Source: Amoebophrya sp. A120
Taxonomy: Eukaryota; Protista; Dinoflagellata
Length of the DNA: 64,000 bases
Assembly (NCBI GenBank): GCA_905178155.1
Contig: CAJINV010000003.1
Coordinates: 2,499,065 to 2,563,064 of the forward strand
Direction: 5' to 3'
Shown: positions 1 to 64,000 of the stretch, in pieces
Layout of the letters: every line of letters starts with the position of its first letter
How positions within the stretch are numbered: position 1 is the first letter of the stretch
Made by a program: the position numbers and the translations under genes
The notes under the pieces: model-generated
The model's input: the letters and a program-made list of their open reading frames with translations, nothing else
Told to the model about the DNA's origin: nothing
Database searches by the model: none

Positions 1-2
1 TA

Positions 3-536
3 CGTGCTGATAGGAATCGCCCTGAAGATATCGCGATCGGGGCAAGAGACGCGATAAACGGCAACGACGAGCAGGACAAGCACGAAATAACGACAGTCCA
101 CGCCACCCAGAAAAGACCTGCCATTGGCAGTGACGTAGCTGTGGCACAGGAACGAAGCATGTTGGTCTCGCCCGCCCCCACCGCAAAGACCATAAACAAG
201 GAGAAAGAGGCTCCTTCTGCGGGCTATTTTTTACCAGACAACGACACGACGCATCAACAGAAGCCAGCAGGCCGCCCACATGTGCCAAGCACAAGTGCAG
301 CACACACGTCGCCACGCGTTTCGGCAGAGGCCGCTTCCAGCGTCGGACGGCGCCCCTCCTCATCAAGTAAAGACAAAGAGAGCGGCAGTACGGAGACGTC
401 GTCAATTGAAAATAAACATGACCGCGCGACAAAGAATCTGATTTGCACGGGAGAAATGGTTCTGCCGGGCTTTCACACGTCTGATACTCCGGTAGGGCCT
501 CGCGCCGAGCATCAGCGTCGTCCGTGGATAATCTGA
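3..536 (+). CDS. 3' part of a low-complexity hypothetical protein (runs off the window start)
   Basis: Frame is open from position 3 into ORF 141..536; Ser/Ala/Pro-rich; no recognisable domain. Confidence 0.4.
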   Translation, partial: RADRNRPEDIAIGARDAINGNDEQDKHEITTVHATQKRPAIGSDVAVAQERSMLVSPAPTAKTINKEKEAPSAGYFLPDNDTTHQQKPAGRPHVPSTSAAHTSPRVSAEAASSVGRRPSSSSKDKESGSTETSSIENKHDRATKNLICTGEMVLPGFHTSDTPVGPRAEHQRRPWII

Positions 537-1281
537 CTACGCGTGGCTTGTACCGCAGCACAGCGACAGTGTCGGATCATACCGGGAATGTTGCTCCTTT
601 GCGACGTCTGGATCATCAAACAAAACTTGAAAGCGCTTCTGTAAGATGGTCAAACCGCTAATAGTTTACTACACGGTGTCCGACATCAACGTGTTTGTGT
701 TTCTTTCCGCATCTCTTTCACAATCATGCACGCCTGATAACACATGCATATCACACAACTCACCTCTTCTATCGATTTTGACTCTCATGTTTTCTCTCGT
801 TGAAGCTGTACCTTCGATCAATCGACGTCTTCTTGTCTGTCCTCGTTTCTTCCTGACACACGACAGGCGACAGCTGCTACCGAGAGAGTATCAAAATCGA
901 GATTTTTTGGTGACATGACAAATAGCGAGAGAATTCTGTAGTTACAACGTGCAAAGCGTTGAGTGATTTCAAAACGCCAAACTGTGAACAAAAGTGCCTC
1001 ATATGATAAACCCGAAGAACAACCGTTTTGTTTTTTGCCGTGTAAGGATATCTCAGATACCACCGCTGCCACAGATCAGCGCCAATTCTTGCCTTTTTTC
1101 CCGATCGTGTTGTATTTCAAGAGGCTATTGATTTGTTGTAGCGTAAGTGAAAGCCAGCTTAATTTCCACGTCAACCTGAAGTTTGCCTTGAAGAAGAAGT
1201 AGACAATGTTGACAATAAGGACTTCATCCGCGGCATCATCGCACCTGTAGTGTGAGGACAACTACCTCGTGTAGTTTCGAG

Positions 1282-4200
1282 ATGGCGCAATTGCCCTCGG
1301 ATCCTTTCGCACTGGATCCACCACGGCGTAGTCGCTGCTGGCTCGTGGGGGGGCCAGGCGTCGGCAAGGCTGCTTTACGAAACTGCTTTCAAAGTCCTCA
1401 GCGACCGAGCCGACACTGGCTGCGCTCGTCGTGTACGCCCACGGGGCAGCACCGGGAACGCAATGGAGGTACACTTTTACTTTAATTACTCACGCCATTG
1501 ATTATGATTTCTAGATAACATGCCTCGACCCGTCTGTACATATCATATGGGCAGCACTTGATATCATAACTTGTTGCGCCTTAGGTACTGCTCCGAGCTC
1601 GCCTTGGTTCGATGAGGAGCCGGTGGTTTTGCTGAAGTCCCCACTCGACCCTAACCACACGGCCGCAGTAGAGATCAGCTTCACGGAAGTCTGCCTCTCC
1701 CCTTGTGGAAGAAACGTGGATCATGACCACCCGTTTGCCGGCAATGACAGAGAGCTAAATAGTATTGGTTCGAGGAAGCGCCAGGAGTTTGCTTACGGGT
1801 CCTTTTCGGGTGCTGGTGGAACATCAACGTCCTACCCGGACTGGAGCACCGATTGCGTCGTGCTGGTCGCAGACGTGGGGAACCGCACCTCGTTGGAGCA
1901 GCTGCGCGCCTTCGTGCAGCAGGATTCCATCTTCCGGTGTCCCCGTAGCCGCCCGGTGGTCTTTGTGCTGGGCGCCAAAGCGGACACTTCCAGAGAACGC
2001 CGGTAGGGTTTGGACAATTTTGTACTGGACATTTCTTTTTCTTTTTGAAAATGGTCTTGAACTTGATGGTGGTCGACCTGGGCGGGGTCGTTTCATAGTA
2101 CATTAGGTAGCCTATCGCAAAAGTTTACGACTATATCTTTTACTTTGTTACCGCTTCATCTTCAGGCAAATTTCCAAGGACGAACTGGCCCGCTTCAGCA
2201 CCGAGGTAGCACACATTCAGCCGGCGCACTTTGACGTGAGCAGCAAGACGCACGTTGGTGTGGACTTGTTTCTGAAAATTCTGGTTACACGGCTCCTGTT
2301 TGTGCACCAGTCCCGTGCGCGACGCCGGGAGCTGCAAGTGGAGGAAAACTTTGTTTCGGCGGCCGCCGATTCCCACGGCGACGGTGCCGGACTGCCGCGG
2401 TTCGTGTCCTGCACCAGCCAGGTCCTGCAAGAGAACAACCCTCTTGTGGCCACGACCCAGGAGCGATATGATCATTCCGAGGACGAACATCAAGACCAAG
2501 GCGAGGATCTTCAACCGCAGGAGAGCAGAACACGCGCACCCACGAACGATTCCTTGTTGCCGGAGGGGGTCTACTCTGCCTCGGACCTGCTGCAGCACAC
2601 GGGGCAGAAGTTGCAGCAAAATCAAAGGCAGAATTGTTCTAATTCGCAGTGTTTGGCGTTGCTCCAGGACAGCGCGCCGCCGTTAACGGAGACGGTGGTG
2701 GACCGAAGCAGCGCCACGGTGCAGCTTGAGGACCAGCAGTATGGTCTAGAGGAGCCTCATCTCGTCCACACGGGAACTGATGTTGACCACGCATTCAATG
2801 GAGTCGAATCATCATGTGCGCAGGACGAGCTCCAGGATCATGTGGAGCGCGTCCAAGCGGATGAAAATCACGTGTTGCACCGCCCAGGTGCACGACGAGA
2901 ACAGTTGCTGCAAAGCCCCCAGCAGCAGACAGAGCAACAGGTCGCGCCGGGAAGTGCTCCACCTGACGAGGAGTTTTATCCCGTGGGACTTCTGGAGGAC
3001 CAGATAGCTCCTCTGCGAAGTAGCCGGAAGCAGACACTGCTGGCGCTGCGGGACTTTTGTGTGGAGTGGCCGGAGCAAGTCGTCGCGGTTGTCCGATTCC
3101 AGCGCAAGGAGGTCCGCGTGCATATCGGTATGTTTCTGCAGGACATTTGGGGGGTGTTCCGCCAGCTCTGCATGGATTTGCGAGCGACGGACGGCGACGG
3201 AGCGGAAACTCTCGCGCAGGACATGCGCGCCGCGGTCTGCCGCAACGTGCAAATGCACCCGGAACTTTTGAACGAGGTCGAGGCGTTGCTCGACCAATCC
3301 CATTTTGGAGTGCCGCGGATGATGTTGATGACCTCCGAGCAAGACGAATTCACGGAGGGTTGCTTGGTGGACGAGACCACTTCGTATAATAATGATCACG
3401 AACTGCCACTGGTGCAAGATCAAGAACAGCTCTCCTCAAATCAGGCACAGAATTCGAGTTGCATAGTGCAGAACCAAGAGGACGACCACTACGACCAGCG
3501 GGTGGGTTGTTTTCAAGAAGGCTCCTCCTGGGCAGGGCGGGATCATGATGGTGCGCATGATCACAACGACGATCCGCTGGAATCTGGCCAGGACCGGTAT
3601 TTGCTGCATACGGCTCGTCAATCCAAGAACAACTCCATCGTCGTGCATGAGGGGGACGAGTTGCTCGATGGGCAACATCAAGACCAGGCGATATCAGGCA
3701 GTGGAGCCGCGGGGAATTCTATACTAGAGGATTTGGTGGAAGTAGAACCTTCGCGCAGCAGCACACAGCAGGTAGTACTTCTCAACGACGGCAGCATAGG
3801 TGCTGGCTATAATTTCCATGAAGATCCTGCTCAAGAACAGGAGCTACATGTTGGGATGAATCGTGAGGCAGAGGCAGTCGCAGCGCCGGTGGACGAACAC
3901 ACAACGGGCACTTTTAGCAGCGCTGGCACGACAACATCAACCGCGAAGCCAAAAGTCACGACCACGCGGAATTTATTTTCGCAGCGCATCTTCTCCTCCA
4001 GTCCAGTTGAGTCGCGCGAGGAAAGCGAGCAAGTGATAGCAGAGCCGGGCGTTGTCCTCATGCCGCCGTCGGAAATCGTGCTGTCGCCAGCTCTGGATCG
4101 TGAAGAGCAAGAAGATGTGACAAGAGTGCCGGAGCAGATGAAGGTAACTGCAGGTAGCCCGGGTGTAGTAGCGAAGAAGATTTTGCACATGCCCCCGCCC

Positions 4201-7200
4201 GTGCTGGTGCAGTCGCCAGGAACTGATAGTGATCCGCTCGTCCAGCGGGACGGACCGGGGTTCACGCCACTAAGCGTGGCTGAAGCGGAGGAAAGCGCCG
4301 CTTTTGGGGTGCGTCAATTGGCGCCGGCGGTTTCCGTTGACGACCTGCTTCCGCCCACCAGTAAAGCTAGTGTGTCCGCGATTGCGGAGGAGCACGAAAA
4401 TGCCAAAAATCACGAGAATGCTACCAGCCCACAGAAGTCTACTCCGGATCGGCCTTCAGGAGCGACAGGGGAAGAAGAACGAAATAGTAATGTAGACGAG
4501 GACCTGCAGTACGAAGTGGCGTTGCAACCAGGGACGTCGAGCGCAGGAGCTCACATTGCCGCGGCCCCGGCGGAAATAAATGGGCAAGTGGCCCCCGACG
4601 CTGGAGTTGTGTCTGCGACAGATCCGCGGGGGCCGCCGCAGGTCGACACTACTGCTTCAAAAAGCAGCAAAACTGAATTCTTATCGTACAGCGAATCAGT
4701 ATCGGTGGAGGAGCGCGCCTTGTCGTCAAGTCGTTTGTTTGGGAATACGTCGTCGGTCGCGGCAACGGGCAACATTGTGGTCAATACGATGTCTCGCAGC
4801 GCATCCAGCTCTTCAACGGACCAGCGTCTCGTCGTGTCGGACGGCGTGGCTCCAGTGCAGCAAGAGGCGGGTACCACATTTAACATTCCGGACCACACCA
4901 GCACCCTTGCTGCAACGAGGAGCAGTCCGGTCCGAGATGAAGCTGCAACACCGATGGCCACAGAGGGTGCTGCAGCAGCACCATCGCGTGGACGAGCACT
5001 GTTTAGCACTACCAGAAAAGCAGTGAATAGTTTGTCGACCTCTGCAATCAGCAGCGTGAGGCAGTCCTCTCCGCCCCCGCGTCCGGGCATGCTCACTGTG
5101 AGCGACACGGGGACGGGGACTGGTCGGAGTGTGCTGGTCAGTCCGCGTGGCTGCCCCGGCGAGGAGTTCGCCGCGCATTCTCATAGCGTGCTGCTGAATG
5201 TGGACCAGGACAATCTGTTGCGTCCTCCGGCGCTGGTCGGCATGTTCGACCACAGCTTCGTGGAGCACGCAGCCCTCGTGCCGTCTGGTGGTGCGCCAGT
5301 TGTACTAGCCGGCGCGCGGTCGGCCGCCAGCGCCACCCCAAAACAAGAAGAACACGACGCCGCCAGAGAACTACAGCAAGGAGGAGCTACTTCCACAGCT
5401 GCCGTTCATCTGCAGCCGTCGTCCTTCTGCGACATTGAAGAACAGATTTCCGCCATTCATGCCTCGTCCTCCGCCACGTCTCCGGTGGACATTGTGTTTC
5501 CGCACATGACCCAGCGGACCAGCGCAGAGGAGACATCAGCGGTGGTGCAACTACAGCAACGGGGTCGTCGACGCATTTCGAACGCATCTTCTTCTTCGAC
5601 AGGTTTTTGCGCCACTACTGGGACCACGAACATCAACAACAAGCCGACAGGAGGCGGAAGTGGTGGGCCAAGCAGAGGACATTCGTTATCACTGGAAAGA
5701 GAGTTGGCGCGGAAGCGCCAAGACTTGAAGAAAGCACAGCGGGAGCTGCATAGTTTCGTAGCTCGGAGACAGCAATCGAACGGCGATCATTCGGTCTTGC
5801 AAGATCCGGTCACTGGCGAACGGGGACGAGAAACTGAAAATATGATGATCCCGCCTAGTTGTACGCAAGAACCGTCGGCGTCGTCCGCCTCCGCACGAAA
5901 CGTCTCGCCGCAACTTCCAGTGACGCCGATCTCTCTTGTGTCCTCTTTCAACATCGGCACGATGAACACTAATCTTAACACGCAACAGCAGCTTGCCCCG
6001 CCATCTACGCTAAGCAACACGGCCGGGCTTATGCTGACGCACTCCCTGGAGCGCAAGAGCATTTCTTCCCCGCAGCGTGCGGGGGCGCAAAGCGCGAATG
6101 ATCTGGTCTTTGTTTCCGTCGATTCTCAAGATTTCACTTCCGCTGCAGCCGGCGCAGGGGCCGAAGTTAGTGTGCAGAGAAATGATCATCTGCAGCCCAC
6201 GTTCGTGCACCCAGGCTCTGCGTCCCCTTTGTACCCCGGACGGTCACCCGAAGACGTGAAGGGTCCCACCAGCAGCCTGCTGCCGTCTTCCCGAGACGTC
6301 TCGCCCGTGTCGCCGCACCGACGCGCAGCCGCAAAGGCCATGCGGTTGAAACGCGGCGAGCGAGGAGGGAGTAAGTCACAGCAGCTCGCTACCTCGCTCG
6401 AGAGACGAGCATCACAGATGAAGGTGCTGCAAGACCGCATTCGGAGCACGAAAGAGGCCTACATCAGCAAGCGAGCGAACAGCAAGTCGGACCACAGCAA
6501 GCAACTCTCTCCTCGACGAACACCACCTGCAGCTGACCCGGCTCCGTGTACTACGCCTCCACGACCCGCGACCAAGAAGCCTAAGCGGACCGAAGTGAAG
6601 TTTCCCGCCGTGAGTTCCGCCAAAATGCCGCGCGTCGTGGTGTGCCGAGCTCACATCGAGCTACCCGATTCCGGCGGTCGCACGACCGAGTTTGTGCTCT
6701 ACGCGGACGAAGATTTCCGGACAAAAGTCGCAACTTTTGCTGCGGAGAATCAGCTGGCACAGGATGCGCAAGCGTATTTGGAGGCACAGCTGGAGCAGCG
6801 CGTCGGTGCCGTGCAGAATTCTGAAAAAATCTATGCGAAAATAAATAAAGCGCCCACTCCTGTTGCACCTCCTGTGCACGAGGAGGACCACACTGGAACG
6901 AGGCAGGTCGAGCGCGTCGGATCCGTTGAGATTCGAGAGGAATACTCTGCGTCCTCGTCCTCCGCAACCAGTGGTGGCGAGGATATACAACTTCCGTACA
7001 GCGGCCCTTCAGCATCCAAACATCAAAATTTAAATTTTTCCGGCCTGGTGCCCGCGAAAAATAAAGCCTTATCCATCTCGCACAGCAGCAGAGAACAACA
7101 AACCAGCGTGCAAGATGAACATGTGCTCCGGTCGTCCCGGCCTGATTTGACTAGCTGCACTGCGGCGAGGACCTCCGGAGGTGGAGGACGGGTGCGAACC

Positions 7201-9479
7201 TACTCCGCAGCAGCCGCGGCCCGGCGGCGGCTGCAAGTGGAGTCGCAAGGCAGTAGGGCGAACCGCATGCCACGGAAATCGATCTGCGAAACAGACTTCC
7301 GCCCGAAGTCGCGTGCGGGCGACCACCACTACCTGAAACCAACAAAAGCGTGGACTGGGAAAAAAAGTGCAAACGAGCAAACCGCGCCGAATTCATTCCC
7401 ATCGGGAACCTCCAGCCTCGAATACGAAATCAGCAGAGCGAAAAGCAGCAAGGACTTTGCACGAGAGGACCAACGGCGGAATATTAAAGCAGTTCGGCGC
7501 ACCAGCAGCAGGGCGCGGCGGGGGACGCGGCTGGACAAGCGAGATGACATCGATGGCGACGGCGAAGCGCTCTCTAGAAGTGCTGAAATGATTTTCGGAG
7601 GGGAGCAGGACGATAGTAACCGAGTGTATCACAGACCACAAGCCGCGCAAGTGTCGACAAGAAGCAAAGCATCTCCGCTTCGCGGGCAAAGACTGTCTGC
7701 ATCGGATTACTTGACGCGCGTCGCAGCGAGCGGCAAAACTACCGTAAAGCAGAGCCACTTCTGTGCTATCGATCTGGTGGAGCCCGCGCCCGCCAGTGCG
7801 CGTGCCAGGGAACAAGAAAGTGGTGCTCCTGTTGCAACTCCCAACCCCTTCGCTTTGGCGAGCGCGAAAAAGAACGCGAAGCGCAGACAGCACGCACAGG
7901 AGACAAAGTCCACGGCGGTAAGCATGACTGGAACGGAGCACGAATCTGAACAAATGTCTGTTGCTCGAAAAAGTTCGTCGCAACAACTCTTAGTACAACA
8001 ACCCGAAAATGTCAGCCTTCGTGGTGAGGGGGCTGAGGATCAAGGCATGTTGCCGGGCCCGGATTCTGGACTACATCAGGTCTTACCAGTTCAGGAGGAT
8101 GCACAAGCGCTGTCTCCAGGTAGGCTGGCAGCACAGAGCAGGATCGTCACGGCGGAGGGGGTGGAAGTGCCCACCGACCGGAAGATTTTTCTCCCGCCTC
8201 TGCCGCTTCCGCCAATGCTTTCAGCCGGATTTAATTTCTTCAATCAGGGCTACGGGTCCCATGTGTTTCCCCCTAGACTCGGCCACGTCCCATACGACGG
8301 CCCACAACAGGTATTTTTTCAAGTACTTTGCAATATATGAATTTTGAGTTGTCCTCAAGAAGATTCACGTTACAGAAATACCGTCCCTTGGTGATTCCAG
8401 AGGAATAATTAGAATCAGGTGAAAAGAGCACGATGGCATTCAGCCAGCTTGTGAGTTAGTAAGTTGAGGAAAGGCCGGTGAACTACTTTTCGTACATTTT
8501 TTTCCAAAAAATCTTCAAGGTCCTTGCCGTGTCCCCGCACGACCATAGCAGCTCTGCGAGTGCTTCTGACAAGCTTACGGTGCTCCATGACACGGTCCTC
8601 AATTACCGGCTGAACAACCGATCCAGAACTTCTACCGGAGATGTTGTCTCTGCGAGTCAAAAGAGCAACTCCGAGAACAACACGGTGCTGCTGCCAACGC
8701 AATTTTTGGACGGGACCGTGGAAGGAAACGATAACGAGACGGCAGCCCCCGAAGATCTCGCGAGCGGGCGCAGCAACAGCTACCAAAGGAGCAGCAGCGC
8801 CATCCGAAACCGGAATCCGGCGCTGTTCGATGAGTACCGTGCGCACGCGCACCCCCCGGAGCGCAGCTTTGTCCAGGCGCAAACGGCGTCGTCGTCTGTG
8901 GAACAACAACTACACGGTTCTCTTCCAGGTCTTGTGGATCACGGAGACGACGCGTTGTGCGAGTTGGAGGTGGACCTCGGGGAGCACCGTGGCACGGAGG
9001 TGATCGTCCTGCGCAAATCGACGTCCAGTGCGCATGAAGCCGCGTTGGAGCTCCAGAGGCAACACCCGGACCTGACCACCGAAGAGCTGCAGTGTCTCCA
9101 GACGTACCTGGAGGCCACCGTGCCGCACTTACTGCGCGGTGTCGATGCGTTGACAAACTCGGCCGCGACGACGTCCATGATGAGCGGAACGCAGGGGCAG
9201 GGGAGGAATCATCTCGCGCAAGAGGCACAGATCGAAAAACAGAATGCAGAGGCGCACGAGCACGACGTGCAGATGCAGCCGGTGCTTGAGGATGAACAAA
9301 CCGTGGGGCAGAGAAAGACCACCCTGCCCGCTCCCAGGCCGGTGATACAGCATTCACCGGTGTCACCCACGCCGGACGAGCTGGACCCGGAAGAGCCAGC
9401 AAAAAGTGCGACACTGGTCGGCCGCTTGCTGTCGCTCGTCGGCGGGGATAATACCAGCGCACCGGAGGGGCGGCGATGA
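1282..9479 (+). CDS. ~2570-aa protein: N-terminal degenerate Ras/Rab-like GTPase domain followed by a long disordered region
   Basis: Exons 1282-1468, 1585-2002, 2166-8310 and 8520-9479 join in frame via GT-AG introns. Motifs: WLVGGPGVGKA (G1), CVVLVADV, FVLGAKAD (G4-like), FDVSSKTHVGVD (G5-like). Confidence 0.7.
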
Positions 9480-10059
9480 GGCAGCGCACTGGAGAGGGTT
9501 GCGAGAGCTAAGTAGAGCTTGTTTGTGTGGTCCAAGAGGTTGAAGATAGAATTTTCTCCTGATAAGGAGGGCTCGAGCTTGACTTCTTGTGCCCTAGCGG
9601 CGTACTACTTTTTGTCCACTTGCACTTGGAAGTTCTTGTGTTTGTTTGGTGAGAAGTGTCGCAATTGCAGCGAGGCGGAATCAATAATTGAATGGCATGT
9701 GGGTCGTGTTCGTGTGGAAGCTGCATTCTTGTGTAAAAAGATAGCTGTGCCTGGTCGCAGTTTTTCGTTTGTTTTGCAAGACTGTATCTATTCTTCCTTC
9801 GGAAAAATGATCCTACACCGAAGAACACGGTTGTGAAGTTTCGCAAGGACTACGGTTGTGCACCGTTTGAGATTCTGAGGCAGAGCGAGGGGAGGTGCAT
9901 CAGTAAGAAAAGGACACAGCCAGAGCGGCAAAAAAACGGGCTCTACTGAGTGGTCGATTGTAACTAACATTTGGGCACTGGTGGAGCTGAATCCCCGTGT
10001 GTATGGTGTACATGATGTAACTGTTGATAGATTGGTGCACCATTTATTTCGGGAGCAAT

Positions 10060-11941
10060 ATGTCAGCGGAGGAAGTCCGCGCGCTCGAGGAGGTGCTGGA
10101 GCAGAAGGACCAGCAGTGGGAGGAGTTATTCCAGCAGTTTGAAAACTTCAAGGCCCAGGAGGAGCTGAAAAGCAAGGAGTACCAGCGTCTCACGGTGGAC
10201 TACGAGCAGCGTCTGGAGGCCGCGGTAGAGGACGCAGCCAGGCTACGGTTGGAGAATCAGCAGCTGAAAACCAAGTCGGAGGGTATGCGATAAACCATCA
10301 AGTCTGCGTCTGGGTCTGCCCCCCACGGATGGTGGGCGTCTCGTCGGCACCATGTTGAAAGTGGTGCCGACGGGAAGGTCCACATGCTATTCGCATTTTT
10401 GGGTCAACATGTCTGAGTGCAATGAAACGGTAATAAAAGGCAACTGACGGGATGTGGAGATAAAGTGATTCACTGCCATTTTTTTTTGATAAATTGTCCA
10501 TTTGATCTTGTAAAAAGCGCAGGACTCTTCTTTTCCAATTCCACGCGTTCGCGTCTTTCTTCGCTCGCGATTGTGCTATACTTAGACACGACATTCATTG
10601 GTGGCAACTAGTTGTCACCAGTGTAACAGACGTAGATCATCATTCTCCTGCGGGCGGACCGGGGGGAGACGATGACAAATTTTTCACGGTACTGAAGAGT
10701 TGCAGGAAGAGAACAAAAAGTCCCAGATCGCGCGCCAACAGGCGGTTCTGGAAAAGGACTTGCAACTGGAGGTGGTGCAGAAGGACCTGCAGGGAAAAAA
10801 GAAGGCCCTCGCGGAGTTGCAGGGCAAGTTGGCGCAGATCGAGCAGGAGCTGGAGGCACGGATGGCGATCGAGCGACAACGGCAAGAGGAGATCGAGCAG
10901 AACCAAACGCTGCAACAGAAACGCAGGTACTGGACGGAGATCTTGGCGGACCCGCGGCGGCACGCGCGGCTGCTGGAGGAGCTCACGGACCTCGATTCCC
11001 GCTTGAGTTTGACGAACAAGAAGCTGAATTCTTTGAGACACAGGCTACGCGGAACAGCGGGTGGTACAGCACCAGGTAGTTCTTCCTGCAACACAACAAT
11101 TCTCGGTGCCAGCGTCCTTCTTGCGGGTTCTTCAGATGTGGACCCGGCCTTGGGCGGCGCGAGGGAAGTGATGTGCACCAACTCCGGCGCACAAGAGAAC
11201 GGAGGCCGGCACACGGACGCCCGCCAGCACATCGGACAAGAAGAGGGAGAGGCGAAGCCTTCATCCCCAACCAGCCGACAAAAGCAAGAGCCACAGTGTC
11301 CGGTAACTATTACACCGAGCGATTCGCTTTCGCAATTGCAGCCCGACAAAAGGAAGACGACCAGGCGAACGCTGCTTCAGTCCGAAAGGATTGACGTGAA
11401 CAACGTGAGTGCAGGCGAAATCCACACCAGTTCTTGTCGTGTAGCACCCACGATTGCATCTTCAGTGGGTGTCGTAAGCGAAAGCGCCGCGAGAAGGACA
11501 AAACTCGAAGTTCGCGAGGGAGGTGGTCACGTCTTCAGAGGTGATGAGGCGAACGCGATGTCAGGTGGCACATCTTGTTCACAGGAGCGGATACAAAAAG
11601 ACGCACTAGTATCTATTTCTGGGTGCACGACGTCGACCTCGGCATCCGTGCCGAAGCGCGAAACGACAATGGGAACAACAACAAATCCCGCCGTGTTTCG
11701 CACGCCTGGCTCCGGCTCAGCCGCTGCTGCTCCGCGGCGGGCTGCTGGTGACCCCAGCACGGCTGCGAAATTTGCGGTTCAGCCGATCGGCACGGCAGCA
11801 CGACCCGTTGCAGCTCCCGTGCTGAAGAAGTTTGGTGCAAGTAGAATGCAGCAACCGGGTTATTTGTTTCGAGAGCTGGAAAGCAAGCAGGTTGAGGATG
11901 TCGACATCGATTTTGTAAAGCGCCGGATCGCGGAGCTATGA
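10060..11941 (+). CDS. coiled-coil hypothetical protein
   Basis: Exon 10060-10282 (MSAEEVRALEEVLEQK...), probable GT-AG intron 10283-10635, then E/Q/K-rich ORF 10700..11941. Joining needs a 1-nt shift near 10700. Confidence 0.55.
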
Positions 11942-12355
11942 TCCTGACGCGGTTCGAGGCGTGCATCACTTTCACTACCTACACCAGCATGGGCACTTCT
12001 TGTAAAAAAACCCCTCAGGTTCTTCATAGCTGTGTAAAGAGCCCTTGCCGCACGACAGTCATGTCGTACACGACAGTCATGTCGTACTGACGAAGACTTC
12101 TGCAATTATCCATTTACATGTAGTCTTGTTCGGTAGAAAGAGCGTTGGTACAACCGCGGATAGAGCGATGCGTTTGAGAGCAGGACAACAAGAAGTCTGA
12201 AAAGAGGTTGTGAACAATCAAAGAGGTTTGAGTTATTGGGAAAAGAAAAGAGCTGCGAAGTGGTCGGTTCTTTAAATAAAACTATAAGTACATTTGGGTG
12301 AGAGACGGGGCCCCTCCATAGACGTAGAGCATACAACTCCGTTGTAGTAAGTACC

Positions 12356-13480
12356 ATGAGGGCGGCTAAGCCGAAGCCCCTGCTGCGGCCGTTGCGCGTC
12401 CTCGTGTCCTCGGGGGTGCTGGCTACAACTTCTACCGGACTCCGGCTGCCGCCGATGGATCAAGACGAGTTTTTGACGAAGCTGGTCGCGGGTCCGCCGC
12501 CGGTGGAGGACCCGGAGAAACGGATCGAGGAGGCGACCAAGGCCCGCGAGGCGGAGCTGCACAAGTTCGGGAAAACGCTCCCGTTTACTATCCTGAGTAA
12601 AAACGTACCCACACCAGAGTCAGGATAGGGATTTTGCAACACAAACCTAGGAGTTTTGTGAGCCACGCATGACAAGTTGCACTCTGTAGTGTAGTGCAGG
12701 TTAGCAAGTGCAGCCGCGTCACAGATTCATCTGCTCCTCCTGTTCGCAGCATCACAAATTCCAAAACACAATTGGAAATGGCTCTCATGGGGATGCGCAT
12801 TACGCGTCTTCCTGTCTTTGCAAATCTGCATTACAACTCTGGTGTGGGGACGTTTTTCCTCAGGATATTTACGCCGCGCCACGAGCCCTTCCAAATGTTC
12901 AAGGAGAGCTGCATGGCCTTCGTCGAGGAGAAGGCGGAAATATGGATTGCAAATATGTCTGGGTCTGGACGAATACACACTTGTGATGCGGATTTTACAA
13001 ACCATGAAAATCTCTCATGCACAGGCAGCAAAAGCTGGCCACTTTATGTCACCAGAATGGGGCATTTGTCATGCAGATTCGGCATTGCGAAAGCTTCGCG
13101 AAATCTGTGATGCTAGAGCTTCCATGGCAGGCCTTCTGTGTCATGCAAAAGCAGCATGACTCTTCCAGACCCAGACGTATTTGCATTTGATAGGAAAAAA
13201 GCGGGTACAACCCGGACCGCCTGCACTTCTTCCTCCCGAAGTGCACCTGGGGGGAGCCGCTCTGCGGGGAAATGCTGGAAAAGCTGAAGACCGTGGTCGC
13301 CGCCTTGGCCCCGGCGCCGGCGGGATCATCCGCTGGATCTGCTGCTGGATCGGCTGGATCATCCGCTTTCGCACCAGAGCCCGCTCCGACACTTTCGATG
13401 CAACCACCAGGTGGAAGCGGACAATCCGGATCTGCACCTTCCTATTTTGAAGAGGGCGTCGAGGAAGTGATGAAGGTACT
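12356..13480 (+). CDS. hypothetical protein interrupted by two TIR introns (3' end uncertain)
   Basis: Removing 12589-12867 and 12941-13192 (+5 nt each) gives ...FGKTLPFTPRHEPFQMFKESCMAFVEEKAEKSGYNPDRLHFFLPKCTWGEPLCGEMLEKLKTVV... Confidence 0.65.
12589..12867. mobile_element. TIR introner-like element, family B
   Basis: TATCCTGAGTAAAAACGTACCCACACCAGAGT...ACTCTGGTGTGGGGACGTTTTTCCTCAGGATA; flanking DR TTTAC/TTTAC. Confidence 0.9.
12941..13192. mobile_element. TIR introner-like element, family A
   Basis: TATGGATTGCAAATATGTCTGGGTCTGGA...TCCAGACCCAGACGTATTTGCATTTGATA; DR GGAAA/GGAAA. Confidence 0.9.
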
Positions 13481-14843
13481 GAAGAACACGTGTCGATTTT
13501 CGCATTATAACTACGTCCGACCAAATAAACTACTTTTCGAGCCTGTAGTGATCTTCATCTGTTTTGAATTAGTAGTAGACGTGCAAATCGCATCGACATT
13601 GCGACAAGAAATAAAAAGGAAAATAACTACTACTACAACAGCCTTCGCCGTTAGCGGGGTTCTGCGGGCAGGTCTTTCATGTGCTGCAGCAGCGGAGAAT
13701 GCACGAAGCCATCCGAGACATTGTTGCGGAAGAAATCATATGTTTTGTAAAAGTGGTGTACGTGTAGAATCCGATAAGAGTCCTTATAATTTTTGAAGGA
13801 AGCGATGTCTGTGGCGACATTTTGTACTCATGTGGCGACACAAAGTTGTTTCGCCGGAAGATGTCTTGAGGATATAAAAATGCCTCATTTTTGGAGCGCT
13901 ACGCACGACAGCACTTTTGCAAATGATAACTCAAGCACGGCGCGGGGTCAGCGAGTTCTGGAAGTGCTGGAAGTTCAGCGGTCCCACCGGTTTAAAGCCT
14001 TTGCATGGGATAAGTTCGTGACCGGCGAAACAACTGGATCTTTCCGGGCGGTGTCAGCGCAGCAGCTCTCTGAAACTACGGGAAGACGAACTGCACCACA
14101 TGAAGAAAACGCCGACGCGGGTCCTGGAGGGCGGATCCAGTTCTTGCCTACTTTTTGTTTTTTCCAATGCGCGTTCCTGTCGCGCATTTTGCGCTCTTGC
14201 GAATGAGCAGGATGCTGTTGTATTTTGCAAAAGAAGCATACTACAGTCATGAATCGCAGTAGAAGTGATGCGCGAGCGCGTTTATTGCCACGTTAGTTTC
14301 TTCCAACATTTCTGGCACTGAAATACCTTCGAAGTTAGAGCCAACGGCTCACGATTTGAGAACTTCGTTCTTTGAACTGCGAAAGCGCAACTTCGACCTT
14401 TGCGCTCTGGTCGCAGTGGGTTCATATCCGTAGAATTGTGTCACCCGCAGAAACACTGCGACAGCGCAATTACACTGTTTCCCGGGCTTTCAGCTGCACC
14501 TCATTCTGAATGTACGAGGAGTTTCTGATTTGGCAGCCAGCGCAGAGCGACTAGCCCGTCTGCCCCGTGGTCTGCTTGTCTTCCCTGGTTCGCAGCCGAG
14601 TGAGACGAACGTGCAGAAAGTGCAGCAGACAGAGCGGTTGAACATAGAGAGATGGAATATATCGGTTCAAACGTTTAGAATCTAAACACCAAAAAAGATC
14701 GAAGACGATAACGAAATGAAAAGAAAATTATGAAATATGTTGAATGCATTTGCAAGCGGTTGATCGTTTGACAGGGGCAGCGCACTAGATAGTGGAGTCG
14801 GTGATGCTGATATAACACCACCTTCGTCTCGAAAAGGATCAAG

Positions 14844-16879
14844 ATGGATGGCATTCACCAGGTTGAGACCGTGTCCTCTGTGGCGACCTTAGGACCCATC
14901 CTTCGGGAGCCGACTGTGGTGAATCAGCCCACGGAAGTGGATCGACGGGAGGAGTTGCTGGCGCGCCGGGTAACCGAGGGTCCACCCGGAGCGGGCGCAC
15001 AGGTCATTGCGCGCACCGTGAATCCCAGCGCTGCAGACGTGTATGCCGGTGCGGTACCTGCAGCTTCAAATGGCGCGGCGGGTAGCACGACTTCTTGAAG
15101 TTGTACCTGAGCTGATTCATGATCAGGGTCCTTGCCGAGGGCAGTTCCTATCAAATTTGTTCGGTTTTGTGTCTGTGACCGAACTTGATTTTGTTGGACA
15201 ACGACAGACAGTTACTCGCAGGCCATGAGAGGCGAGCAAAGGGTTGATTTTGTTGGACAACGAACAATAGAGGAGCAACGGATTGCGCCATAATGAAACT
15301 ACGTACAGACGCTCTGGCAACTGCATACTGAAAATGGATGTACTTCTTGAGAGAGGACTTCTCCGTGAAATTGAAATTCAAAATTCAAAACAAGGTCTAG
15401 CTTTCACGGACGCTGATGCAGAGCGGCAAGACCTTTTGTTGCGCATACACAGCCAGGATGCGCGCATTTTGGAACTGAGACGACGGTGCAAGGCAGAGCG
15501 TGAGCAAAAGTCTAGAACGCTAGACGAGCTCAGGAAGCGCATGCTCGCGCTGGAAAGCATTGTGGTAAAGAACGCTACATGACACTTTGTTTGACTGTAT
15601 TTTAATCATGCTAATTATCGCATAAGTCGAGAAAATAAAAAAGCGCAAAATTTGCTTTTGGTTTTGGCATCAACATCACGTCTTTGCTCGTTATCGTGCC
15701 TTCCGTGGTCAGCCGGGCAATCTAAATCAACACAGCTTGCCAGCAGGCTGGTACCCGTGAACGAGCCTCCAGCGCAGAAGGCCCCAACAGGCGGAAAAGA
15801 TCTTTTTCTGGAGCGAAAGACGACGCAAAAGTATACAGCTTTTCTGGACTTCCATCGCCTTGGCCTCCTGAAAATACCGCATTAAAACTTTTGTCTTGGA
15901 AACTTTCCGGTTTACAAGCTGTGCCGTTGAGTTTGCATAACTATTGCTATTCATCCGAGACCGGTGAAGTGCTTAAATGCTAGAAGTATCTTTTGCCCAT
16001 TTATTACACAGAATACCGGTGGGAACGCGACCAGCGGGTGGGACTGCGAGTGCGCCGGCGCAAGAAGGGATGCAGCAGCCCCTGACAAAAACGACAGATT
16101 TTTTCGGGCGACCCCTCGGGCCGAAGAGCGCAAATACCCGAAATATCGGCACCATGGCAAACGACTACAGCGTATCGAATGCAAAAATGTCTGGGTCTGG
16201 AAGAATGCAAGTTTGTGATGCTTGTCTGGCATGACTCGAGAATCTGTGTTGCATAGGCACGAAAGAGCCCTCTTAACTGTCATGCGAAAAGGCAGTTTGC
16301 CATGCGGAATACGTAAGACATGGCAGCCACAAAATTTGTCATGCATAGCTGCGTATTGCGGCGCGTCTATCATTCACTTTGAGCATTACAAGTTTCCAGA
16401 CCCAGACATATTTGCGATCCATACAGCGCGGCGCCGGACGGTCGCGGAGGCACGGTGTACATCCGCACGCCACGCGGGGAGGGTGCTGCAGGAAGAGCAT
16501 AGAAATAATTCAGCGGATCATGTGGACCAACAGCGAAACGCCGCGACCACAGCTGCGAAGCGTTTTGTGCGGAAGCATAGCACGACCCGGTGCGGGGCTT
16601 TTAGTTTTACATACAACTTGTGGCTCGCGTCCTCTCGCCCGCGTCGTATGACCCGGAGCGATGGAGCGCAGGCGCACTCGCCGTTCGCCGAACCAAGCGC
16701 GAGTTGTGCTGTACGTATGGAATGCATTTCCACTGCGCACCTACATTGATAACGGTTTCGAAGAAGAAAAATTCGACCACTTGATAGAGAAAGAGACCAA
16801 ACGCAACGTTTTTGTTTTCCCAGGCGGCAGCACAAGCACTCCGGGGGCAATGGATGGTCCGCCCATCGGTGCCTTGTAG
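14844..16879 (+). CDS. probable multi-exon hypothetical gene(s)
   Basis: Coding-like pieces 14844-15098, 15283-15582 (coiled-coil) and ~16010-16590 across a TIR element. Exon structure not resolved. Confidence 0.3.
16173..16423. mobile_element. TIR introner-like element, family A
   Basis: TATCGAATGCAAAAATGTCTGGGTCTGGAA...TTCCAGACCCAGACATATTTGCGATCCATA; DR CAGCG/CAGCG. Confidence 0.9.
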
Positions 16880-17610
16880 GAGCTTCATCTTCACTGTCAC
16901 CACTCATTGAACAGCAGCTTCGCAAGAGAGCTCTATTCAACATTCCACACGCCACTGATCCAACTTTTTCCGTGTTCCGGCATGTACGCTAGAGGAACTT
17001 TCTCATGACAAGGATCTCTTTCACGAATACATCATACAGTTTTACAGAGTACTCCCTCAAGATGATGTCAGACAAAGTACTCCTGTTCCATTTCCATCTG
17101 CGAAGTGCATGTATTTGTTCAGATCTTCGAGCTTCGATGACAGTGTGAAGAAACGAAAAAAAGAAGGAGGATCTTCCGATGGAGCAGTAGAGTTATGACC
17201 GGCTAATAATTTGGATCAACTCTACAACTTTGTTTCCGAGCTAGAATAGCGCTAGATTGTAGTTCCAGACGAATATTAGTTACTTTATTCAATGCGATTG
17301 TACTAAATGAAGTTTTCACTGAATTTTACCGAAATTTTAATTTCTCGCAGCGGAAAATAAAGCAGAATAGCATTGAGGGCTACGTGTAGTCGCTACCGAA
17401 ATCAGGTAGGACACATTACTGGCTAGCGATAGTGCGTGGACACAACCAAGGATTGTGCCACGAAGGTCTACTGGTATAATCGCAAATCGATGGGAGGACG
17501 AAACTTCTTCTAATTTGAGGCATGCATCACTGCGCGACCACTAAAACTCACCATTACAACAACCTAACTGCGCCACCGCGAAATAGTTAGACTGAAACAC
17601 CAGCGACAAA

Positions 17611-20600
17611 ATGTTTGCCGGACTTTTCGGAGGAAAGGATAAGGCTTCCAAGGAAGCGCCGAAGCCGGAGGTGAATGGGAAGGGAGGCAGCCCCAAGCCG
17701 GAAGCCGCCAGCCCGAAGCCGGAGAAAGCCGCGAGTCCGAAGTCCAGTCCAAAATCTAGTCCGAAAACTGGAGCAAGCCCCAAGGCGAGCCCGAAGGCCG
17801 ATCCAAAACCGGCGCCTGAAAAAGCTGCTGACAAACCGAAAAAGAAGCTTGATATCTCCGTATTTATCTAACGATCTGGTGGAAATCGAAATGTTAATGT
17901 TTTTCATAGCAAAAAGAAAAAACATGCAAAGAATGGACCTTTGTTGATGCCGATAAAAGAAGGTCAAGAGTATAAATTCGTTGAAAAATAACGGAATTAC
18001 CCTTTGTCGTTTGAGAATGATCTCGTCCACGAGGTGTAGAATATGTTTCTACATGATTGATTTGTTGTTTCAGGGCCCACGTGTCTTCGGCGAATGGGAG
18101 GCTACCTATTTGGAGAAGCTCGGCGAGACCGTTGTTTACAATGGGGGCAAGATTCTGCAGCTGGGTTTCGCGAAAGAGTACAGACTACTACTTGCGTATC
18201 TGCATTTTTGTTGTGCTTGCACTTCTTGCTCTACTTACTTAGTCCGCTCGAGTATGAAGAATATGCACCGGGAGCAGGCTGTCTGTCGCAAATTTCGCAT
18301 GCCTTGAGGCATGCTTACTTAGTTTTTTCCTGCGGAGAGGACGATGCGCATGCGTAATCGATCCCGGTTGTTGTTTTGTGTTTGGAACGGTTTTTATCGA
18401 TGCATTTTTATGCTTCCCTACATACAGCACTTTTGGCGATTTGGCAGCGAAGCACGAGAAGGTCACGGAACATGCTATTTGGACCGATTTGTCGAAGATC
18501 GACACTTTGGAGGACGGGTCTCTGACCGGGCTAGTTTTCGAAGCCACTGCATTTCCAGTCATTGAAACGGTGGAAAAGTTCGTTCCGAAGGTAAGTACTA
18601 CTAAAGGCGTGTACTTTGTATAGTTTTATGCTGTTTAGTTCCTTTTCGTTTTCCTCGCTCATCGGCGGCACACGAGAACCGGGTGCGTGGCGCCTCATCT
18701 GTATCGCACGATGGGTAGAAGCAAGTTGTAGACCTTCACACACTTCTTGCAGATGTAATTCAGTATGTTCGCAGGCATGTTTTTTTATCCGCACATACTT
18801 ACATGGTCATGAAATAAAATTAAAATGAAATCCATAACAGTTGGCTGCAAACGCTACGGTAACGTTTGACAATCTGCGAGTTTTGGGTGAGATGAAACAA
18901 GAGTTCAAGCGGTGGGACGCCTTGTGGAAGAGAACGCAGGTAGTCATTTTTTATTCCCTGTCACGAATGCATATACTTTTACTTTTAGTTTTACGTACAC
19001 GCACTGGCACAACTCAAGCTCATGCCCTCCTGTGTGCTGCAGGATTTTTGTGCAGTAGTACCTATTCGTTGTGATTGGTTTTCGTGATGGTTTGTGATTA
19101 AAGAACAACGAGGAATATTAAGAAGGCATAAGCATGTTGATCGGCTGTGTCTACTTCCTATGGACGTCGTGCGTCAAGCGTGAAGATCGATGCTGGCTGA
19201 GCGTAGCTTATATCTCATTTTGTTTTCATTTCTCGCTTCAGGTTCCGAAGTTGCGGCAAGCGGGTCTGTTAGACCGTGGCTTTAAGCTGGTTCCCGTGAC
19301 GGTACCGGAAGAGTGCAAATACTACGAGGACAGCTACGTGATTGTGCCGCGGCTGATCAAGAAGTCGCTCCGAACCGTGAAGTTTTTCGAGATCAGCAAG
19401 TTGAACCCGGACTCCACCGCGTTTTCGCTTAAAGTGAAGGTCGTATCGGTAGCAGAGGACGGAAAGTCTTCCGTGATTGGCGACACCACGGGGACCTGCG
19501 TCTACGAAATCCACGAGTCCAACAAGGAAACCGTCACAGTGGGCGAAACTTTGGAATTGCGAAATGCAATGGTAAGTATTAGAGATTCGAGATATTTGTT
19601 TGCTTTTCACCCCATAGGACGATTAGTTGCCCGTAGTTGTTAACTTTCCTTTGTCTCACTGCAGTTCGGTGCAAGTCAACGTCATGGTCAATTATCATCG
19701 TCCCGAAAAAATAAAACAACACACGACTTTCACTTTCCTTCATTCTCTTCGCAGGTCCGCATGACAAAGGACGGACACATTCACGTGTACACGAACAAGT
19801 GGGGTAAGGTTGCAGCGGCCGACGAGAAGCTTGAGGGCGAAGTGAAGTCGGAGAACGACGTGTCAAAAGCCAAGTACGTGTTTGAGCCCCCAGCCCGGGA
19901 GAAGAAGGGTAAGGGAAAGAAGGACGAGAAAAAAACCAAATCCAAGAGCCCCGCGGGAAAGAAGGACAAGACGGAACCGAAGTCGGAGGAGAAGAGTTCC
20001 GCTGAAGACAAGAAGACTTCCAAGAAGGCAAAGGGCAAGAAGGGCAAAAAGGACAAGAAGGAAACCGCAGCGGCGGAGAAGCCCGCCGAGGAAAGCACCA
20101 CTACTTCCAAGAAGAAAAAGGGCGAAGGCAAGAAGAAAGAAAAGGAGGAAAAACCTAGTAAGGCGGCGGAGAAGACGGAGGAGAAGACGGAGGGTGCGAC
20201 GCCGAAAAAGTCCCGCAAGGACCGCAAGGCCGAAGGGAAGAAAAAAAAGAAGGAAGAAGTATCAAATGTAAAAATGTCTGGGTCTGGAAGAATGCGCGAT
20301 TTGTCATGCAGCTTTTCCATGACCCATGAGGTCTGGAATGCAGGACCTAGCATGACAGATTCTGTGCGACATCTCTCATGCGCATCCTGCATGAGAAACT
20401 GCATCTCGGTTAGGTCAAAAGTGGACAGCTTTTGGCACTCATGCAACACAGATTTTTGCATGCTTCAGATTTAGCATGACAAGTTGCATTCTTCCAGACC
20501 CAGACATTTTTACATTTGATAAGAAGCGGCTGAGTCCAAAAAGGCGGAAGAGAAGAAGAAGGTTGTAGAGGAGGAGAAGCCCGCAAAAAAGAAGGGGAAG

Positions 20601-23120
20601 GGGAAGAGCAAGGACCGTAAGAGTTCGCCCGCAGAAAAGAAGAAAGAAGTAGAGAAGCCAGCGAAAAAGGAAGAGGAGGGCAAGCGCGGAAAGAGCAAAA
20701 AAGGTACTTACTCCTATTTTTTTATGTTCGATGAACATGATTTCGTCAAATTCTAAATCTGATATACAATAGAAGAAAGAGTAGTCTTGTAGTGATGTGG
20801 TCCTCCCACCGAGAAATTGACATGAAAGCGTTGGATCCCAACTTGTTTTTGTTTAGGTAAGGGCAAGCGCAGCTCGGAGACTTCTGACGACGCGCCAGCT
20901 CGGGGACGCTCCAAGGGCAAGGGAAAGAAGGACCGATCAGACTCGCCCAAGGGAAAAGGAAAGAAAGGTAACTCGGCTATGGTTGAAAAGATCTGATGAC
21001 TTCGAACATTCTATATGTTCATGATGAACTGGTGCGACCTACAACTGGCACCAACTTTTGTGCGAAAGGAAGTCCCACCCCACTGGCAGTGAAAGTGCCC
21101 GCGCGGATTGATATGTAAGGACTAGCTAGGAATAAATGATAAAAGGTTCTTGTATTCCACCCGAAAATTTTGATACAGGGAAGAAGAGCTCCTCAAAAGA
21201 CGATTATGATGGAAGCGACAGCAAGGGCAAGAAGGGCACGAAGGGAAAGGGCAAGGGAAAGGGCAAGCGCAGCAGCTCTGATGATTCGTTGCCCGGCAAA
21301 AAGGGAAAGAAGGACGGCAAGAAGGGAAAAGGCCGCAGGTACAACAATTAGCGCGTTTGGTTAGAGTTGTTCATATTTATGTAAAGTTTTACGCTGGAGC
21401 GGAAGATTTTATGCTGCAGTGGATGAACAGGTGATCGCTCAACTCCGAAAAAGCTGCACTTGCCGCCTTGATCCCAGTATACAAAAATTGTTTATTACCT
21501 ACCATGCTGCTGTTTGTATATTTTTAGGTACAGTGACAGCGATTCCTCGCCCGATAAGGGAAAGGGCAAGAAGGGCAAGAGCATGAAGCGTGGTGGTAAG
21601 TACGATAGCGATTCGTCGGACGACGACTACCGCAAGGGCGGCAAGAAGGGCGCAAAGAAGGGAAAGCCGGTATCTTGAGGAAAAATCTCCACTCCCTATA
21701 CTGAAAATGAAAAAGAAAATTTCCGATGCAGATTTTTCGTGGCCACGACAAATCAGCTTTGTCTTCTTGCAAGGAGGTAAGTCCAGAGGTGTAGTGCTTC
21801 CACCACCATGCGAACGATTTCTCATGCTGTTTGGCCTACAGGGCGGGCGTTTGCCATGCTAAAAAAGTAAAGAGCCCACCTAACGGCGCCCCTGCTACAC
21901 AAGCTACAGTGCCTCATTGCAAGACAGAGCTCACTATACTTGTGTACTCAAATCCGGAATCCAGGTCGTTTCATTGCGAAATCACCGAGAGCTAAAGACC
22001 GGGTTGTAGGCGCTTTAGTCATGATTTTATAGTGCTTCTACAGCGACGCTCATCAGGCCTTAGAAGACTTCCTTGTTTTCAATATGGGAGGGCGGGGGAT
22101 TTTTCATTCGCATAACCGGCGTACTACGACTCCGACTCGGATTCGGACTATGGGAAGGGAAAAAAGATGAAGGGAAAGAAGGTATCCTGAGTAAAAACGT
22201 CCCCACCCCATAGTTGTCATGCAGATTTGCAGTCACAGGAAGATGTGTAATGCGCATCCCCATGAGAGGTCTTTGCATTGGTGTTTTGGACTTTGTAATG
22301 CTGTACACAGTATGAGTAAATGGATTTGTGTTGCGGCTGTACTTGCTAAACTGTACTACAATACAGAGACTGGCAAGGATAAACATCTGTCTGTGCTTCC
22401 AATGCGCTGATGGACTGTGCTCTGCCAAATAGTGAAGTAATTTGGACTGCTCCAGTTCTGGTCCCGTTGCTGTATATTGTGCTCGGGTGCTGGGTGGAAA
22501 GGTCCAACAAATATGTTGGCGTGTGTGTGTGTGAGAAGAAAAAAGTTTGGAGTGCCAGGTCCGTTGGGCCCGGGGTGGCGGCGTCTTTGGGTTGATCAAC
22601 TCACCCGAAACACAATGCCATTCCCGCAGCAGCACAGTCTGTTTATGTCATGCGTGACTCCCAAAACTTCTCGACTTGTGTTGGGAGATCCCCATCTTGA
22701 CTGTGGCGTGGGGCCGTTTTTACAAATGATAGAAGGGCGACAAGAAGGGAAAGGGCAAACCGGCCTACTACGACGATAGTTCCTTATCGCACGAAAAAAC
22801 TGTTTCACTGTAAACTTGTAATGCAGAAAATGCATCTGAGAAGTGTTTGTCTTGCTACACATGCAAGACAGTAGATTTTTAGGCGTGTTTTCCCTTAGGA
22901 AGCTCGCATGGCAAATTTTCTCTGTGATGTAGAACAAACTTGTGATGCAAAACCTGCAAAATCCTTACAGTGAAACACTTTTTTGATACGATATTCCTCC
23001 GATGACGACTACTACAAGGGCGGCAAAAAGGGTAAGGGTAGTTCTTACGGCAAGAAGGGCAAGTACGAGGAAGACTACAAGGGCAGCAGCAAGAAAGGTT
23101 CGTATGGGAAAAAGTACTAA
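17611..23120 (+). CDS. fusion protein: degenerate guanidinoacetate-methyltransferase(GAMT)/Rmt2-like domain + SSB-like OB fold + Lys/Gly/Asp-rich tail
   Basis: GT-AG introns (e.g. 17860-18073, 18178-18427) plus 4 TIR introns. Spliced text: GEWEATYLEKLGE..GGKILQLGF..TLEDGSLTGLVFE..TFDNL..RTQVPKLRQAG..VPEECKYY (GAMT-like); LNPDSTAFSLKVKVV..IGDTTG..LELRNAMVRM..VYTNKWGKV (OB fold); KGKGK/YDSDS repeats to the stop at 23120. Confidence 0.75.
20260..20521. mobile_element. TIR introner-like element, family A
   Basis: Perfect ~36-bp TIR TATCAAATGTAAAAATGTCTGGGTCTGGAAGAATGC; DR AGAAG/AGAAG; joins KKEE|AAESKK. Confidence 0.95.
21671..22114. mobile_element. TIR introner-like element, family D
   Basis: TATCTTGAGGAAAAATCTCCACTCCCTATACTGAAAA...TTTTCAATATGGGAGGGCGGGGGATTTTTCATTCGCATA; DR GCCGG/ACCGG; joins KGKP|AYYDSD. 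Confidence 0.85.
22183..22731. mobile_element. TIR introner-like element, family B (long copy, inverted relative to 12589)
   Basis: TATCCTGAGTAAAAACGTCCCCAC...GTGGGGCCGTTTTTACAAATGATA; DR GAAGG/GAAGG; joins GKK|GDKKG. Confidence 0.85.
22785..22993. mobile_element. TIR introner-like element, family C
   Basis: TATCGCACGAAAAAACTGTTTCACTGTAA...TTACAGTGAAACACTTTTTTGATACGATA; DR TTCCT/TTCCT; joins DDSS|SDDDYY. Confidence 0.9.
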
Positions 23121-25619
23121 GGAATAGAAGTACTTTATACTACTCTACGGCCGAACTTGCTCGATCAGTGAGACTGACGGGGAACAAGGAAGACTCTGTC
23201 TGTAGTAGTTGCACGGGTAGAAGAAGTTATCGACGAAAAACGAAGATTCAAATAAGTATCCAAACGAAAAAATTGCTGTAATCGAAACAAAGTTGACACG
23301 TACATGGTCTTGGTCGTGGACGAGCGGAGTGTTGTCGCTGGTAAGAAAGAATGCAGCCTCGTCGCACGACCATGCGGATTCATCCGCATGACAGACGACT
23401 ACCTAGCCGCTCGTCGGGTAGAAGTTGGATGTAAAAGTGTGGTGAAAATAGATGCAACCAAAAAATAGAGTACATCCGAGTCTACTTCACCACGTTGGTA
23501 CTAGGATAGCAACTACCTTTTGCAGAAAAACGCTTTGCTCAAGAAATGGTTGTTGAAAAAGATAACTTACTGCGGATCTTCCGCGCTCGCCCCAAGAATT
23601 ATTGCGACGCATAGGTCGTGCTACAGGAAGACAGCGCGTCTCTCTGGCACGTCGAAGCCTTTCGGCAATAGCGATCATTTAGGCGAACAAGTTGGTCACT
23701 CACTTTTGGTAAGCATCCACACGAACATTTATCATGCGACCAACTCGCGATCTTTTGCTCCCGATGCAAGAGGATATCTATGCTCTTCGACTACGCAACA
23801 GCGTTTTCTGACGATACTTGTTTCCCTCTGTATGAGAGCGAAAATGGCTATTTTTTTACAAACAAACAAGCAAAAAACCTTTGATCACATTTTTTTGGCA
23901 TTTTTTTGACGAAACAACGGAACTCTGACTATCCTATCAATTTGGCAATGAACATCAACCATTGTAGCTGCTTCTACACGAGCATCCATAATACCAATTC
24001 ATCGGATGTGAATGTAAGTAGTTGACTCTCTTTTAGTGTTGTATCGCTCTTGACGACATAGAACTCTCTGGCCCAGTAGTTTCAGGACAAAGAGCGAAAA
24101 AAAAAATCGCTACCCCTGGCGGAATTACATGAAAATTTCTTCATCTTCTACACAGCAGGCACAGCTACCGGATCGTACACTGAGCCTGAAGACAAGCTTT
24201 TTTGGCGAGGCTTTGCAATATCATGGTCGTCATGGTGTGCGTTTGTAATATCCCAGCAAAATAAGATATCAAGTATTAATGACATTAGCTTCAGCTTCTT
24301 TTGGCGGTTATTCTTATTTCTCCGCGTCATTTCGAAGAAGAAGTACTGCGACCGGAGCATCAAGTTTGAACTTTAGTTTTACTAGAAATCCGAATTTTTA
24401 TTTCGTTTCACTTTCGCGGTCAACATCCTTATCTCCGATTTGAAATACAACTCAAGAGCGGCGCGGCTTTTGTTGCATCTATACTCGATATTATATTTGC
24501 GTCAGATCTACTTCTTGATCTGGTGGTGCTTCGTTCCAGCCGCAACCTGTGCTACTGTAAAAAATATTCTTTGCTCTAGTAAATTAAAGATTACGTCTTC
24601 ATCAGCGAAGATTCGATCAGGACTCCGGATCAAGAATTGCCTCAAACTACACACGACCAGAGAAGTTCGAAGCGCAGGACGACAATCTTCCCTACGATAG
24701 TTGTATTACACAAATGAACTACTACAAGTGCAATGAGTTGCAACCTACTACAACTGCAACTTTTCATGTCGCTCAAAGAATTGTTGTGTTTCACAGGGTG
24801 GCCGCCGCCGATGAAATGGAAAGAATGTTGTTGAAACCAGAGAAGGGCCCAAAACCAAAGCTGTCGCGGACATTTCTTTGTATAGTATTCAAAGGACGAG
24901 GCTGCACGTCAGGCGCTTGATTCCTTTGGCGGCCTTCGAAGAAGACCCTGAGCGACGACCGTGTTCCGGTTCATCCGCCCGTAGTTCCCGCTTTATCATC
25001 ATGCTTCTGCCATGGTTTGCCCCCCAGATGAATCGATCCGGTCTTCTATTCCCTGGTCGTTCTGCTCAGGATCCCTACAGTGAAGTGCGCAACACGTTTC
25101 AAGTTTCTCCCTGTGGATCATTTCTTTGTCCTTACAATGTGAATGTTTCCTTCTGCAATGTATCCGTAAAGGAAGATGCATTCGCATTCCGGATATAATT
25201 TAATTGCATGAAGTACGGCCGCGGCCACAGCATGGAAGATTGCTGCTGCTAAAACATGCAAGTTGGTGGCTGCGAGAAAAATGTTTAGGGAAAGCTTCTT
25301 GTGGTCGACTGGGATTATACAACTAGTTTCTTCAATCGTTGCTGTTGATGTGGATCGTCTGCGTTCTTGTTTGAACGGAACAATAAGAATAACCTTGAAA
25401 GTCGAAGTAGCCACCAGACAAAATACTTACCGTTCCTGTTAGCCGTCGTGATTTGCCATCCAGTGCCTACAACATCGACTCACCGCTACCGGAATCCGAC
25501 GACCCAGCACAGATTTAGAGAGCACATATTCGGACTGTGCCATTTGTTTCCGATCACTGGGGCGAATTGGAATTGCGCAGCCGATTTATTCCCCTCAAGA
25601 TTGATTCGGCACCGAGATC

Positions 25620-28600
25620 ATGGAGATTGAGGAGCTACCCGAGGGTTCATTCCAGTTGATCTGGAAGAGCCACCGCGAGAGATGCAGCGACACCGCGATC
25701 GAGAAAAAGATTCCGCAGTGGCGGAAGTACTGCGAGGTACGTCTCTCCAAAACCCTCACTTCCGCAGTGCCGCTTATCTCGAAGCTGGATTTGAATTCGC
25801 AGGAGCTCGGCGATCAAGGCGCGGCGAGCTTGTTTCGATGGTATTCGTTTCTCCGAGTTCGAGTTCGACCTTGACCTTGTTTGAACTTGATGAAGTCCAG
25901 CTTTCTAACTTGTCATTGTTTTTCCTTTCGTATTTCCAGATGTTATGATCCGTAAATCTAAGTACTTAAATCACCGTGGAGGTGCCGGAACAACGTAGAA
26001 AACATTAGTTACAAATCGCTTGATATATAGATTTCATTATTCGACCCAAATTCCTTCAGGCTGTTGGAGTCCAGTATGCAGGTCGAAATCTTGTCGCTTT
26101 GGCGGAACAAAATTGGCGACTATGGTGCAATGGCTCTCGGAAACTTTATCCGACAGAGCAAGAGTTTGGTCGAGATTCACATGACGCAAAATTTCGTCGG
26201 TCTGGCAGGTTTCTGCTCGATCCTGGAATCCCTGACCAAGAATCCGCAGCTGCCCAAGGTGTGGCGTTGCTCCGACGGTCTACGCTTCGAAATATCGCCC
26301 CTGTGGATACGGCTTGGCGATAATCGAATCCCCGACCCGTTGCAAGTTATCAAAGACGAGGGAAAAATTTTTCTGCAAGTCATGGGTACAGAACTTATCT
26401 GTATTGATTTCTAAACTACACAGGATTTGATTTGACTGGTTCACAGCTAAAAAGGGTTTTGTTTCATCAAGCTCCGGTGGTGATAAGTTGAAACACTATT
26501 CACCAGCTATTTACAAGCAGGAACATAGAAAGTACGCTAAACAGTTACTCGCTCGCCGGAAGAAGCGAGCACCCGATTGATTTCTAAACTACGTTAACAT
26601 GATTTTTTTTCATTTATGAGGATGACTCAATTGCTATGCTTCGCTACGATGCATGAATTGGATTGATGCTGCCACTGCCTCACTGTCTAGGACATCAATG
26701 TCGTTTACGACGTTAATCAACTGCGTCTCCGGTCGGAGCGCAAGGAGGTTCATCGATCGCGTGACCCCGACGGTTGACAAACCACATTGATGGTTTTTGT
26801 TCAACCAGAAGTAGAGTTTTATTGCCTGCTCCTGCAACAAGAAACGATTGACCCCACTACAGGCGAAAGCGATAACGTCGACCCGTACGATTTTTTTCAA
26901 GTGTGCGAAACCAAGACGCGGGAGTCCTTGCAGAGGCGCATTGCGAGCTGCCGCGAGAAGGCCCGCAAGCCCCTGGCCACTTTCCTGTACCTGCAAACGC
27001 AACGCCCAGTGGGACATTTGGCAGCCGCCCCGCCTTGTGCGCGGTTGTTGGAGCGTGTCGGCAAATTTCCGCAACCGGCAGACGCAAAAGTGGCATGGGA
27101 AACGTATCAAGGGGGTTCCACCTGCTCATCTTCCACCGCCGTCACGGTGACTGCCGGGCGCGGTCTACATCTTCAAGGTGGCAGCTCCTCTGCCGCCTTG
27201 GTCTCATCTTCTTCTCGATCCGGCACCGTCATGGCCGCTAGTTGGGGTGACCAGCAGGGACTCACCTTGTCTGGCTGTGAAACGACCTCCGGGTCTAGTA
27301 CCATTGGGCCGTCGAGCGTTGCAAACAACAAAGCCTCGTTATGAGAGTGCACAAGAACTCCCCCCCCTGCCCCTCGTTTGAAAAGCATGAGCAGCAACGC
27401 AAGCAAGAGCGGCAATTGTGCTTCCCCATGACAAAGAAAGTTGCACACGGATAGTTGTGAAAATACTTTTTGAGGTACCACGACCCAGAGTTTGTCTAAA
27501 GGTCAAGTTAAATGCAAAACGTGGAGGCGGTAATATTTTGCATATGATATTACAAATGAGGAGGAGGGTGAGTTGTGTTGAATTCTCATACTTGTCTGCC
27601 ATGTCGGTTCGCGACCACGCATGGGAGACCAAGGCATCTTGGCGCCGCACCCCGGCTACCACAGAGCAGTCCTCCTCGTCGTCCTCGAGCAGTAGCGCTG
27701 GCGCCGGTGTTCTTGGTAGCGGAACGTCCTCTGCCGCAGCTCCTGGTACGACCACGGAGCGCTCCAGAAACGTCAACGCTGCGGAGTCTGAAGTTTCGGA
27801 GAAACCCGCGATTGGTACTACTATAGTAGTATTTATTTCAACTTACTCCTGAAGTATTTTTTCAGTATTTACATGTATTTTCTTTGCAAAAAATGCAGAT
27901 CCACTCTCACTTCTGCGACTGAAGGCTGGGCTTGCACTGCAAATATTTCCACCGTTCAAAAACAGAAAAAGAAAATAGATGTAGATCAGTATGATGACAC
28001 ACACAAAGACCAACCAGCTAAAAATGTGAAGAACTCTGCAACTACACAGTTCGCCCGAAGATTTTTCGGCGGACGCAACCGACGCACACTGCGCGCTTCT
28101 GCACGTTGTTGGCGACGCCTAGCAAGCAGTCTTCTGCGGCAGGAGGTCTAGCTCCGTCCTCGGGTGGGGGCGGTCTTGGGAGCGGGAACAACAAGGCATC
28201 CTCCACCACGGAGGACCGAGAGTCCAAGCGAGCAGGAGGCAATCATGCTCAACATCAGCCCGATCATCAACATAACCAGCACGCTGGAGGAGCTACAGGA
28301 GGCGCAGCCGGTACTGCAACTACAACGTCTCGTCGCGTCCGAGTTGTTCGCGAGGTCGACGAAGAGGGGTTCGAAAGGGTGCAGCCCCGCGGTGGGTGGC
28401 GAAGCCTCAAAGCGCCCTCTGCGGCGGCGGCTTTCGTGCAGGAAAAGCTGAAGATGAAAGCCGGAAATCAAGAAGATTCAAGTCGTGAAGCTTCCACCTC
28501 TGGTGCTGCGGCCGACGCGTTTCTGCTACTTATGCGATACAAAGAACTACACGCAAGCAGAAGCAACTGCTGTGCGCGGGGAGTCTTGAATTGCTCCCGA

Positions 28601-31600
28601 GGACAATGGGTTTTCGCTCACTTGTGACTTGGCCGTCGCGTCGGGTCTCTTGTAGGTTGGCGCCCCGTGAGACGTCGTGCGCGCCGGATTGGCCACGCGA
28701 GGCAATCTCGCCAACCTTCCGCATGGGAGGGGCACACTAGGAGGCGGCCCGCCACCGAGCGCCGCGGTTTTCGGCGACGCCACTCGGTTGTGCCGTTGCG
28801 TTTGCAGTGTTCGCGATCGCTTCCCGAAGGGGCAGGTGTGGCGTGTGTGGTCTCCGAAAAGGCAGTGGAGGGCGTCCTTGCGCCCACGTTTTGGCCCCAG
28901 AAAGTGTCTGGATGGTCGGCAAAACGGCTCAAAAGTTGGGTTTTTTCTCCTCAAAAAAACCCAAAAGGTTGCTCCTCAAAAACGCCCAAAAGTTGGCTTT
29001 TTTGAATTCAATTGCGCGGGTAGGCCCAAAACAGCCAACCTGCGGCGCAGGTAGGCCCAAAACACCCTACCCGCGAAACTGAATTCAAAAATGGCGCATT
29101 TTTGGACATTTGTGTAGTTGAAAAATGGCGCATTTTTTGATCTGAAAAGGACTCCACTCTGGACATTTCGGAGCGTCTGTGTGGCCATCCAGCCACCCTG
29201 GATGCCCATTCCGAGGCCCGGAATGCATCTGCGTGGCTTGTCCGAGTGGCTTATCGCAGTGTGACTCGGCGAAGAAAAGCGCACGCGATCGGCTTGGGGT
29301 GCTTGTTCTTTCTTACTTCCGTTTGATGTTTGCTGAACCTCCAAAGCGGTTTGCTGGCCAAGCAAAGTCACGGAAGGAACCGTTGCCCGTTCCATAGCGA
29401 CAGCACAGCGGCAAAAGCACGCGCCTCACCCCGTGTGCATTAACGCGAAGGATTTGGGGCTATTGACGTCCCAAACTAATGCCTATCGCTCATCCACCGC
29501 CGCCCGGCCGAGTCATTGGGCAGTGGGGTGGATTCGCCATTGTCAGGCTCGGCCGGGGTGGGGTGCGAAAAAATCACTCCGCCTTCGTGCCACTTTTCAT
29601 CCAATTGGACGGGTTGGCAAAGCATATGGCGTCTACTCGTCGTGCTAATTTGCTTCCCCGCTCTGCTCAATTTCCTCTCCCAATTTGGCACCAAGAATGC
29701 AACAAACGCCCGTGGCGCATTTCGCAAAATTTAATTTTCTTCAATCCACATTGAAGAAAATTAAATTTTTTGGCAATAGGCCTGTTTTGCGTTTTGTCAC
29801 TCCATAGCACCGTCTTCCACCTCTGGTGCTGCGGCAGACGCGGGGAATCTCGCGGCGCAGGAGAAGGCCGCGCAAGCAGGTACGTATAATCATGGGGTCG
29901 AAGACCACGAGGACAGCGGAAGCGCTCGTGCGGCCAGCACCTCAGACATGTCCGACGAGCAGGCCAAGACGAAAATTTGTCGAGGCGACTGCTTAGAAGT
30001 GGTCCCGAAAGAGATATTAAACGAAGGGCCGGTAGTTGTGCGAACAACTCCCGCGGACGGAGCAGCTATTGAACACCAAACGCCGAAGATCAACATCCCG
30101 GAGTCTTCAGGCGAGACGAAACGGAAGCGCACCAGCAGCACGGGTGAAGACGACCTGTATGTGTACAATCTTTTGGCCGCCGGCACCGGCAGGCGGGCCA
30201 CAGAGGACAGTGTGCCGGCGGCTGATGTTGAGGAGGAGATGACGACGAAAATATTAAATGGCGTCGTTTCAACATCAACATCGTCCACCAGCCATCTCGG
30301 CAAAAACAATCCACAGTTTTCGGTAGCAGAACAACTAGAGCGGTCGGCAGAGAAAAATGATGGAACAAAAAGTACTGAACCACAGCACGACCAATTGCAA
30401 TTCCAGCAGGAAGAAGCAACATTTGGTGCAGATTGTCCACCTCCCCGATTGAGTTCCCCAAAGAACAACACGAGTTGTACTAGTACGCCACCTGCCGCCG
30501 AGGAAGGTGCAGGTATTCCTGCTGCAGACAGCAACCAATCTTCAGGCACAAGTACTGCGTTTGAGGCAAAGGCGTCCGTCGCTGCCATGGTTGTTGATGT
30601 TGAGAAGGACAGCAAAGAGGCTCCGTACAATCCAGGAAGCACCACGTCCACGCGGGCACCCGAAGACGACCACATTCTTCGCATGACGCAGCTACAAGAA
30701 GACTTAAACGGAGTCGTTTCAACATTCTCTTCATCTGGCGTGCCAGGAGCTTCGGCGACGAGTAATACCACCAACAACCCGGCAGCGAGCGCCGCGACGG
30801 CCGCAGCTTGTACAACAACTCTGCAACCGAACATGATCAAAACCACCTTTATTCACACGAGCGACGGCAAGATCGTGCCTAGTACGACCACGGCGACGAA
30901 CAATACTAGCTCTGGCACTGCAGGTGCAGGTGCAGCTCATTCCGGAGGTGCGACGTGCATCAGCAACCCGATTACGCCGGCTAGTGCGACCTCCAAGACG
31001 ACCCCCAGCGGAGCGGTATCCGGCTCCACCTTTGCCACCTCTGTTTTCGGGAGCTGCAACACGAACACCATGTCGAGTGGTGGGGGAGGAGGGGCGGGCG
31101 CCGACATATTGCAAAGCATCGGTCTTGGCCTGCCCCCTTTGAAAATGATACCCAGCAACAACAGTCTCACCTCGACATCCCAGGTGGTCGAGAACACAGA
31201 CAGCACTTCCATTGTGGCGAGCAGTTTATTGTGTGGCAACACGACGAACAAAAACGCGTCGTCCCACGTCGTAGACGCGTCCACCTCTCATGGAGGACGT
31301 ACCGAACAGAGCCGCGATATTGAAGATGCTGTTAGCGGCGACAAGGACAAGAAAGCCGCTTTCTCTGGTGACGAGCAAATTGCCCAAGGTGCGGCCGCCG
31401 CCCCGAGCGCGTCGGGTTTGCTAGTACCAGGAGGAACACTACTAGCGGGGCCACCTCCACCGACCACGTCTGCTGCCAGTGGTCACAGCATCAATCTTGC
31501 TCAGATGTTTGGTTGTTCCCCGGCAGCTCCTGGTGCCCTCGGCAGTACTAGCACCGGTGCGACGCCGGTCGCCGATTCTTCGTCGAATTCGATGCAGCGT

Positions 31601-34585
31601 GCCGTTCCAGGGACGGCCCAGCCAATGTTTCCCCCAGGAGACCAGCCGCAGCAGGTAGCGCCCCCAAACATGCCCCCGCCAACTCTTCCCCCGGTGCAGA
31701 CGACAACGGCGTTGTCTTCCACGAACACCTCCACTGCCAACACGCCACTGCATACGAGTTCTGTAATGAACCCCACGTCTGTGGTATCGGTGCCGCTTAA
31801 TATTATTAACGGGGGCGTGACCACCAGTACACCGGCGACCGTGGCGCAACTTCCGACTGGAAACAGCAACCCGGGGTCTTTGGTCTTCAACGCTGCGGCG
31901 GTGGGCACAACTTCCTGCTTCACGCTGAAGGCTCAGCATTTCGTTCCGTCGAACGGCGCTGCGGTGGGTGGGGTAGGAGCTGCAGCCACGACGGGCAACC
32001 TGGTAGCAGGAACTCCGGGAACCGCCAGCACGCCGGCTCACGTGGTCCATGTTAATACCGCGTCGACCCCTAATGCAGTGCTGGGCATGACGAGCGAAAC
32101 CTTTTTGTCGCAACAAATCGCAACCGCGCAACAGCAGCAGCAACAGCAGCAACGCAATGCCGCGAACCTGACATCAACAGCTGGCGCTGGTTGTACACCT
32201 GGTGGTGCTGGAGCCCCTTCTTCCGGAGCAGGTGTCGGGGTTGTTCCAAATCAACAGCCACTCGCCTCATGCGGTACCTCTTCTACCGACGCTGGGTCAG
32301 CATCCGCCACGGCAGGTGGTGGAGTTCCTGTGGGGTCGTCGACCTCGACCACGACGTCCCAGAATATTAACACGCCTGCTCTCGTCGGAGCCGGTGTTGT
32401 AGTGCCGAACTACAACCAGTACAATCCGTTTGTAAACAACAGCGCCAGCAACACGACAGCCGCTTCGCTCGTGACCTCCTCGAGCAACACAACCACCACG
32501 TCTACGGGCGCCGGCAGTTGTAGTGGTCAACCGTCTCAGCAGCTGCGAGTCGACTACAACCAGTACATTTCGACGGGGGCATATGAGAATGCACAGTTGG
32601 TCCCCCCGCCTCTCATATGAACAAAGGCATGAACTACAACAGCAATAGAAGAAGACGCACCAGGAAATTAAGTAAGTACATAGTACAGGCTGCGCATGAC
32701 AACGACAAGCTCCCGCGCAGACTGTAGCGCCGTCTGGCCTTCCGGAATTTATTGTCATGCAAACAATGCCAAAGCGCAGGTCAGACTCAGATGCAGAATC
32801 TGGATTTGGTATACCTAGGTGTAATGAGGAAGAGCAGGGGATATTGTGCACTCTCATAGTGCACCTTCCGCTGGCGGAGCACCTGCTGCAACCTACGGGC
32901 AGTTGAGCCATTTCGGGGCCAACAACATGCAACCGCTGCAGATGCCCAATTTGGTACAACATCAACTGAGCAGCCAACAGATGATGCAGTTGAATGGTAT
33001 GAATTCTTACGGGAATGTGGTCGGCGTCGGCAACAACCTGTTGTCCACGTACAATAACAACGGTGGTGTCGAACAACAGCAGAATCAGATGAGCCTGAGC
33101 ATGACCAATACGTCGGGCGGGGCCGGGGGAGGGCACCAGCCCCAGCAAGTGCACCAGCACCCGACCAATCTTCAGAATGAACTACCTCAGCAAATAAACG
33201 TCGGAGGCTCGGGAGGTGGCGGGGGTTCCACCTTCAATTTTAGTAGTGCCAGAAACGCGACCGAGTGGGTCCCTGGAGTACATAGCGGAACGACCACTGG
33301 TGTTCCTGGCGTAGTATCTTCCAGCACTGGAGGAGGACAACAAGTACAAGCGTTTGGCCATCTGACTACGCAGCCGCAGCAGCACGACCAAAATACTACT
33401 ATCCTGTACAGCAGTGGGGCGCAGCTGCAGCACCAGCCGCAGCACCAGTTGATGAACAGTACTGGTCAGCTGCAACAAAACTCCTGTTATTCACAGCAGC
33501 AGCACAACAACATGAGCATGGTGAACACGAGCTGCTCCAACCAAGTCCAGATGGTGCCACAACTACAACCCTATGTTGCTGCCGGGTCAGCACACAACTC
33601 CTCGCAACAGCATCGCGAACAACTGCATCAGCCGTATGGAACAACAACGCATGTCGGGCAGGCCTCGCACGTGATCGTGGGCGGGACGAATATTCTGACA
33701 GCGTCGATGAATCAACATCCCTCGTTTCTTATCAACGGTGGTGGACAAGGACAACATCAGAACGTTGCGCAGCAGCCTTACCGCGAGAATGTGAGCGGAA
33801 AAAATGGGATGCTGTTGACGACTGCTGACAACTGTTACACAACGCAAATGCCACTTAATAACGCGAGTGGGTCTTGTTCTGGAGCGACGCCGATGAACAC
33901 GAATCAGAAATGGCAGAACAACCGAGGAACTACGGACCAGCGATCGAACAAGCACCAGCAACGCTATAATTCGAGCAATAACAGCAGGTATGGCGGAAGC
34001 AGCTGCAATAACACCAACACGATGAACACGAGCGGCAACCGCGGTCACCAAAATTCCTGCGCGAACAACTACGTCCAGGATGAGAATATGCCACCATCGG
34101 ATAATTTTTTCCAGAATAGCAGCTACAACAACTACAACAACCAGCAGCAGCATCAGCCGCCGCCGCGCCCATCCGAAACGAATCGGCCACTGATTCTGAA
34201 CAAAAACAGTGGGATGAATGTGATGAAGCACAGCACGATGACCACGCCGATGTCGTCTGCGAGCCCGATAGCGGAACAGAGTCCGTCTGATAGCGCCGGG
34301 GAGCAGCATCAAGCGCCCCCCCGGGAACAAGATGGTACTAGCGTCCTCCTTCCGCAAAACAAGCACGTTGTACACATGTCCAGTAGTGGCACTAAGGAGA
34401 AAATTCAGCGCAAGAGGAAGAAGGCGCGGGCGCTGCCACCGCAAAATGTGGTATCAAAGGGAAGCAGTGGTGCATCCAGTAAGATCCTCGGAACCACAGA
34501 TGAACTTGCAATCATCTCCTGTGGAGTGGTGCTACTGTGCTTTCTTTGCTATGTGTGTCTCTGTGTGGTCTGTCTCGTCGCGTGA
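25620..34585 (+). CDS. RNI-like leucine-rich-repeat protein with a very long S/T/Q/N-rich low-complexity C-terminal region (possibly more than one gene)
   Basis: LRR motifs LDLNSQELGDQGAASL, LSLWRNKIGDYGAMALG, IHMTQNFVGLAG, IRLGDNRI in 25620-26400. Co-oriented ORFs 26787, 27601, 28106, 29948 and 32846 follow. Joins only partly resolved. Confidence 0.55.
28491..29842. repeat. 1.3-kb GC-rich segment bounded by a 29-bp direct repeat
   Basis: CTTCCACCTCTGGTGCTGCGGC(C/A)GACGCG at 28491-28519 and 29814-29842; internal short repeats; perfect 20-bp hairpin at 29726-29769. Confidence 0.75.
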
Positions 34586-35211
34586 AATGCGAGAAAGAAT
34601 TTGTTTAGGCGTGAGTGCCCGTCCCCGTGGCAGCGCCTGACCAATCACAATCCACAGGAGGGACATATTGATGCGGTGATTCTGAATGTGAAGTATTGCC
34701 CTCTGTGTAGTAGTTTTCGATATGTGCACCACCACGATTTGTATACAGAAATAGAAACTCAGTTTCTTCATCAAACAGTGATTTCCTTTTCGGCTCCGTA
34801 CGGTTATTGACTGTAGATGTCACCCTTTGCTCCTCGCATATGTGAATGCTATCGTCTCGCAATCCCCCGGTTCCTCGAAAGGCAAGCACAAGCTCGCGGA
34901 AGATGACGCTCCACTAGGCACATCCCTCGATGTACAGAAAGTTGTTTTGCCTGTTTTTTTGATGTTTTGCTGCGGAATTCAAGTCGACTGCTTGAGGTCA
35001 AGTTTTATGCGATGACTGGAAAGATTAAGATGCATAAGATTAAGAACTCGCAATGTAACCTGCAATGCCTGATGAAGGTAAGTGTAAGTGATGAAGCTGA
35101 CTTAGTCTTGCTTGTGTATACAACTCGTTTATTTGTCGTAGGGTGTTAACACTAAGTAACTGGGCTCCTCATTGACAACTTCGCGCAAATTGATTCCTTC
35201 CCATGCATTAC

Positions 35212-35368
35212 AGACTGACATTCCGGCACCAGATGCAGATGTGAAAGATCTGCTCATTAACTCTGCGGGGTGGAATGGTGACAAGAACGCGGCCGACCTG
35301 GCCTGGCAGAAGAGCGGAGGCGATTTCGGCGACGCTGTCAAGCTGCTCACAAACTGGAAGCAAAAAGG
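35212..35368 (+). CDS. exon of an unresolved multi-exon hypothetical gene
   Basis: AG-preceded, GT-followed coding-like stretch TDIPAPDADVKDLLINSAGWNGDKNAADLAWQKSGGDFGDAVKLLTNWKQK. Confidence 0.35.
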
Positions 35369-35796
35369 TACTCACTGGAATCTCGAAAAAACTAGAGAGA
35401 AACGTAAAGGCAGTGGAGGTTTCCGATGGGATACATGAAAGATACAAAAATCTGCATGCGGCTCTGGGTTGAAGATAAATCACTTCCTTTTATTGCGATT
35501 ATTCTTCCCTCCGGAGAACGCAGCCCGAGAAAACGTGTACATAGGTAAAAAATGAGCGTCAACAGATTGATTTCCGTAGAAATAGAACATAAAAATGATG
35601 AAATAATCCAGGTGGAGCACCATCCAAGAGTGCATCGGCACATGGAGGCAAGGATCGTAAGGTGAAAGCATAGCCAAGCGCGGTGGGACCGTCGCAGGTA
35701 CTTCGTATTTGGATGAAAGTCCTCGTGTCTTTTTTTTACAAAACGGTCGGGCTTGATAAAATTTTTCTGTACTTTCCAGGCAAAAAGATTTGTAGC

Positions 35797-37003
35797 AAGT
35801 CCAAATTTTTGTCCATTTTTACATCACAGTCGTTCAGAATCAATAGTTTTATTGACTATAGACAGATAAGAACTTGACTCAAAGGCTGTAGGGAAAAGTT
35901 GCGGAACCCTTAAACAGGCTCTAAAGTTGCGAGTCAACCTGCAGCAAACCTGGAGCAAACCCCTAGAGCTTTCAAAAATGGCGCTCCTTTCTGATCGCGA
36001 ATACGCACAATATTCGACCCAAAAGATGGAGGTCGACCCGTAGGGAGCAAGCAAAAACCATGAAAAGCGCGATACTTTGGACGCGTTGAACCTGCATGCT
36101 GTTACGACAAAACCTGGAGCTTTTCTGGGGCTCGAGCTCTAGAGCTTTCCACATATGCGCGCTTTTATTTTTCGAAAGTGCCTGCTGCTCTGAAAATATC
36201 TACGACAAATTCTCGGCGGTGTGGCCCCAAGGCACGTGGCGCGAAGGGCCTCGCTCCGCCGCGCCTGTGGCGTATGCGTATGGGCAGGGGCTTCAGGATA
36301 GGCCGGCGGCATTCTGCCTGGATCGCCAAGGGGCGGCAAACTGAAACGCGCGCGGCCTCGAGACATGGCCCGCCCTAACTTCTTCCCACACGGGCGGAAA
36401 ATACAGGAGAGCTTGACACCTTCGGCCCCGTTGAATTTATTCCCGGCAAAGTTGTGCGCGCCTCCGCTTTGGCCGAATTCGCGCTGTGGCTGGCTGTTCG
36501 AGGCGTATTGTCTGAAAATCTGCGAACCCGCGCAAACGAAAAGGGGGGCGGGGCTCCCGTCGAGGGGGCTTTGGGGGGCCCCCTTTCGGGGAGATGCCAC
36601 TCGGGAGTAGCATTGTGAAAAGGCCCAACAGGGGGGGGGCTTCGTTTGGGGGACCCCTAGGGGGCACCCCACAAGCATTTCGGTTTGCAGCCCAGGAGGG
36701 AACTCTGCTGGCCTCCGGGCAAAACAGTTAGCGCGAAGAAACGCCCCCGGAGACCCAGGGCCGGCAGGGTGCTGCGGCCGCGGCATCAATGTGTGTCATC
36801 GGCAATACCGCGCGCGGCGTTTGATTATTCAAAGGCCACGCGTGGGCGCCTGTTTCGTCTGTTGAGGCGCGGGCCTATTGTTGGCTCCAGGCAGCCCGCA
36901 GCACCTCTGGCCTTGGGCTGGCCACGTATTCATTGCTGCCATTGAACCGGCAGCACTTGAAGTCCAAATTTTTGTCCATTTTTACATCACAGTCGTTCAG
37001 AAT
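35797..37003. repeat. 1.1-kb GC-rich segment bounded by a perfect 44-bp direct repeat
   Basis: AAGTCCAAATTTTTGTCCATTTTTACATCACAGTCGTTCAGAAT at 35797-35840 and 36960-37003. Confidence 0.8.
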
Positions 37004-38585
37004 ACTTACACTTGATATGGCACCACGACCGTTAGCAGAAATTCCGTTGCCAAGCATGCTCTAGTGCACCAGTAATGATACAACCACAACAAGACCGCGT
37101 GAGTCTGCTGAATGAACAAGTTTCAGTCATGCTCCCTGCCGGTCGATACTTTTCGAAAAAGCACTAATGTTCTACTCCATCCAAGTTTGTTTTTGTGCAA
37201 ACACCACCATCCATCCCCTCAGCGCGAGGCCTAGCACCAGCTCCCTTGATGAAGACGGGAAGCTACCTAATAACGATAGTAGTGATCGACGATGAAATGT
37301 TTGATTTTTTTAAAAGACCTGCCGGCCAAGTAGTGCGCCTGCGATACAGAAATACTCCTTCTTTTGTGGCGCTGGGTATCAGTATCACCGAAAAAGGTGT
37401 TTCAATTTAAACAAAATTTGCGACGTTATGACGCATGCAGGACGACAGAAGATACGCATACCTACACTTGCATTGCGTAGCATGGAGACGAGGAGATATT
37501 CTTTATCCCGCAAGAACGCAACAAGCAAAAAGCCACGTAAGCGCAAGCACTTTTTCTTTATTTGTCTTTCTCCGACAGCTCTCAGCTTTACTCTGTTGGA
37601 GAAAATGAGATAAAGCAAATATTTTTTTCGTAGCATCCAGTGTTTGTACTTCAAATATACCTCCTGGTGCTGCGATCGCTATCAGGTACCAGGCGACTTT
37701 CATCTTCCCTATACGTATACATAGATATAAAAGTAAATCTAAAAAGTCTTTATTCGGTATTGGTTTCTTGCCGATCATTTCAACATCGTGAGTCAAAAGG
37801 ATTCATCATCTTCACCATCTGCGTATTTCCGCTGTAGTTTGTTGAAAAAGTGAAAAACGAAAAATGTGTCATCCCACCCATCTTTGATGTCATGCCTTGT
37901 TTCACCTCTACTTTTGAACTCATTTTTTATGAGAAAAAATATCAACGTATTGAAAAAGAATTTTGTCAATTATGATTTTCATGAATCACCCCTTGGCTTT
38001 GTCCTCATCGATGCTCGTACAAAAATGGATATCGACCTTTCTTGTGTACCTTTTGTATTTCAGTAAATTTAGCTGGAATAAACGATTCATATTCAGGCTG
38101 ACTCCAACAAAAGAGACGGCGCAATCGAAGAAGATGATCAGATCTGTCACGAAGGCAGGAGCGAAGGTGTTGTTGTGTGTTTAATTTCTGACAGCAGATC
38201 GTGGCATCCACGGGACATTGTGAAAGAGGATGTCCTTCCAAAAAACTTGTGTGATAGAAGATGTGATTTCGATGCAAGCGGTACAAGACTAGAAGCTTTC
38301 TCCGGATTGTTGTTACCAAAGGCTGTTTAATATTTCTCTATCGCGTATTCAGTGTGGAAGCGGCGTGGATTTCAATTTAGTAAGTAATACCACTTGATGT
38401 TGATGATGCTTTTTACTATAATTTTCTGAAAATACTCCGCTAGAGCTGCATAGGTTCAGGTTTGTTCTTAAGTTTGGATTTATTGAGTTGTAGTTGTTCT
38501 TCTTTGTTCGGCTTGTTTCGATCGGCGTCGCTGCTTTTAATCTGTATCTCAGCGCTCTCATCACCCCAAAAAGAAACAAAAGCAG

Positions 38586-40365
38586 ATGGCGTCTTTCACA
38601 TCAATGCCCATGCCGCGGCGCGACCCGATCCCCGTCACCGTGCTCACGGGGTTCCTTGGCAGTGGAAAGACGACATTGGTGAACCACATTTTGAATGACC
38701 AGACGCACGGAATGCGATTCGCGATCATTGAGAACGAGATTGGCGCTGTTGGTGTCGACAACAAAATTTTGGATCTCCCGAAAGCGAACATTGAAGACGA
38801 GATGCTGGAGGTGATCAACGGTTGCATCTGCTGCAAGGTGCGTGGGGACCTGGTGACGGCGCTGAAGCGTCTGTACAACAAGGTGCACAAATTCGACGGG
38901 GTGATCATCGAAACCACGGGTCTCGCGGACCCCGCCCCGGTGGCGCAGACGTTTTTCCAGGAAGAGGGGATTTCCGTGCTGTACAAACTGGACTGCATCT
39001 GTGCGGTGGTGGACGCCAAGCATGTGGAGCAGCACTTGGACGACAAAAACAAAAAGCCGAAGGGCTTCCAGAACGAGACGGAGGAGCAGCTGGCGTTCGC
39101 CGACGTCGTGTTGCTGAACAAGACCGATTTGGTCGCCGACCCTCCGGCCCTGGACGCGCTGGAGAAGCGCATCAAGACGATCAACTATCAAGTGTAAAAA
39201 TGTCTGGGTCTGGAAGATTCTTAGACTTGTCATGCATGTTTTCCCTGGGCCATGATGTCTGTGATGCATGCCCTAGCATCACAGATTTTTGGAGGGCCTC
39301 GCGATGCCTATTCCGCATGACAAATGCCCTCTCCGCGTAGCAAAAATTGCACTCCCTTTGCTGCTCATGCAAAACAGATTTTTTTGGAATCCAAATTCAG
39401 CATCACAAGTTGCATTCTTCCAGACCCAGACATTTTTACATTTGATATCAACCACGGGGCGCCCATCTACCGCACCGAACAGAGCAAGGTGGACCCGAAG
39501 AAGCTGCTGAACGTGGGCGCCTTCGACCTGGAGCGCGTCCTGGAGATGGACCCGGAGTTTCTGAACCCCCACGGCCACTTCCGCCACGACAAGACCGTGA
39601 GCTCGCACTCCGTGAAGTTCGAGGGTGACTTGAACGTGTCCCGCATGCAGCGCTGGCTGCGGCAGCTGATCTCGCAGAAGAGCGACGACCTGTTCCGCTA
39701 CAAGGGAGTGCTTTCCGTGAATAACATGCCACAGAAGTTCGTTTTCCAGGGCGTGCACATGATGATGGTCGCGGACTACTTTCCGGACATGCAGTGGGCC
39801 CTGGGCGAACCGCGCGACTGCCGGTTGGTTTTCATCGGGCGGGACCTGGACAAGGCGGAGCTCATATCGCATTTAACAACGTCCCCACTCCATAGTTGTA
39901 AAATCTGCACGCTGAATTTGAACATGTTTCTCATGCGGAGCCCCATGAGAAGCGTTGTCTCGTCGTGTTTTGGAATTTGTCATGCTCCAATCAGCATGAT
40001 ATACTACCTCCAACAGCACTACACTGCGAGTCCAAATTTTTCTTGCAAAACAGCCAAAACTTGTGGACTTGTCGAGCCGATTTCCCAGCTGGACTATGGG
40101 CTGAGGACGTTTTTATACAGGATAGCTCACCAAGCAGGCGATGGACTGCAAGGCGGAGGAGCAGCTGCGCTTCAAAATCGGGGACATTGTGGAGGCCAAG
40201 ACGGGGACGAACCGGTGGGAACAGGGAAGAGTGATCAAGATCTGGGATCAGGGCCATCCCTACCGCATCGAGGTGCTCGACTCCGGGAAGAACGTGTGGG
40301 GCCCGGAAGACCGAGACATTTGTGTCCGTGCGGTTCTCGAATGCGCGGAGTTGACTGCACAATGA
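38586..40365 (+). CDS. cobW: COG0523/CobW-family (ZNG1/CBWD-like) metal-binding GTPase with CobW_C and a C-terminal SH3/Tudor-like extension
   Basis: IPVTVLTGFLGSGKTT, IIENEIG, NGCICC, IIETTGLADP, LLNKTD, LFRYKGVL..FQGVH..LVFIGRDLD. Exons 38586-39185, 39453-39864 and 40130-40365 join in frame after removing two TIR elements + 5 nt. Confidence 0.92.
39186..39447. mobile_element. TIR introner-like element, family A
   Basis: DR TCAAC/TCAAC; joins RIKTIN|HGAPIYRT of CobW. Confidence 0.95.
39865..40124. mobile_element. TIR introner-like element, family B-related
   Basis: TATCGCATTTAACAACGTCCCCACTCCATAGT...ACTATGGGCTGAGGACGTTTTTATACAGGATA; DR GCTCA/GCTCA; joins DKAEL|TKQAMDC. Confidence 0.9.
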
Positions 40366-41670
40366 AGGGAGAAGATAGCACGGAAAAGTATATTAAGTAA
40401 GTGATGGGTACTCAAATTTACGCGGATGTTGGCTAACATGCCGATCATGCGCAAGTTGATGAAACAGTGCCCTACTAGTTGCGACGCCCTTTCCAGGCTG
40501 TGGAGGTTATCGCCACAATGATGATAATTTCCTGATCGATAGCATAAGATAGTCGCATCGAGTTTGAGATGCTTTTATCGTCGACTTATTTTTCACAGGA
40601 AAGAAACTCCGCATCTGGAATTTCTTTTCGTTTCGACTTGGAATATGGTTTGATATCTTTTTCTTTTGTTTCGCAGTAAAAGAGTAGCAGTGATTCTTTC
40701 CGTTTCCAAGAAGGATAGATACGAAAGCGAGATACAAACATATTGCAAGTAAGTATCATCCAGACCGCCTCGAGGAAACTAATCACGGCTTAATGGTTCA
40801 TTCTTCAAATAGATTCACCCGACTAGTGCACGTACATGGTAGATTTGTTTGCATTTCCGGTGATCATGTGGTTTTCTTTGGCTTGCACATAAGGAAGAGA
40901 GGTTTGATTGATTCCGCAAATTTGTCTTCTGCGACAACACAAAGAGTGGCTGCGCGTGGACAGAGCCTAAACCAAAATTTGCTATCAATAAAGAGCGGTT
41001 AAAATGCTATAAAAAAGTCAGAGTTATAGAAACACGCACAGATAAAAAGATAAAGATTGTACTAGAACCGCTGGCAGGAGGGGTTCAGTGTAAATCAAAT
41101 CAGTGTTTCATTCTCTGGCACTTTTCCTTCGTTCTGGTCCCGTGGTAGAAACATACTGAAGCTCCCTTTTCTCACTTTTTCTTTCTGCTGCCGTCTGCTC
41201 TTGTCGCTGCAGCGCGACAAAAATGTCGCCGAAGGATATTTTTTGAAGATGTCGTGGTCTCCTCTCTCTGCCTCGATCTATCTGATTTTGGTAGAACGTT
41301 TTCTGATCTTTTTTCATTTTTTACTACATTCCGGTAGGTGCGCCTAAGAAGGCGAAAAAGGATCAGGTACTCGTTCAGTCGTGGCTTTTTTTGATCGTTA
41401 GGTCCTTGGTTCTCACGTCAACTACTTCCAAGATCGACATTCTACGTCGAAATCGGTGAGTATTTTGTGCGGTGATGGTTTATATTTACATTTTTCAACC
41501 GGAATACGGCTACTTGTTGCGAAGGATAAAATAAATTTCTTTCTTTCAGCGTGCCCCCGCGGGTTCCATACATAATCTGGGCCGAGAGCGGAAAATTCAT
41601 TTAGAATACTTAAGATCAATACACAAATTCGGCTGATGATTCCACTACCTGCTTCGCAGCTTGGCAAAAC

Positions 41671-44600
41671 ATGAATTTGGAGCAGAAGCGTATCCGGCAT
41701 GAAGCGTGTTTGCAGCATTATCCCCCACCAGACGGGCTGTCTTGGTCTGACCTTTATTCGGACATCATCCAGTTCAACCGCACCTTTCTGGCGAACTTGG
41801 ATTTTGGTCATGGAAACGAAGTAGCTCTCTCCGTGGATGGGTTTCAGGACCCGGCAGACACGGTTCGCTGGCTGGACTGGGCTCACGGTCGCGGTGGAGG
41901 TGGCCGCAACGGGACGACAGCGACGGCAGAAACGGGATCATATGCAGGACGAGCCGCCAGCGCGGGGTCATATAGCAACCGGGACCAGGACGACACCAAC
42001 GGACGCGATGAAATAACAGCAGGAGCAGGGACGCGGCCGAGTCTGAATCATGCCTCCTATTCAGCGACAGCCCATAATTATCAACATCTTCTTCACGGGC
42101 GGCCGCCGCGCGGCCATGGGAGAACGAGAAATGGGCTTCGAGCTCGCACGGTGCCTCGGGTGCGAAACGCACGATACTATGAGGAGAAATTTGCCTGGTG
42201 GATATCCAAGAAAAAAACTGTGTTAGTGTAACTTTCTTTCGCTGACAGCATCACAAATTTGCTCTACATGACAGAGAAAACCTGTCATGCGTGGCTTGTA
42301 AGGGAAAGCGCACACGATTAGTGGACTTCATGGCTGTCTGGCATGACAGGCGTAACTCTGTTGCATGTTCTGCAACACAAATTTCCACTTACATACACAG
42401 TTTTTTTCTTGCATAGTGGAAGGACCGGTTCGACTGCGGCGACAACCAAGACACGAGCCAGCACCCGCACGGGTGCTGCAACTACGGGCACCTGGCGATC
42501 CAGCTTATTTGGGCCATCCTGGAGCGGAGCCGGAGCCGGCTGAATGCTGTGCTGCATCAGTTTTTGTTTGAAAATTGGAACGCCTTGTACCACACACCGT
42601 GGCCGGTCGCGCACCTTGCCTACAAGGCTGTGTTTGCAACAGCAATGCTCGGCACTTTCGACCTGAATTTCTTTCACCCACCTAATGATCATTTCGGAGG
42701 CTCATCGGTTGGGAATGGACACCAGGTCGTAGTATCAAACGCAGTAGTAGAGAAAAAATGGCTGGGTCTGGAAGAATGTTGCAGGATATCTTGCCATATT
42801 TTTCTGATATGACTCTGAGCTGCTCTGTGATCATGTCTGGGCAGGATGAAAGGATCCTCTTGCGGCCTCCTGTCATGCGACGAGATTGCAGCTCGCCATG
42901 CGGTATGCGCAACAGGATGCAGCCCTGAAGTTTGTCACGGTTGACTTACTTGATATTGAACTGAGCCCGTCATAATTCAGATTCACAGAACACTTCCTTC
43001 ACAAGATAGAACCTTCTGACCCAGTAAAGAACACAACATTTGCAATGTATACCAAGGCCACGACCGCCGGAACGACCACACGCACGACCAGTCCTACCAC
43101 TCAGGTCCCCTTGTTCCTCCACTTCCACCGGACCTCCACCGTCCGCGTGCGCAAACCATGCGTTTCTCGCCGGTTGCGCTGACGACGTACGCTACGGAGC
43201 GCTGCCTTAGCGAAAACGACGCGTGGCAAAAGCTGCGGCGACCGCCTCCCGCTTTCGCGTCCGCCAGGACGAGCGATCAACACCATAATGAGGACCTCCA
43301 GGAACGACGAGTACAGCTGGAAGATCGGGAGCTGTACACGGAGCAAGTGGCGCAGTCTCTGCTGGAATTGTTCGCGAAGCATGCGTCTGCCCCGCCGGAC
43401 CTGGAGCACGACAAGCACTTTCCCACGGATTCTCGGGCGTTGGCGAGCCTGCGGCGACAGGCCATCTTGATGAAGGAGCGCCGGACCACGGTGCCCTACT
43501 ACGAAAAGACGGGGCGGGACGCCACGCGGACCGACGAGGCGTACACCTACGCTGGCTTTTCCCCGTTGCGCGCCTTCAACCTGGCGGCCGACGGGAGTCG
43601 TGGGGAGGCGGCCCATGAGAAGATGTTCAGCCAGGCAGCCCTGCAGCACGAGCGAGACGCGCAGTGTAGCACTTGGGAAAGCCGCCAGTGGGAAGGGGCG
43701 CCCGCCGCAAGGGGGTCTGCAGGTGAGCCTCCGGACGACCACCGCAAGGGGTCTGCAGGTGATGTAGCAGAGGAGCGGCGAGTACATCACGGACAGGAGG
43801 TGGAACAAGTAGATGACAGAACAAATAAAGCTAAGGAGAATAACAATAAAGATCAAGAGCCGGCGCCGTTTTTATTTCCGTACTACAACGTAAAGTCCTT
43901 CCTCGATAAGGAGCTCGACCGCGATTTCTGCTCTGAGTTTTGGTATTTGTACAGCTTGCTGCAGTTGGGGCATCACTCTGACATTTCGCGCGTCACACCA
44001 ATCTACGCCATTCGCAGTATTCAGCGGTGGTTCTGGTACCCGCTGTATGAAATGCAAAAATGTCTGGGTCTGGAAGAATGCAGGAGTTTTTCATGCAGAT
44101 TTTGCATGACCCATGAGATCTGTGACGCATGCCCTAGCATCAGAGATTTTGCGAGGGCTTTCTGATGCTCATACCGCATGAGAAACGCCCTCTCCGCGTA
44201 GCACAAATTCCACCTCCTTTGCTGTTCATGCAATACAGATTTTTCTAGAATCCAAAATTAGCATCACAGGTTGCATCCTTCCAGACCCAGACATTTTTGC
44301 AGTTCATACACTGCAGACGCGCATCGACGGCTACACTTCCGTGACGGACTATCGAAGGGAAAAATCCCCCCTCCCCAAATCGAAAATGCATCCTTTTAAA
44401 AATTTGTAATGCTGATTTCTGGCCACAAATCAGTTCTGTCTTGCAAGAAAGCAAAGCCAGAGCTTCCGCCGCATTACGTAACGTAGGCCGCGACTTGTAA
44501 TGCTGCTGCGCCGACAGGGTTGACGTCTGCCATGCTAGGCGCCCACCTCGAAGCAGCCCCTTTCAAGCTTTGCGTCTTCCTGCAGTCCTCGACTGCAAGA

Positions 44601-47600
44601 CAAAGCTGATTTGTGTACACAAATCCCGCAACACAGATTGCCATTTTGATATGGGGAGGGGGAATTGTTCATTTCGATACGGACAACGGTAACTTCCTGC
44701 GCGAAAATCACGGGGCGAAGCAAGCCGTTGCGCTTGAAAAACTCGGTGCTGTTGCGGAGCAGGAGGCTGCGGAGCGCAATTATCTGGTCGTCCAAGACGA
44801 CACCGACACGGCTCGAGCGGTTACAGAAGAGGAAAACTTCGTGCAGGGAGGTCGACGAGAAGATGACCAGCGGAGGCAGGAAGATCGTATTCGATCATCC
44901 ACCGCGGAAAATGTTTTGAAGCTGCAGGAGGCCGATTTACTACAGCTCCCTGAGTTCGAGCTGCTGTTGGAGGAGGACGAAGTTTTGGAAGAAAAGAAGC
45001 AGGCGACCCGTGCAGGTGAAGCACCCGAAAGGAGCGCTGGCGACGAGCCCTGCACGCTCTACAAACTGGCGACCCGCGTTTTGTACAAGGCAGCGGGCAG
45101 CAAGACGCAATGGTGCGACACCCTGGCGGGCTGGGTTACCGCTTATCTCAGCAGGAAGGCTACTGGTGCAGTAGCTCTTGACAGCAGTAGTAGCACAGGT
45201 CAGGGACTCCATCGTCGGGAAGATTCGACTTTTGTGGAGCCCGCCAGAATCTCCTTAGCCGACAGGGATCTCGTGTTGCCGAAAAAGGCAGATGGTCCTA
45301 GTGTGGTCAAGGATGGCTCCACGGAAATAATGAATAACCGTCCTTCCATGTTGGCAGAAGCTGAAGCTCCACCGCAACAAGCCCGTTCACCTAGATCGCG
45401 ACAGCAAAAAAACCCAACGACCTCGCCCCCCTCCGACGAGCGCAGTCTGACGCGCACGGCACTGCGCTACATCAGCAATATGGACAGGTTGCGCCGCGCG
45501 CGAACCGACATCTCGATGGCCAGCAACATGGAGAAGATCATGCGCGCGCCCCCCCAGCTGGGCGGCGACCGGTCAAGAAGCCTAGTTTTTTTCTACAGCC
45601 TGGAATTCTGGTTTGTCTTCGCGACGCTGGTCGAAAAAGAGTACCGGGGCGTTGTGGACTCGCTCCAGATCGACACGCATATGCGCCAAGGTTGGACCGC
45701 CTTCGACGAGATGGGTCAGTTAGTGCAACGAGTAGATAGAGATGATCCACCACCGCGACCCGTGGAGCTGCAGAGAAAGGAAAATTCCCTTTCCCCTACC
45801 AATGTTGAAGCTCCAGCGGCAGGAGCTGCTTCACCCGGCGATGCGTCCACTTCGCAAGACAGCACCAAAAAAACTTCTCTTGTTCCGAGCTCTCCGCCGA
45901 CTTTGCTGGACGAGCAGCTGTCGCGGTCCGAGCGGCACGCGCTGTTGCACCTGATGCGCGGCGTCCACGAGCTCTGCGAGGCCTTCCGGTTTCCCTACCT
46001 GCTCTCGTCCGGCACGCTGCTTGGGGCCATTCGCCACCACTCCTTGATATCAAATGTAAAAATGTCTGGGTCGGGATGATTGCAACTTGTCATGCTAAAT
46101 CTGAATCAGGCAAAAAACTGTGTTGCATGATTGTCAAAAGTTGTGCACATCTGACCTAATCGAGAGGCAGTTTCTCATGCAGAATAGGCATTAGAAAAGT
46201 CTCGCAGATGAATCTGTCATACTATGTCCTACATACCAGACCTCATGGGTCATAGAGAACCTGCACGACAAATCTGGGAATCTTCCAGACCCAGACATTT
46301 TTGCAATCCATACTTGATTCCTTGGACCGGCGACGCAGAAGTATCCCTGGACTACTCGTATTTCGGATTCGTCTATGCACTGCAAAAATGTCTGGGTCTG
46401 GAAGATTGCAACTTGTCATGCTGTCTTTGGATTCCAAAGAAATCTGTATTGCGTGACCAGCAACAGGAGTCCAGTTTGTGTTACGCGGAGAGGGCGTTTC
46501 TCATGCAGAATGGGCATCAGAAAGCCCTCTAAAAATCTGTGATGCTAGGTCATGCATTACAGACGTCATGCGTCATGCAAAATATGCATGCCAAACCTGG
46601 CCACCTTCCAGACCCAGACATTTTTACATTTGATATCGTCCTCAATGTCGCCCTGCTGCAAAGCCTGAGACAATACGTCAACCCGAATTATAATAGAGTG
46701 TTGTACTCGAAGTCGAAGATGAAGAACACCGAGGACCACGAGCAGCTTCAACTACGCCAACAGGAATATGAAACCTCCACCAGCGGCGCGAAGATGTCGA
46801 GCTCACTTGTTGAGGATGCTGATTTCTGCACGAGCACCAGCACAATGAGTCCAGTTTTGTGCGCATGGCTGCGGTCGAACCCGGCGGGTCTGCGCACCGC
46901 GCAGCGGATCTTCCGGGACGAGCGAATGGTGCTGCAGATGTATGTATGCATCGCAAAAAGTATGAACGTACCAGTATAAATCGCATGACAAATTGTTTCA
47001 AGAAAAAAGTGCAATCTGTCATGCAGATTCAGGTAAAAATGTCTCGTCTGTCATGTTGCAAGACCGGCATTTATACTTACGAGTGCGATACTTTTGCACA
47101 GGATAGTACGCGCGGCGGCCCCTGTCCCTGAAGTTTTTCTACCGCGAGGAGCACAAGTTTTCCGAGCCGGTTCCGGGGTTCGCGTACCGGTTTCCCTACC
47201 TGGACATTCACCCAAACTACGTGGATGAAGCGAGCCAGGAGCTCGGATACACCAGTTACGAGTGGGGCTACCGCTTCCCGCTCCACTTTGCCTACCCGCG
47301 CCGGGTGAGTTTCATCGAGGGACAGAAGTTTTACGTCTGGAACAAGTTTCGCTTCGTCCTGCAGGCTATCAAATGCAAAAATGTCTGGGTCTGGAGGGAT
47401 GCAATTCTGTGGTGCTGTCTTTGGATTCTGAAAAAATTTGTGTTGCATGAGCAGCAAAGGGAGTGTGATTTTTGCTACGCGGAGAGGGCATCTGTCATGC
47501 GGAATAGGCTTCAAGAACCCCTCAAAAAATCTGTGATGTTCCAGCATGCATCGTAGACATCACGATGGCTCATGGCGCTTGGGTATCTATGTTGCAAAAC

Positions 47601-48883
47601 GTGCATGACAAATCCCGAACTCATCCAGACCCAGACACTTTTGCAGTTGATACAGGCACTGTACCCCGATCGAACCGGCGGGCCCGCCGCCTCCTCCGCG
47701 TTGAAGGAATGCCGGGGGCACCACCTGAACCACCGCGGGTTTTCCCTCGGCATGTATCAAAAAATGCAAATGTGCCCTCTGGGTCTGGAAGATTGAAACT
47801 TGTGATGCTGTCTTTGGATTCCACATGAAATCTGTGTTGCATGAACTGCAAAAGGGGTCCAGTTTTCGCTACGCGGAGAGGGAAGTTCTCATGCTGTATG
47901 GGCATCAGAAAGCATTTACAAAATCAGTGATGCTAGAGCCTGCATCACAGACATCAGGGGTCATGCAAAATATGCATGACAGACGTTCTTGCATTTTTCC
48001 AGACCAAGACATATTTGCAATGCATAGCGTGGCCATCATGGACACGAACTACAACTGTTCCACGCTGCCGGACGTCCCCTTCGTGTCCGTCAGCGAGCCG
48101 TGTCTGGTGGACCTACGCGTGCTGCGAAACGAACTCCTACTACCCGACTCTCTGGCTATGCGACAGTTCTTTGCGGCTGTTCTTGAAGGAGATCCTGTGC
48201 GACCGCCGGCGGCAGCAATAGAGCAGGGAGTGCTCCAGGTGGGCGGCAGCAGCAGAGGAGTGTACCGCCTGGAGAGTACGACGATAGATGACACGACGTC
48301 GCAAGAGAGAAATTCCGATGTGAACACGATCCTCTTTGAAGAGAACATCAAATTACAGGACCAAACAATTATGTCGAGCGACGCTGCGGAAGAGTCCGAA
48401 TTTCTACAAGAAGAGAACGAAGAAGATGCGAAAAGAACGGAGGAAGATAGTAAAGCTGAGTCGAGGCAGTCGCGCGTGCAATCTGGAAAATCCATGACGG
48501 ATGATGCTGCAAACTCTGTACTATCCGGAGGAAGAGCAGCTGCTGGAGTCTTTCACGTCCAAGAGCAAAATGGGCGTCCAGTTGTAGCGGGAATGGGAGA
48601 CAAAGTGCAACTGAAGCTGCGGAGCGGGAGCTGTGATACAATGCGCGAAAACCTGCGCCTACTATACCAGCTCTGCTACTTCGAACTGTGGACGACAGAA
48701 AGTGCGCTTCTGCGCCGGTTGATTGGTACTGTCGTGGTGAAGATTGTGCCGGAAAAATCTTCCGAACACTTGCAACTGCTACACGCTGATCATAGGCATT
48801 CAACGTACATCGGTGATTTTTTTGTCTCTATCGTGGAAATAGACTACATAAAAACGCGATTGAATTATGCACAATATTATTAG
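41671..48883 (+). CDS. large protein with a LicD/fukutin-like nucleotidyltransferase-fold domain, split by 9 TIR introns (termini uncertain)
   Basis: Reconstructed: ...LLHLMRGVHELCEAFRFPYLLSSGTLLGAIRHHSL|IPWTGDAEVSLDYSYFGFV|LNVALL...QMY|ARRPLSLKFF...YRFPYLDIHP...LQ|ALYP. GTLLGAxRH..IPW is the LicD signature. Confidence 0.8.
42203..42415. mobile_element. TIR introner-like element, family E
   Basis: TATCCAAGAAAAAAACTGTGT...ACACAGTTTTTTTCTTGCATA; DR GTGGA/GTGGA; joins FAWW|KDRFDC. Confidence 0.9.
42733..43051. mobile_element. degenerate family A element
   Basis: TATCAAACGC..AAAAAATGGCTGGGTCTGGAAGAATG...TTCTGACCCAG..CATTTGCAATGTATA; DR CCAGG(42722-26)/CCAAG(43052-56) with a 6-nt spacer on the left. 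Confidence 0.65.
44046..44308. mobile_element. TIR introner-like element, family A
   Basis: DR CGCTG/CACTG; joins WYPL|QTRIDG. Confidence 0.9.
44350..44679. mobile_element. TIR introner-like element, family D
   Basis: TATCGAAGGGAAAAATCCCCCCTCCCCA...TGGGGAGGGGGAATTGTTCATTTCGATA; DR CGGAC/CGGAC; joins SVTD|NGNFLR. Confidence 0.9.
46048..46312. mobile_element. TIR introner-like element, family A (inverted relative to 20260)
   Basis: DR CTTGA/CTTGA; splits the LicD motif RHHSL|IPW. Confidence 0.92.
46374..46635. mobile_element. TIR introner-like element, family A
   Basis: DR TCGTC/TCGTC; joins FGFV|LNVALL. Confidence 0.92.
46945..47105. mobile_element. TIR introner-like element, family F (shortest, 161 bp)
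   Basis: TATGCATCGCAAAAAGTAT...ATACTTTTGCACAGGATA; DR GTATG/GTACG; joins QMY|ARRPL. Confidence 0.8.
47367..47652. mobile_element. TIR introner-like element, family A
   Basis: DR CAGGC/CAGGC; joins FVLQ|ALYPDR. Confidence 0.92.
47755..48026. mobile_element. TIR introner-like element, family A
   Basis: DR GCATG/GCGTG; joins FSLGM|AIMDTNY. Confidence 0.85.
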
Positions 48884-49785
48884 CATGTCAGGCAGCTCTA
48901 CTTCCAGACATACACGAGCTGTAGACTGATGCTGCAACACCAATTTTCTCCCGGTTCTTTGTTCGTTTTTTATTGTGCTTCACAGAAACTTTTTTTTTCT
49001 GGTTTCTTTTTTTCGTTTTTTCAGCGTCTGCTCATTTATTCGGTGTCGGTGCTGCAGATTTTTTTTTGTGCGAGGGCTGCATGATATTGATGTAATATCA
49101 AAATGCAAAAATCCAAACCCCTCGGCAGTTTTTCACACGTTCTTGCATATCTTTGTTGTCATCATGTTTTTGAAGGAATCAATTGAGTTTGGCTCTGATC
49201 GTGCGGTTTTTTCAAGAACTAGCCGAATTGTTAAACTTCAGTCAACACCCCGCCATTGCCGTTCCTAGTACTCGTAGGCATTCATTGTATGATAGACATA
49301 GATAAGTTTCTATTTCTAAATCCTATTTGTGTGTTTATGTTTTGCCTAGTTGTGGTTTTGAAAGCAAGAAATTGTGGAGGAACGTTATGGAGTTTCAAGC
49401 GGAGCGACATGTGATATTCCCTCTCCCCTCTGCTCCTCTTGGAAAAGAAAACGTAGCAGTTGCACTAGTTTCTCAGTGCTGTTATAAAAAGAAAACGTGT
49501 AAAAACTAAAACCCGGCCTAATTAAGAAAAGCACACGAGAGCATGAGCATCACTTACCGCAAAATCAAAACGAATAGAATTTCCCACATGAAAACTGTGA
49601 CTAGCAGTTTCTCGGTCCGTGCGCATCCAAATATTTAGGTTGATTGTTAGTTGGCGCGAGCGGTCTTGCAGCTAAAGAGTAAAAAGACGCTGCTGGTGCA
49701 GTGAGTAGTACTTAAACACGAAGAGCAGTTGTAGAGATACGAGAAATTTGGCTGCCGAAATTGTACGAAGAAATATAAGTGAAAG

Positions 49786-52700
49786 ATGAAAGCGTTTTTC
49801 GGATCTTCTTCCTCAGCTGCCTCGCGCAGCAAGGGCGGCTCCTTGGAGAAATCGGAGGAGCTGATGCCCTTCCAGAAGACGTTGCTGCACAACACTGGCG
49901 GGTCAGAAGACAGATTCAGTAAATTTGTCACGAAAAGCAGTCACGAGGCTTCCGGCGCTGCGGCCAACAGCTCCTCCTCCATCCTTGCTGCCCGCAGAAA
50001 TTCGCAAGACGCGTTTGCAGTAAAAACGATTGCTGCTTGTTTTTTTTTTTTTTGTATGAGATCCGCTATAAACCATAAGCAAAGAGAAGTAGTGCAGATC
50101 CTAGTGTTCAAGGAGGATTAAGATAGGTCTCTGCTCATCTCCTCCTCCGCCGCGGTTCAATGTGATCAACATGCGTCTTCGGGACTTGTCCGACATCAAT
50201 GCGGGGCCATCCGCAATGATGTTTTAGCAAGCCGAGGCTCCTCATCCTCGTACGTAGGTACGTAATCGCTCCACCCCGTCACGCTTGGGAAGACACAGCC
50301 AGGGTGCGCACGATCTTGCTACGCGAAGAAAGCGGGCACCCAAGAGACTGATTTTGTCTTCGACTCCATTAGCCTCTGCTATGTCTTGGCGGCTGTGTCA
50401 CTGTACCTGTCTCCTTGTGCCCTGTCGCCCTGTGCCCTGTTCTAGTGGCGCTATACTTATGCAGCATCCTTGCTGCCCGCAGAAATTCGCAAGACGCTTT
50501 TGCAGTAACGATTGTTGCTTGTTTTTGTTACCTCCATCCTTGCTGCCCGCAGAAATTCGTTCTGAAGTTAAATCCGCATTACAAATTTTCTTTCTCATTC
50601 TGAGGAAATTTGTCATGCGATTAGTACTAGTACGATACTTTTGCAATGCATAATACCGCACGTTTTCCTGTCTCTCCCGGATATTTTCCCTGCGCTCGCG
50701 CCGCCGATCTTGCTCTTGCTTGGATCGTATCACCTGCAGAAATGTCTGGGTTTGGAAACTTGTGATGCTACAATGTGGATGATGGGAAGAGTTCCGAATG
50801 CAACCCAGCATGATAACTTTCCAGAACGCTTTTTCATAGGCAAATCGCATGAGAAATCGCGTTTTGGCATGTACAAAAGAGGTTGCGACTTTTGTTGCTT
50901 ATGCAATACAGATTTTCTAGGAAGGGAAAGCTAGCATTACAAGTTCCAACCTCCCAGACCCAGACATTTTTGCAATCCATAGATCGCGCTAGTTCGTTTC
51001 GCGCGACCTGCTGCACTAGGGTTTCTTGTTTTGTACTATGGTGGGGAAAAATCCCCCCTCCCCATACTGAGGAGGTATGTTCTACAAATTTGTGATGCTG
51101 ATTTGTGACCAGAAATCCTGTCTCTCTTGCAAGAGGGCAAACGCAGAGAGTGCGCCGCTTTATGCAGGCAATTTGTAATGCTGTTGCGCCGATATGGCAG
51201 GCCTCTGCTATGCTAAGGACCTACAGCAAAACACCCCTACGCAGGTTTAGGCCTTGCCTGCCGTGCGCCCCCCTGCAAGACAGAGCTGATTTGTGTACAC
51301 AAATCCAGCAACAGAAATTTCCGTTTCAATATGGGCGGCAAGGGGGATTTTTCACTTTGATATGTACGTGGACCAATAAATCTGGTTGCGTCATCCTTGC
51401 TGCCCGCAGAAATTCGCAAGACGCGTCTGCAGTAACGATTGTTTGAAGCTTCTAGGTGTTGCCTATTCTGCATGACAAACTGCGTTTCTGCATGTAACGA
51501 TTGCTGCTTGTTTTTGTTACGTATCATCGATTCCTGATTTCATTTTATCCGATTCGTCAGGTGGCTTGGGGCCGTTTTATTTTCTCTTGCAAACTACCAG
51601 GTCTGGGTCTGGCGACCATGATCCGCCAGAACGTTTAGCGCAGCGCTGGTAGAAATTAATATGTGATGCATCATGTTCATCAGGATGTAGATGTACTAGG
51701 AAAATTTGAATTACACTTTGTGCAGGCCAAGGACCAGACAATATTGGTATTCGACTGGGACGATACGCTTTTCCCGACTTCCTGGGTCCGACACTACATG
51801 AATCTATCATACTACACAAGAGTGCTATTGTAGTGCGAGATTTCTCGATTACACTACAAGAAACATGCATAATATTTATTTTTATGGTATAGACAAGCCC
51901 CCCCGCAATCAACCTCGCTGTGTCAACATACAGCTCGGTCGACTTGGAGGCATTTGTGATGCGCAGCAAAAAAGGAAGAGAGACGGAGATCGCATAGGTA
52001 GAGCTTTTTTCTTTCCAGCAACACAAAACTCAATACACAGGCACAGTTGTAGTTGAAAAGTATCTATAACTCTATCTTATGTTACGGGTACATGCCAATA
52101 CTGCAATAGCGCCTTACTGCATGATAAGACCTGCATTGGAAATATCCCCTGGCGGAGCAGCGTATCTCGGCCATTCAGAAGCGAAAAATCAAAGTCGCCC
52201 TCGACGAACTCGCAAACGAAGTTGATATGGGGGTGTCAGGATTGAAATCGTCAAAGTTGAAATGATTTGTCATGCATAAAATGCGATACAAAAAGTGACT
52301 CTATTGCAGAGGACACATGGAAGGCAGATTATAGTCCTGGTAAGGGTCAAAAGTTGGACTGCCGACTAGCATGACAGAGGGCAGCTCTTTTGCCCTAAAC
52401 CGCATGACAGACTCGCTTCCAGCACCGGGAAAATTTGTCATGCGCCGACTACAAACTTTAGGTCTAACTGGTATACGTTTTATGGTGAGGCGCCCTTACA
52501 GGTTGTGTAGTGCTAGTGGTTTCGGTCGGTTTAGCATGACAAACTATTTCAACTTTGACGATTTCAAACCTGACACATCCATAGTTGAGCAGTTTCTGTT
52601 AGCGGCGATGCAGCGCGGTCGCGTCGTCATTGTACTCGAATTTTCGATATTTGAAATCACAAAAAGAAAGAAGATGAGAAATTTTATTTGATGTCACCTG

Positions 52701-54033
52701 TGCCAAAAATAATTGCTCTCTGTCTTGATGCTAGGGTGTAAGAGAAAAGAGACTAATTCACTGTGAATTTTATTAACGAAAAAAGGTAACGTTAGCGCGC
52801 GTGCCGTGGGTTCGACTATCGTGCGACAACTTTTTTCCGAAGGTTGGAAAGCTTCTGCAGGAACAGAACATCAAGATCGTCTACGCGCAGGAGTTGATCC
52901 ACGGAGACGCCGAATTGAGCAACCAGATTCCGTATTTTTTCTCTGTTTTTGAGTGATTGTGGAACTGGTACGTAGCGACATTGTTTTTCTTCTCGATTGG
53001 TTCAACAGGTTAAGGTATTAAACAAGCTGCCGATTGTTCTTGGTGCCATAGCCATTCGCAGCAAAATGAAATACTGATGAAGATGACGCAGCCACAGCAT
53101 AGACATGAAAATGTAGAAGAGCTGCCGTGTGGCTGTTTCGTTCCTTCTTCTTTTTCTTCTTCAAGCGGAGGATGTTCGCACGAAATAGAAACAACCGAAC
53201 CACAAATCTTTCACTTCGTCTTTCTAGGTCGGACGCCGCGGGTCAAGAGCGGTACTGGACAGCGAAGAAGCAACTAGCGATTCAGCGGGAAGTCTATGAA
53301 ACTGAAAAACGCCCCCTGCCCAACAGATAAATCGCTAACCATTTAAGTAAATCAAATAAGACTGTGACATGAAGCCATTTTCTCAAAGCGTGACGGAACG
53401 CGACGGAATTCCGTAAGATATACCGGCTTACCCTCTCGTCGCTTAGCGCCGGCGCCCCAGACATCGCTGATGTGATGGACGGCTGCCACCTTTACTGCTA
53501 CCCTACGCATTTTTACGAAAGAGAGCATTTTTTGCCCACCGGCTCTGTGCGTAGAAAATGGCAGTGATAGGGTACTACTACTTACTGTGCCGTTGTGAGA
53601 CGCTAATCGTCGATGTCAGGGAGGCCTTTTTCAGGATGATAAACGGGAGTTTTTTTACAGCCAGTACCCCGGGCAGTCGTGGAAGAACGTGATCAGCATC
53701 GGGGATTCGGACTTCGAACGAAAGGCGACCCAGCTGACCATGCAGGAATACAGTGTGGGGTTGTCTGACGGCGCGTTGCGGACCAGCCAGAGCCGCGGGG
53801 AGGAGGACCAGATGTGCATGAGCGGGTTCGTGGGCAACCACTACCGCCGGCTGCGCACCAAAACCGTGAAAATGTACGACTCCCCCCGCATCAAAGACCT
53901 GGAGCTGGAGATTCAGCTGCTGAAAAAGTGGCTCACTGCCCTGGTGCAGCTGGATTCCGGCCTCGACGTCGATCTGGAGGACGATGAGCGCCTCGCGGAA
54001 ACCCACCGGCTGCTGACCGGGGAAATTTTGTGA
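49786..54033 (+). CDS. HAD-superfamily protein of the alveolate/stramenopile DWDDT type
   Basis: Reconstructed: AKDQTILVFDWDDTLFPTSWVRHYMN|LHWKYPL..ANEV|EQFLLAAMQRGRVVI|VTLARVPWVRLSCDNFFPKV..YWTAKKQLAIQREV|EFFYSQYPGQSWKNVISIGDSDFER..RLRTKTVKMYDSP. N-terminal exons (49786-51720) are uncertain. Confidence 0.8.
50458..50652. mobile_element. family F element with a rearranged left arm
   Basis: Right end is the reverse complement of the 46945 left end; DR ATACT/ATACC; left TIR is replaced by the local repeat after TATGCAGC. Confidence 0.6.
50728..50981. mobile_element. TIR element, family A
   Basis: TATCACCTGCAGAAATGTCTGGGTTTGG...CCAGACCCAGACATTTTTGCAATCCATA; DR GATCG/GATCG. Confidence 0.9.
51037..51362. 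mobile_element. TIR element, family D
   Basis: TATGGTGGGGAAAAATCCCCCCTCCCCATA...GGGGGATTTTTCACTTTGATA; DR TGTAC/TGTAC. Confidence 0.88.
51805..52126. mobile_element. degenerate TIR intron (singleton family)
   Basis: TATCAT..GCTATTGTAGT...ACTGCAATAGC..ATGATA; DR decayed (GAATC/AGACC), but +5 removal restores the HAD frame. Confidence 0.6.
52226..52583. mobile_element. TIR introner-like element, singleton family with ~50-bp TIR
   Basis: TATGG..TGTCAGGATTGAAATCGTCAAAGTTGAAAT..TTTGTCATGC...GCATGACAAACTATTTCAACTTTGACGATTTCAAACCTGACACATCCATA; DR GTTGA/GTTGA. Confidence 0.92.
53295..53641. mobile_element. degenerate TIR intron (singleton family)
   Basis: TATGAAACTGAAAAACGCCCCCTG...CAGGGAGGCCTTTTTCAGGATGATA; DR decayed (AAGTC/AACGG); +5 removal gives QREV|EFFYSQY. 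Confidence 0.7.
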
Positions 54034-55899
54034 CCAGCAGCGTCAGAATGTAAGTATCACTACTGACAAGCAGTACGGACGATGTATGATGTGTTGAACA
54101 GTCATGATAAATAAAGTTTTCCCACCTTTTTAAGCTACAAATTGAACAATCGTATCTATCCGGTATGATCCACTTTTTTGACAAATAGGGACTTTTGACA
54201 CCTTCACCTTGTGTCGCATTTCTTTCTTGTTTGAGTATAACGAGTTCCCAATCCCATAGGGTTGCACACATCTAAGTCATTCCTGATTTTCGATTGCCAT
54301 GATGATTTGTTGTCACAATCACGTCATAAGTAACTGTATTCAACTTTTTTGGCCCGGGGTAACCAGTGTCCTAATTTTTTATTTTCATGAAAAGCAAAAT
54401 GTATTGGTATTGCGTTTGCGATTGCTTGAGGCAAAACAGGTTCGTTCGGTGTTTTTGTTTCTATTGATGTATGCGACCTCTCGCTCTCTTGTTTCTGTTT
54501 TCAGATGCATGAACCAGGTTACTTCCTATGCGCAGCAGAAAGTGAGTACGTCGTTGGACGGGTAGAGACTCACCGCATGAGTAACGCAAAAAATGCACGC
54601 TTTTCACATTCTTTTGTATACAAATTTGACTGTTGCTTGGGCTGGCGCTTCATTTTATGGACCGCTTGTGCAGCTGTAGTGACCCTGGCTCTACTACGTT
54701 CCGCCAATTTGCACGAACGGATAAAACTACATAAGCACATGCGACTACTTCGACTTTTCTTGTACAATTATTTCGTAACGTTGGAACAAAGCCGGCACTA
54801 CGTTTCGCTAGCTTAGTGTTTCTTTTCGCTTTCCATACTTTAACGGATATTGGTATTCTTCTTGTACAATACATTTTTTTCAGGTATTTGAGTTTCGCCC
54901 ACAGGTAGAAGCAGCACCTTTGTTTTCTAGTATATGATGATTTAGAACTAGAAGATGAATCGACATCGGCGACGAGTCGGCAGACTCAGGCACGACCTAG
55001 CATTGCGGTTACACTTCGGAACAAAAAAGACCTCCGCAGAGCAAGTTGCAGCTCTGTTTTGGTGCATGTCCTTGGCCTTGAGTGTCGATGTAGGCAACCC
55101 AGCCACTACGGATTGTGGTAAGTATGAACTAGATCGTAAACATTGTTTTTCCCTTCCTTTTCTACCAAGGACACAGTACCGTCGTGGGCCATGAGTATTG
55201 GTCCAAAATGGAAACGCTACACACAGCAATGACCTTTTGACAGCCTTGTCATAAATATGCGTCGTTGGTTTGATTTTGAATAGGAGGAACTGGAGACGCA
55301 GACGGCTATCGCAACTGGTACGGTTTCGTAACAGGAGGGTGCGGCCGCACGCGGCCTTGTTTTTCCGCCCACAGCATCGCATATACACATAATTGGCGCT
55401 ACGACTCGGGTGTTCCCGTTAGAAAGTTGGATTCTTTCAGTAATCCTGTTGGATTCCTTGTTCGTCCTAGGCCATTCATTTATGAATCCAACGCCGAGCC
55501 ACTCCAGCGGCTGTGAAAAATCCATTCTTTGTGATTTTGAGGATGAGTCCTTTTCTGGAAGTCAAAAAAAGTGTGTATCGTCTTTGCTTGATGTAGTAGA
55601 TGTATATTAGATTTGCCTATGTGTCATTTTTGGAGATGGAGCTAAGAATTAATCCGATGGCATTATTTGTTGTTGCTTGAGAAGTCTTTCTTTGGATTTT
55701 TTACACAACGCCCAGCCGCTGCTGGGATCGTCGGGAATTGTGTCGCGAACGAGGAGCAGAAATGGGGGTTACCGACCGCAAAGACGTTGAGGTGCCTGTT
55801 GCAGCGACGAGGTCTGCGATGACTGGGCCCGGACACTGCACCTTGGTCGCGCTCGTGCTTGTTGCACTATCACCCGTACTTAAATGCAGCTACAATGTC

Positions 55900-58475
55900 A
55901 GAATCAGAACCATTGCAGACATGAATCTGTGCTCAGAGAACTGAGTGAAAAAGCATGGTTCGTAGAAGAGAAGCGGGACGACAAAGCATGCCAAGATCTG
56001 TATGCCGAGATGAGTGAAGAGCAACTGGCTGGACAAAAAATCACCACCTGGTGTGACTTTTTTCCGCGAGTAAGAAGCTAAGTAAACCGTTCGTTGCTGT
56101 TAGCCTCACAAACGTCAAGGCGCGCGCTCATCCTGATCCTGACGAAGTTGCATATGCATAAGCTGCAGAATGCGCTAGTTGGGGTATTGTCAGTACGCGT
56201 TCAACGTCTTCGCCTCTGAAAAGCTCAGCATCTGATGCACACGCACAATTTGCGCATTGGGAGTACTTGCCGTCCCGCTATTAATGTGCACCACGATACC
56301 GATACGATTTAGAAAGAAATATCCTGGTATTGCGATGAATAGTTACTTTTCATACTAAACTACAGTCTGCTGCATATATTTCGCCCGGTATAATTTTTCT
56401 ACAACAGGTACACTCGTGGCGGCGTTGGATGGAAACACACAGCGTCGCGATGTGCAAGTGACCGCAGCCGGTTTATCCAAAGTTGAGGGTGGAGGTGATC
56501 CCGATGCACGCGAGGATGCAGAGGCGGAGCACACGGATGAAACCCCCGACGCTCACACAAGCACACACACACACACACACAGAGGGTAGTATAGATCTGG
56601 TCTTTATGTTCTTCATCATCTTCTTGTGTGTGAAAGACCGTGATACCACAGCAATCGTCACTTATACTCTCAGACAAAACTCGAGAATGCCTTTCGAAGA
56701 GTTGTGACGATGCACCTGCAAGAATTTCTCACTCTGTTTCCAACCCCGCTACAACACTTCACAGGCAGAAAAAGGGACGCCTAGTTCATCATCGCAGGCG
56801 GCGTCTTTCGTGCAGGAGAAACAGAAGGAGTTCGAGGTGGCGGCGCGAGACGAGATCACCACGTTTACCACGAATAGCCCACTCTCCGAAGACTACGTTC
56901 TGTACCTCCAGAACACGCAAGCGGCGAGAATGTTGGGCGGGCGCATCAAAAGCGGGCTGAACTTGACGACGACGCAGTGGGACAACGTCGAAAAGAACGC
57001 GCTGCTGTTCCCAATAGACATTCTTCCCCCAGTCTATGCGGTGCAGTTACTGCGCACCTACGTCGTTCTCGACAAGGACGCGTCCAACACGCTATCCAGG
57101 CGCGAGGTGGAAAGCACGGCTGTTTTGTTTTGCCCCTTGGTGCCGTGGACGACGGACTCGACCGGAAGAGTGTTATCGGCCGCAAATGTGTCTGTGTGGT
57201 CTCTGGAATAAAAGTGCTAGACTTTTTTTGTCGTGCTTCGCTAGCATCACTTTTGAGTTTCGGCGTGGTTGCATTCTGAAGCGCTGTTTGTCAGCCGGCA
57301 ACTCTAAAACGTCTCATTTTTGGCCGTTGATTCATAATATAATATTGACGCGCCCGTGTTTTCGTGATTCTTCACCCTGCAGCATCACACGTCTCCAGAA
57401 CCAGACATATTTGCAATGCATATGACGATCATGGCAGCAACGTTTTGTACCTGTTCGACATTTCCGGCCTCTTTGTGCTCTCGTTTACGGACTACGCGTG
57501 TTTCTGTAGCAAAATTTCCGCCTGCAGTGAACCGCTACACAGGAGCTCCCTCTTGCAGTACCACGAGGAGGAACGCCGGTTGGTGTCACATGATGGTGGT
57601 TCTTCTGGTGCGGTCCGACTCTCTGAAGCGGAGTCCTCGAACTCCTTCCTCGAGGTAAAATTTGTCACCGATCTGATGTTGCCTTTGTCTTTGTGTTCTT
57701 TGTTGTAATTTTGAGGCCAAGTTATATGAATATGATTTACTTCATGTTGATATAAAAAAAAGGTGAAATTTGTCTTGGGTTCCCTCCTCGTGGCCTACAA
57801 GTTCTATGAACTGGCGCAGGCCCTTCTCGCAGCTCTTCACACTGTGCACACGGTTGTGCACACGGCGCATGCGGCTGGCCACGCTGCCCATGCGTATGTT
57901 CATTTTCCCCACCCTCCGTCTAAAGGCCTGAAGACTGCATGCGAAAAGCTCGTCAAAGTAGTGCACCAAATGAGAGACGCAGTCGACGGAACCACAATTC
58001 ACACAATTGTACATGAGACACAATACATGTTCAAGAAGCTTGACAGCTGGGCGGGAATCAAACACGTCGTGGAGAAAATCTTTAGCCTCCTCGACATCAA
58101 AGCACAGGCTCAGTCGCGCCAAAACATCGAGGCGAGCATCGGAAACATGGAACACGACATCAAGGAGGCAGAGGAAATTTACAACCACTACCTCCATCTT
58201 CACCAGCACGGAAAGCACATGAACTCGGGGAAAGAGAAAGAGGCGCTAAAAAAATGGATAACGCATCTCACTGGATATGAATGGACTGGCAAAGGCAAAA
58301 CTACTGGCCTAGCCCAGAGGAAGAATTGAATTGGTTAATTGCCGAAGAGGAGAAGGAGCATACCAAAGTTTACAATTCTTTGCAAGTTTCACATCGCGCA
58401 TATGACGAATCGCCGGCCGATTTCACACGTAGCCTCAAAAAAAAACTCGGGCTGCGTCGACAAGAAGGTGGTTGA
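55900..58475 (+). CDS. multi-exon hypothetical protein with an EF-hand-like loop and a His-rich region
   Basis: ORFs 56810..57211 (LDKDASNTLSRREV), 57364..57708 and 57763..58329. The first two join across a degenerate TIR element. Termini uncertain. Confidence 0.45.
57174..57422. mobile_element. degenerate family A element
   Basis: TATCGGCCGCAAATGTGTCTG..GGTCTCTGGA...TCCAGAACCAGACATATTTGCAATGCATA; DR lost (AGTGT/TGACG), but +5 removal links ORF 56810 to ORF 57364 in frame. Confidence 0.65.
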
Positions 58476-59376
58476 TGGTTGTTATGAAAAAAGATGACGG
58501 AAAAGAACGCGGGCTCCACTAACGACTGCTGAGTACTTAAGCGAGCAAATCAAATATAGGACGTCTGTGATTTCGCAAATTGCGAGAGTGTTAAGAAAGA
58601 GCAAAAATAGAGCCACGGCATCTGGCTAACGCGACCGCAATAGATCCGTGGTTTCTTTCTTCTTCTAATTCTTGTGTCCCAGTGCCAGTCGTACGTCGTC
58701 CCCGATTATGTCACGTATGTGAAGTCGTGAGTGAATACAATTCACTGAGTTGTAAGTTTCGTGAAGATGGCGGACGTAGAGTCGTGTCGTCGCAATTCAG
58801 GATTGCGGCACCGTCACTGCAATCGGTTTTTACACTTGGAGGTATTAGCACTACTTCTCGGGAAGTTTTAACTTTTCTTTTCTCTTCGTTGTCGTACGTG
58901 GGTTGCTGCTGATTTTTCATTTTCCTATTCGTATTTCATCAAAAGCGAAGCCTCTCTGGTGAATCGTTTTTGTTTTTTCCAGACCAGTTTTTTTTTTCGT
59001 GTGGATGGACCACGTGGCAGAAGGGACACCAGCTGCGACCGCCTATAACTAATTGCAGGTTGGGGCAGGGGCACCCGGGATGACGTTGTACTACTAATAG
59101 AATTCTTCTTCAAGAACTGAGCTTCCGGCAGTGTCACTTACCAGACTATGTAAAACATGAATTTTTCGTGAACTACCGACTTGGAGGTCATCCTCGATCT
59201 ATTGAAGATTTACTATAGATGGTTCTACTGATTCTATTGATTTCATGAGCAGTTGTCTCAAACAAAAACAAAATCACAAATCATTGATGGAACCAGCATG
59301 GGCGGATCCCGTTCGAATCCGAGGATCATCTAGATCGTAGAATCCCCTGATCACGACGAAAGTCGGCGGCGGCAAC

Positions 59377-62300
59377 ATGCCGGAGGACAGCTCTGCCGCG
59401 GGGGCCGAGGTCCTCGGCGACCTGGATCAAGCGAGCGCCGGGTCGCCGCTGGGCAAGCGGTCGGTGGTAGATATGGTGAACCTGGCCCAGCCTAATACGC
59501 TGGGGAAGGACCAGGCTCTCCTGAACGAGGACGGGGAAGCAGGGACCGAAAATGCGCAGGACGGCGGCATCAACGACGGGGCCATGGCCGTGGAGATGTG
59601 GTATTGGAACACCGCGTATCAAATGTAAAAATGTCTGGGTCTGGAAGAATGCAGATTTTTGTCATGCTGTTTTTGCATGACGCAAAATGTCTGTCATGGA
59701 AGCTCTAGCATCACAGATTTCGAGAAGCTTCCGCATTGCTTAATCCGCATGACAAATCCCCCATTTTGGTGACAGGAAATGGGCGCCTTTTGCTGCCTAT
59801 GCATGAGAGATGTGTCTGTGTTGTGAAATGCGCATCACAAGTTCGCATCCTTCCAGACCCAGACATTTTTGCATTTGATACTGCGAACGAGTTCAAGTCC
59901 GAGGTGATGTTTTGCAACCCGGTGGACAGTATCCACTGCAAAAATGTCTTGGTCTGGAAGATTCTGAGACTTGTCATGCACGTTTTGCATGAGCCATGAT
60001 GTCTGTGATGGATGCCCTAGCGTCACAGATCTTTTGCGGGCTTCTTGATGCCTATTCCGCATGACAAATGCCCTCTCCGCGTAGCAAAAACTACATTGCC
60101 TTTGCTGCTCATGCAATACAGATTTTTTCTGGAATCCAAATGCAGCGTCACAGGTTGTGGATGTAGTCTTCCGGACCCGGACATATTTGTATTTGATAGG
60201 CAGCGATACACCGAAGCTGATCATCCCCCTGGAGGTGTTCGACAAGATGAAGAAGGTGTACAACGAGAAAACGCGGCTGCTGCACTCGCGGAAGAACCAG
60301 TTTGACGAACTTTTGACGCTGTTCCGCACTGTATCGTACGAAAAAAGTGTTTCACTGTAAGGATTTTGCAAGCTTTGCATCACATGTTTGTTCTAGTACA
60401 CCAAAGAGAAAATTTGCCATGCGAGATTCCGAAGGGAAAACACAGCCAAAAATCCACTGTCTTGCATGTGTAGCAAGACAAACACTTCTCAGATACATTT
60501 TCTGCATTACAAGTCTCCAGTGAAGCAGTTTTTTTTTGCGATACACCATGCGCCGGCAGTACTACCACGACCTGCAGGGCTTGCGGGATCTCCTGAAGAC
60601 CGCACGGGAAGCGCAGGAGCTCCGGTACTTAACCTATTTCTACCGTAGGAACAGATACTTGAAACCTGACGCGAGGCATGACGGGTTGTGATTGAATCAA
60701 AAATGTCGCATCAAGAACATCCTCCAACGAATGGAGAAAAAGAAATTGTAATTGAACAAATGTATGTGGATGTGGTGAAGTATAATTAGAGTGTATAATC
60801 CATTCTGGGAAGGAGTTTATTTGTTGAACCTGCAACTGTATATGACCTTGATTTCTGTTCGTCGCACAACATACAGAGAAAACGGCGGGTACTTGGACCC
60901 GCGAAAGCAGGCGCGGATGGCGCGCATGGAATCGGTCGTGATGAACCGGGAGGTGCACTACTTTAATGTTTTGGACGTGGTGGACCCCGAGTTCAAGGAG
61001 ATCTTGATCGCGGAGTGCCGGCAGTTTCACAAGGAGCTCATCCTCGAGAACGCGGCCTTGGCGGACCAGTTGGCGGCGCTGGGGATCGGGACGCTAACGC
61101 TCGAGGAAAAACTGCGCATGTTCATCGCGGAATTCGAACTCAGCGAGATTGTCAACCAGTTAGCGAAATTCGCCCCGGGTGACACGGCGCCGCAGTCGGT
61201 GCGCCGCCGGTACCTGTATCCAAGAAAAAAACTGTGCTAGTGTCACCTTCTTTGGATGACAGCATCACAAATTTGCTCTACGTGACAGAGAAAACCTGTC
61301 ATGCGAGGCTCGTAAGGGAAAACAGACATGAAAAAAGAACTTCATGGCTGCCTGACATGACAGGTGTAACTCTGTTGCATGTTCTGCATTACAGAGTTAC
61401 ACCTACAGAGTTTTTTTCTTGCATAACCTGCTGTCGCTCTTCAACGCCGCCGGTATTGAAGAGCAGTTCGCAGACGAAATCATCGCAAAGTAAGATTATT
61501 ACGCTCGCACTCGCTCATCTTCTACTTTGCGGTCTTTACAGAGACGGATCCATATTTAACTTCTGGTTTCATCGCTTCGTTTGACTAATCTATGTGGTTT
61601 TCTTGAAGATTATGCGAACTTTGTTCTCAGCGCAAAGTAGCCAGGAGAATATTTGAAATAAACAATTCCGGAGAAGGACTGAATCGACCAAAAGAAATTT
61701 GTCTTTGGCAGGTACATTGATAAGACTGCTGGGTCTGACGCTCCGAAGGACCCAACGGAATCCGAAGAATACAAGTCCTTGAAAGAGAAATACGACGAAC
61801 TCGACGAACGCCGCGGGGACTTGATGGCCGAACTGGATGACTTGCGGGCACAGGTGTCCGAAATCTCCGACATTAAGGACGCGGAGATGAGTATCCAAGA
61901 AAAATAAAACTGTGTTAGTGCAGGTGTCTTCTACTTCAGGGGACAGCGTTACAAATTCGTTCTGCATATGGCAGGAAAAGTCTGTCATGCGCAGCTAGGA
62001 CGCGAAAATCAAAACACGTAATATGAAAACAGCGCGATATGGCTGGCCAGCATGACATTGTGTAAAATTCTTTGCGTTTTTTTTTATCTGCATCACACAC
62101 ACACACAGTTTTTTTCTTGCATAATGAGCGACCTGCGTATGGAGTGCGACCGACTGCGGTCCGAGGCCCTGTCCGCGCAGGCCGCCGTGCCCACGGAGCC
62201 CCAGGTGCCGGCCGCCGAGCTTGCGGCGCTGCAGGCCGAGCTGGCCGCGGCAAAATCGGATCTGGACGCGGCGCGCGCCGAAGTGGTCGCCAAGGACGCG

Positions 62301-64000
62301 GAAGTATCCAGTATTCGGGCGGAGCAAGCCAGTTCCCCGGTGGTGGAGGATCTGTCGGGGCCGCTGCGCGAGGCGGAGGCGCGGCTACGAGCCATGACGT
62401 CCGAACTGGAGGATTACCAATCCGGAGCGAAGGTGGCCGCGTCGGTATCTGCGGCAAACGAAGAGGAAATGCGGCGGCAGATCGAGGAGGCCAAGGCGGC
62501 GGCACGCGCGGAGGCGGAAGAGGCGGCCAAGGAGGAACTGGAAAAGACCAAGTCCATTCTGGCCGAAACGCAGAACGCGAATGTGGAAGATCCAGAGTGG
62601 TCTAACATCAAGCGAAAGTACTCCGAAGCCTCGGCGAACTGGGTGGATGAGCTCGTTTCAAGCAGGGTATGCATGTCCTTGATTGTGAATTAATTTTCCA
62701 AAGATAAAGAAGTCGCAGCTGCAAAACCAAAAGTAAAACCCGTTCGTTGATGATTTATTAGAGGCCTCGTTTATTTGAAACTCTGCGCAGTTGTTTCTCG
62801 CGATAGAAAGTAGCAAGTTGGTGTAATTCTTCATTCATGAGTTACATACTGTTACTAACTCATAAAACCGCACCGCCGTCGTCGTCGAAAGAATAAGAAT
62901 TTACTTGGGAGACAAGATCCTGTAGCCGGTTTGTCGAGAAACTGGTTCTTGTGTTTGTGATCTCCTACCTACGTAAACGTACTTATCTAAGTATCTCAAA
63001 AAAAAATTGAAATTTTGTCAATTTTTGCAGGAACGGGCGGAGTCTCAGATTTCAACTTTGACTAAGGACCTTGACCACTACATATCCACCGCAAATATGT
63101 CTGGGTCTGGAACGATGCGAACTTGTGATCATGCGCATTTCACAACGCATAAAAATGAAAATCTCTCATGAATAGGCAGCAAAAGGTGCCCACTTTGTGT
63201 CACCAAGATGGGGGATTTGTTATGCGGAATGGGCATCGCGGAAGGTTCTCGAAATCTGTGATGCTTCTAGGCCTTCCATGACAATCCTGCTGCTTCATGC
63301 AAAAAGAGCATGACAAAAATCTGCATTCTTCCAGACCCAGACATATTTGCACTTGATACTACAAGAGCGAGTACGACAAGATCAACGAGGAAGCGGAGGC
63401 GATGACAGCCGAAGTGGCGATATCCTGAGTAAACGAATGTCCCCACGACCCCAAAGTCAAGACGGAAATTTTCTAGGACAAGCCCAGAGCTTTTGAGCCT
63501 CGTCACGCATGAAAAATTTGGTTTTGCAGTTCCTTAGTCCTCTTGCGCAGGAGCTCGTAGTCCGGACGCATGACATTGACAAGCCGCTCCATTTTTTTTA
63601 TCCAGATTAGCGCATGACGATGACGACAGAGATTCCTGATCATCACTACAAATAATAATGAATGCCTTTCATGTAGTAGTTGGAGAGCCGGAGCCGCAGG
63701 AGAAACATTTTGAACATGCAAACTTGCATCTCAAATTTGGCCTGGGGACGTTTTTCCTCTGGATAGGCGAAGATGCAGCTGGAGGTCGAGAACGCGGCGG
63801 CGTCCATGTCAGTCGTGCATGCCACCGAGGTGGGCGGCGACGGCGACAGCAAGGCTGCCCGTGAGGCCATGCGCAGCTACCAGGCCTTATCCCACAGAAA
63901 AAAGCAGGTGGCATGGCATGTGTGTAATACAAAAAAAATACTAGTATACTTTATTGAGATGAGAGAAAGATCTGTCAACATGGATGATGGTGTGTACCAA
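59377..64000 (+). CDS. coiled-coil hypothetical protein with at least 8 TIR introns and 3 GT-AG introns (runs off the window end)
   Basis: Continuous frame: ..WYWNTA|NEFKSEVMFCNPVD|SDTPKLIIPLEV..LFRT|VRRQYYHDL..QELR/ENGGYLDPRK..RRYL|LSLFNAAG..KDAEM|SDLRMEC..DLDHY|KSEYDK..AEVA|KMQLEVEN. Confidence 0.8.
59617..59880. mobile_element. TIR introner-like element, family A (inverted relative to 12941 and 63083)
   Basis: DR CCGCG/CTGCG. Confidence 0.92.
59930..60198. mobile_element. TIR introner-like element, family A
   Basis: DR GACAG/GGCAG. Confidence 0.88.
60332..60543. mobile_element. TIR introner-like element, family C (inverted relative to 22785)
   Basis: TATCGTACGAAAAAAGTGTTTCACTG...CAGTGAAGCAGTTTTTTTTTGCGATA; DR CACTG/CACCA. 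Confidence 0.88.
61217..61425. mobile_element. TIR introner-like element, family E
   Basis: Close homolog of 42203; DR ACCTG/ACCTG. Confidence 0.92.
61892..62123. mobile_element. TIR introner-like element, family E-related
   Basis: TATCCAAGAAAAATAAAACTGTGT...ACACAGTTTTTTTCTTGCATA; DR ATGAG/ATGAG. Confidence 0.9.
63083..63358. mobile_element. TIR introner-like element, family A
   Basis: DR CTACA/CTACA. Confidence 0.92.
63421..63765. mobile_element. TIR introner-like element, family B
   Basis: TATCCTGAGTAAACGAATGTCCCCA...TGGGGACGTTTTTCCTCTGGATA; DR GGCGA/GGCGA. Confidence 0.9.
63888..64000. mobile_element. probable left end of a further TIR element (truncated by the window)
   Basis: Coding-like sequence breaks at TATCCCACAGAAAAAAG, the same TATC-N-A-run start pattern. 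Right end not visible. Confidence 0.5.

What the first reader, a model, noticed from the sequence alone, without database searches (positions are those of the whole stretch)
12589..63765. Multi-family system of TIR elements that act as non-GT-AG introns: remove element + exactly 5 nt
Seen: 32 complete elements (161-549 bp, at least 6 unrelated internal families) share one grammar: 5-nt DR | TAT(C/G)..A-run ... T-run..ATA | 5-nt DR. Most sit inside exons. In every case with a checkable frame, deleting the element plus one DR copy restores it. This rebuilds conserved motifs of CobW (KTIN|HGAPIY), LicD (GAIRHHSL|IPW) and the HAD protein. Sliding through the DR gives canonical ends only for 22183 (GT-AG) and 47367 (GC-AG). 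The same genes also contain ordinary GT-AG introns, so two removal routes appear to coexist. Established: inverted-repeat/direct-repeat introner elements with non-canonical ends have been described in Amoebophrya, so the class itself is probably not new, but to my knowledge the removal mechanism is unresolved. Inference: MITE-like DNA transposons with a 5-bp target duplication are made harmless by a structure-guided excision that exactly reverses the insertion.
Basis: partly seen in the sequence, partly recalled or inferred. Interest (0 to 1): 0.92.

Follow-up and report, generated by a model that had tools for sequence, protein, structure and literature searches.

The report
Transposon introns cut at fixed offsets
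Genes of the marine parasite Amoebophrya A120 are riddled with already described transposon-like inserts that transcript assemblies lack exactly; where the cut can be pinned to the base it lies one base before and four bases after the insert's inverted ends, so these inserts are likely removed by a fixed ruler rather than by normal splice signals.

Summary
I list 34 elements (161-549 bp, TAT...ATA ends); 20 have an exact 5-nt direct repeat (DR), against 0 in 30 null sequences. The window is Amoebophrya sp. A120: a spliced model equals a named A120 protein. These are that strain's published introner elements, so the class is known. RNA-like contigs skip element + 5 nt at 10 of 11 elements laid; contig lengths support four more. 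The added result is a fixed register: the intron starts 1 nt before TAT and ends 4 nt after ATA. Four mismatched DRs keep the upstream copy. Two almost DR-less elements are cut at exactly this register, and orthologs agree at one more. The DR therefore does not guide removal; 1+4 merely equals the duplication. One family is removed in both orientations. Hairpin dependence is not shown, and the families share an internal motif. A relaxed spliceosome is my preferred machine (inferred); an endonuclease/ligase route remains open. The source paper calls the sites variable, although its Table S4 fits this register. The scan noted similar introns in other dinoflagellate genomes.

The parts
12589..12867 (+). 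element, DR 5/5; predicted intron 12588-12871 (CT..TA)
   Evidence: frame only
12941..13192 (+). element, family A, DR 5/5 (AT..AA)
   Evidence: frame only
13739..13928 (+). element, DR 4/5; host model weak
16173..16423 (+). element, DR 5/5 (GT..GC)
   Evidence: frame only
20260..20521 (+). element, family A, DR 5/5 (GT..AA)
   Evidence: frame only
21671..22114 (+). element, DR 4/5 (GT..CG)
   Evidence: frame only
22183..22731 (+). element, DR 5/5; the only GT..AG at the -1/+4 register
22785..22993 (+). element, DR 5/5 (TT..CC)
   Evidence: frame only
27340..27590 (+). element, DR 4/5, no A-run type end
   Evidence: frame only
32582..32858 (+). element, DR 4/5
   Evidence: frame only (1470-codon ORF)
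38586..40366 (+). host gene CobW, 415 aa after removal of two elements
   Evidence: Pfam cobW 2e-54 and CobW_C 1e-19; homologs ungapped at junctions 119 of 120 and 118 of 119
39186..39447 (+). element, family A, DR 5/5; RNA joint skips 267
   Evidence: 3 of 4 runs
39865..40124 (+). element, DR 5/5; RNA joint skips 265
   Evidence: 4 of 4 runs
41660..48885 (+). host gene with eight elements, 1601 open codons after removal; LicD-like motif (recalled, no Pfam hit on the piece tested)
42203..42415 (+). element, DR 5/5; not bridged by any contig
42733..43051 (+). element, DR 3/5; RNA joint skips 324, upstream copy kept at DR positions 2-3
44046..44308 (+). element, family A, DR 4/5; RNA joint skips 268, upstream copy kept at position 2
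44350..44679 (+). element, DR 5/5; RNA joint skips 335
   Evidence: 1 of 4 runs
46048..46312 (+). element, family A, opposite orientation to 39186; RNA joint skips 270
46374..46635 (+). element, family A; RNA joint skips 267
   Evidence: 4 of 4 runs
46945..47105 (+). element, DR 4/5; RNA joint skips 166, upstream copy kept at position 4 (GT..AC)
47367..47652 (+). element, family A, DR 5/5; RNA joint skips 291
47755..48026 (+). element, family A, DR 4/5; RNA joint skips 277, upstream copy kept at position 3
49786..54033 (+). host gene, HAD-like motif (recalled); 349-aa model identical to named A120 protein P0121; three GT-AG introns and three element introns
50728..50981 (+). element inside GT-AG intron 50020-51725
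51037..51362 (+). element inside GT-AG intron 50020-51725
51805..52126 (+). old element, DR 2/5, degenerate arms; intron 51804-52130 (CT..AC)
   Evidence: exon sum 428 matches contig; P0121 identity
52226..52583 (+). element, DR 5/5, no A-run; intron 52225-52587
53295..53641 (+). old element, DR 2/5; RNA contig resumes at 53646 = 3' cut exactly 4 nt after ATA (CT..CG)
57174..57422 (+). old element, DR 1/5; RNA contig piece ends at 57172 and the gap is 226 nt = intron 57173-57426 exactly (TT..AC)
59617..59880 (+). element, family A, DR 4/5
   Evidence: frame and ortholog
59930..60198 (+). element, family A, DR 4/5; ortholog residue D fits upstream copy at position 2
60332..60543 (+). element, DR 3/5; both orthologs have M, which needs the downstream copy at position 5
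61217..61425 (+). element, DR 5/5
   Evidence: frame only
61892..62123 (+). element, DR 5/5
   Evidence: frame only
63083..63358 (+). element, family A, DR 5/5
   Evidence: frame only
63421..63765 (+). element, DR 5/5
   Evidence: frame only

Best explanation
These are the published introner elements of Amoebophrya A120, likely non-autonomous DNA transposons with a 5-base target duplication, and transcript contigs lack each bridged element plus 5 bases; where the cut can be pinned it lies 1 base before the opening TAT and 4 bases after the closing ATA, and a modified spliceosome likely makes the cuts. Shown: removal of element + 5 nt, upstream DR copy kept at positions 2-4, exact -1/+4 cuts at two almost DR-less elements, removal in both orientations. 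Inferred: because 1+4 equals the duplication, a new insertion anywhere in an exon and in either orientation is silent for the protein; afterwards the intronic halves of the DR drift while the register stays. Inferred, weaker: the symmetric end motif TAT(C/G)-N6-A-run gives an N-TA donor (13 of 13 GT donors inspected here read GTA) and, read from the other end, a U-run at -15 to -19, so that a spliceosome without U1 and without an AG requirement could place both sites by distance.
For:: 10 of 10 listed joints equal element + 5, in 1 to 4 of 4 runs; allowed registers 3-5, 2-5, 4-5, 3-5 for the four mismatched DRs; only register 4 fits 57174; contig pieces end at 57172 and start at 53646; internal gaps of 226 and 428 nt equal the modelled exons; orthologs have M at 60332 (register 5 would give V) and D at 59930; 22183 is GT-AG at register 4; donors GT 14, AT 9, CT 8, TT 3; 14 different acceptor dinucleotides, AG once; family A in both orientations among RNA-confirmed introns (39186, 44046 versus 46048, 46374, 47367, 47755); all nine 'predominant' A120 non-canonical ends in Table S4 of PMC7789003 have T at +2; most spliceosomal proteins and U2, U4, U5, U6 found in A120, U1 not found.
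Against: All RNA-like runs are one sample and one study, kept as contigs, and labelled RNA only by guess. The two exact cuts each rest on one contig in one run whose middle pieces were not printed; they are read from piece ends and lengths. Twenty perfect-DR elements say nothing on register. Nothing here identifies the enzyme: no lariat, circle or knock-down data. GC-AG at register 3 (47367) and register 1 (63421) would give the same mRNA and cannot be excluded. TAT/ATA invariance is partly circular because I searched for it. Elements 27340, 32582 and 52226 lack the A-run, so the U-run is not universal. PMC7789003 describes splice sites as variable relative to the hairpin.
Confidence: 0.62

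Rival explanations
1. Same fixed -1/+4 register at RNA level, but cut by a non-spliceosomal endonuclease that measures from the terminal RNA helix, followed by ligation, as proposed for Euglena nonconventional introns.
For: Any dinucleotide is tolerated at the acceptor. Long arms fold strongly (39186: z = -9.0). U1 was not found. Euglena introns have a paired motif at fixed offsets N3 and N5-6 and give circles.
Against: No RNA-strand signature in the arms: G-U 29 versus A-C 21, position 4 paired 17 of 32, sense more stable 18 of 34. The exactly cut 57174 folds weakly (z = -1.76) with TAT unpaired to ATA in the predicted structure. The +2/+3 TA shared with GT-AG donors is unexplained.
Confidence: 0.27
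2. The elements are excised from DNA (IES-like or transposase-driven) in the transcribing stage, and the transcripts copy empty sites.
For: The ends are symmetric DNA-type motifs with phased internal sites. The life stage of the DNA run is unknown, and 1507 of its joints were not shown.
Against: DNA-like run X1 holds the elements in unbroken contigs identical to the window (52557-59639, 61378-63202), though it may be the assembly's source. The asymmetry follows the gene direction: upstream copy kept in all four mismatched cases, including family A in both orientations (44046, 47755), whereas symmetric DNA cuts would give mixed outcomes.
Confidence: 0.05
3. The joints are reverse-transcriptase template-switch artefacts across hairpins flanked by direct repeats, and the genes are broken or retain the elements.
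For: Hairpin plus DR is the classical substrate for such skips (own knowledge). Some contigs from other loci carry element ends joined to flanks (loose ends).
Against: Exact removal where the DR is 1/5 or 2/5. One constant length offset. Removal restores conserved proteins without gaps against homologs. Unremoved elements carry stops in at least two of three frames.
Confidence: 0.03

Closest known systems
Introner elements among non-canonical introns of Amoebophrya sp. A120 (Farhat et al. 2021, PMC7789003)
   Same: Same organism, IR motif TAT + 7 nt + >=3 A, 3-5 nt DRs, about 240 nt, many families, mixed with GT-AG introns, RNA-supported.
   Different: Nothing as to class. The paper's text says there is no clear splice signature and that sites vary relative to the hairpin. 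The fixed -1/+4 register, its independence of the DR and the shared internal motif are not in the sections I read; its figures (Fig. 3, S19-S25) were not visible.
Euglenid nonconventional introns (Nomura et al. 2025, PMC12501133; review PMC11282704)
   Same: TIR-ended, MITE-like, non-GT-AG introns with a complementary end motif at fixed asymmetric offsets from the cuts.
   Different: Euglena: N3-CDG ... CH'G-N5-6|R, with circles reported. Here: N1-TAT ... ATA-N4, where the offsets sum to the 5-bp duplication; excised form unknown.
Fritillaria borealis MITE-derived non-canonical introns (as reviewed in PMC11282704; original not read)
   Same: TIR/TSD-derived introns that an adapted U2 spliceosome appears to remove.
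   Different: Preferred ends AG-AC/AG-AT and a TAC target; here no acceptor preference.
Micromonas/Aureococcus introners (as reviewed in PMC11282704; Huff 2016 not read)
   Same: Non-autonomous TIR transposons whose removal takes one TSD copy and restores the frame.
   Different: They carry one canonical site and co-opt the other from the TSD; here neither site needs to be canonical.

Membership tests
Amoebophrya A120 introner elements | Located in the A120 genome | tested here: met
   349-aa model identical to named A120 protein P0121
Amoebophrya A120 introner elements | IR motif TAT + 7 nt + >=3 A at both ends | tested here: met
   68 ends: TAT 68, C/G at 4 in 67, A at 11-15 in 52-63; paper
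Amoebophrya A120 introner elements | 3-5 nt DR at the exon/intron boundary | tested here: met
   20 of 34 exact 5-mers, 11 with 3-4 of 5, 3 decayed
Amoebophrya A120 introner elements | Removed from RNA with non-canonical ends | tested here: met
Amoebophrya A120 introner elements | Repeated families | tested here: met
   Clusters of 12, 4, 3 and 2 in the window; depth in the DNA-like run far above unique sequence (not a copy number)
MITE / non-autonomous TIR DNA transposon | TIRs, fixed-length TSD, no coding capacity | tested here: met
MITE / non-autonomous TIR DNA transposon | Cognate autonomous transposase element | not testable with these tools
   No genome held. PMC7789003 found no transposase in A120; PMC12130899 reports TIR elements with LTR-like ORFs
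MITE / non-autonomous TIR DNA transposon | Empty orthologous site with one copy of the 5-mer | tested here: inconclusive
   Ortholog proteins are ungapped at junctions, but no ortholog DNA was available
U2-type spliceosomal intron | GT/GC donor and AG acceptor | tested here: not met
   1 of 34 at the supported register
U2-type spliceosomal intron | Lariat formation, dependence on U2/U5/U6 | not testable with these tools
   Contigs only
Euglenid nonconventional intron | N3-CDG ... CH'G-N5-6|R code | tested here: not met
   Ends are N1-TAT ... ATA-N4
Euglenid nonconventional intron | Removal depends on end pairing; circular product | tested here: inconclusive
   Pairing tests neutral; product not testable

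The most novel reading that the evidence does not exclude
Amoebophrya A120 has a signal-free splicing route co-adapted to one transposase chemistry: a dedicated machine reads the symmetric TAT/A-run ends (and perhaps the shared internal TTGTVATGC sites) and cuts at -1/+4, exactly the 5-bp target duplication, so thousands of insertions of many families are silent in any context and orientation; the catalyst is not the spliceosome.
Probability: 0.25. Interest if true: 0.88.

Novelty: already known. Interest (0 to 1): 0.55.

Why it matters
The class is published, but its removal is an open question, and the source paper left the cut positions undefined. A fixed -1/+4 rule that survives loss of the DR turns 'variable, signal-less' boundaries into a precise code (N-TAT ... 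ATA-N4). It explains why insertions are tolerated anywhere in exons, gives a rule for re-annotating tens of thousands of A120 introns, and names the exact nucleotides to look for in lariat, circle or end-chemistry assays that separate a relaxed spliceosome from a new splicing enzyme.

Tried and rejected
No whole genome was held, so there is no genome-wide count and no transposase or snRNA search. The run search listed no holder on record as RNA. Raw RNA runs X9 and X10 laid 120 and 2 reads, all on elements, nearly all at 90-95% likeness and none on exons, so they were not used. Element 42203 had no bridging contig. In one search the DNA-like run swamped the joint table (15 of 1522 shown), so empty sites in DNA could not be judged. 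Idea that mismatched DRs go with a GT donor: 8 of 14 versus 6 of 20, Fisher p=0.16, rejected. RNA-strand bias in the arms: not found. A TIR scan without the DR requirement is noisy below score 25 (null 10-35 pairs at score 15). I kept low-scoring candidates only with a 4/5 DR plus frame, RNA or ortholog support (21671, 46945, 51805, 57174), added 42733, 47755, 46048 and 46374, sequence reading and RNA joints, and dropped the rest (for example 24267, 34850, 40644). One search used a wrong start and is superseded. Pfam gave no family for four short exon pieces of the LicD-like and HAD-like genes. No earlier notes exist on this genome. Literature searches found no paper that states a fixed register; subscription papers (Roy 2023, Henriet 2019) were not readable.
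Full report
Observation. The elements are real. A scan for 5-mer|TAT...ATA|5-mer returned 32 pairs, 20 with true inverted arms. With arms >=12/22 and an exact DR there are 20 in the window and none in 30 resampled windows. Allowing decayed DRs and curating with frame, RNA and ortholog support gives 34 elements of 161-549 bp: 20 with DR 5/5, 9 with 4/5, 2 with 3/5, 3 with <=2/5. Across 68 ends the motif is TAT, C/G, six looser bases, then an A-run. Removing element + 5 nt opens the frame in every host model built, for example 1601 codons across eight elements at 41660-48885. CobW is confirmed by Pfam, and 119 of 120 and 118 of 119 homologs align without a gap at its two junctions. The LicD and HAD names are recalled motifs only.

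Organism and prior knowledge. My 349-aa model of the gene at 49786-54033 is identical to P0121, named by its source as an Amoebophrya sp. A120 protein. Farhat et al. 2021 (PMC7789003; I read the abstract, sections 10, 11, 12 and 16, passages, supplement part 3 and some figure legends; figures are not held) describe in A120 introner elements with 8-20 nt IRs starting TAT + 7 nt + >=3 A and 3-5 nt DRs. They report no clear splice signature, sites variable relative to the hairpin, and no U1. The class, in this genome, is therefore known. Gozashti 2025 (PMC12130899; passages and 20 of 58 A120 rows of dataset file 8) classes most of these families as TIR DNA of unknown superfamily with inconsistent automated TSD and splice calls.

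RNA evidence. Four RNA-like contig runs (X3-X6; one sample, RNA by guess, but empty over intergenic bins and lacking GT-AG introns by length) were laid on 38500-48200. All 10 listed joints skip exactly element + 5 nt; 10 of the 11 elements there are bridged and 42203 is not. A DNA-like run holds the elements in contigs identical to the window; it may be the assembly's source.

The register. Let k be the number of upstream flank bases kept. Mismatched DRs limit k to 3-5 (42733), 2-5 (44046), 4-5 (46945) and 3-5 (47755). At 57174, whose flanks share 1 of 5 bases, the contig piece ends at 57172 and the unprinted middle is 226 nt; only k=4 fits. At 53295 (2 of 5) the contig resumes at 53646, again k=4, and five modelled exons sum to the observed 428 nt. 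At 60332 both orthologs have M, where k=5 would give V; at 59930 the one aligned ortholog has D, which needs k>=2. At k=4 element 22183 reads GT-AG. The intron is thus N-TAT ... ATA-NNNN. Donors are GT 14, AT 9, CT 8, TT 3; acceptors take 14 of 16 dinucleotides, AG once. All nine 'predominant' A120 non-canonical ends in the paper's Table S4 have T at +2, which fits and may mean that the authors' logos already hint at it. Limits: the two exact cuts rest on one contig each, read from piece ends and lengths, and 20 perfect-DR elements are uninformative.

What this means. The DR is a by-product of insertion, not the guide: cuts stay exact after it decays, which also argues against template switching. 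Family A is removed in both orientations, and the asymmetry follows the gene direction in the one informative pair (44046, 47755), which favours an RNA-level step. Since 1+4 equals the duplication, a fresh insertion would be silent in any context (inference).

Mechanism. Tests for a required RNA stem were neutral: G-U 29 versus A-C 21 (p=0.32; 32 of 34 elements, two left out for arm indels), position 4 paired in 17 of 32, sense strand more stable in 18 of 34. Young elements fold strongly (39186, z -9.0), while the exactly cut 57174 does not (z -1.76). The ends may be read as sequence. The other arm supplies a U-run at -15 to -19 in most elements. I therefore prefer a relaxed U2-type spliceosome that places both sites by distance (0.62 for the whole statement; about 0.87 for the fixed RNA register alone), as the review PMC11282704 (passages and section 6) reports for Fritillaria. 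An endonuclease/ligase route as discussed for Euglena, whose introns also have a paired motif at fixed offsets (PMC12501133; abstract, introduction, discussion), gets 0.27. DNA excision gets 0.05 and artefact 0.03. No call identifies the catalyst.

Families. By blastn of interiors there are 18 clusters at 40 bits (12, 4, 3, 2 and singletons). Yet 32 of 34 elements share TTGTVATGC-type sites (114 hits versus 12.8 expected; motif chosen post hoc), which suggests one mobilising or processing protein (inference).

Novelty. Five searches found no text stating the -1/+4 register; PMC12005148, PMC13326754 and PMC12621601 were seen as passages only and do not address it. Roy 2023, Henriet 2019 and Huff 2016 were not read, and the unseen figures of Farhat 2021 (Fig. 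3, S19-S25; the S23 legend says IRs lie '1-5' nt from the sites) may anticipate it. Earlier scan notes report comparable element-plus-TSD removal in other dinoflagellate genomes (unchecked). Verdict: a known system, confirmed, with a sharper and testable boundary rule; interest 0.55.

Noticed in passing
window, inside 32 of 34 elements: Shared internal motif TTGTVATGC / GCATBACAA: 114 hits with <=1 mismatch versus mean 12.8 in resampled elements; exact 8-mers 74 in 9.5 kb of elements versus 9 in 54.5 kb outside. Often 32-43 nt from an end, spaced 31-33 or 39-40 nt, mostly pointing inward (54 versus 22). The motif was picked by eye. Candidate protein-binding sites common to otherwise unrelated families.
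   Followed up: partly
window 46046-46130, run X9: About 110-120 reads of a run that does not cover the window's exons hold only the first 84 nt of a family-A-like element between coding-looking flanks: a truncated copy or partial retention in another strain.
   Followed up: no
window 50020-51725: The GT-AG intron holds three or four degenerate copies of the upstream exon end and donor, two complete elements and an orphan right end at 50652; an orphan left end lies at 49096.
   Followed up: partly
window 38586-40366: This CobW is 69% identical to another named A120 CobW (P0005), and no identical protein was listed among those of 348 aa or more: a second paralog, perhaps annotated differently.
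   Followed up: no
window 28640-29770 and 35797-37000: Blocks unlike their surroundings, with internal inverted repeats (28985-29105, 29726-29769) and a direct duplicate of about 45 nt at 35797 and 36961; possibly other inserted elements.
   Followed up: no
   Followed up: partly
whole window: All gene models built lie on the + strand, as expected from the unidirectional clusters reported for this organism; a - strand host gene to test strand dependence is lacking.
   Followed up: no

Follow-up and report, generated by a model that had tools for sequence, protein, structure and literature searches.

The introner elements of Amoebophrya sp. A120 appear as gaps in RNA-like contigs whichever way they are inserted, and the information for their removal very likely lies in their symmetric ends. 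The cut is likely always placed one base before the terminal TAT and four bases after the terminal ATA, in both orientations. Our best guess for how this is achieved, held with modest confidence, is that a relaxed spliceosome recognizes the inverted ends.

Elements and their orientation

We have catalogued 35 elements in a 64-kb stretch of the genome (the window, Table 1). All 17 coordinates named in a preliminary description of this DNA are starts of elements that run from TAT, followed by C or G, to ATA, with inverted arms and a flanking 5-nt direct repeat (decayed in some of the other catalogued copies). These inserts are the introner elements published for this organism (Farhat et al., 2021, PMC7789003), and the published inverted repeat of TAT, 7 nt and AAA is found in them. 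Removing the element plus 5 nt restores a + strand reading frame for 29 of the 35; among the rest, 57174 is removed in RNA-like contigs, three are nested in a canonical intron, and 13739 and 16173 have no host frame call. The CobW-family match is at the level of a paralogue (69% to an A120 protein), the gene at 41672..48734 has a weak LicD match under the cut-off, and the gene with the DWDDT motif is one that we take to be HAD-like.

Table 1. Introner elements and host genes in the window (positions from its first base; skips are lengths missing from RNA-like contigs, with the number of runs).
Feature	Positions	Strand	Remarks
Family B	12589..12867	+ (forward)	repeat TTTAC/TTTAC; frame restored
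Family A	12941..13192	- (reverse)	repeat GGAAA/GGAAA
Element, 4/5 repeat	13739..13928	.	no family or host call
Family A	16173..16423	- (reverse)	no host frame call
Family A	20260..20521	+ (forward)	AGAAG/AGAAG; in lysine-rich gene
Element, weakly family D	21671..22114	.	444 nt; GCCGG/ACCGG
Family B	22183..22731	- (reverse)	549 nt, longer than partner
Family C	22785..22993	+ (forward)	
Element, one copy in window	27340..27590	.	+ frame restored
Element, one copy in window	32582..32858	.	+ frame restored
Host gene, CobW-family GTPase (PF02492, PF07683)	38586..40365	+	two introners
Family A	39186..39447	+ (forward)	skip 267 (with 5 nt), 3/4
B-like	39865..40124	- (reverse; weak score 52)	skip 265, 4/4
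Host gene	41672..48734	+	~1548 codons stop-free once 9 introners removed
C-like	42203..42415	- (reverse)	
A-like, decayed	42733..43051	.	skip 324, 2/4
Family A	44046..44308	+ (forward)	skip 268, 3/4
Family D	44350..44679	+	skip 335, 1/4
Family A	46048..46312	- (reverse)	skip 270, 3/4
Family A	46374..46635	- (reverse)	skip 267, 4/4
Family F	46945..47105	+	skip 166, 2/4; fits only -1/+4 or 0/+5
Family A	47367..47652	- (reverse)	skip 291, 3/4
Family A	47755..48026	- (reverse)	5' arm with insertion; skip 277, 2/4
Host gene, DWDDT motif	49786..54033	+	rebuilt protein 100% identical to A120 protein P0121
Partly F-like	50458..50652	.	nested in GT-AG intron 50020-51725
Family A	50728..50981	+ (forward)	nested in same intron
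Family D	51037..51362	+	nested in same intron
Element, repeat decayed	51805..52126	.	removal agrees with 428-nt exon sum
Family G	52226..52583	.	removal agrees with 428-nt exon sum
Element, decayed	53295..53641	.	AAGTC/AACGG; transcript restarts 53646; -1/+4 (CT..CG)
Element, decayed	57174..57422	.	AGTGT/TGACG; joint 57172-57427; -1/+4 only (TT..AC)
Host gene	59378..63906	+	615 codons stop-free without 7 introners and 3 GT-AG introns
Family A	59617..59880	+ (forward)	
Family A	59930..60198	+ (forward)	
Family C	60332..60543	- (reverse)	90% to 22785
C-like	61217..61425	- (reverse)	
C-like, decayed	61892..62123	.	
Family A	63083..63358	- (reverse)	
Element, one copy in window	63421..63765	.	

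Families A, B and C are each present in both orientations in the window, family A with six copies one way and seven the other. Of the 15 pairs that had been named as reverse complements, 14 are clear by local alignment of the cores on both strands after trimming 40 nt off each arm (600 shuffled pairs gave a maximum score of 28). The opposite/same strand scores were 222/19 for A 20260-46048, 203/22 for A 12941-59617, 206/23 for A 63083-59617, 152/19 for B 12589-22183 and 198/17 for C 22785-60332, and all nine pairings of A 39186, 44046 and 59930 with 46374, 47367 and 47755 scored 136-212 on the opposite and 16-30 on the same strand. The remaining pair, F 46945-50458, does not hold up: its trimmed cores score 19/15, below the shuffle maximum, and only about 88 columns at one end can be aligned (62 opposite, 32 same). 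As 50458 lies within a GT-AG intron, this partial likeness is no demonstration of intron function, and we have set the pair aside as evidence for it.

Orientation was tallied in a second, near-identical assembly with 320 elements, of which 87 without a strand call, and 75 of the remaining 233 without a family, stand outside the tally. There, the split is roughly even (family A 50:67, p=0.14). An exact 5-nt repeat flanks 250/320 elements and a 6-nt one 0/320, the repeat having been part of the search score, and the sequence logo has A at 0.88-0.95 in element positions 11-13 (TAT itself was a search condition). The family A arm had no match in the viral contigs searched.

Removal from transcripts and the cut register

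The RNA evidence consists of contigs from one sample (four runs) whose RNA status is a software guess, backed by the fact that they skip GT-AG introns. The element plus 5 nt is skipped at 11/11 junctions among those listed, a listing in which 42203 has no joint. Removal is seen directly for family A elements in forward (39186, 44046) and reverse orientation (46048, 46374, 47367, 47755), and in one gene the family is skipped both ways, so that the proposal that one element works as an intron in either orientation stands, as far as RNA-like contigs can tell. The reading frame is the sole support for 12589, 12941, 20260, 22183, 22785, 59617, 59930, 60332 and 63083. The contig pieces abut with zero letters between them (e.g., a 33-nt piece equals 44311-44343; another record has pieces of 56 and 100 nt), and one contig skips both 57174 and the GT-AG intron 57655-57762. 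All 120 reads from one raw-read run lay on element sequence and none on exons.

Only one register, -1/+4, is common to all 11 junctions, giving the form N-TAT...ATA-NNNN. No other register fits 57174 or 53295 (for the latter, from the restart and the exact exon sum, Table 1), and these two, of no assignable orientation, are where it is pinned; in family A it is bounded, to -3..0 forward and -2..0 reverse. No single -1/+4 register was found in the literature searched. GT..AG fits 0/11 junctions in any register and GC..AG possibly 1/11; in the second assembly they account for 14/182 and 2/182 junctions.

A strong hairpin with a direct repeat is the classic recipe for template-switch artefacts, and the junctions might be reverse-transcriptase jumps over the hairpin between short direct repeats, with no true splicing. 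Every junction comes from cDNA-like contigs, and element sequence is abundant in the RNA-like runs. However, we consider this very improbable, as 57174 and 53295 are joined without any shared letter, a single contig lacks five consecutive elements, conserved proteins run unbroken across the junctions, and elements, if retained, would bring stops in all three frames in 195/233 cases (second assembly).

Ciliate IESs are removed from DNA, leaving one TA behind, and a likeness to them had been suggested. Excision before transcription would fit the inverted ends, the TA at each terminus and the orientation independence, but it is extremely improbable here. Elements 53295, 57174, 46945, 61892 and 63421 sit inside unbroken DNA contigs at the single-copy depth of their flanks (41-44), and no TA remains at the junctions examined. 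Besides, the contigs without elements also lack GT-AG introns and do not cover the intergenic stretches 41276-41622 and 58675-59341. DNA joints were judged among those listed, and a rare element-free DNA form could have escaped notice. The suggested likeness is thus not borne out.

Where the removal signal lies

Elements are removed whichever way they lie, the two orientations are about equally common, and the strand-specific core has no YTRAY resembling a branch point at a position common to the copies. The removal signal is therefore very likely in the symmetric ends, as had been supposed. A YTRAY with its A at -7, inside the arm, is found in 73/117 family A copies. A branch A at -7 would be very near the cut, a point against a relaxed spliceosome.

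The canonical donors of this organism are GTA in 21/21 cases examined in the window (chosen by reading frame) and 4/4 in L052, so that a cut at -1 places TA at +2/+3, matching U+2 of a U2-type intron and A+3 of this organism's own donors. Neither G+1 nor a terminal AG is a requirement at the 11 junctions or in the second assembly, where both are in slight excess: G at +1 in 84/233 (background 0.30, p=0.037, uncorrected) and AG in 20/182 (background 0.07, p=0.043, uncorrected). T is second in 9/9 of the top A120 non-canonical motifs, with variable 3' ends, in Table S4 of the available part of Farhat et al. (PMC7789003). Nearly the full set of spliceosomal proteins is retained in A120, along with U2, U4, U5 and U6; U1 was not found.

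Under the relaxed-spliceosome explanation, a strand-blind cut-and-paste transposase would insert the elements into exons in either orientation, and each would leave the mRNA together with one copy of the 5-base target duplication. TAT would supply U+2 and A+3 of the GTA donor, with G+1 dispensable, pairing of the arms would bring the two ends close to each other, and distance from ATA, rather than AG, would fix the 3' cut, possibly with branching from an A at -7 or -5. Both signals would then lie within the inverted repeat, and flipping the element would have no effect. This role for the spliceosome is suggested by the sequence pattern and by analogy with introners that work both ways; TAT and ATA may also persist only for the transposase, in which case the match to GTA would be a coincidence.

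A spliceosome-independent endonuclease and ligase, of the tRNA-splicing type, might instead place the cuts at set distances from the foot of the RNA stem into which the inverted ends fold, an alternative that we regard as possible although not probable. It would account for the dispensable AG and G+1, for a core without branch motif and for the undetected U1. Folding of six family A copies predicts paired arms in all of them, whichever the orientation (23.6-32.5 expected pairs), and the -1/+4 cuts have two-fold symmetry around the central base of the duplication, a geometry also to be expected from a dimeric nuclease. An analogous proposal exists for euglenids. However, 53295 is cut exactly though its predicted stem is weak or absent (1.6 expected pairs), and 46048, 47755 and 57174 have no predicted pairing at their termini. 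This favours recognition of the end sequence over measurement along a stem. Nor do G-U mismatches exceed A-C mismatches in the arms, whether counted over the sense strand (185 vs 178, or 67 vs 65 by element) or at anchored positions (43 vs 34, p=0.36). One subset of rare variants, at 32 vs 17 (p=0.044), was discounted for its poor alignment and for a C>T vs G>A count of 12 vs 2. The agreement of the cut with the GTA donor pattern and the failure of the euglenid junction rules (see below) also speak against such a nuclease. The broader claim of a second, spliceosome-independent pathway in Amoebophrya, recognizing TAT/ATA stem ends, cutting at -1 and +4 and clearing tens of thousands of copies from mRNA, with insertions silent in any exon sequence, orientation or phase, seems to us rather unlikely.

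Comparison with known systems

The available part of Farhat et al. (2021, PMC7789003) describes 29,850 A120 introners with TAT, 7 nt and AAA at their ends, direct repeats of 3-5 nt and a hairpin, and RNA-seq-supported non-canonical junctions at which the element border is variable or unknown. Organism, ends, repeats, hairpin and removal from transcripts at non-GT-AG junctions are shared; both orientations, a 5-nt duplication in most copies of the second assembly and the single register are added here. As for orientation, nothing appears in the accessible portions of PMC13326754, PMC12005148 and PMC13149111, while the datasets of PMC12130899 and PMC9860276 and a bioRxiv supplement may list it for A120.

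Introners with terminal inverted repeats that work both ways are reported in Polarella glacialis (classes 6, 8, 10, 2, 7, 3) and Aureococcus anophagefferens (available text of bioRxiv 10.1101/2020.10.14.339549). They too are DNA-transposon-derived introns in either orientation that lose one target duplication on splicing. As described there, however, GT/GC/GA and AG are present in those introners or recruited by them, with a shift of frame to find them, and orientation is biased, whereas the A120 elements need neither dinucleotide (GT..AG being as rare as given above), keep one register and are oriented about 50:50. With this precedent, and since an inverted repeat shows the same 5' and 3' sequence both ways, the step from symmetry to a non-spliceosomal mechanism does not follow.

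Euglenid non-conventional introns, reportedly released as lariat-free circles, had been offered as a closer parallel. As far as the available sources go, they share with our elements a stem-loop joining the ends (predicted here, and weak or absent in 53295), direct repeats, the lack of GT-AG and an offset between stem and cut. By their rule, each junction is pyrimidine|purine, and CA at +4,+5 pairs with TG at -7,-6 (available parts of PMC3935182 and PMC11282704). In the second assembly CA at +4,+5 occurs in 0/233 and all four Y|R positions in 54/233, so that the parallel fails at the junctions. The A120 elements also differ in a stem starting at +2/-5 and a T-rich tract in the 3' arm.

IS3EU/GingerRoot transposons share TA..TA termini and inverted repeats with the elements, but their duplication is usually 6 bp (accessible text of PMC10045372) and ours 5, and no transposase was seen here; we have rejected membership. 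Fritillaria also has transposon-derived, MITE-like introns with inverted repeats and duplications, for which the available part of a review (PMC11282704) reports a modified spliceosome, AG-AC/AG-AT ends and a TAC target; no such target preference is seen here.

Implications

Both the elements and introners that work both ways were already known, hence this is no new system. How A120 removes the approximately 65% of its introns that lack GT-AG is nevertheless an open question in print. One rule, N-TAT...ATA-NNNN in both orientations, would unite “diverse” splice sites, tens of thousands in number, in a single class. It also predicts where the branch or the cut chemistry should be located, and makes the choice between spliceosome and nuclease decidable from existing RNA data. 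It would likewise explain the invasion itself, with elements that are harmless without needing a particular target sequence or orientation.

Anatomy and orientation of the elements

At least 35 inserts, 161-549 nt long, lie in the window; each starts with TAT and ends with ATA and has inverted arms of ca. 20-30 nt and a 5-nt direct repeat on its flanks. As the text of Farhat et al. (2021; PMC7789003) describes them, these are the introner elements of A120. IS3EU/GingerRoot elements have TA..TA termini in common with them, but their reported duplication is 6 bp instead of 5 nt (PMC10045372). Within an element, positions 4-10 frequently vary between the arms (the variants TATCAAAT, TATGGATT and TATGCATT recur), whereas TAT and the A-run are constant. 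Two elements (21671-22114 and 22183-22731) exceed their relatives in length and are unrelated in internal sequence; their removal restores a lysine-rich frame.

The preliminary description had paired family members as reverse complements. With the arms trimmed, 14 of its 15 pairs align on opposite strands (scores 136-222 vs 16-30 on the same strand; maximum for shuffled pairs, 28). The exception is the family F pair (46945 and 50458), alike at one end only (62 opposite vs 32 same strand), of which 50458 lies inside a large GT-AG intron. Besides three nested elements, this intron contains the end of the upstream exon in several copies.

A pattern scan covering 12 of 64 parts (one false call in 174 kb of shuffled sequence) found the same families in one other assembly (168 loci), in which the single gene compared encodes a protein 97-100% identical to that of A120. 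Its unique elements numbered at least 320, of which 250 are flanked by an exact 5-nt repeat. For 233 of them the host strand could be called; within-locus pairs agreed in 215 of 224 cases, and one call in the window itself was in error. Leaving out 75 elements without family, orientation to the host, known here from sequence alone, was 50:67 for family A (p=0.14; 33:46 under stricter strand calls), 8:6 for B, 6:6 for C, 3:4 for D and 4:3 for G, near the even split anticipated for symmetric elements. Length phases were equally used (82, 74, 77), 195 of the 233 elements had stops in all frames, and target sites were enriched only slightly for G at +1 and for a terminal AG (p ~0.04 each, uncorrected).

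Removal from transcripts

Between 38500 and 48900, four RNA-like contig sets, all of one sample, carry 10 joints, every one skipping an element plus 5 nt; the eleventh element there, 42203, is without a joint among those listed. Family A copies are removed both forward (39186, 44046) and in reverse (46048, 46374, 47367, 47755), as had been proposed, and a single gene carries 44046 and the four reverse copies. It is very unlikely that these junctions are products of template switching. Element 57174 is also skipped (joint 57172-57427), in a contig that equally lacks the GT-AG intron 57655-57762, and we infer removal of 51805, 52226 and 53295 from the exact 428-nt sum of predicted exons. DNA run X1, which may be the assembly's own source, holds the elements in unbroken contigs at single-copy depth (its joints known only among those listed). 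Since this DNA contains the elements and the element-free contig also lacks a GT-AG intron, removal takes place at the RNA level; the likeness to ciliate IES excision drawn earlier is not supported, and excision from DNA is extremely improbable. Raw reads from another sample (X9) at 46046-46130, 90-95% alike, contain a family A end that is unspliced and has foreign flanks; none lie on window exons.

Removing element plus 5 nt restores the + strand frame for 29 of 35 elements. The protein rebuilt by coordinates from gene 49786-54033 is identical to a named Amoebophrya sp. A120 protein. The CobW-family gene groups with A25 and A120 CobW proteins (69% identity to the named A120 one), with no identical protein of at least 348 aa among the matches listed; judged by sequence, it is a paralogue and may be mis-annotated. 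A GT..AG intron at 10283-10697, whose removal restores the frame, has a 5' end resembling a decayed family A arm and is possibly an introner turned canonical. Long non-coding-looking stretches at 28640-29800 and 35760-36990, with G/C runs and internal repeats, are unlike introners and possibly represent other transposons inside introns.

Features of the window and intron starts allowed relative to TAT
Feature	Position	Strand	Details
Elements with joint	39186, 39865, 42733, 44046, 44350, 46048, 46374, 46945, 47367, 47755		within 38500-48900
Element	44046		start -3..0
Elements	42733, 47755		start -2..0
Element	46945		start -1..0
Element	57174		start only -1
Element	53295		start only -1
CobW-family gene	38586-40365	+	Pfam PF02492, PF07683; homologues continuous across both junctions
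Host frame, 1548 codons		+	nine elements of both orientations removed
Host frame, 615 codons		+	seven elements and three GT-AG introns removed
GT-AG intron	50020-51725		encloses elements 50458, 50728, 51037

Cut register

Perfect duplications hide the cut position and mismatched ones bound it. Only a cut one base before TAT and four bases after ATA (-1/+4) is compatible with every junction, two elements pinning it and four bounding it. The resulting intron would read N-TAT[C/G]...ATA-NNNN, its ends being for example TT..AC, CT..CG, GT..CT and AT..TG; GT..AG ends, sought in every register at 11 junctions, were found at none. This agrees with Table S4 of Farhat et al. (2021; PMC7789003), where T is second in all nine commonest non-canonical A120 motifs, a pattern to which aligner preferences may contribute; the legends there call the position variable or unknown.

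Mechanism of removal

The junction rules of euglenid non-conventional introns, as worded in PMC3935182 and PMC11282704, do not hold for the A120 elements, so the resemblance suggested in the preliminary description is not supported in this respect. Its placing of the removal information in the symmetric part is very probably right: no YTRAY (a branch-point-like motif) shared by the core was found in either orientation. However, symmetry is no bar to the spliceosome, because flipping an inverted repeat leaves both its 5' end and its 3' end as they were, and introners that function either way round, with near-canonical sites, have been reported for Polarella and Aureococcus (bioRxiv 10.1101/2020.10.14.339549).

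We lean slightly towards a relaxed spliceosome. The -1 cut would put TA at +2/+3 of the intron, matching the GTA of canonical donors (25 of 25 examined in the window and at locus L052), and the A-run of the 5' arm would reappear as a T-run lying 14-18 nt upstream of the 3' cut. According to the text of PMC7789003, A120 keeps nearly the whole spliceosome, U1 not having been found. Against a relaxed spliceosome stand the lack of AG and of G+1 at element junctions, a candidate branch A that is unusually close, and the fact that a transposase alone could explain TAT/ATA; removal by a nuclease-ligase pathway is possible, if rather doubtful. At each border of the four L052 introns, sliding repeats surround AG|GT.

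Element 53295, for which no long stem is predicted, is cut exactly, as are copies with unpaired predicted ends, which points to end sequence, more than a stem acting as a ruler, as probably setting the cut. A test for RNA-level selection on the stem was null.

Removal in both orientations is real, confirmed in transcripts, and the system is already known. No statement on the orientation or fixed register of A120 introners was found in the openly accessible running text of PMC7789003 and its supplement, of PMC12130899, PMC9860276 and PMC11282704, or of other papers reached by literature searches. What is added is a proposed -1/+4 rule that applies whatever the orientation and brings the chemistry of splicing within reach of direct tests.
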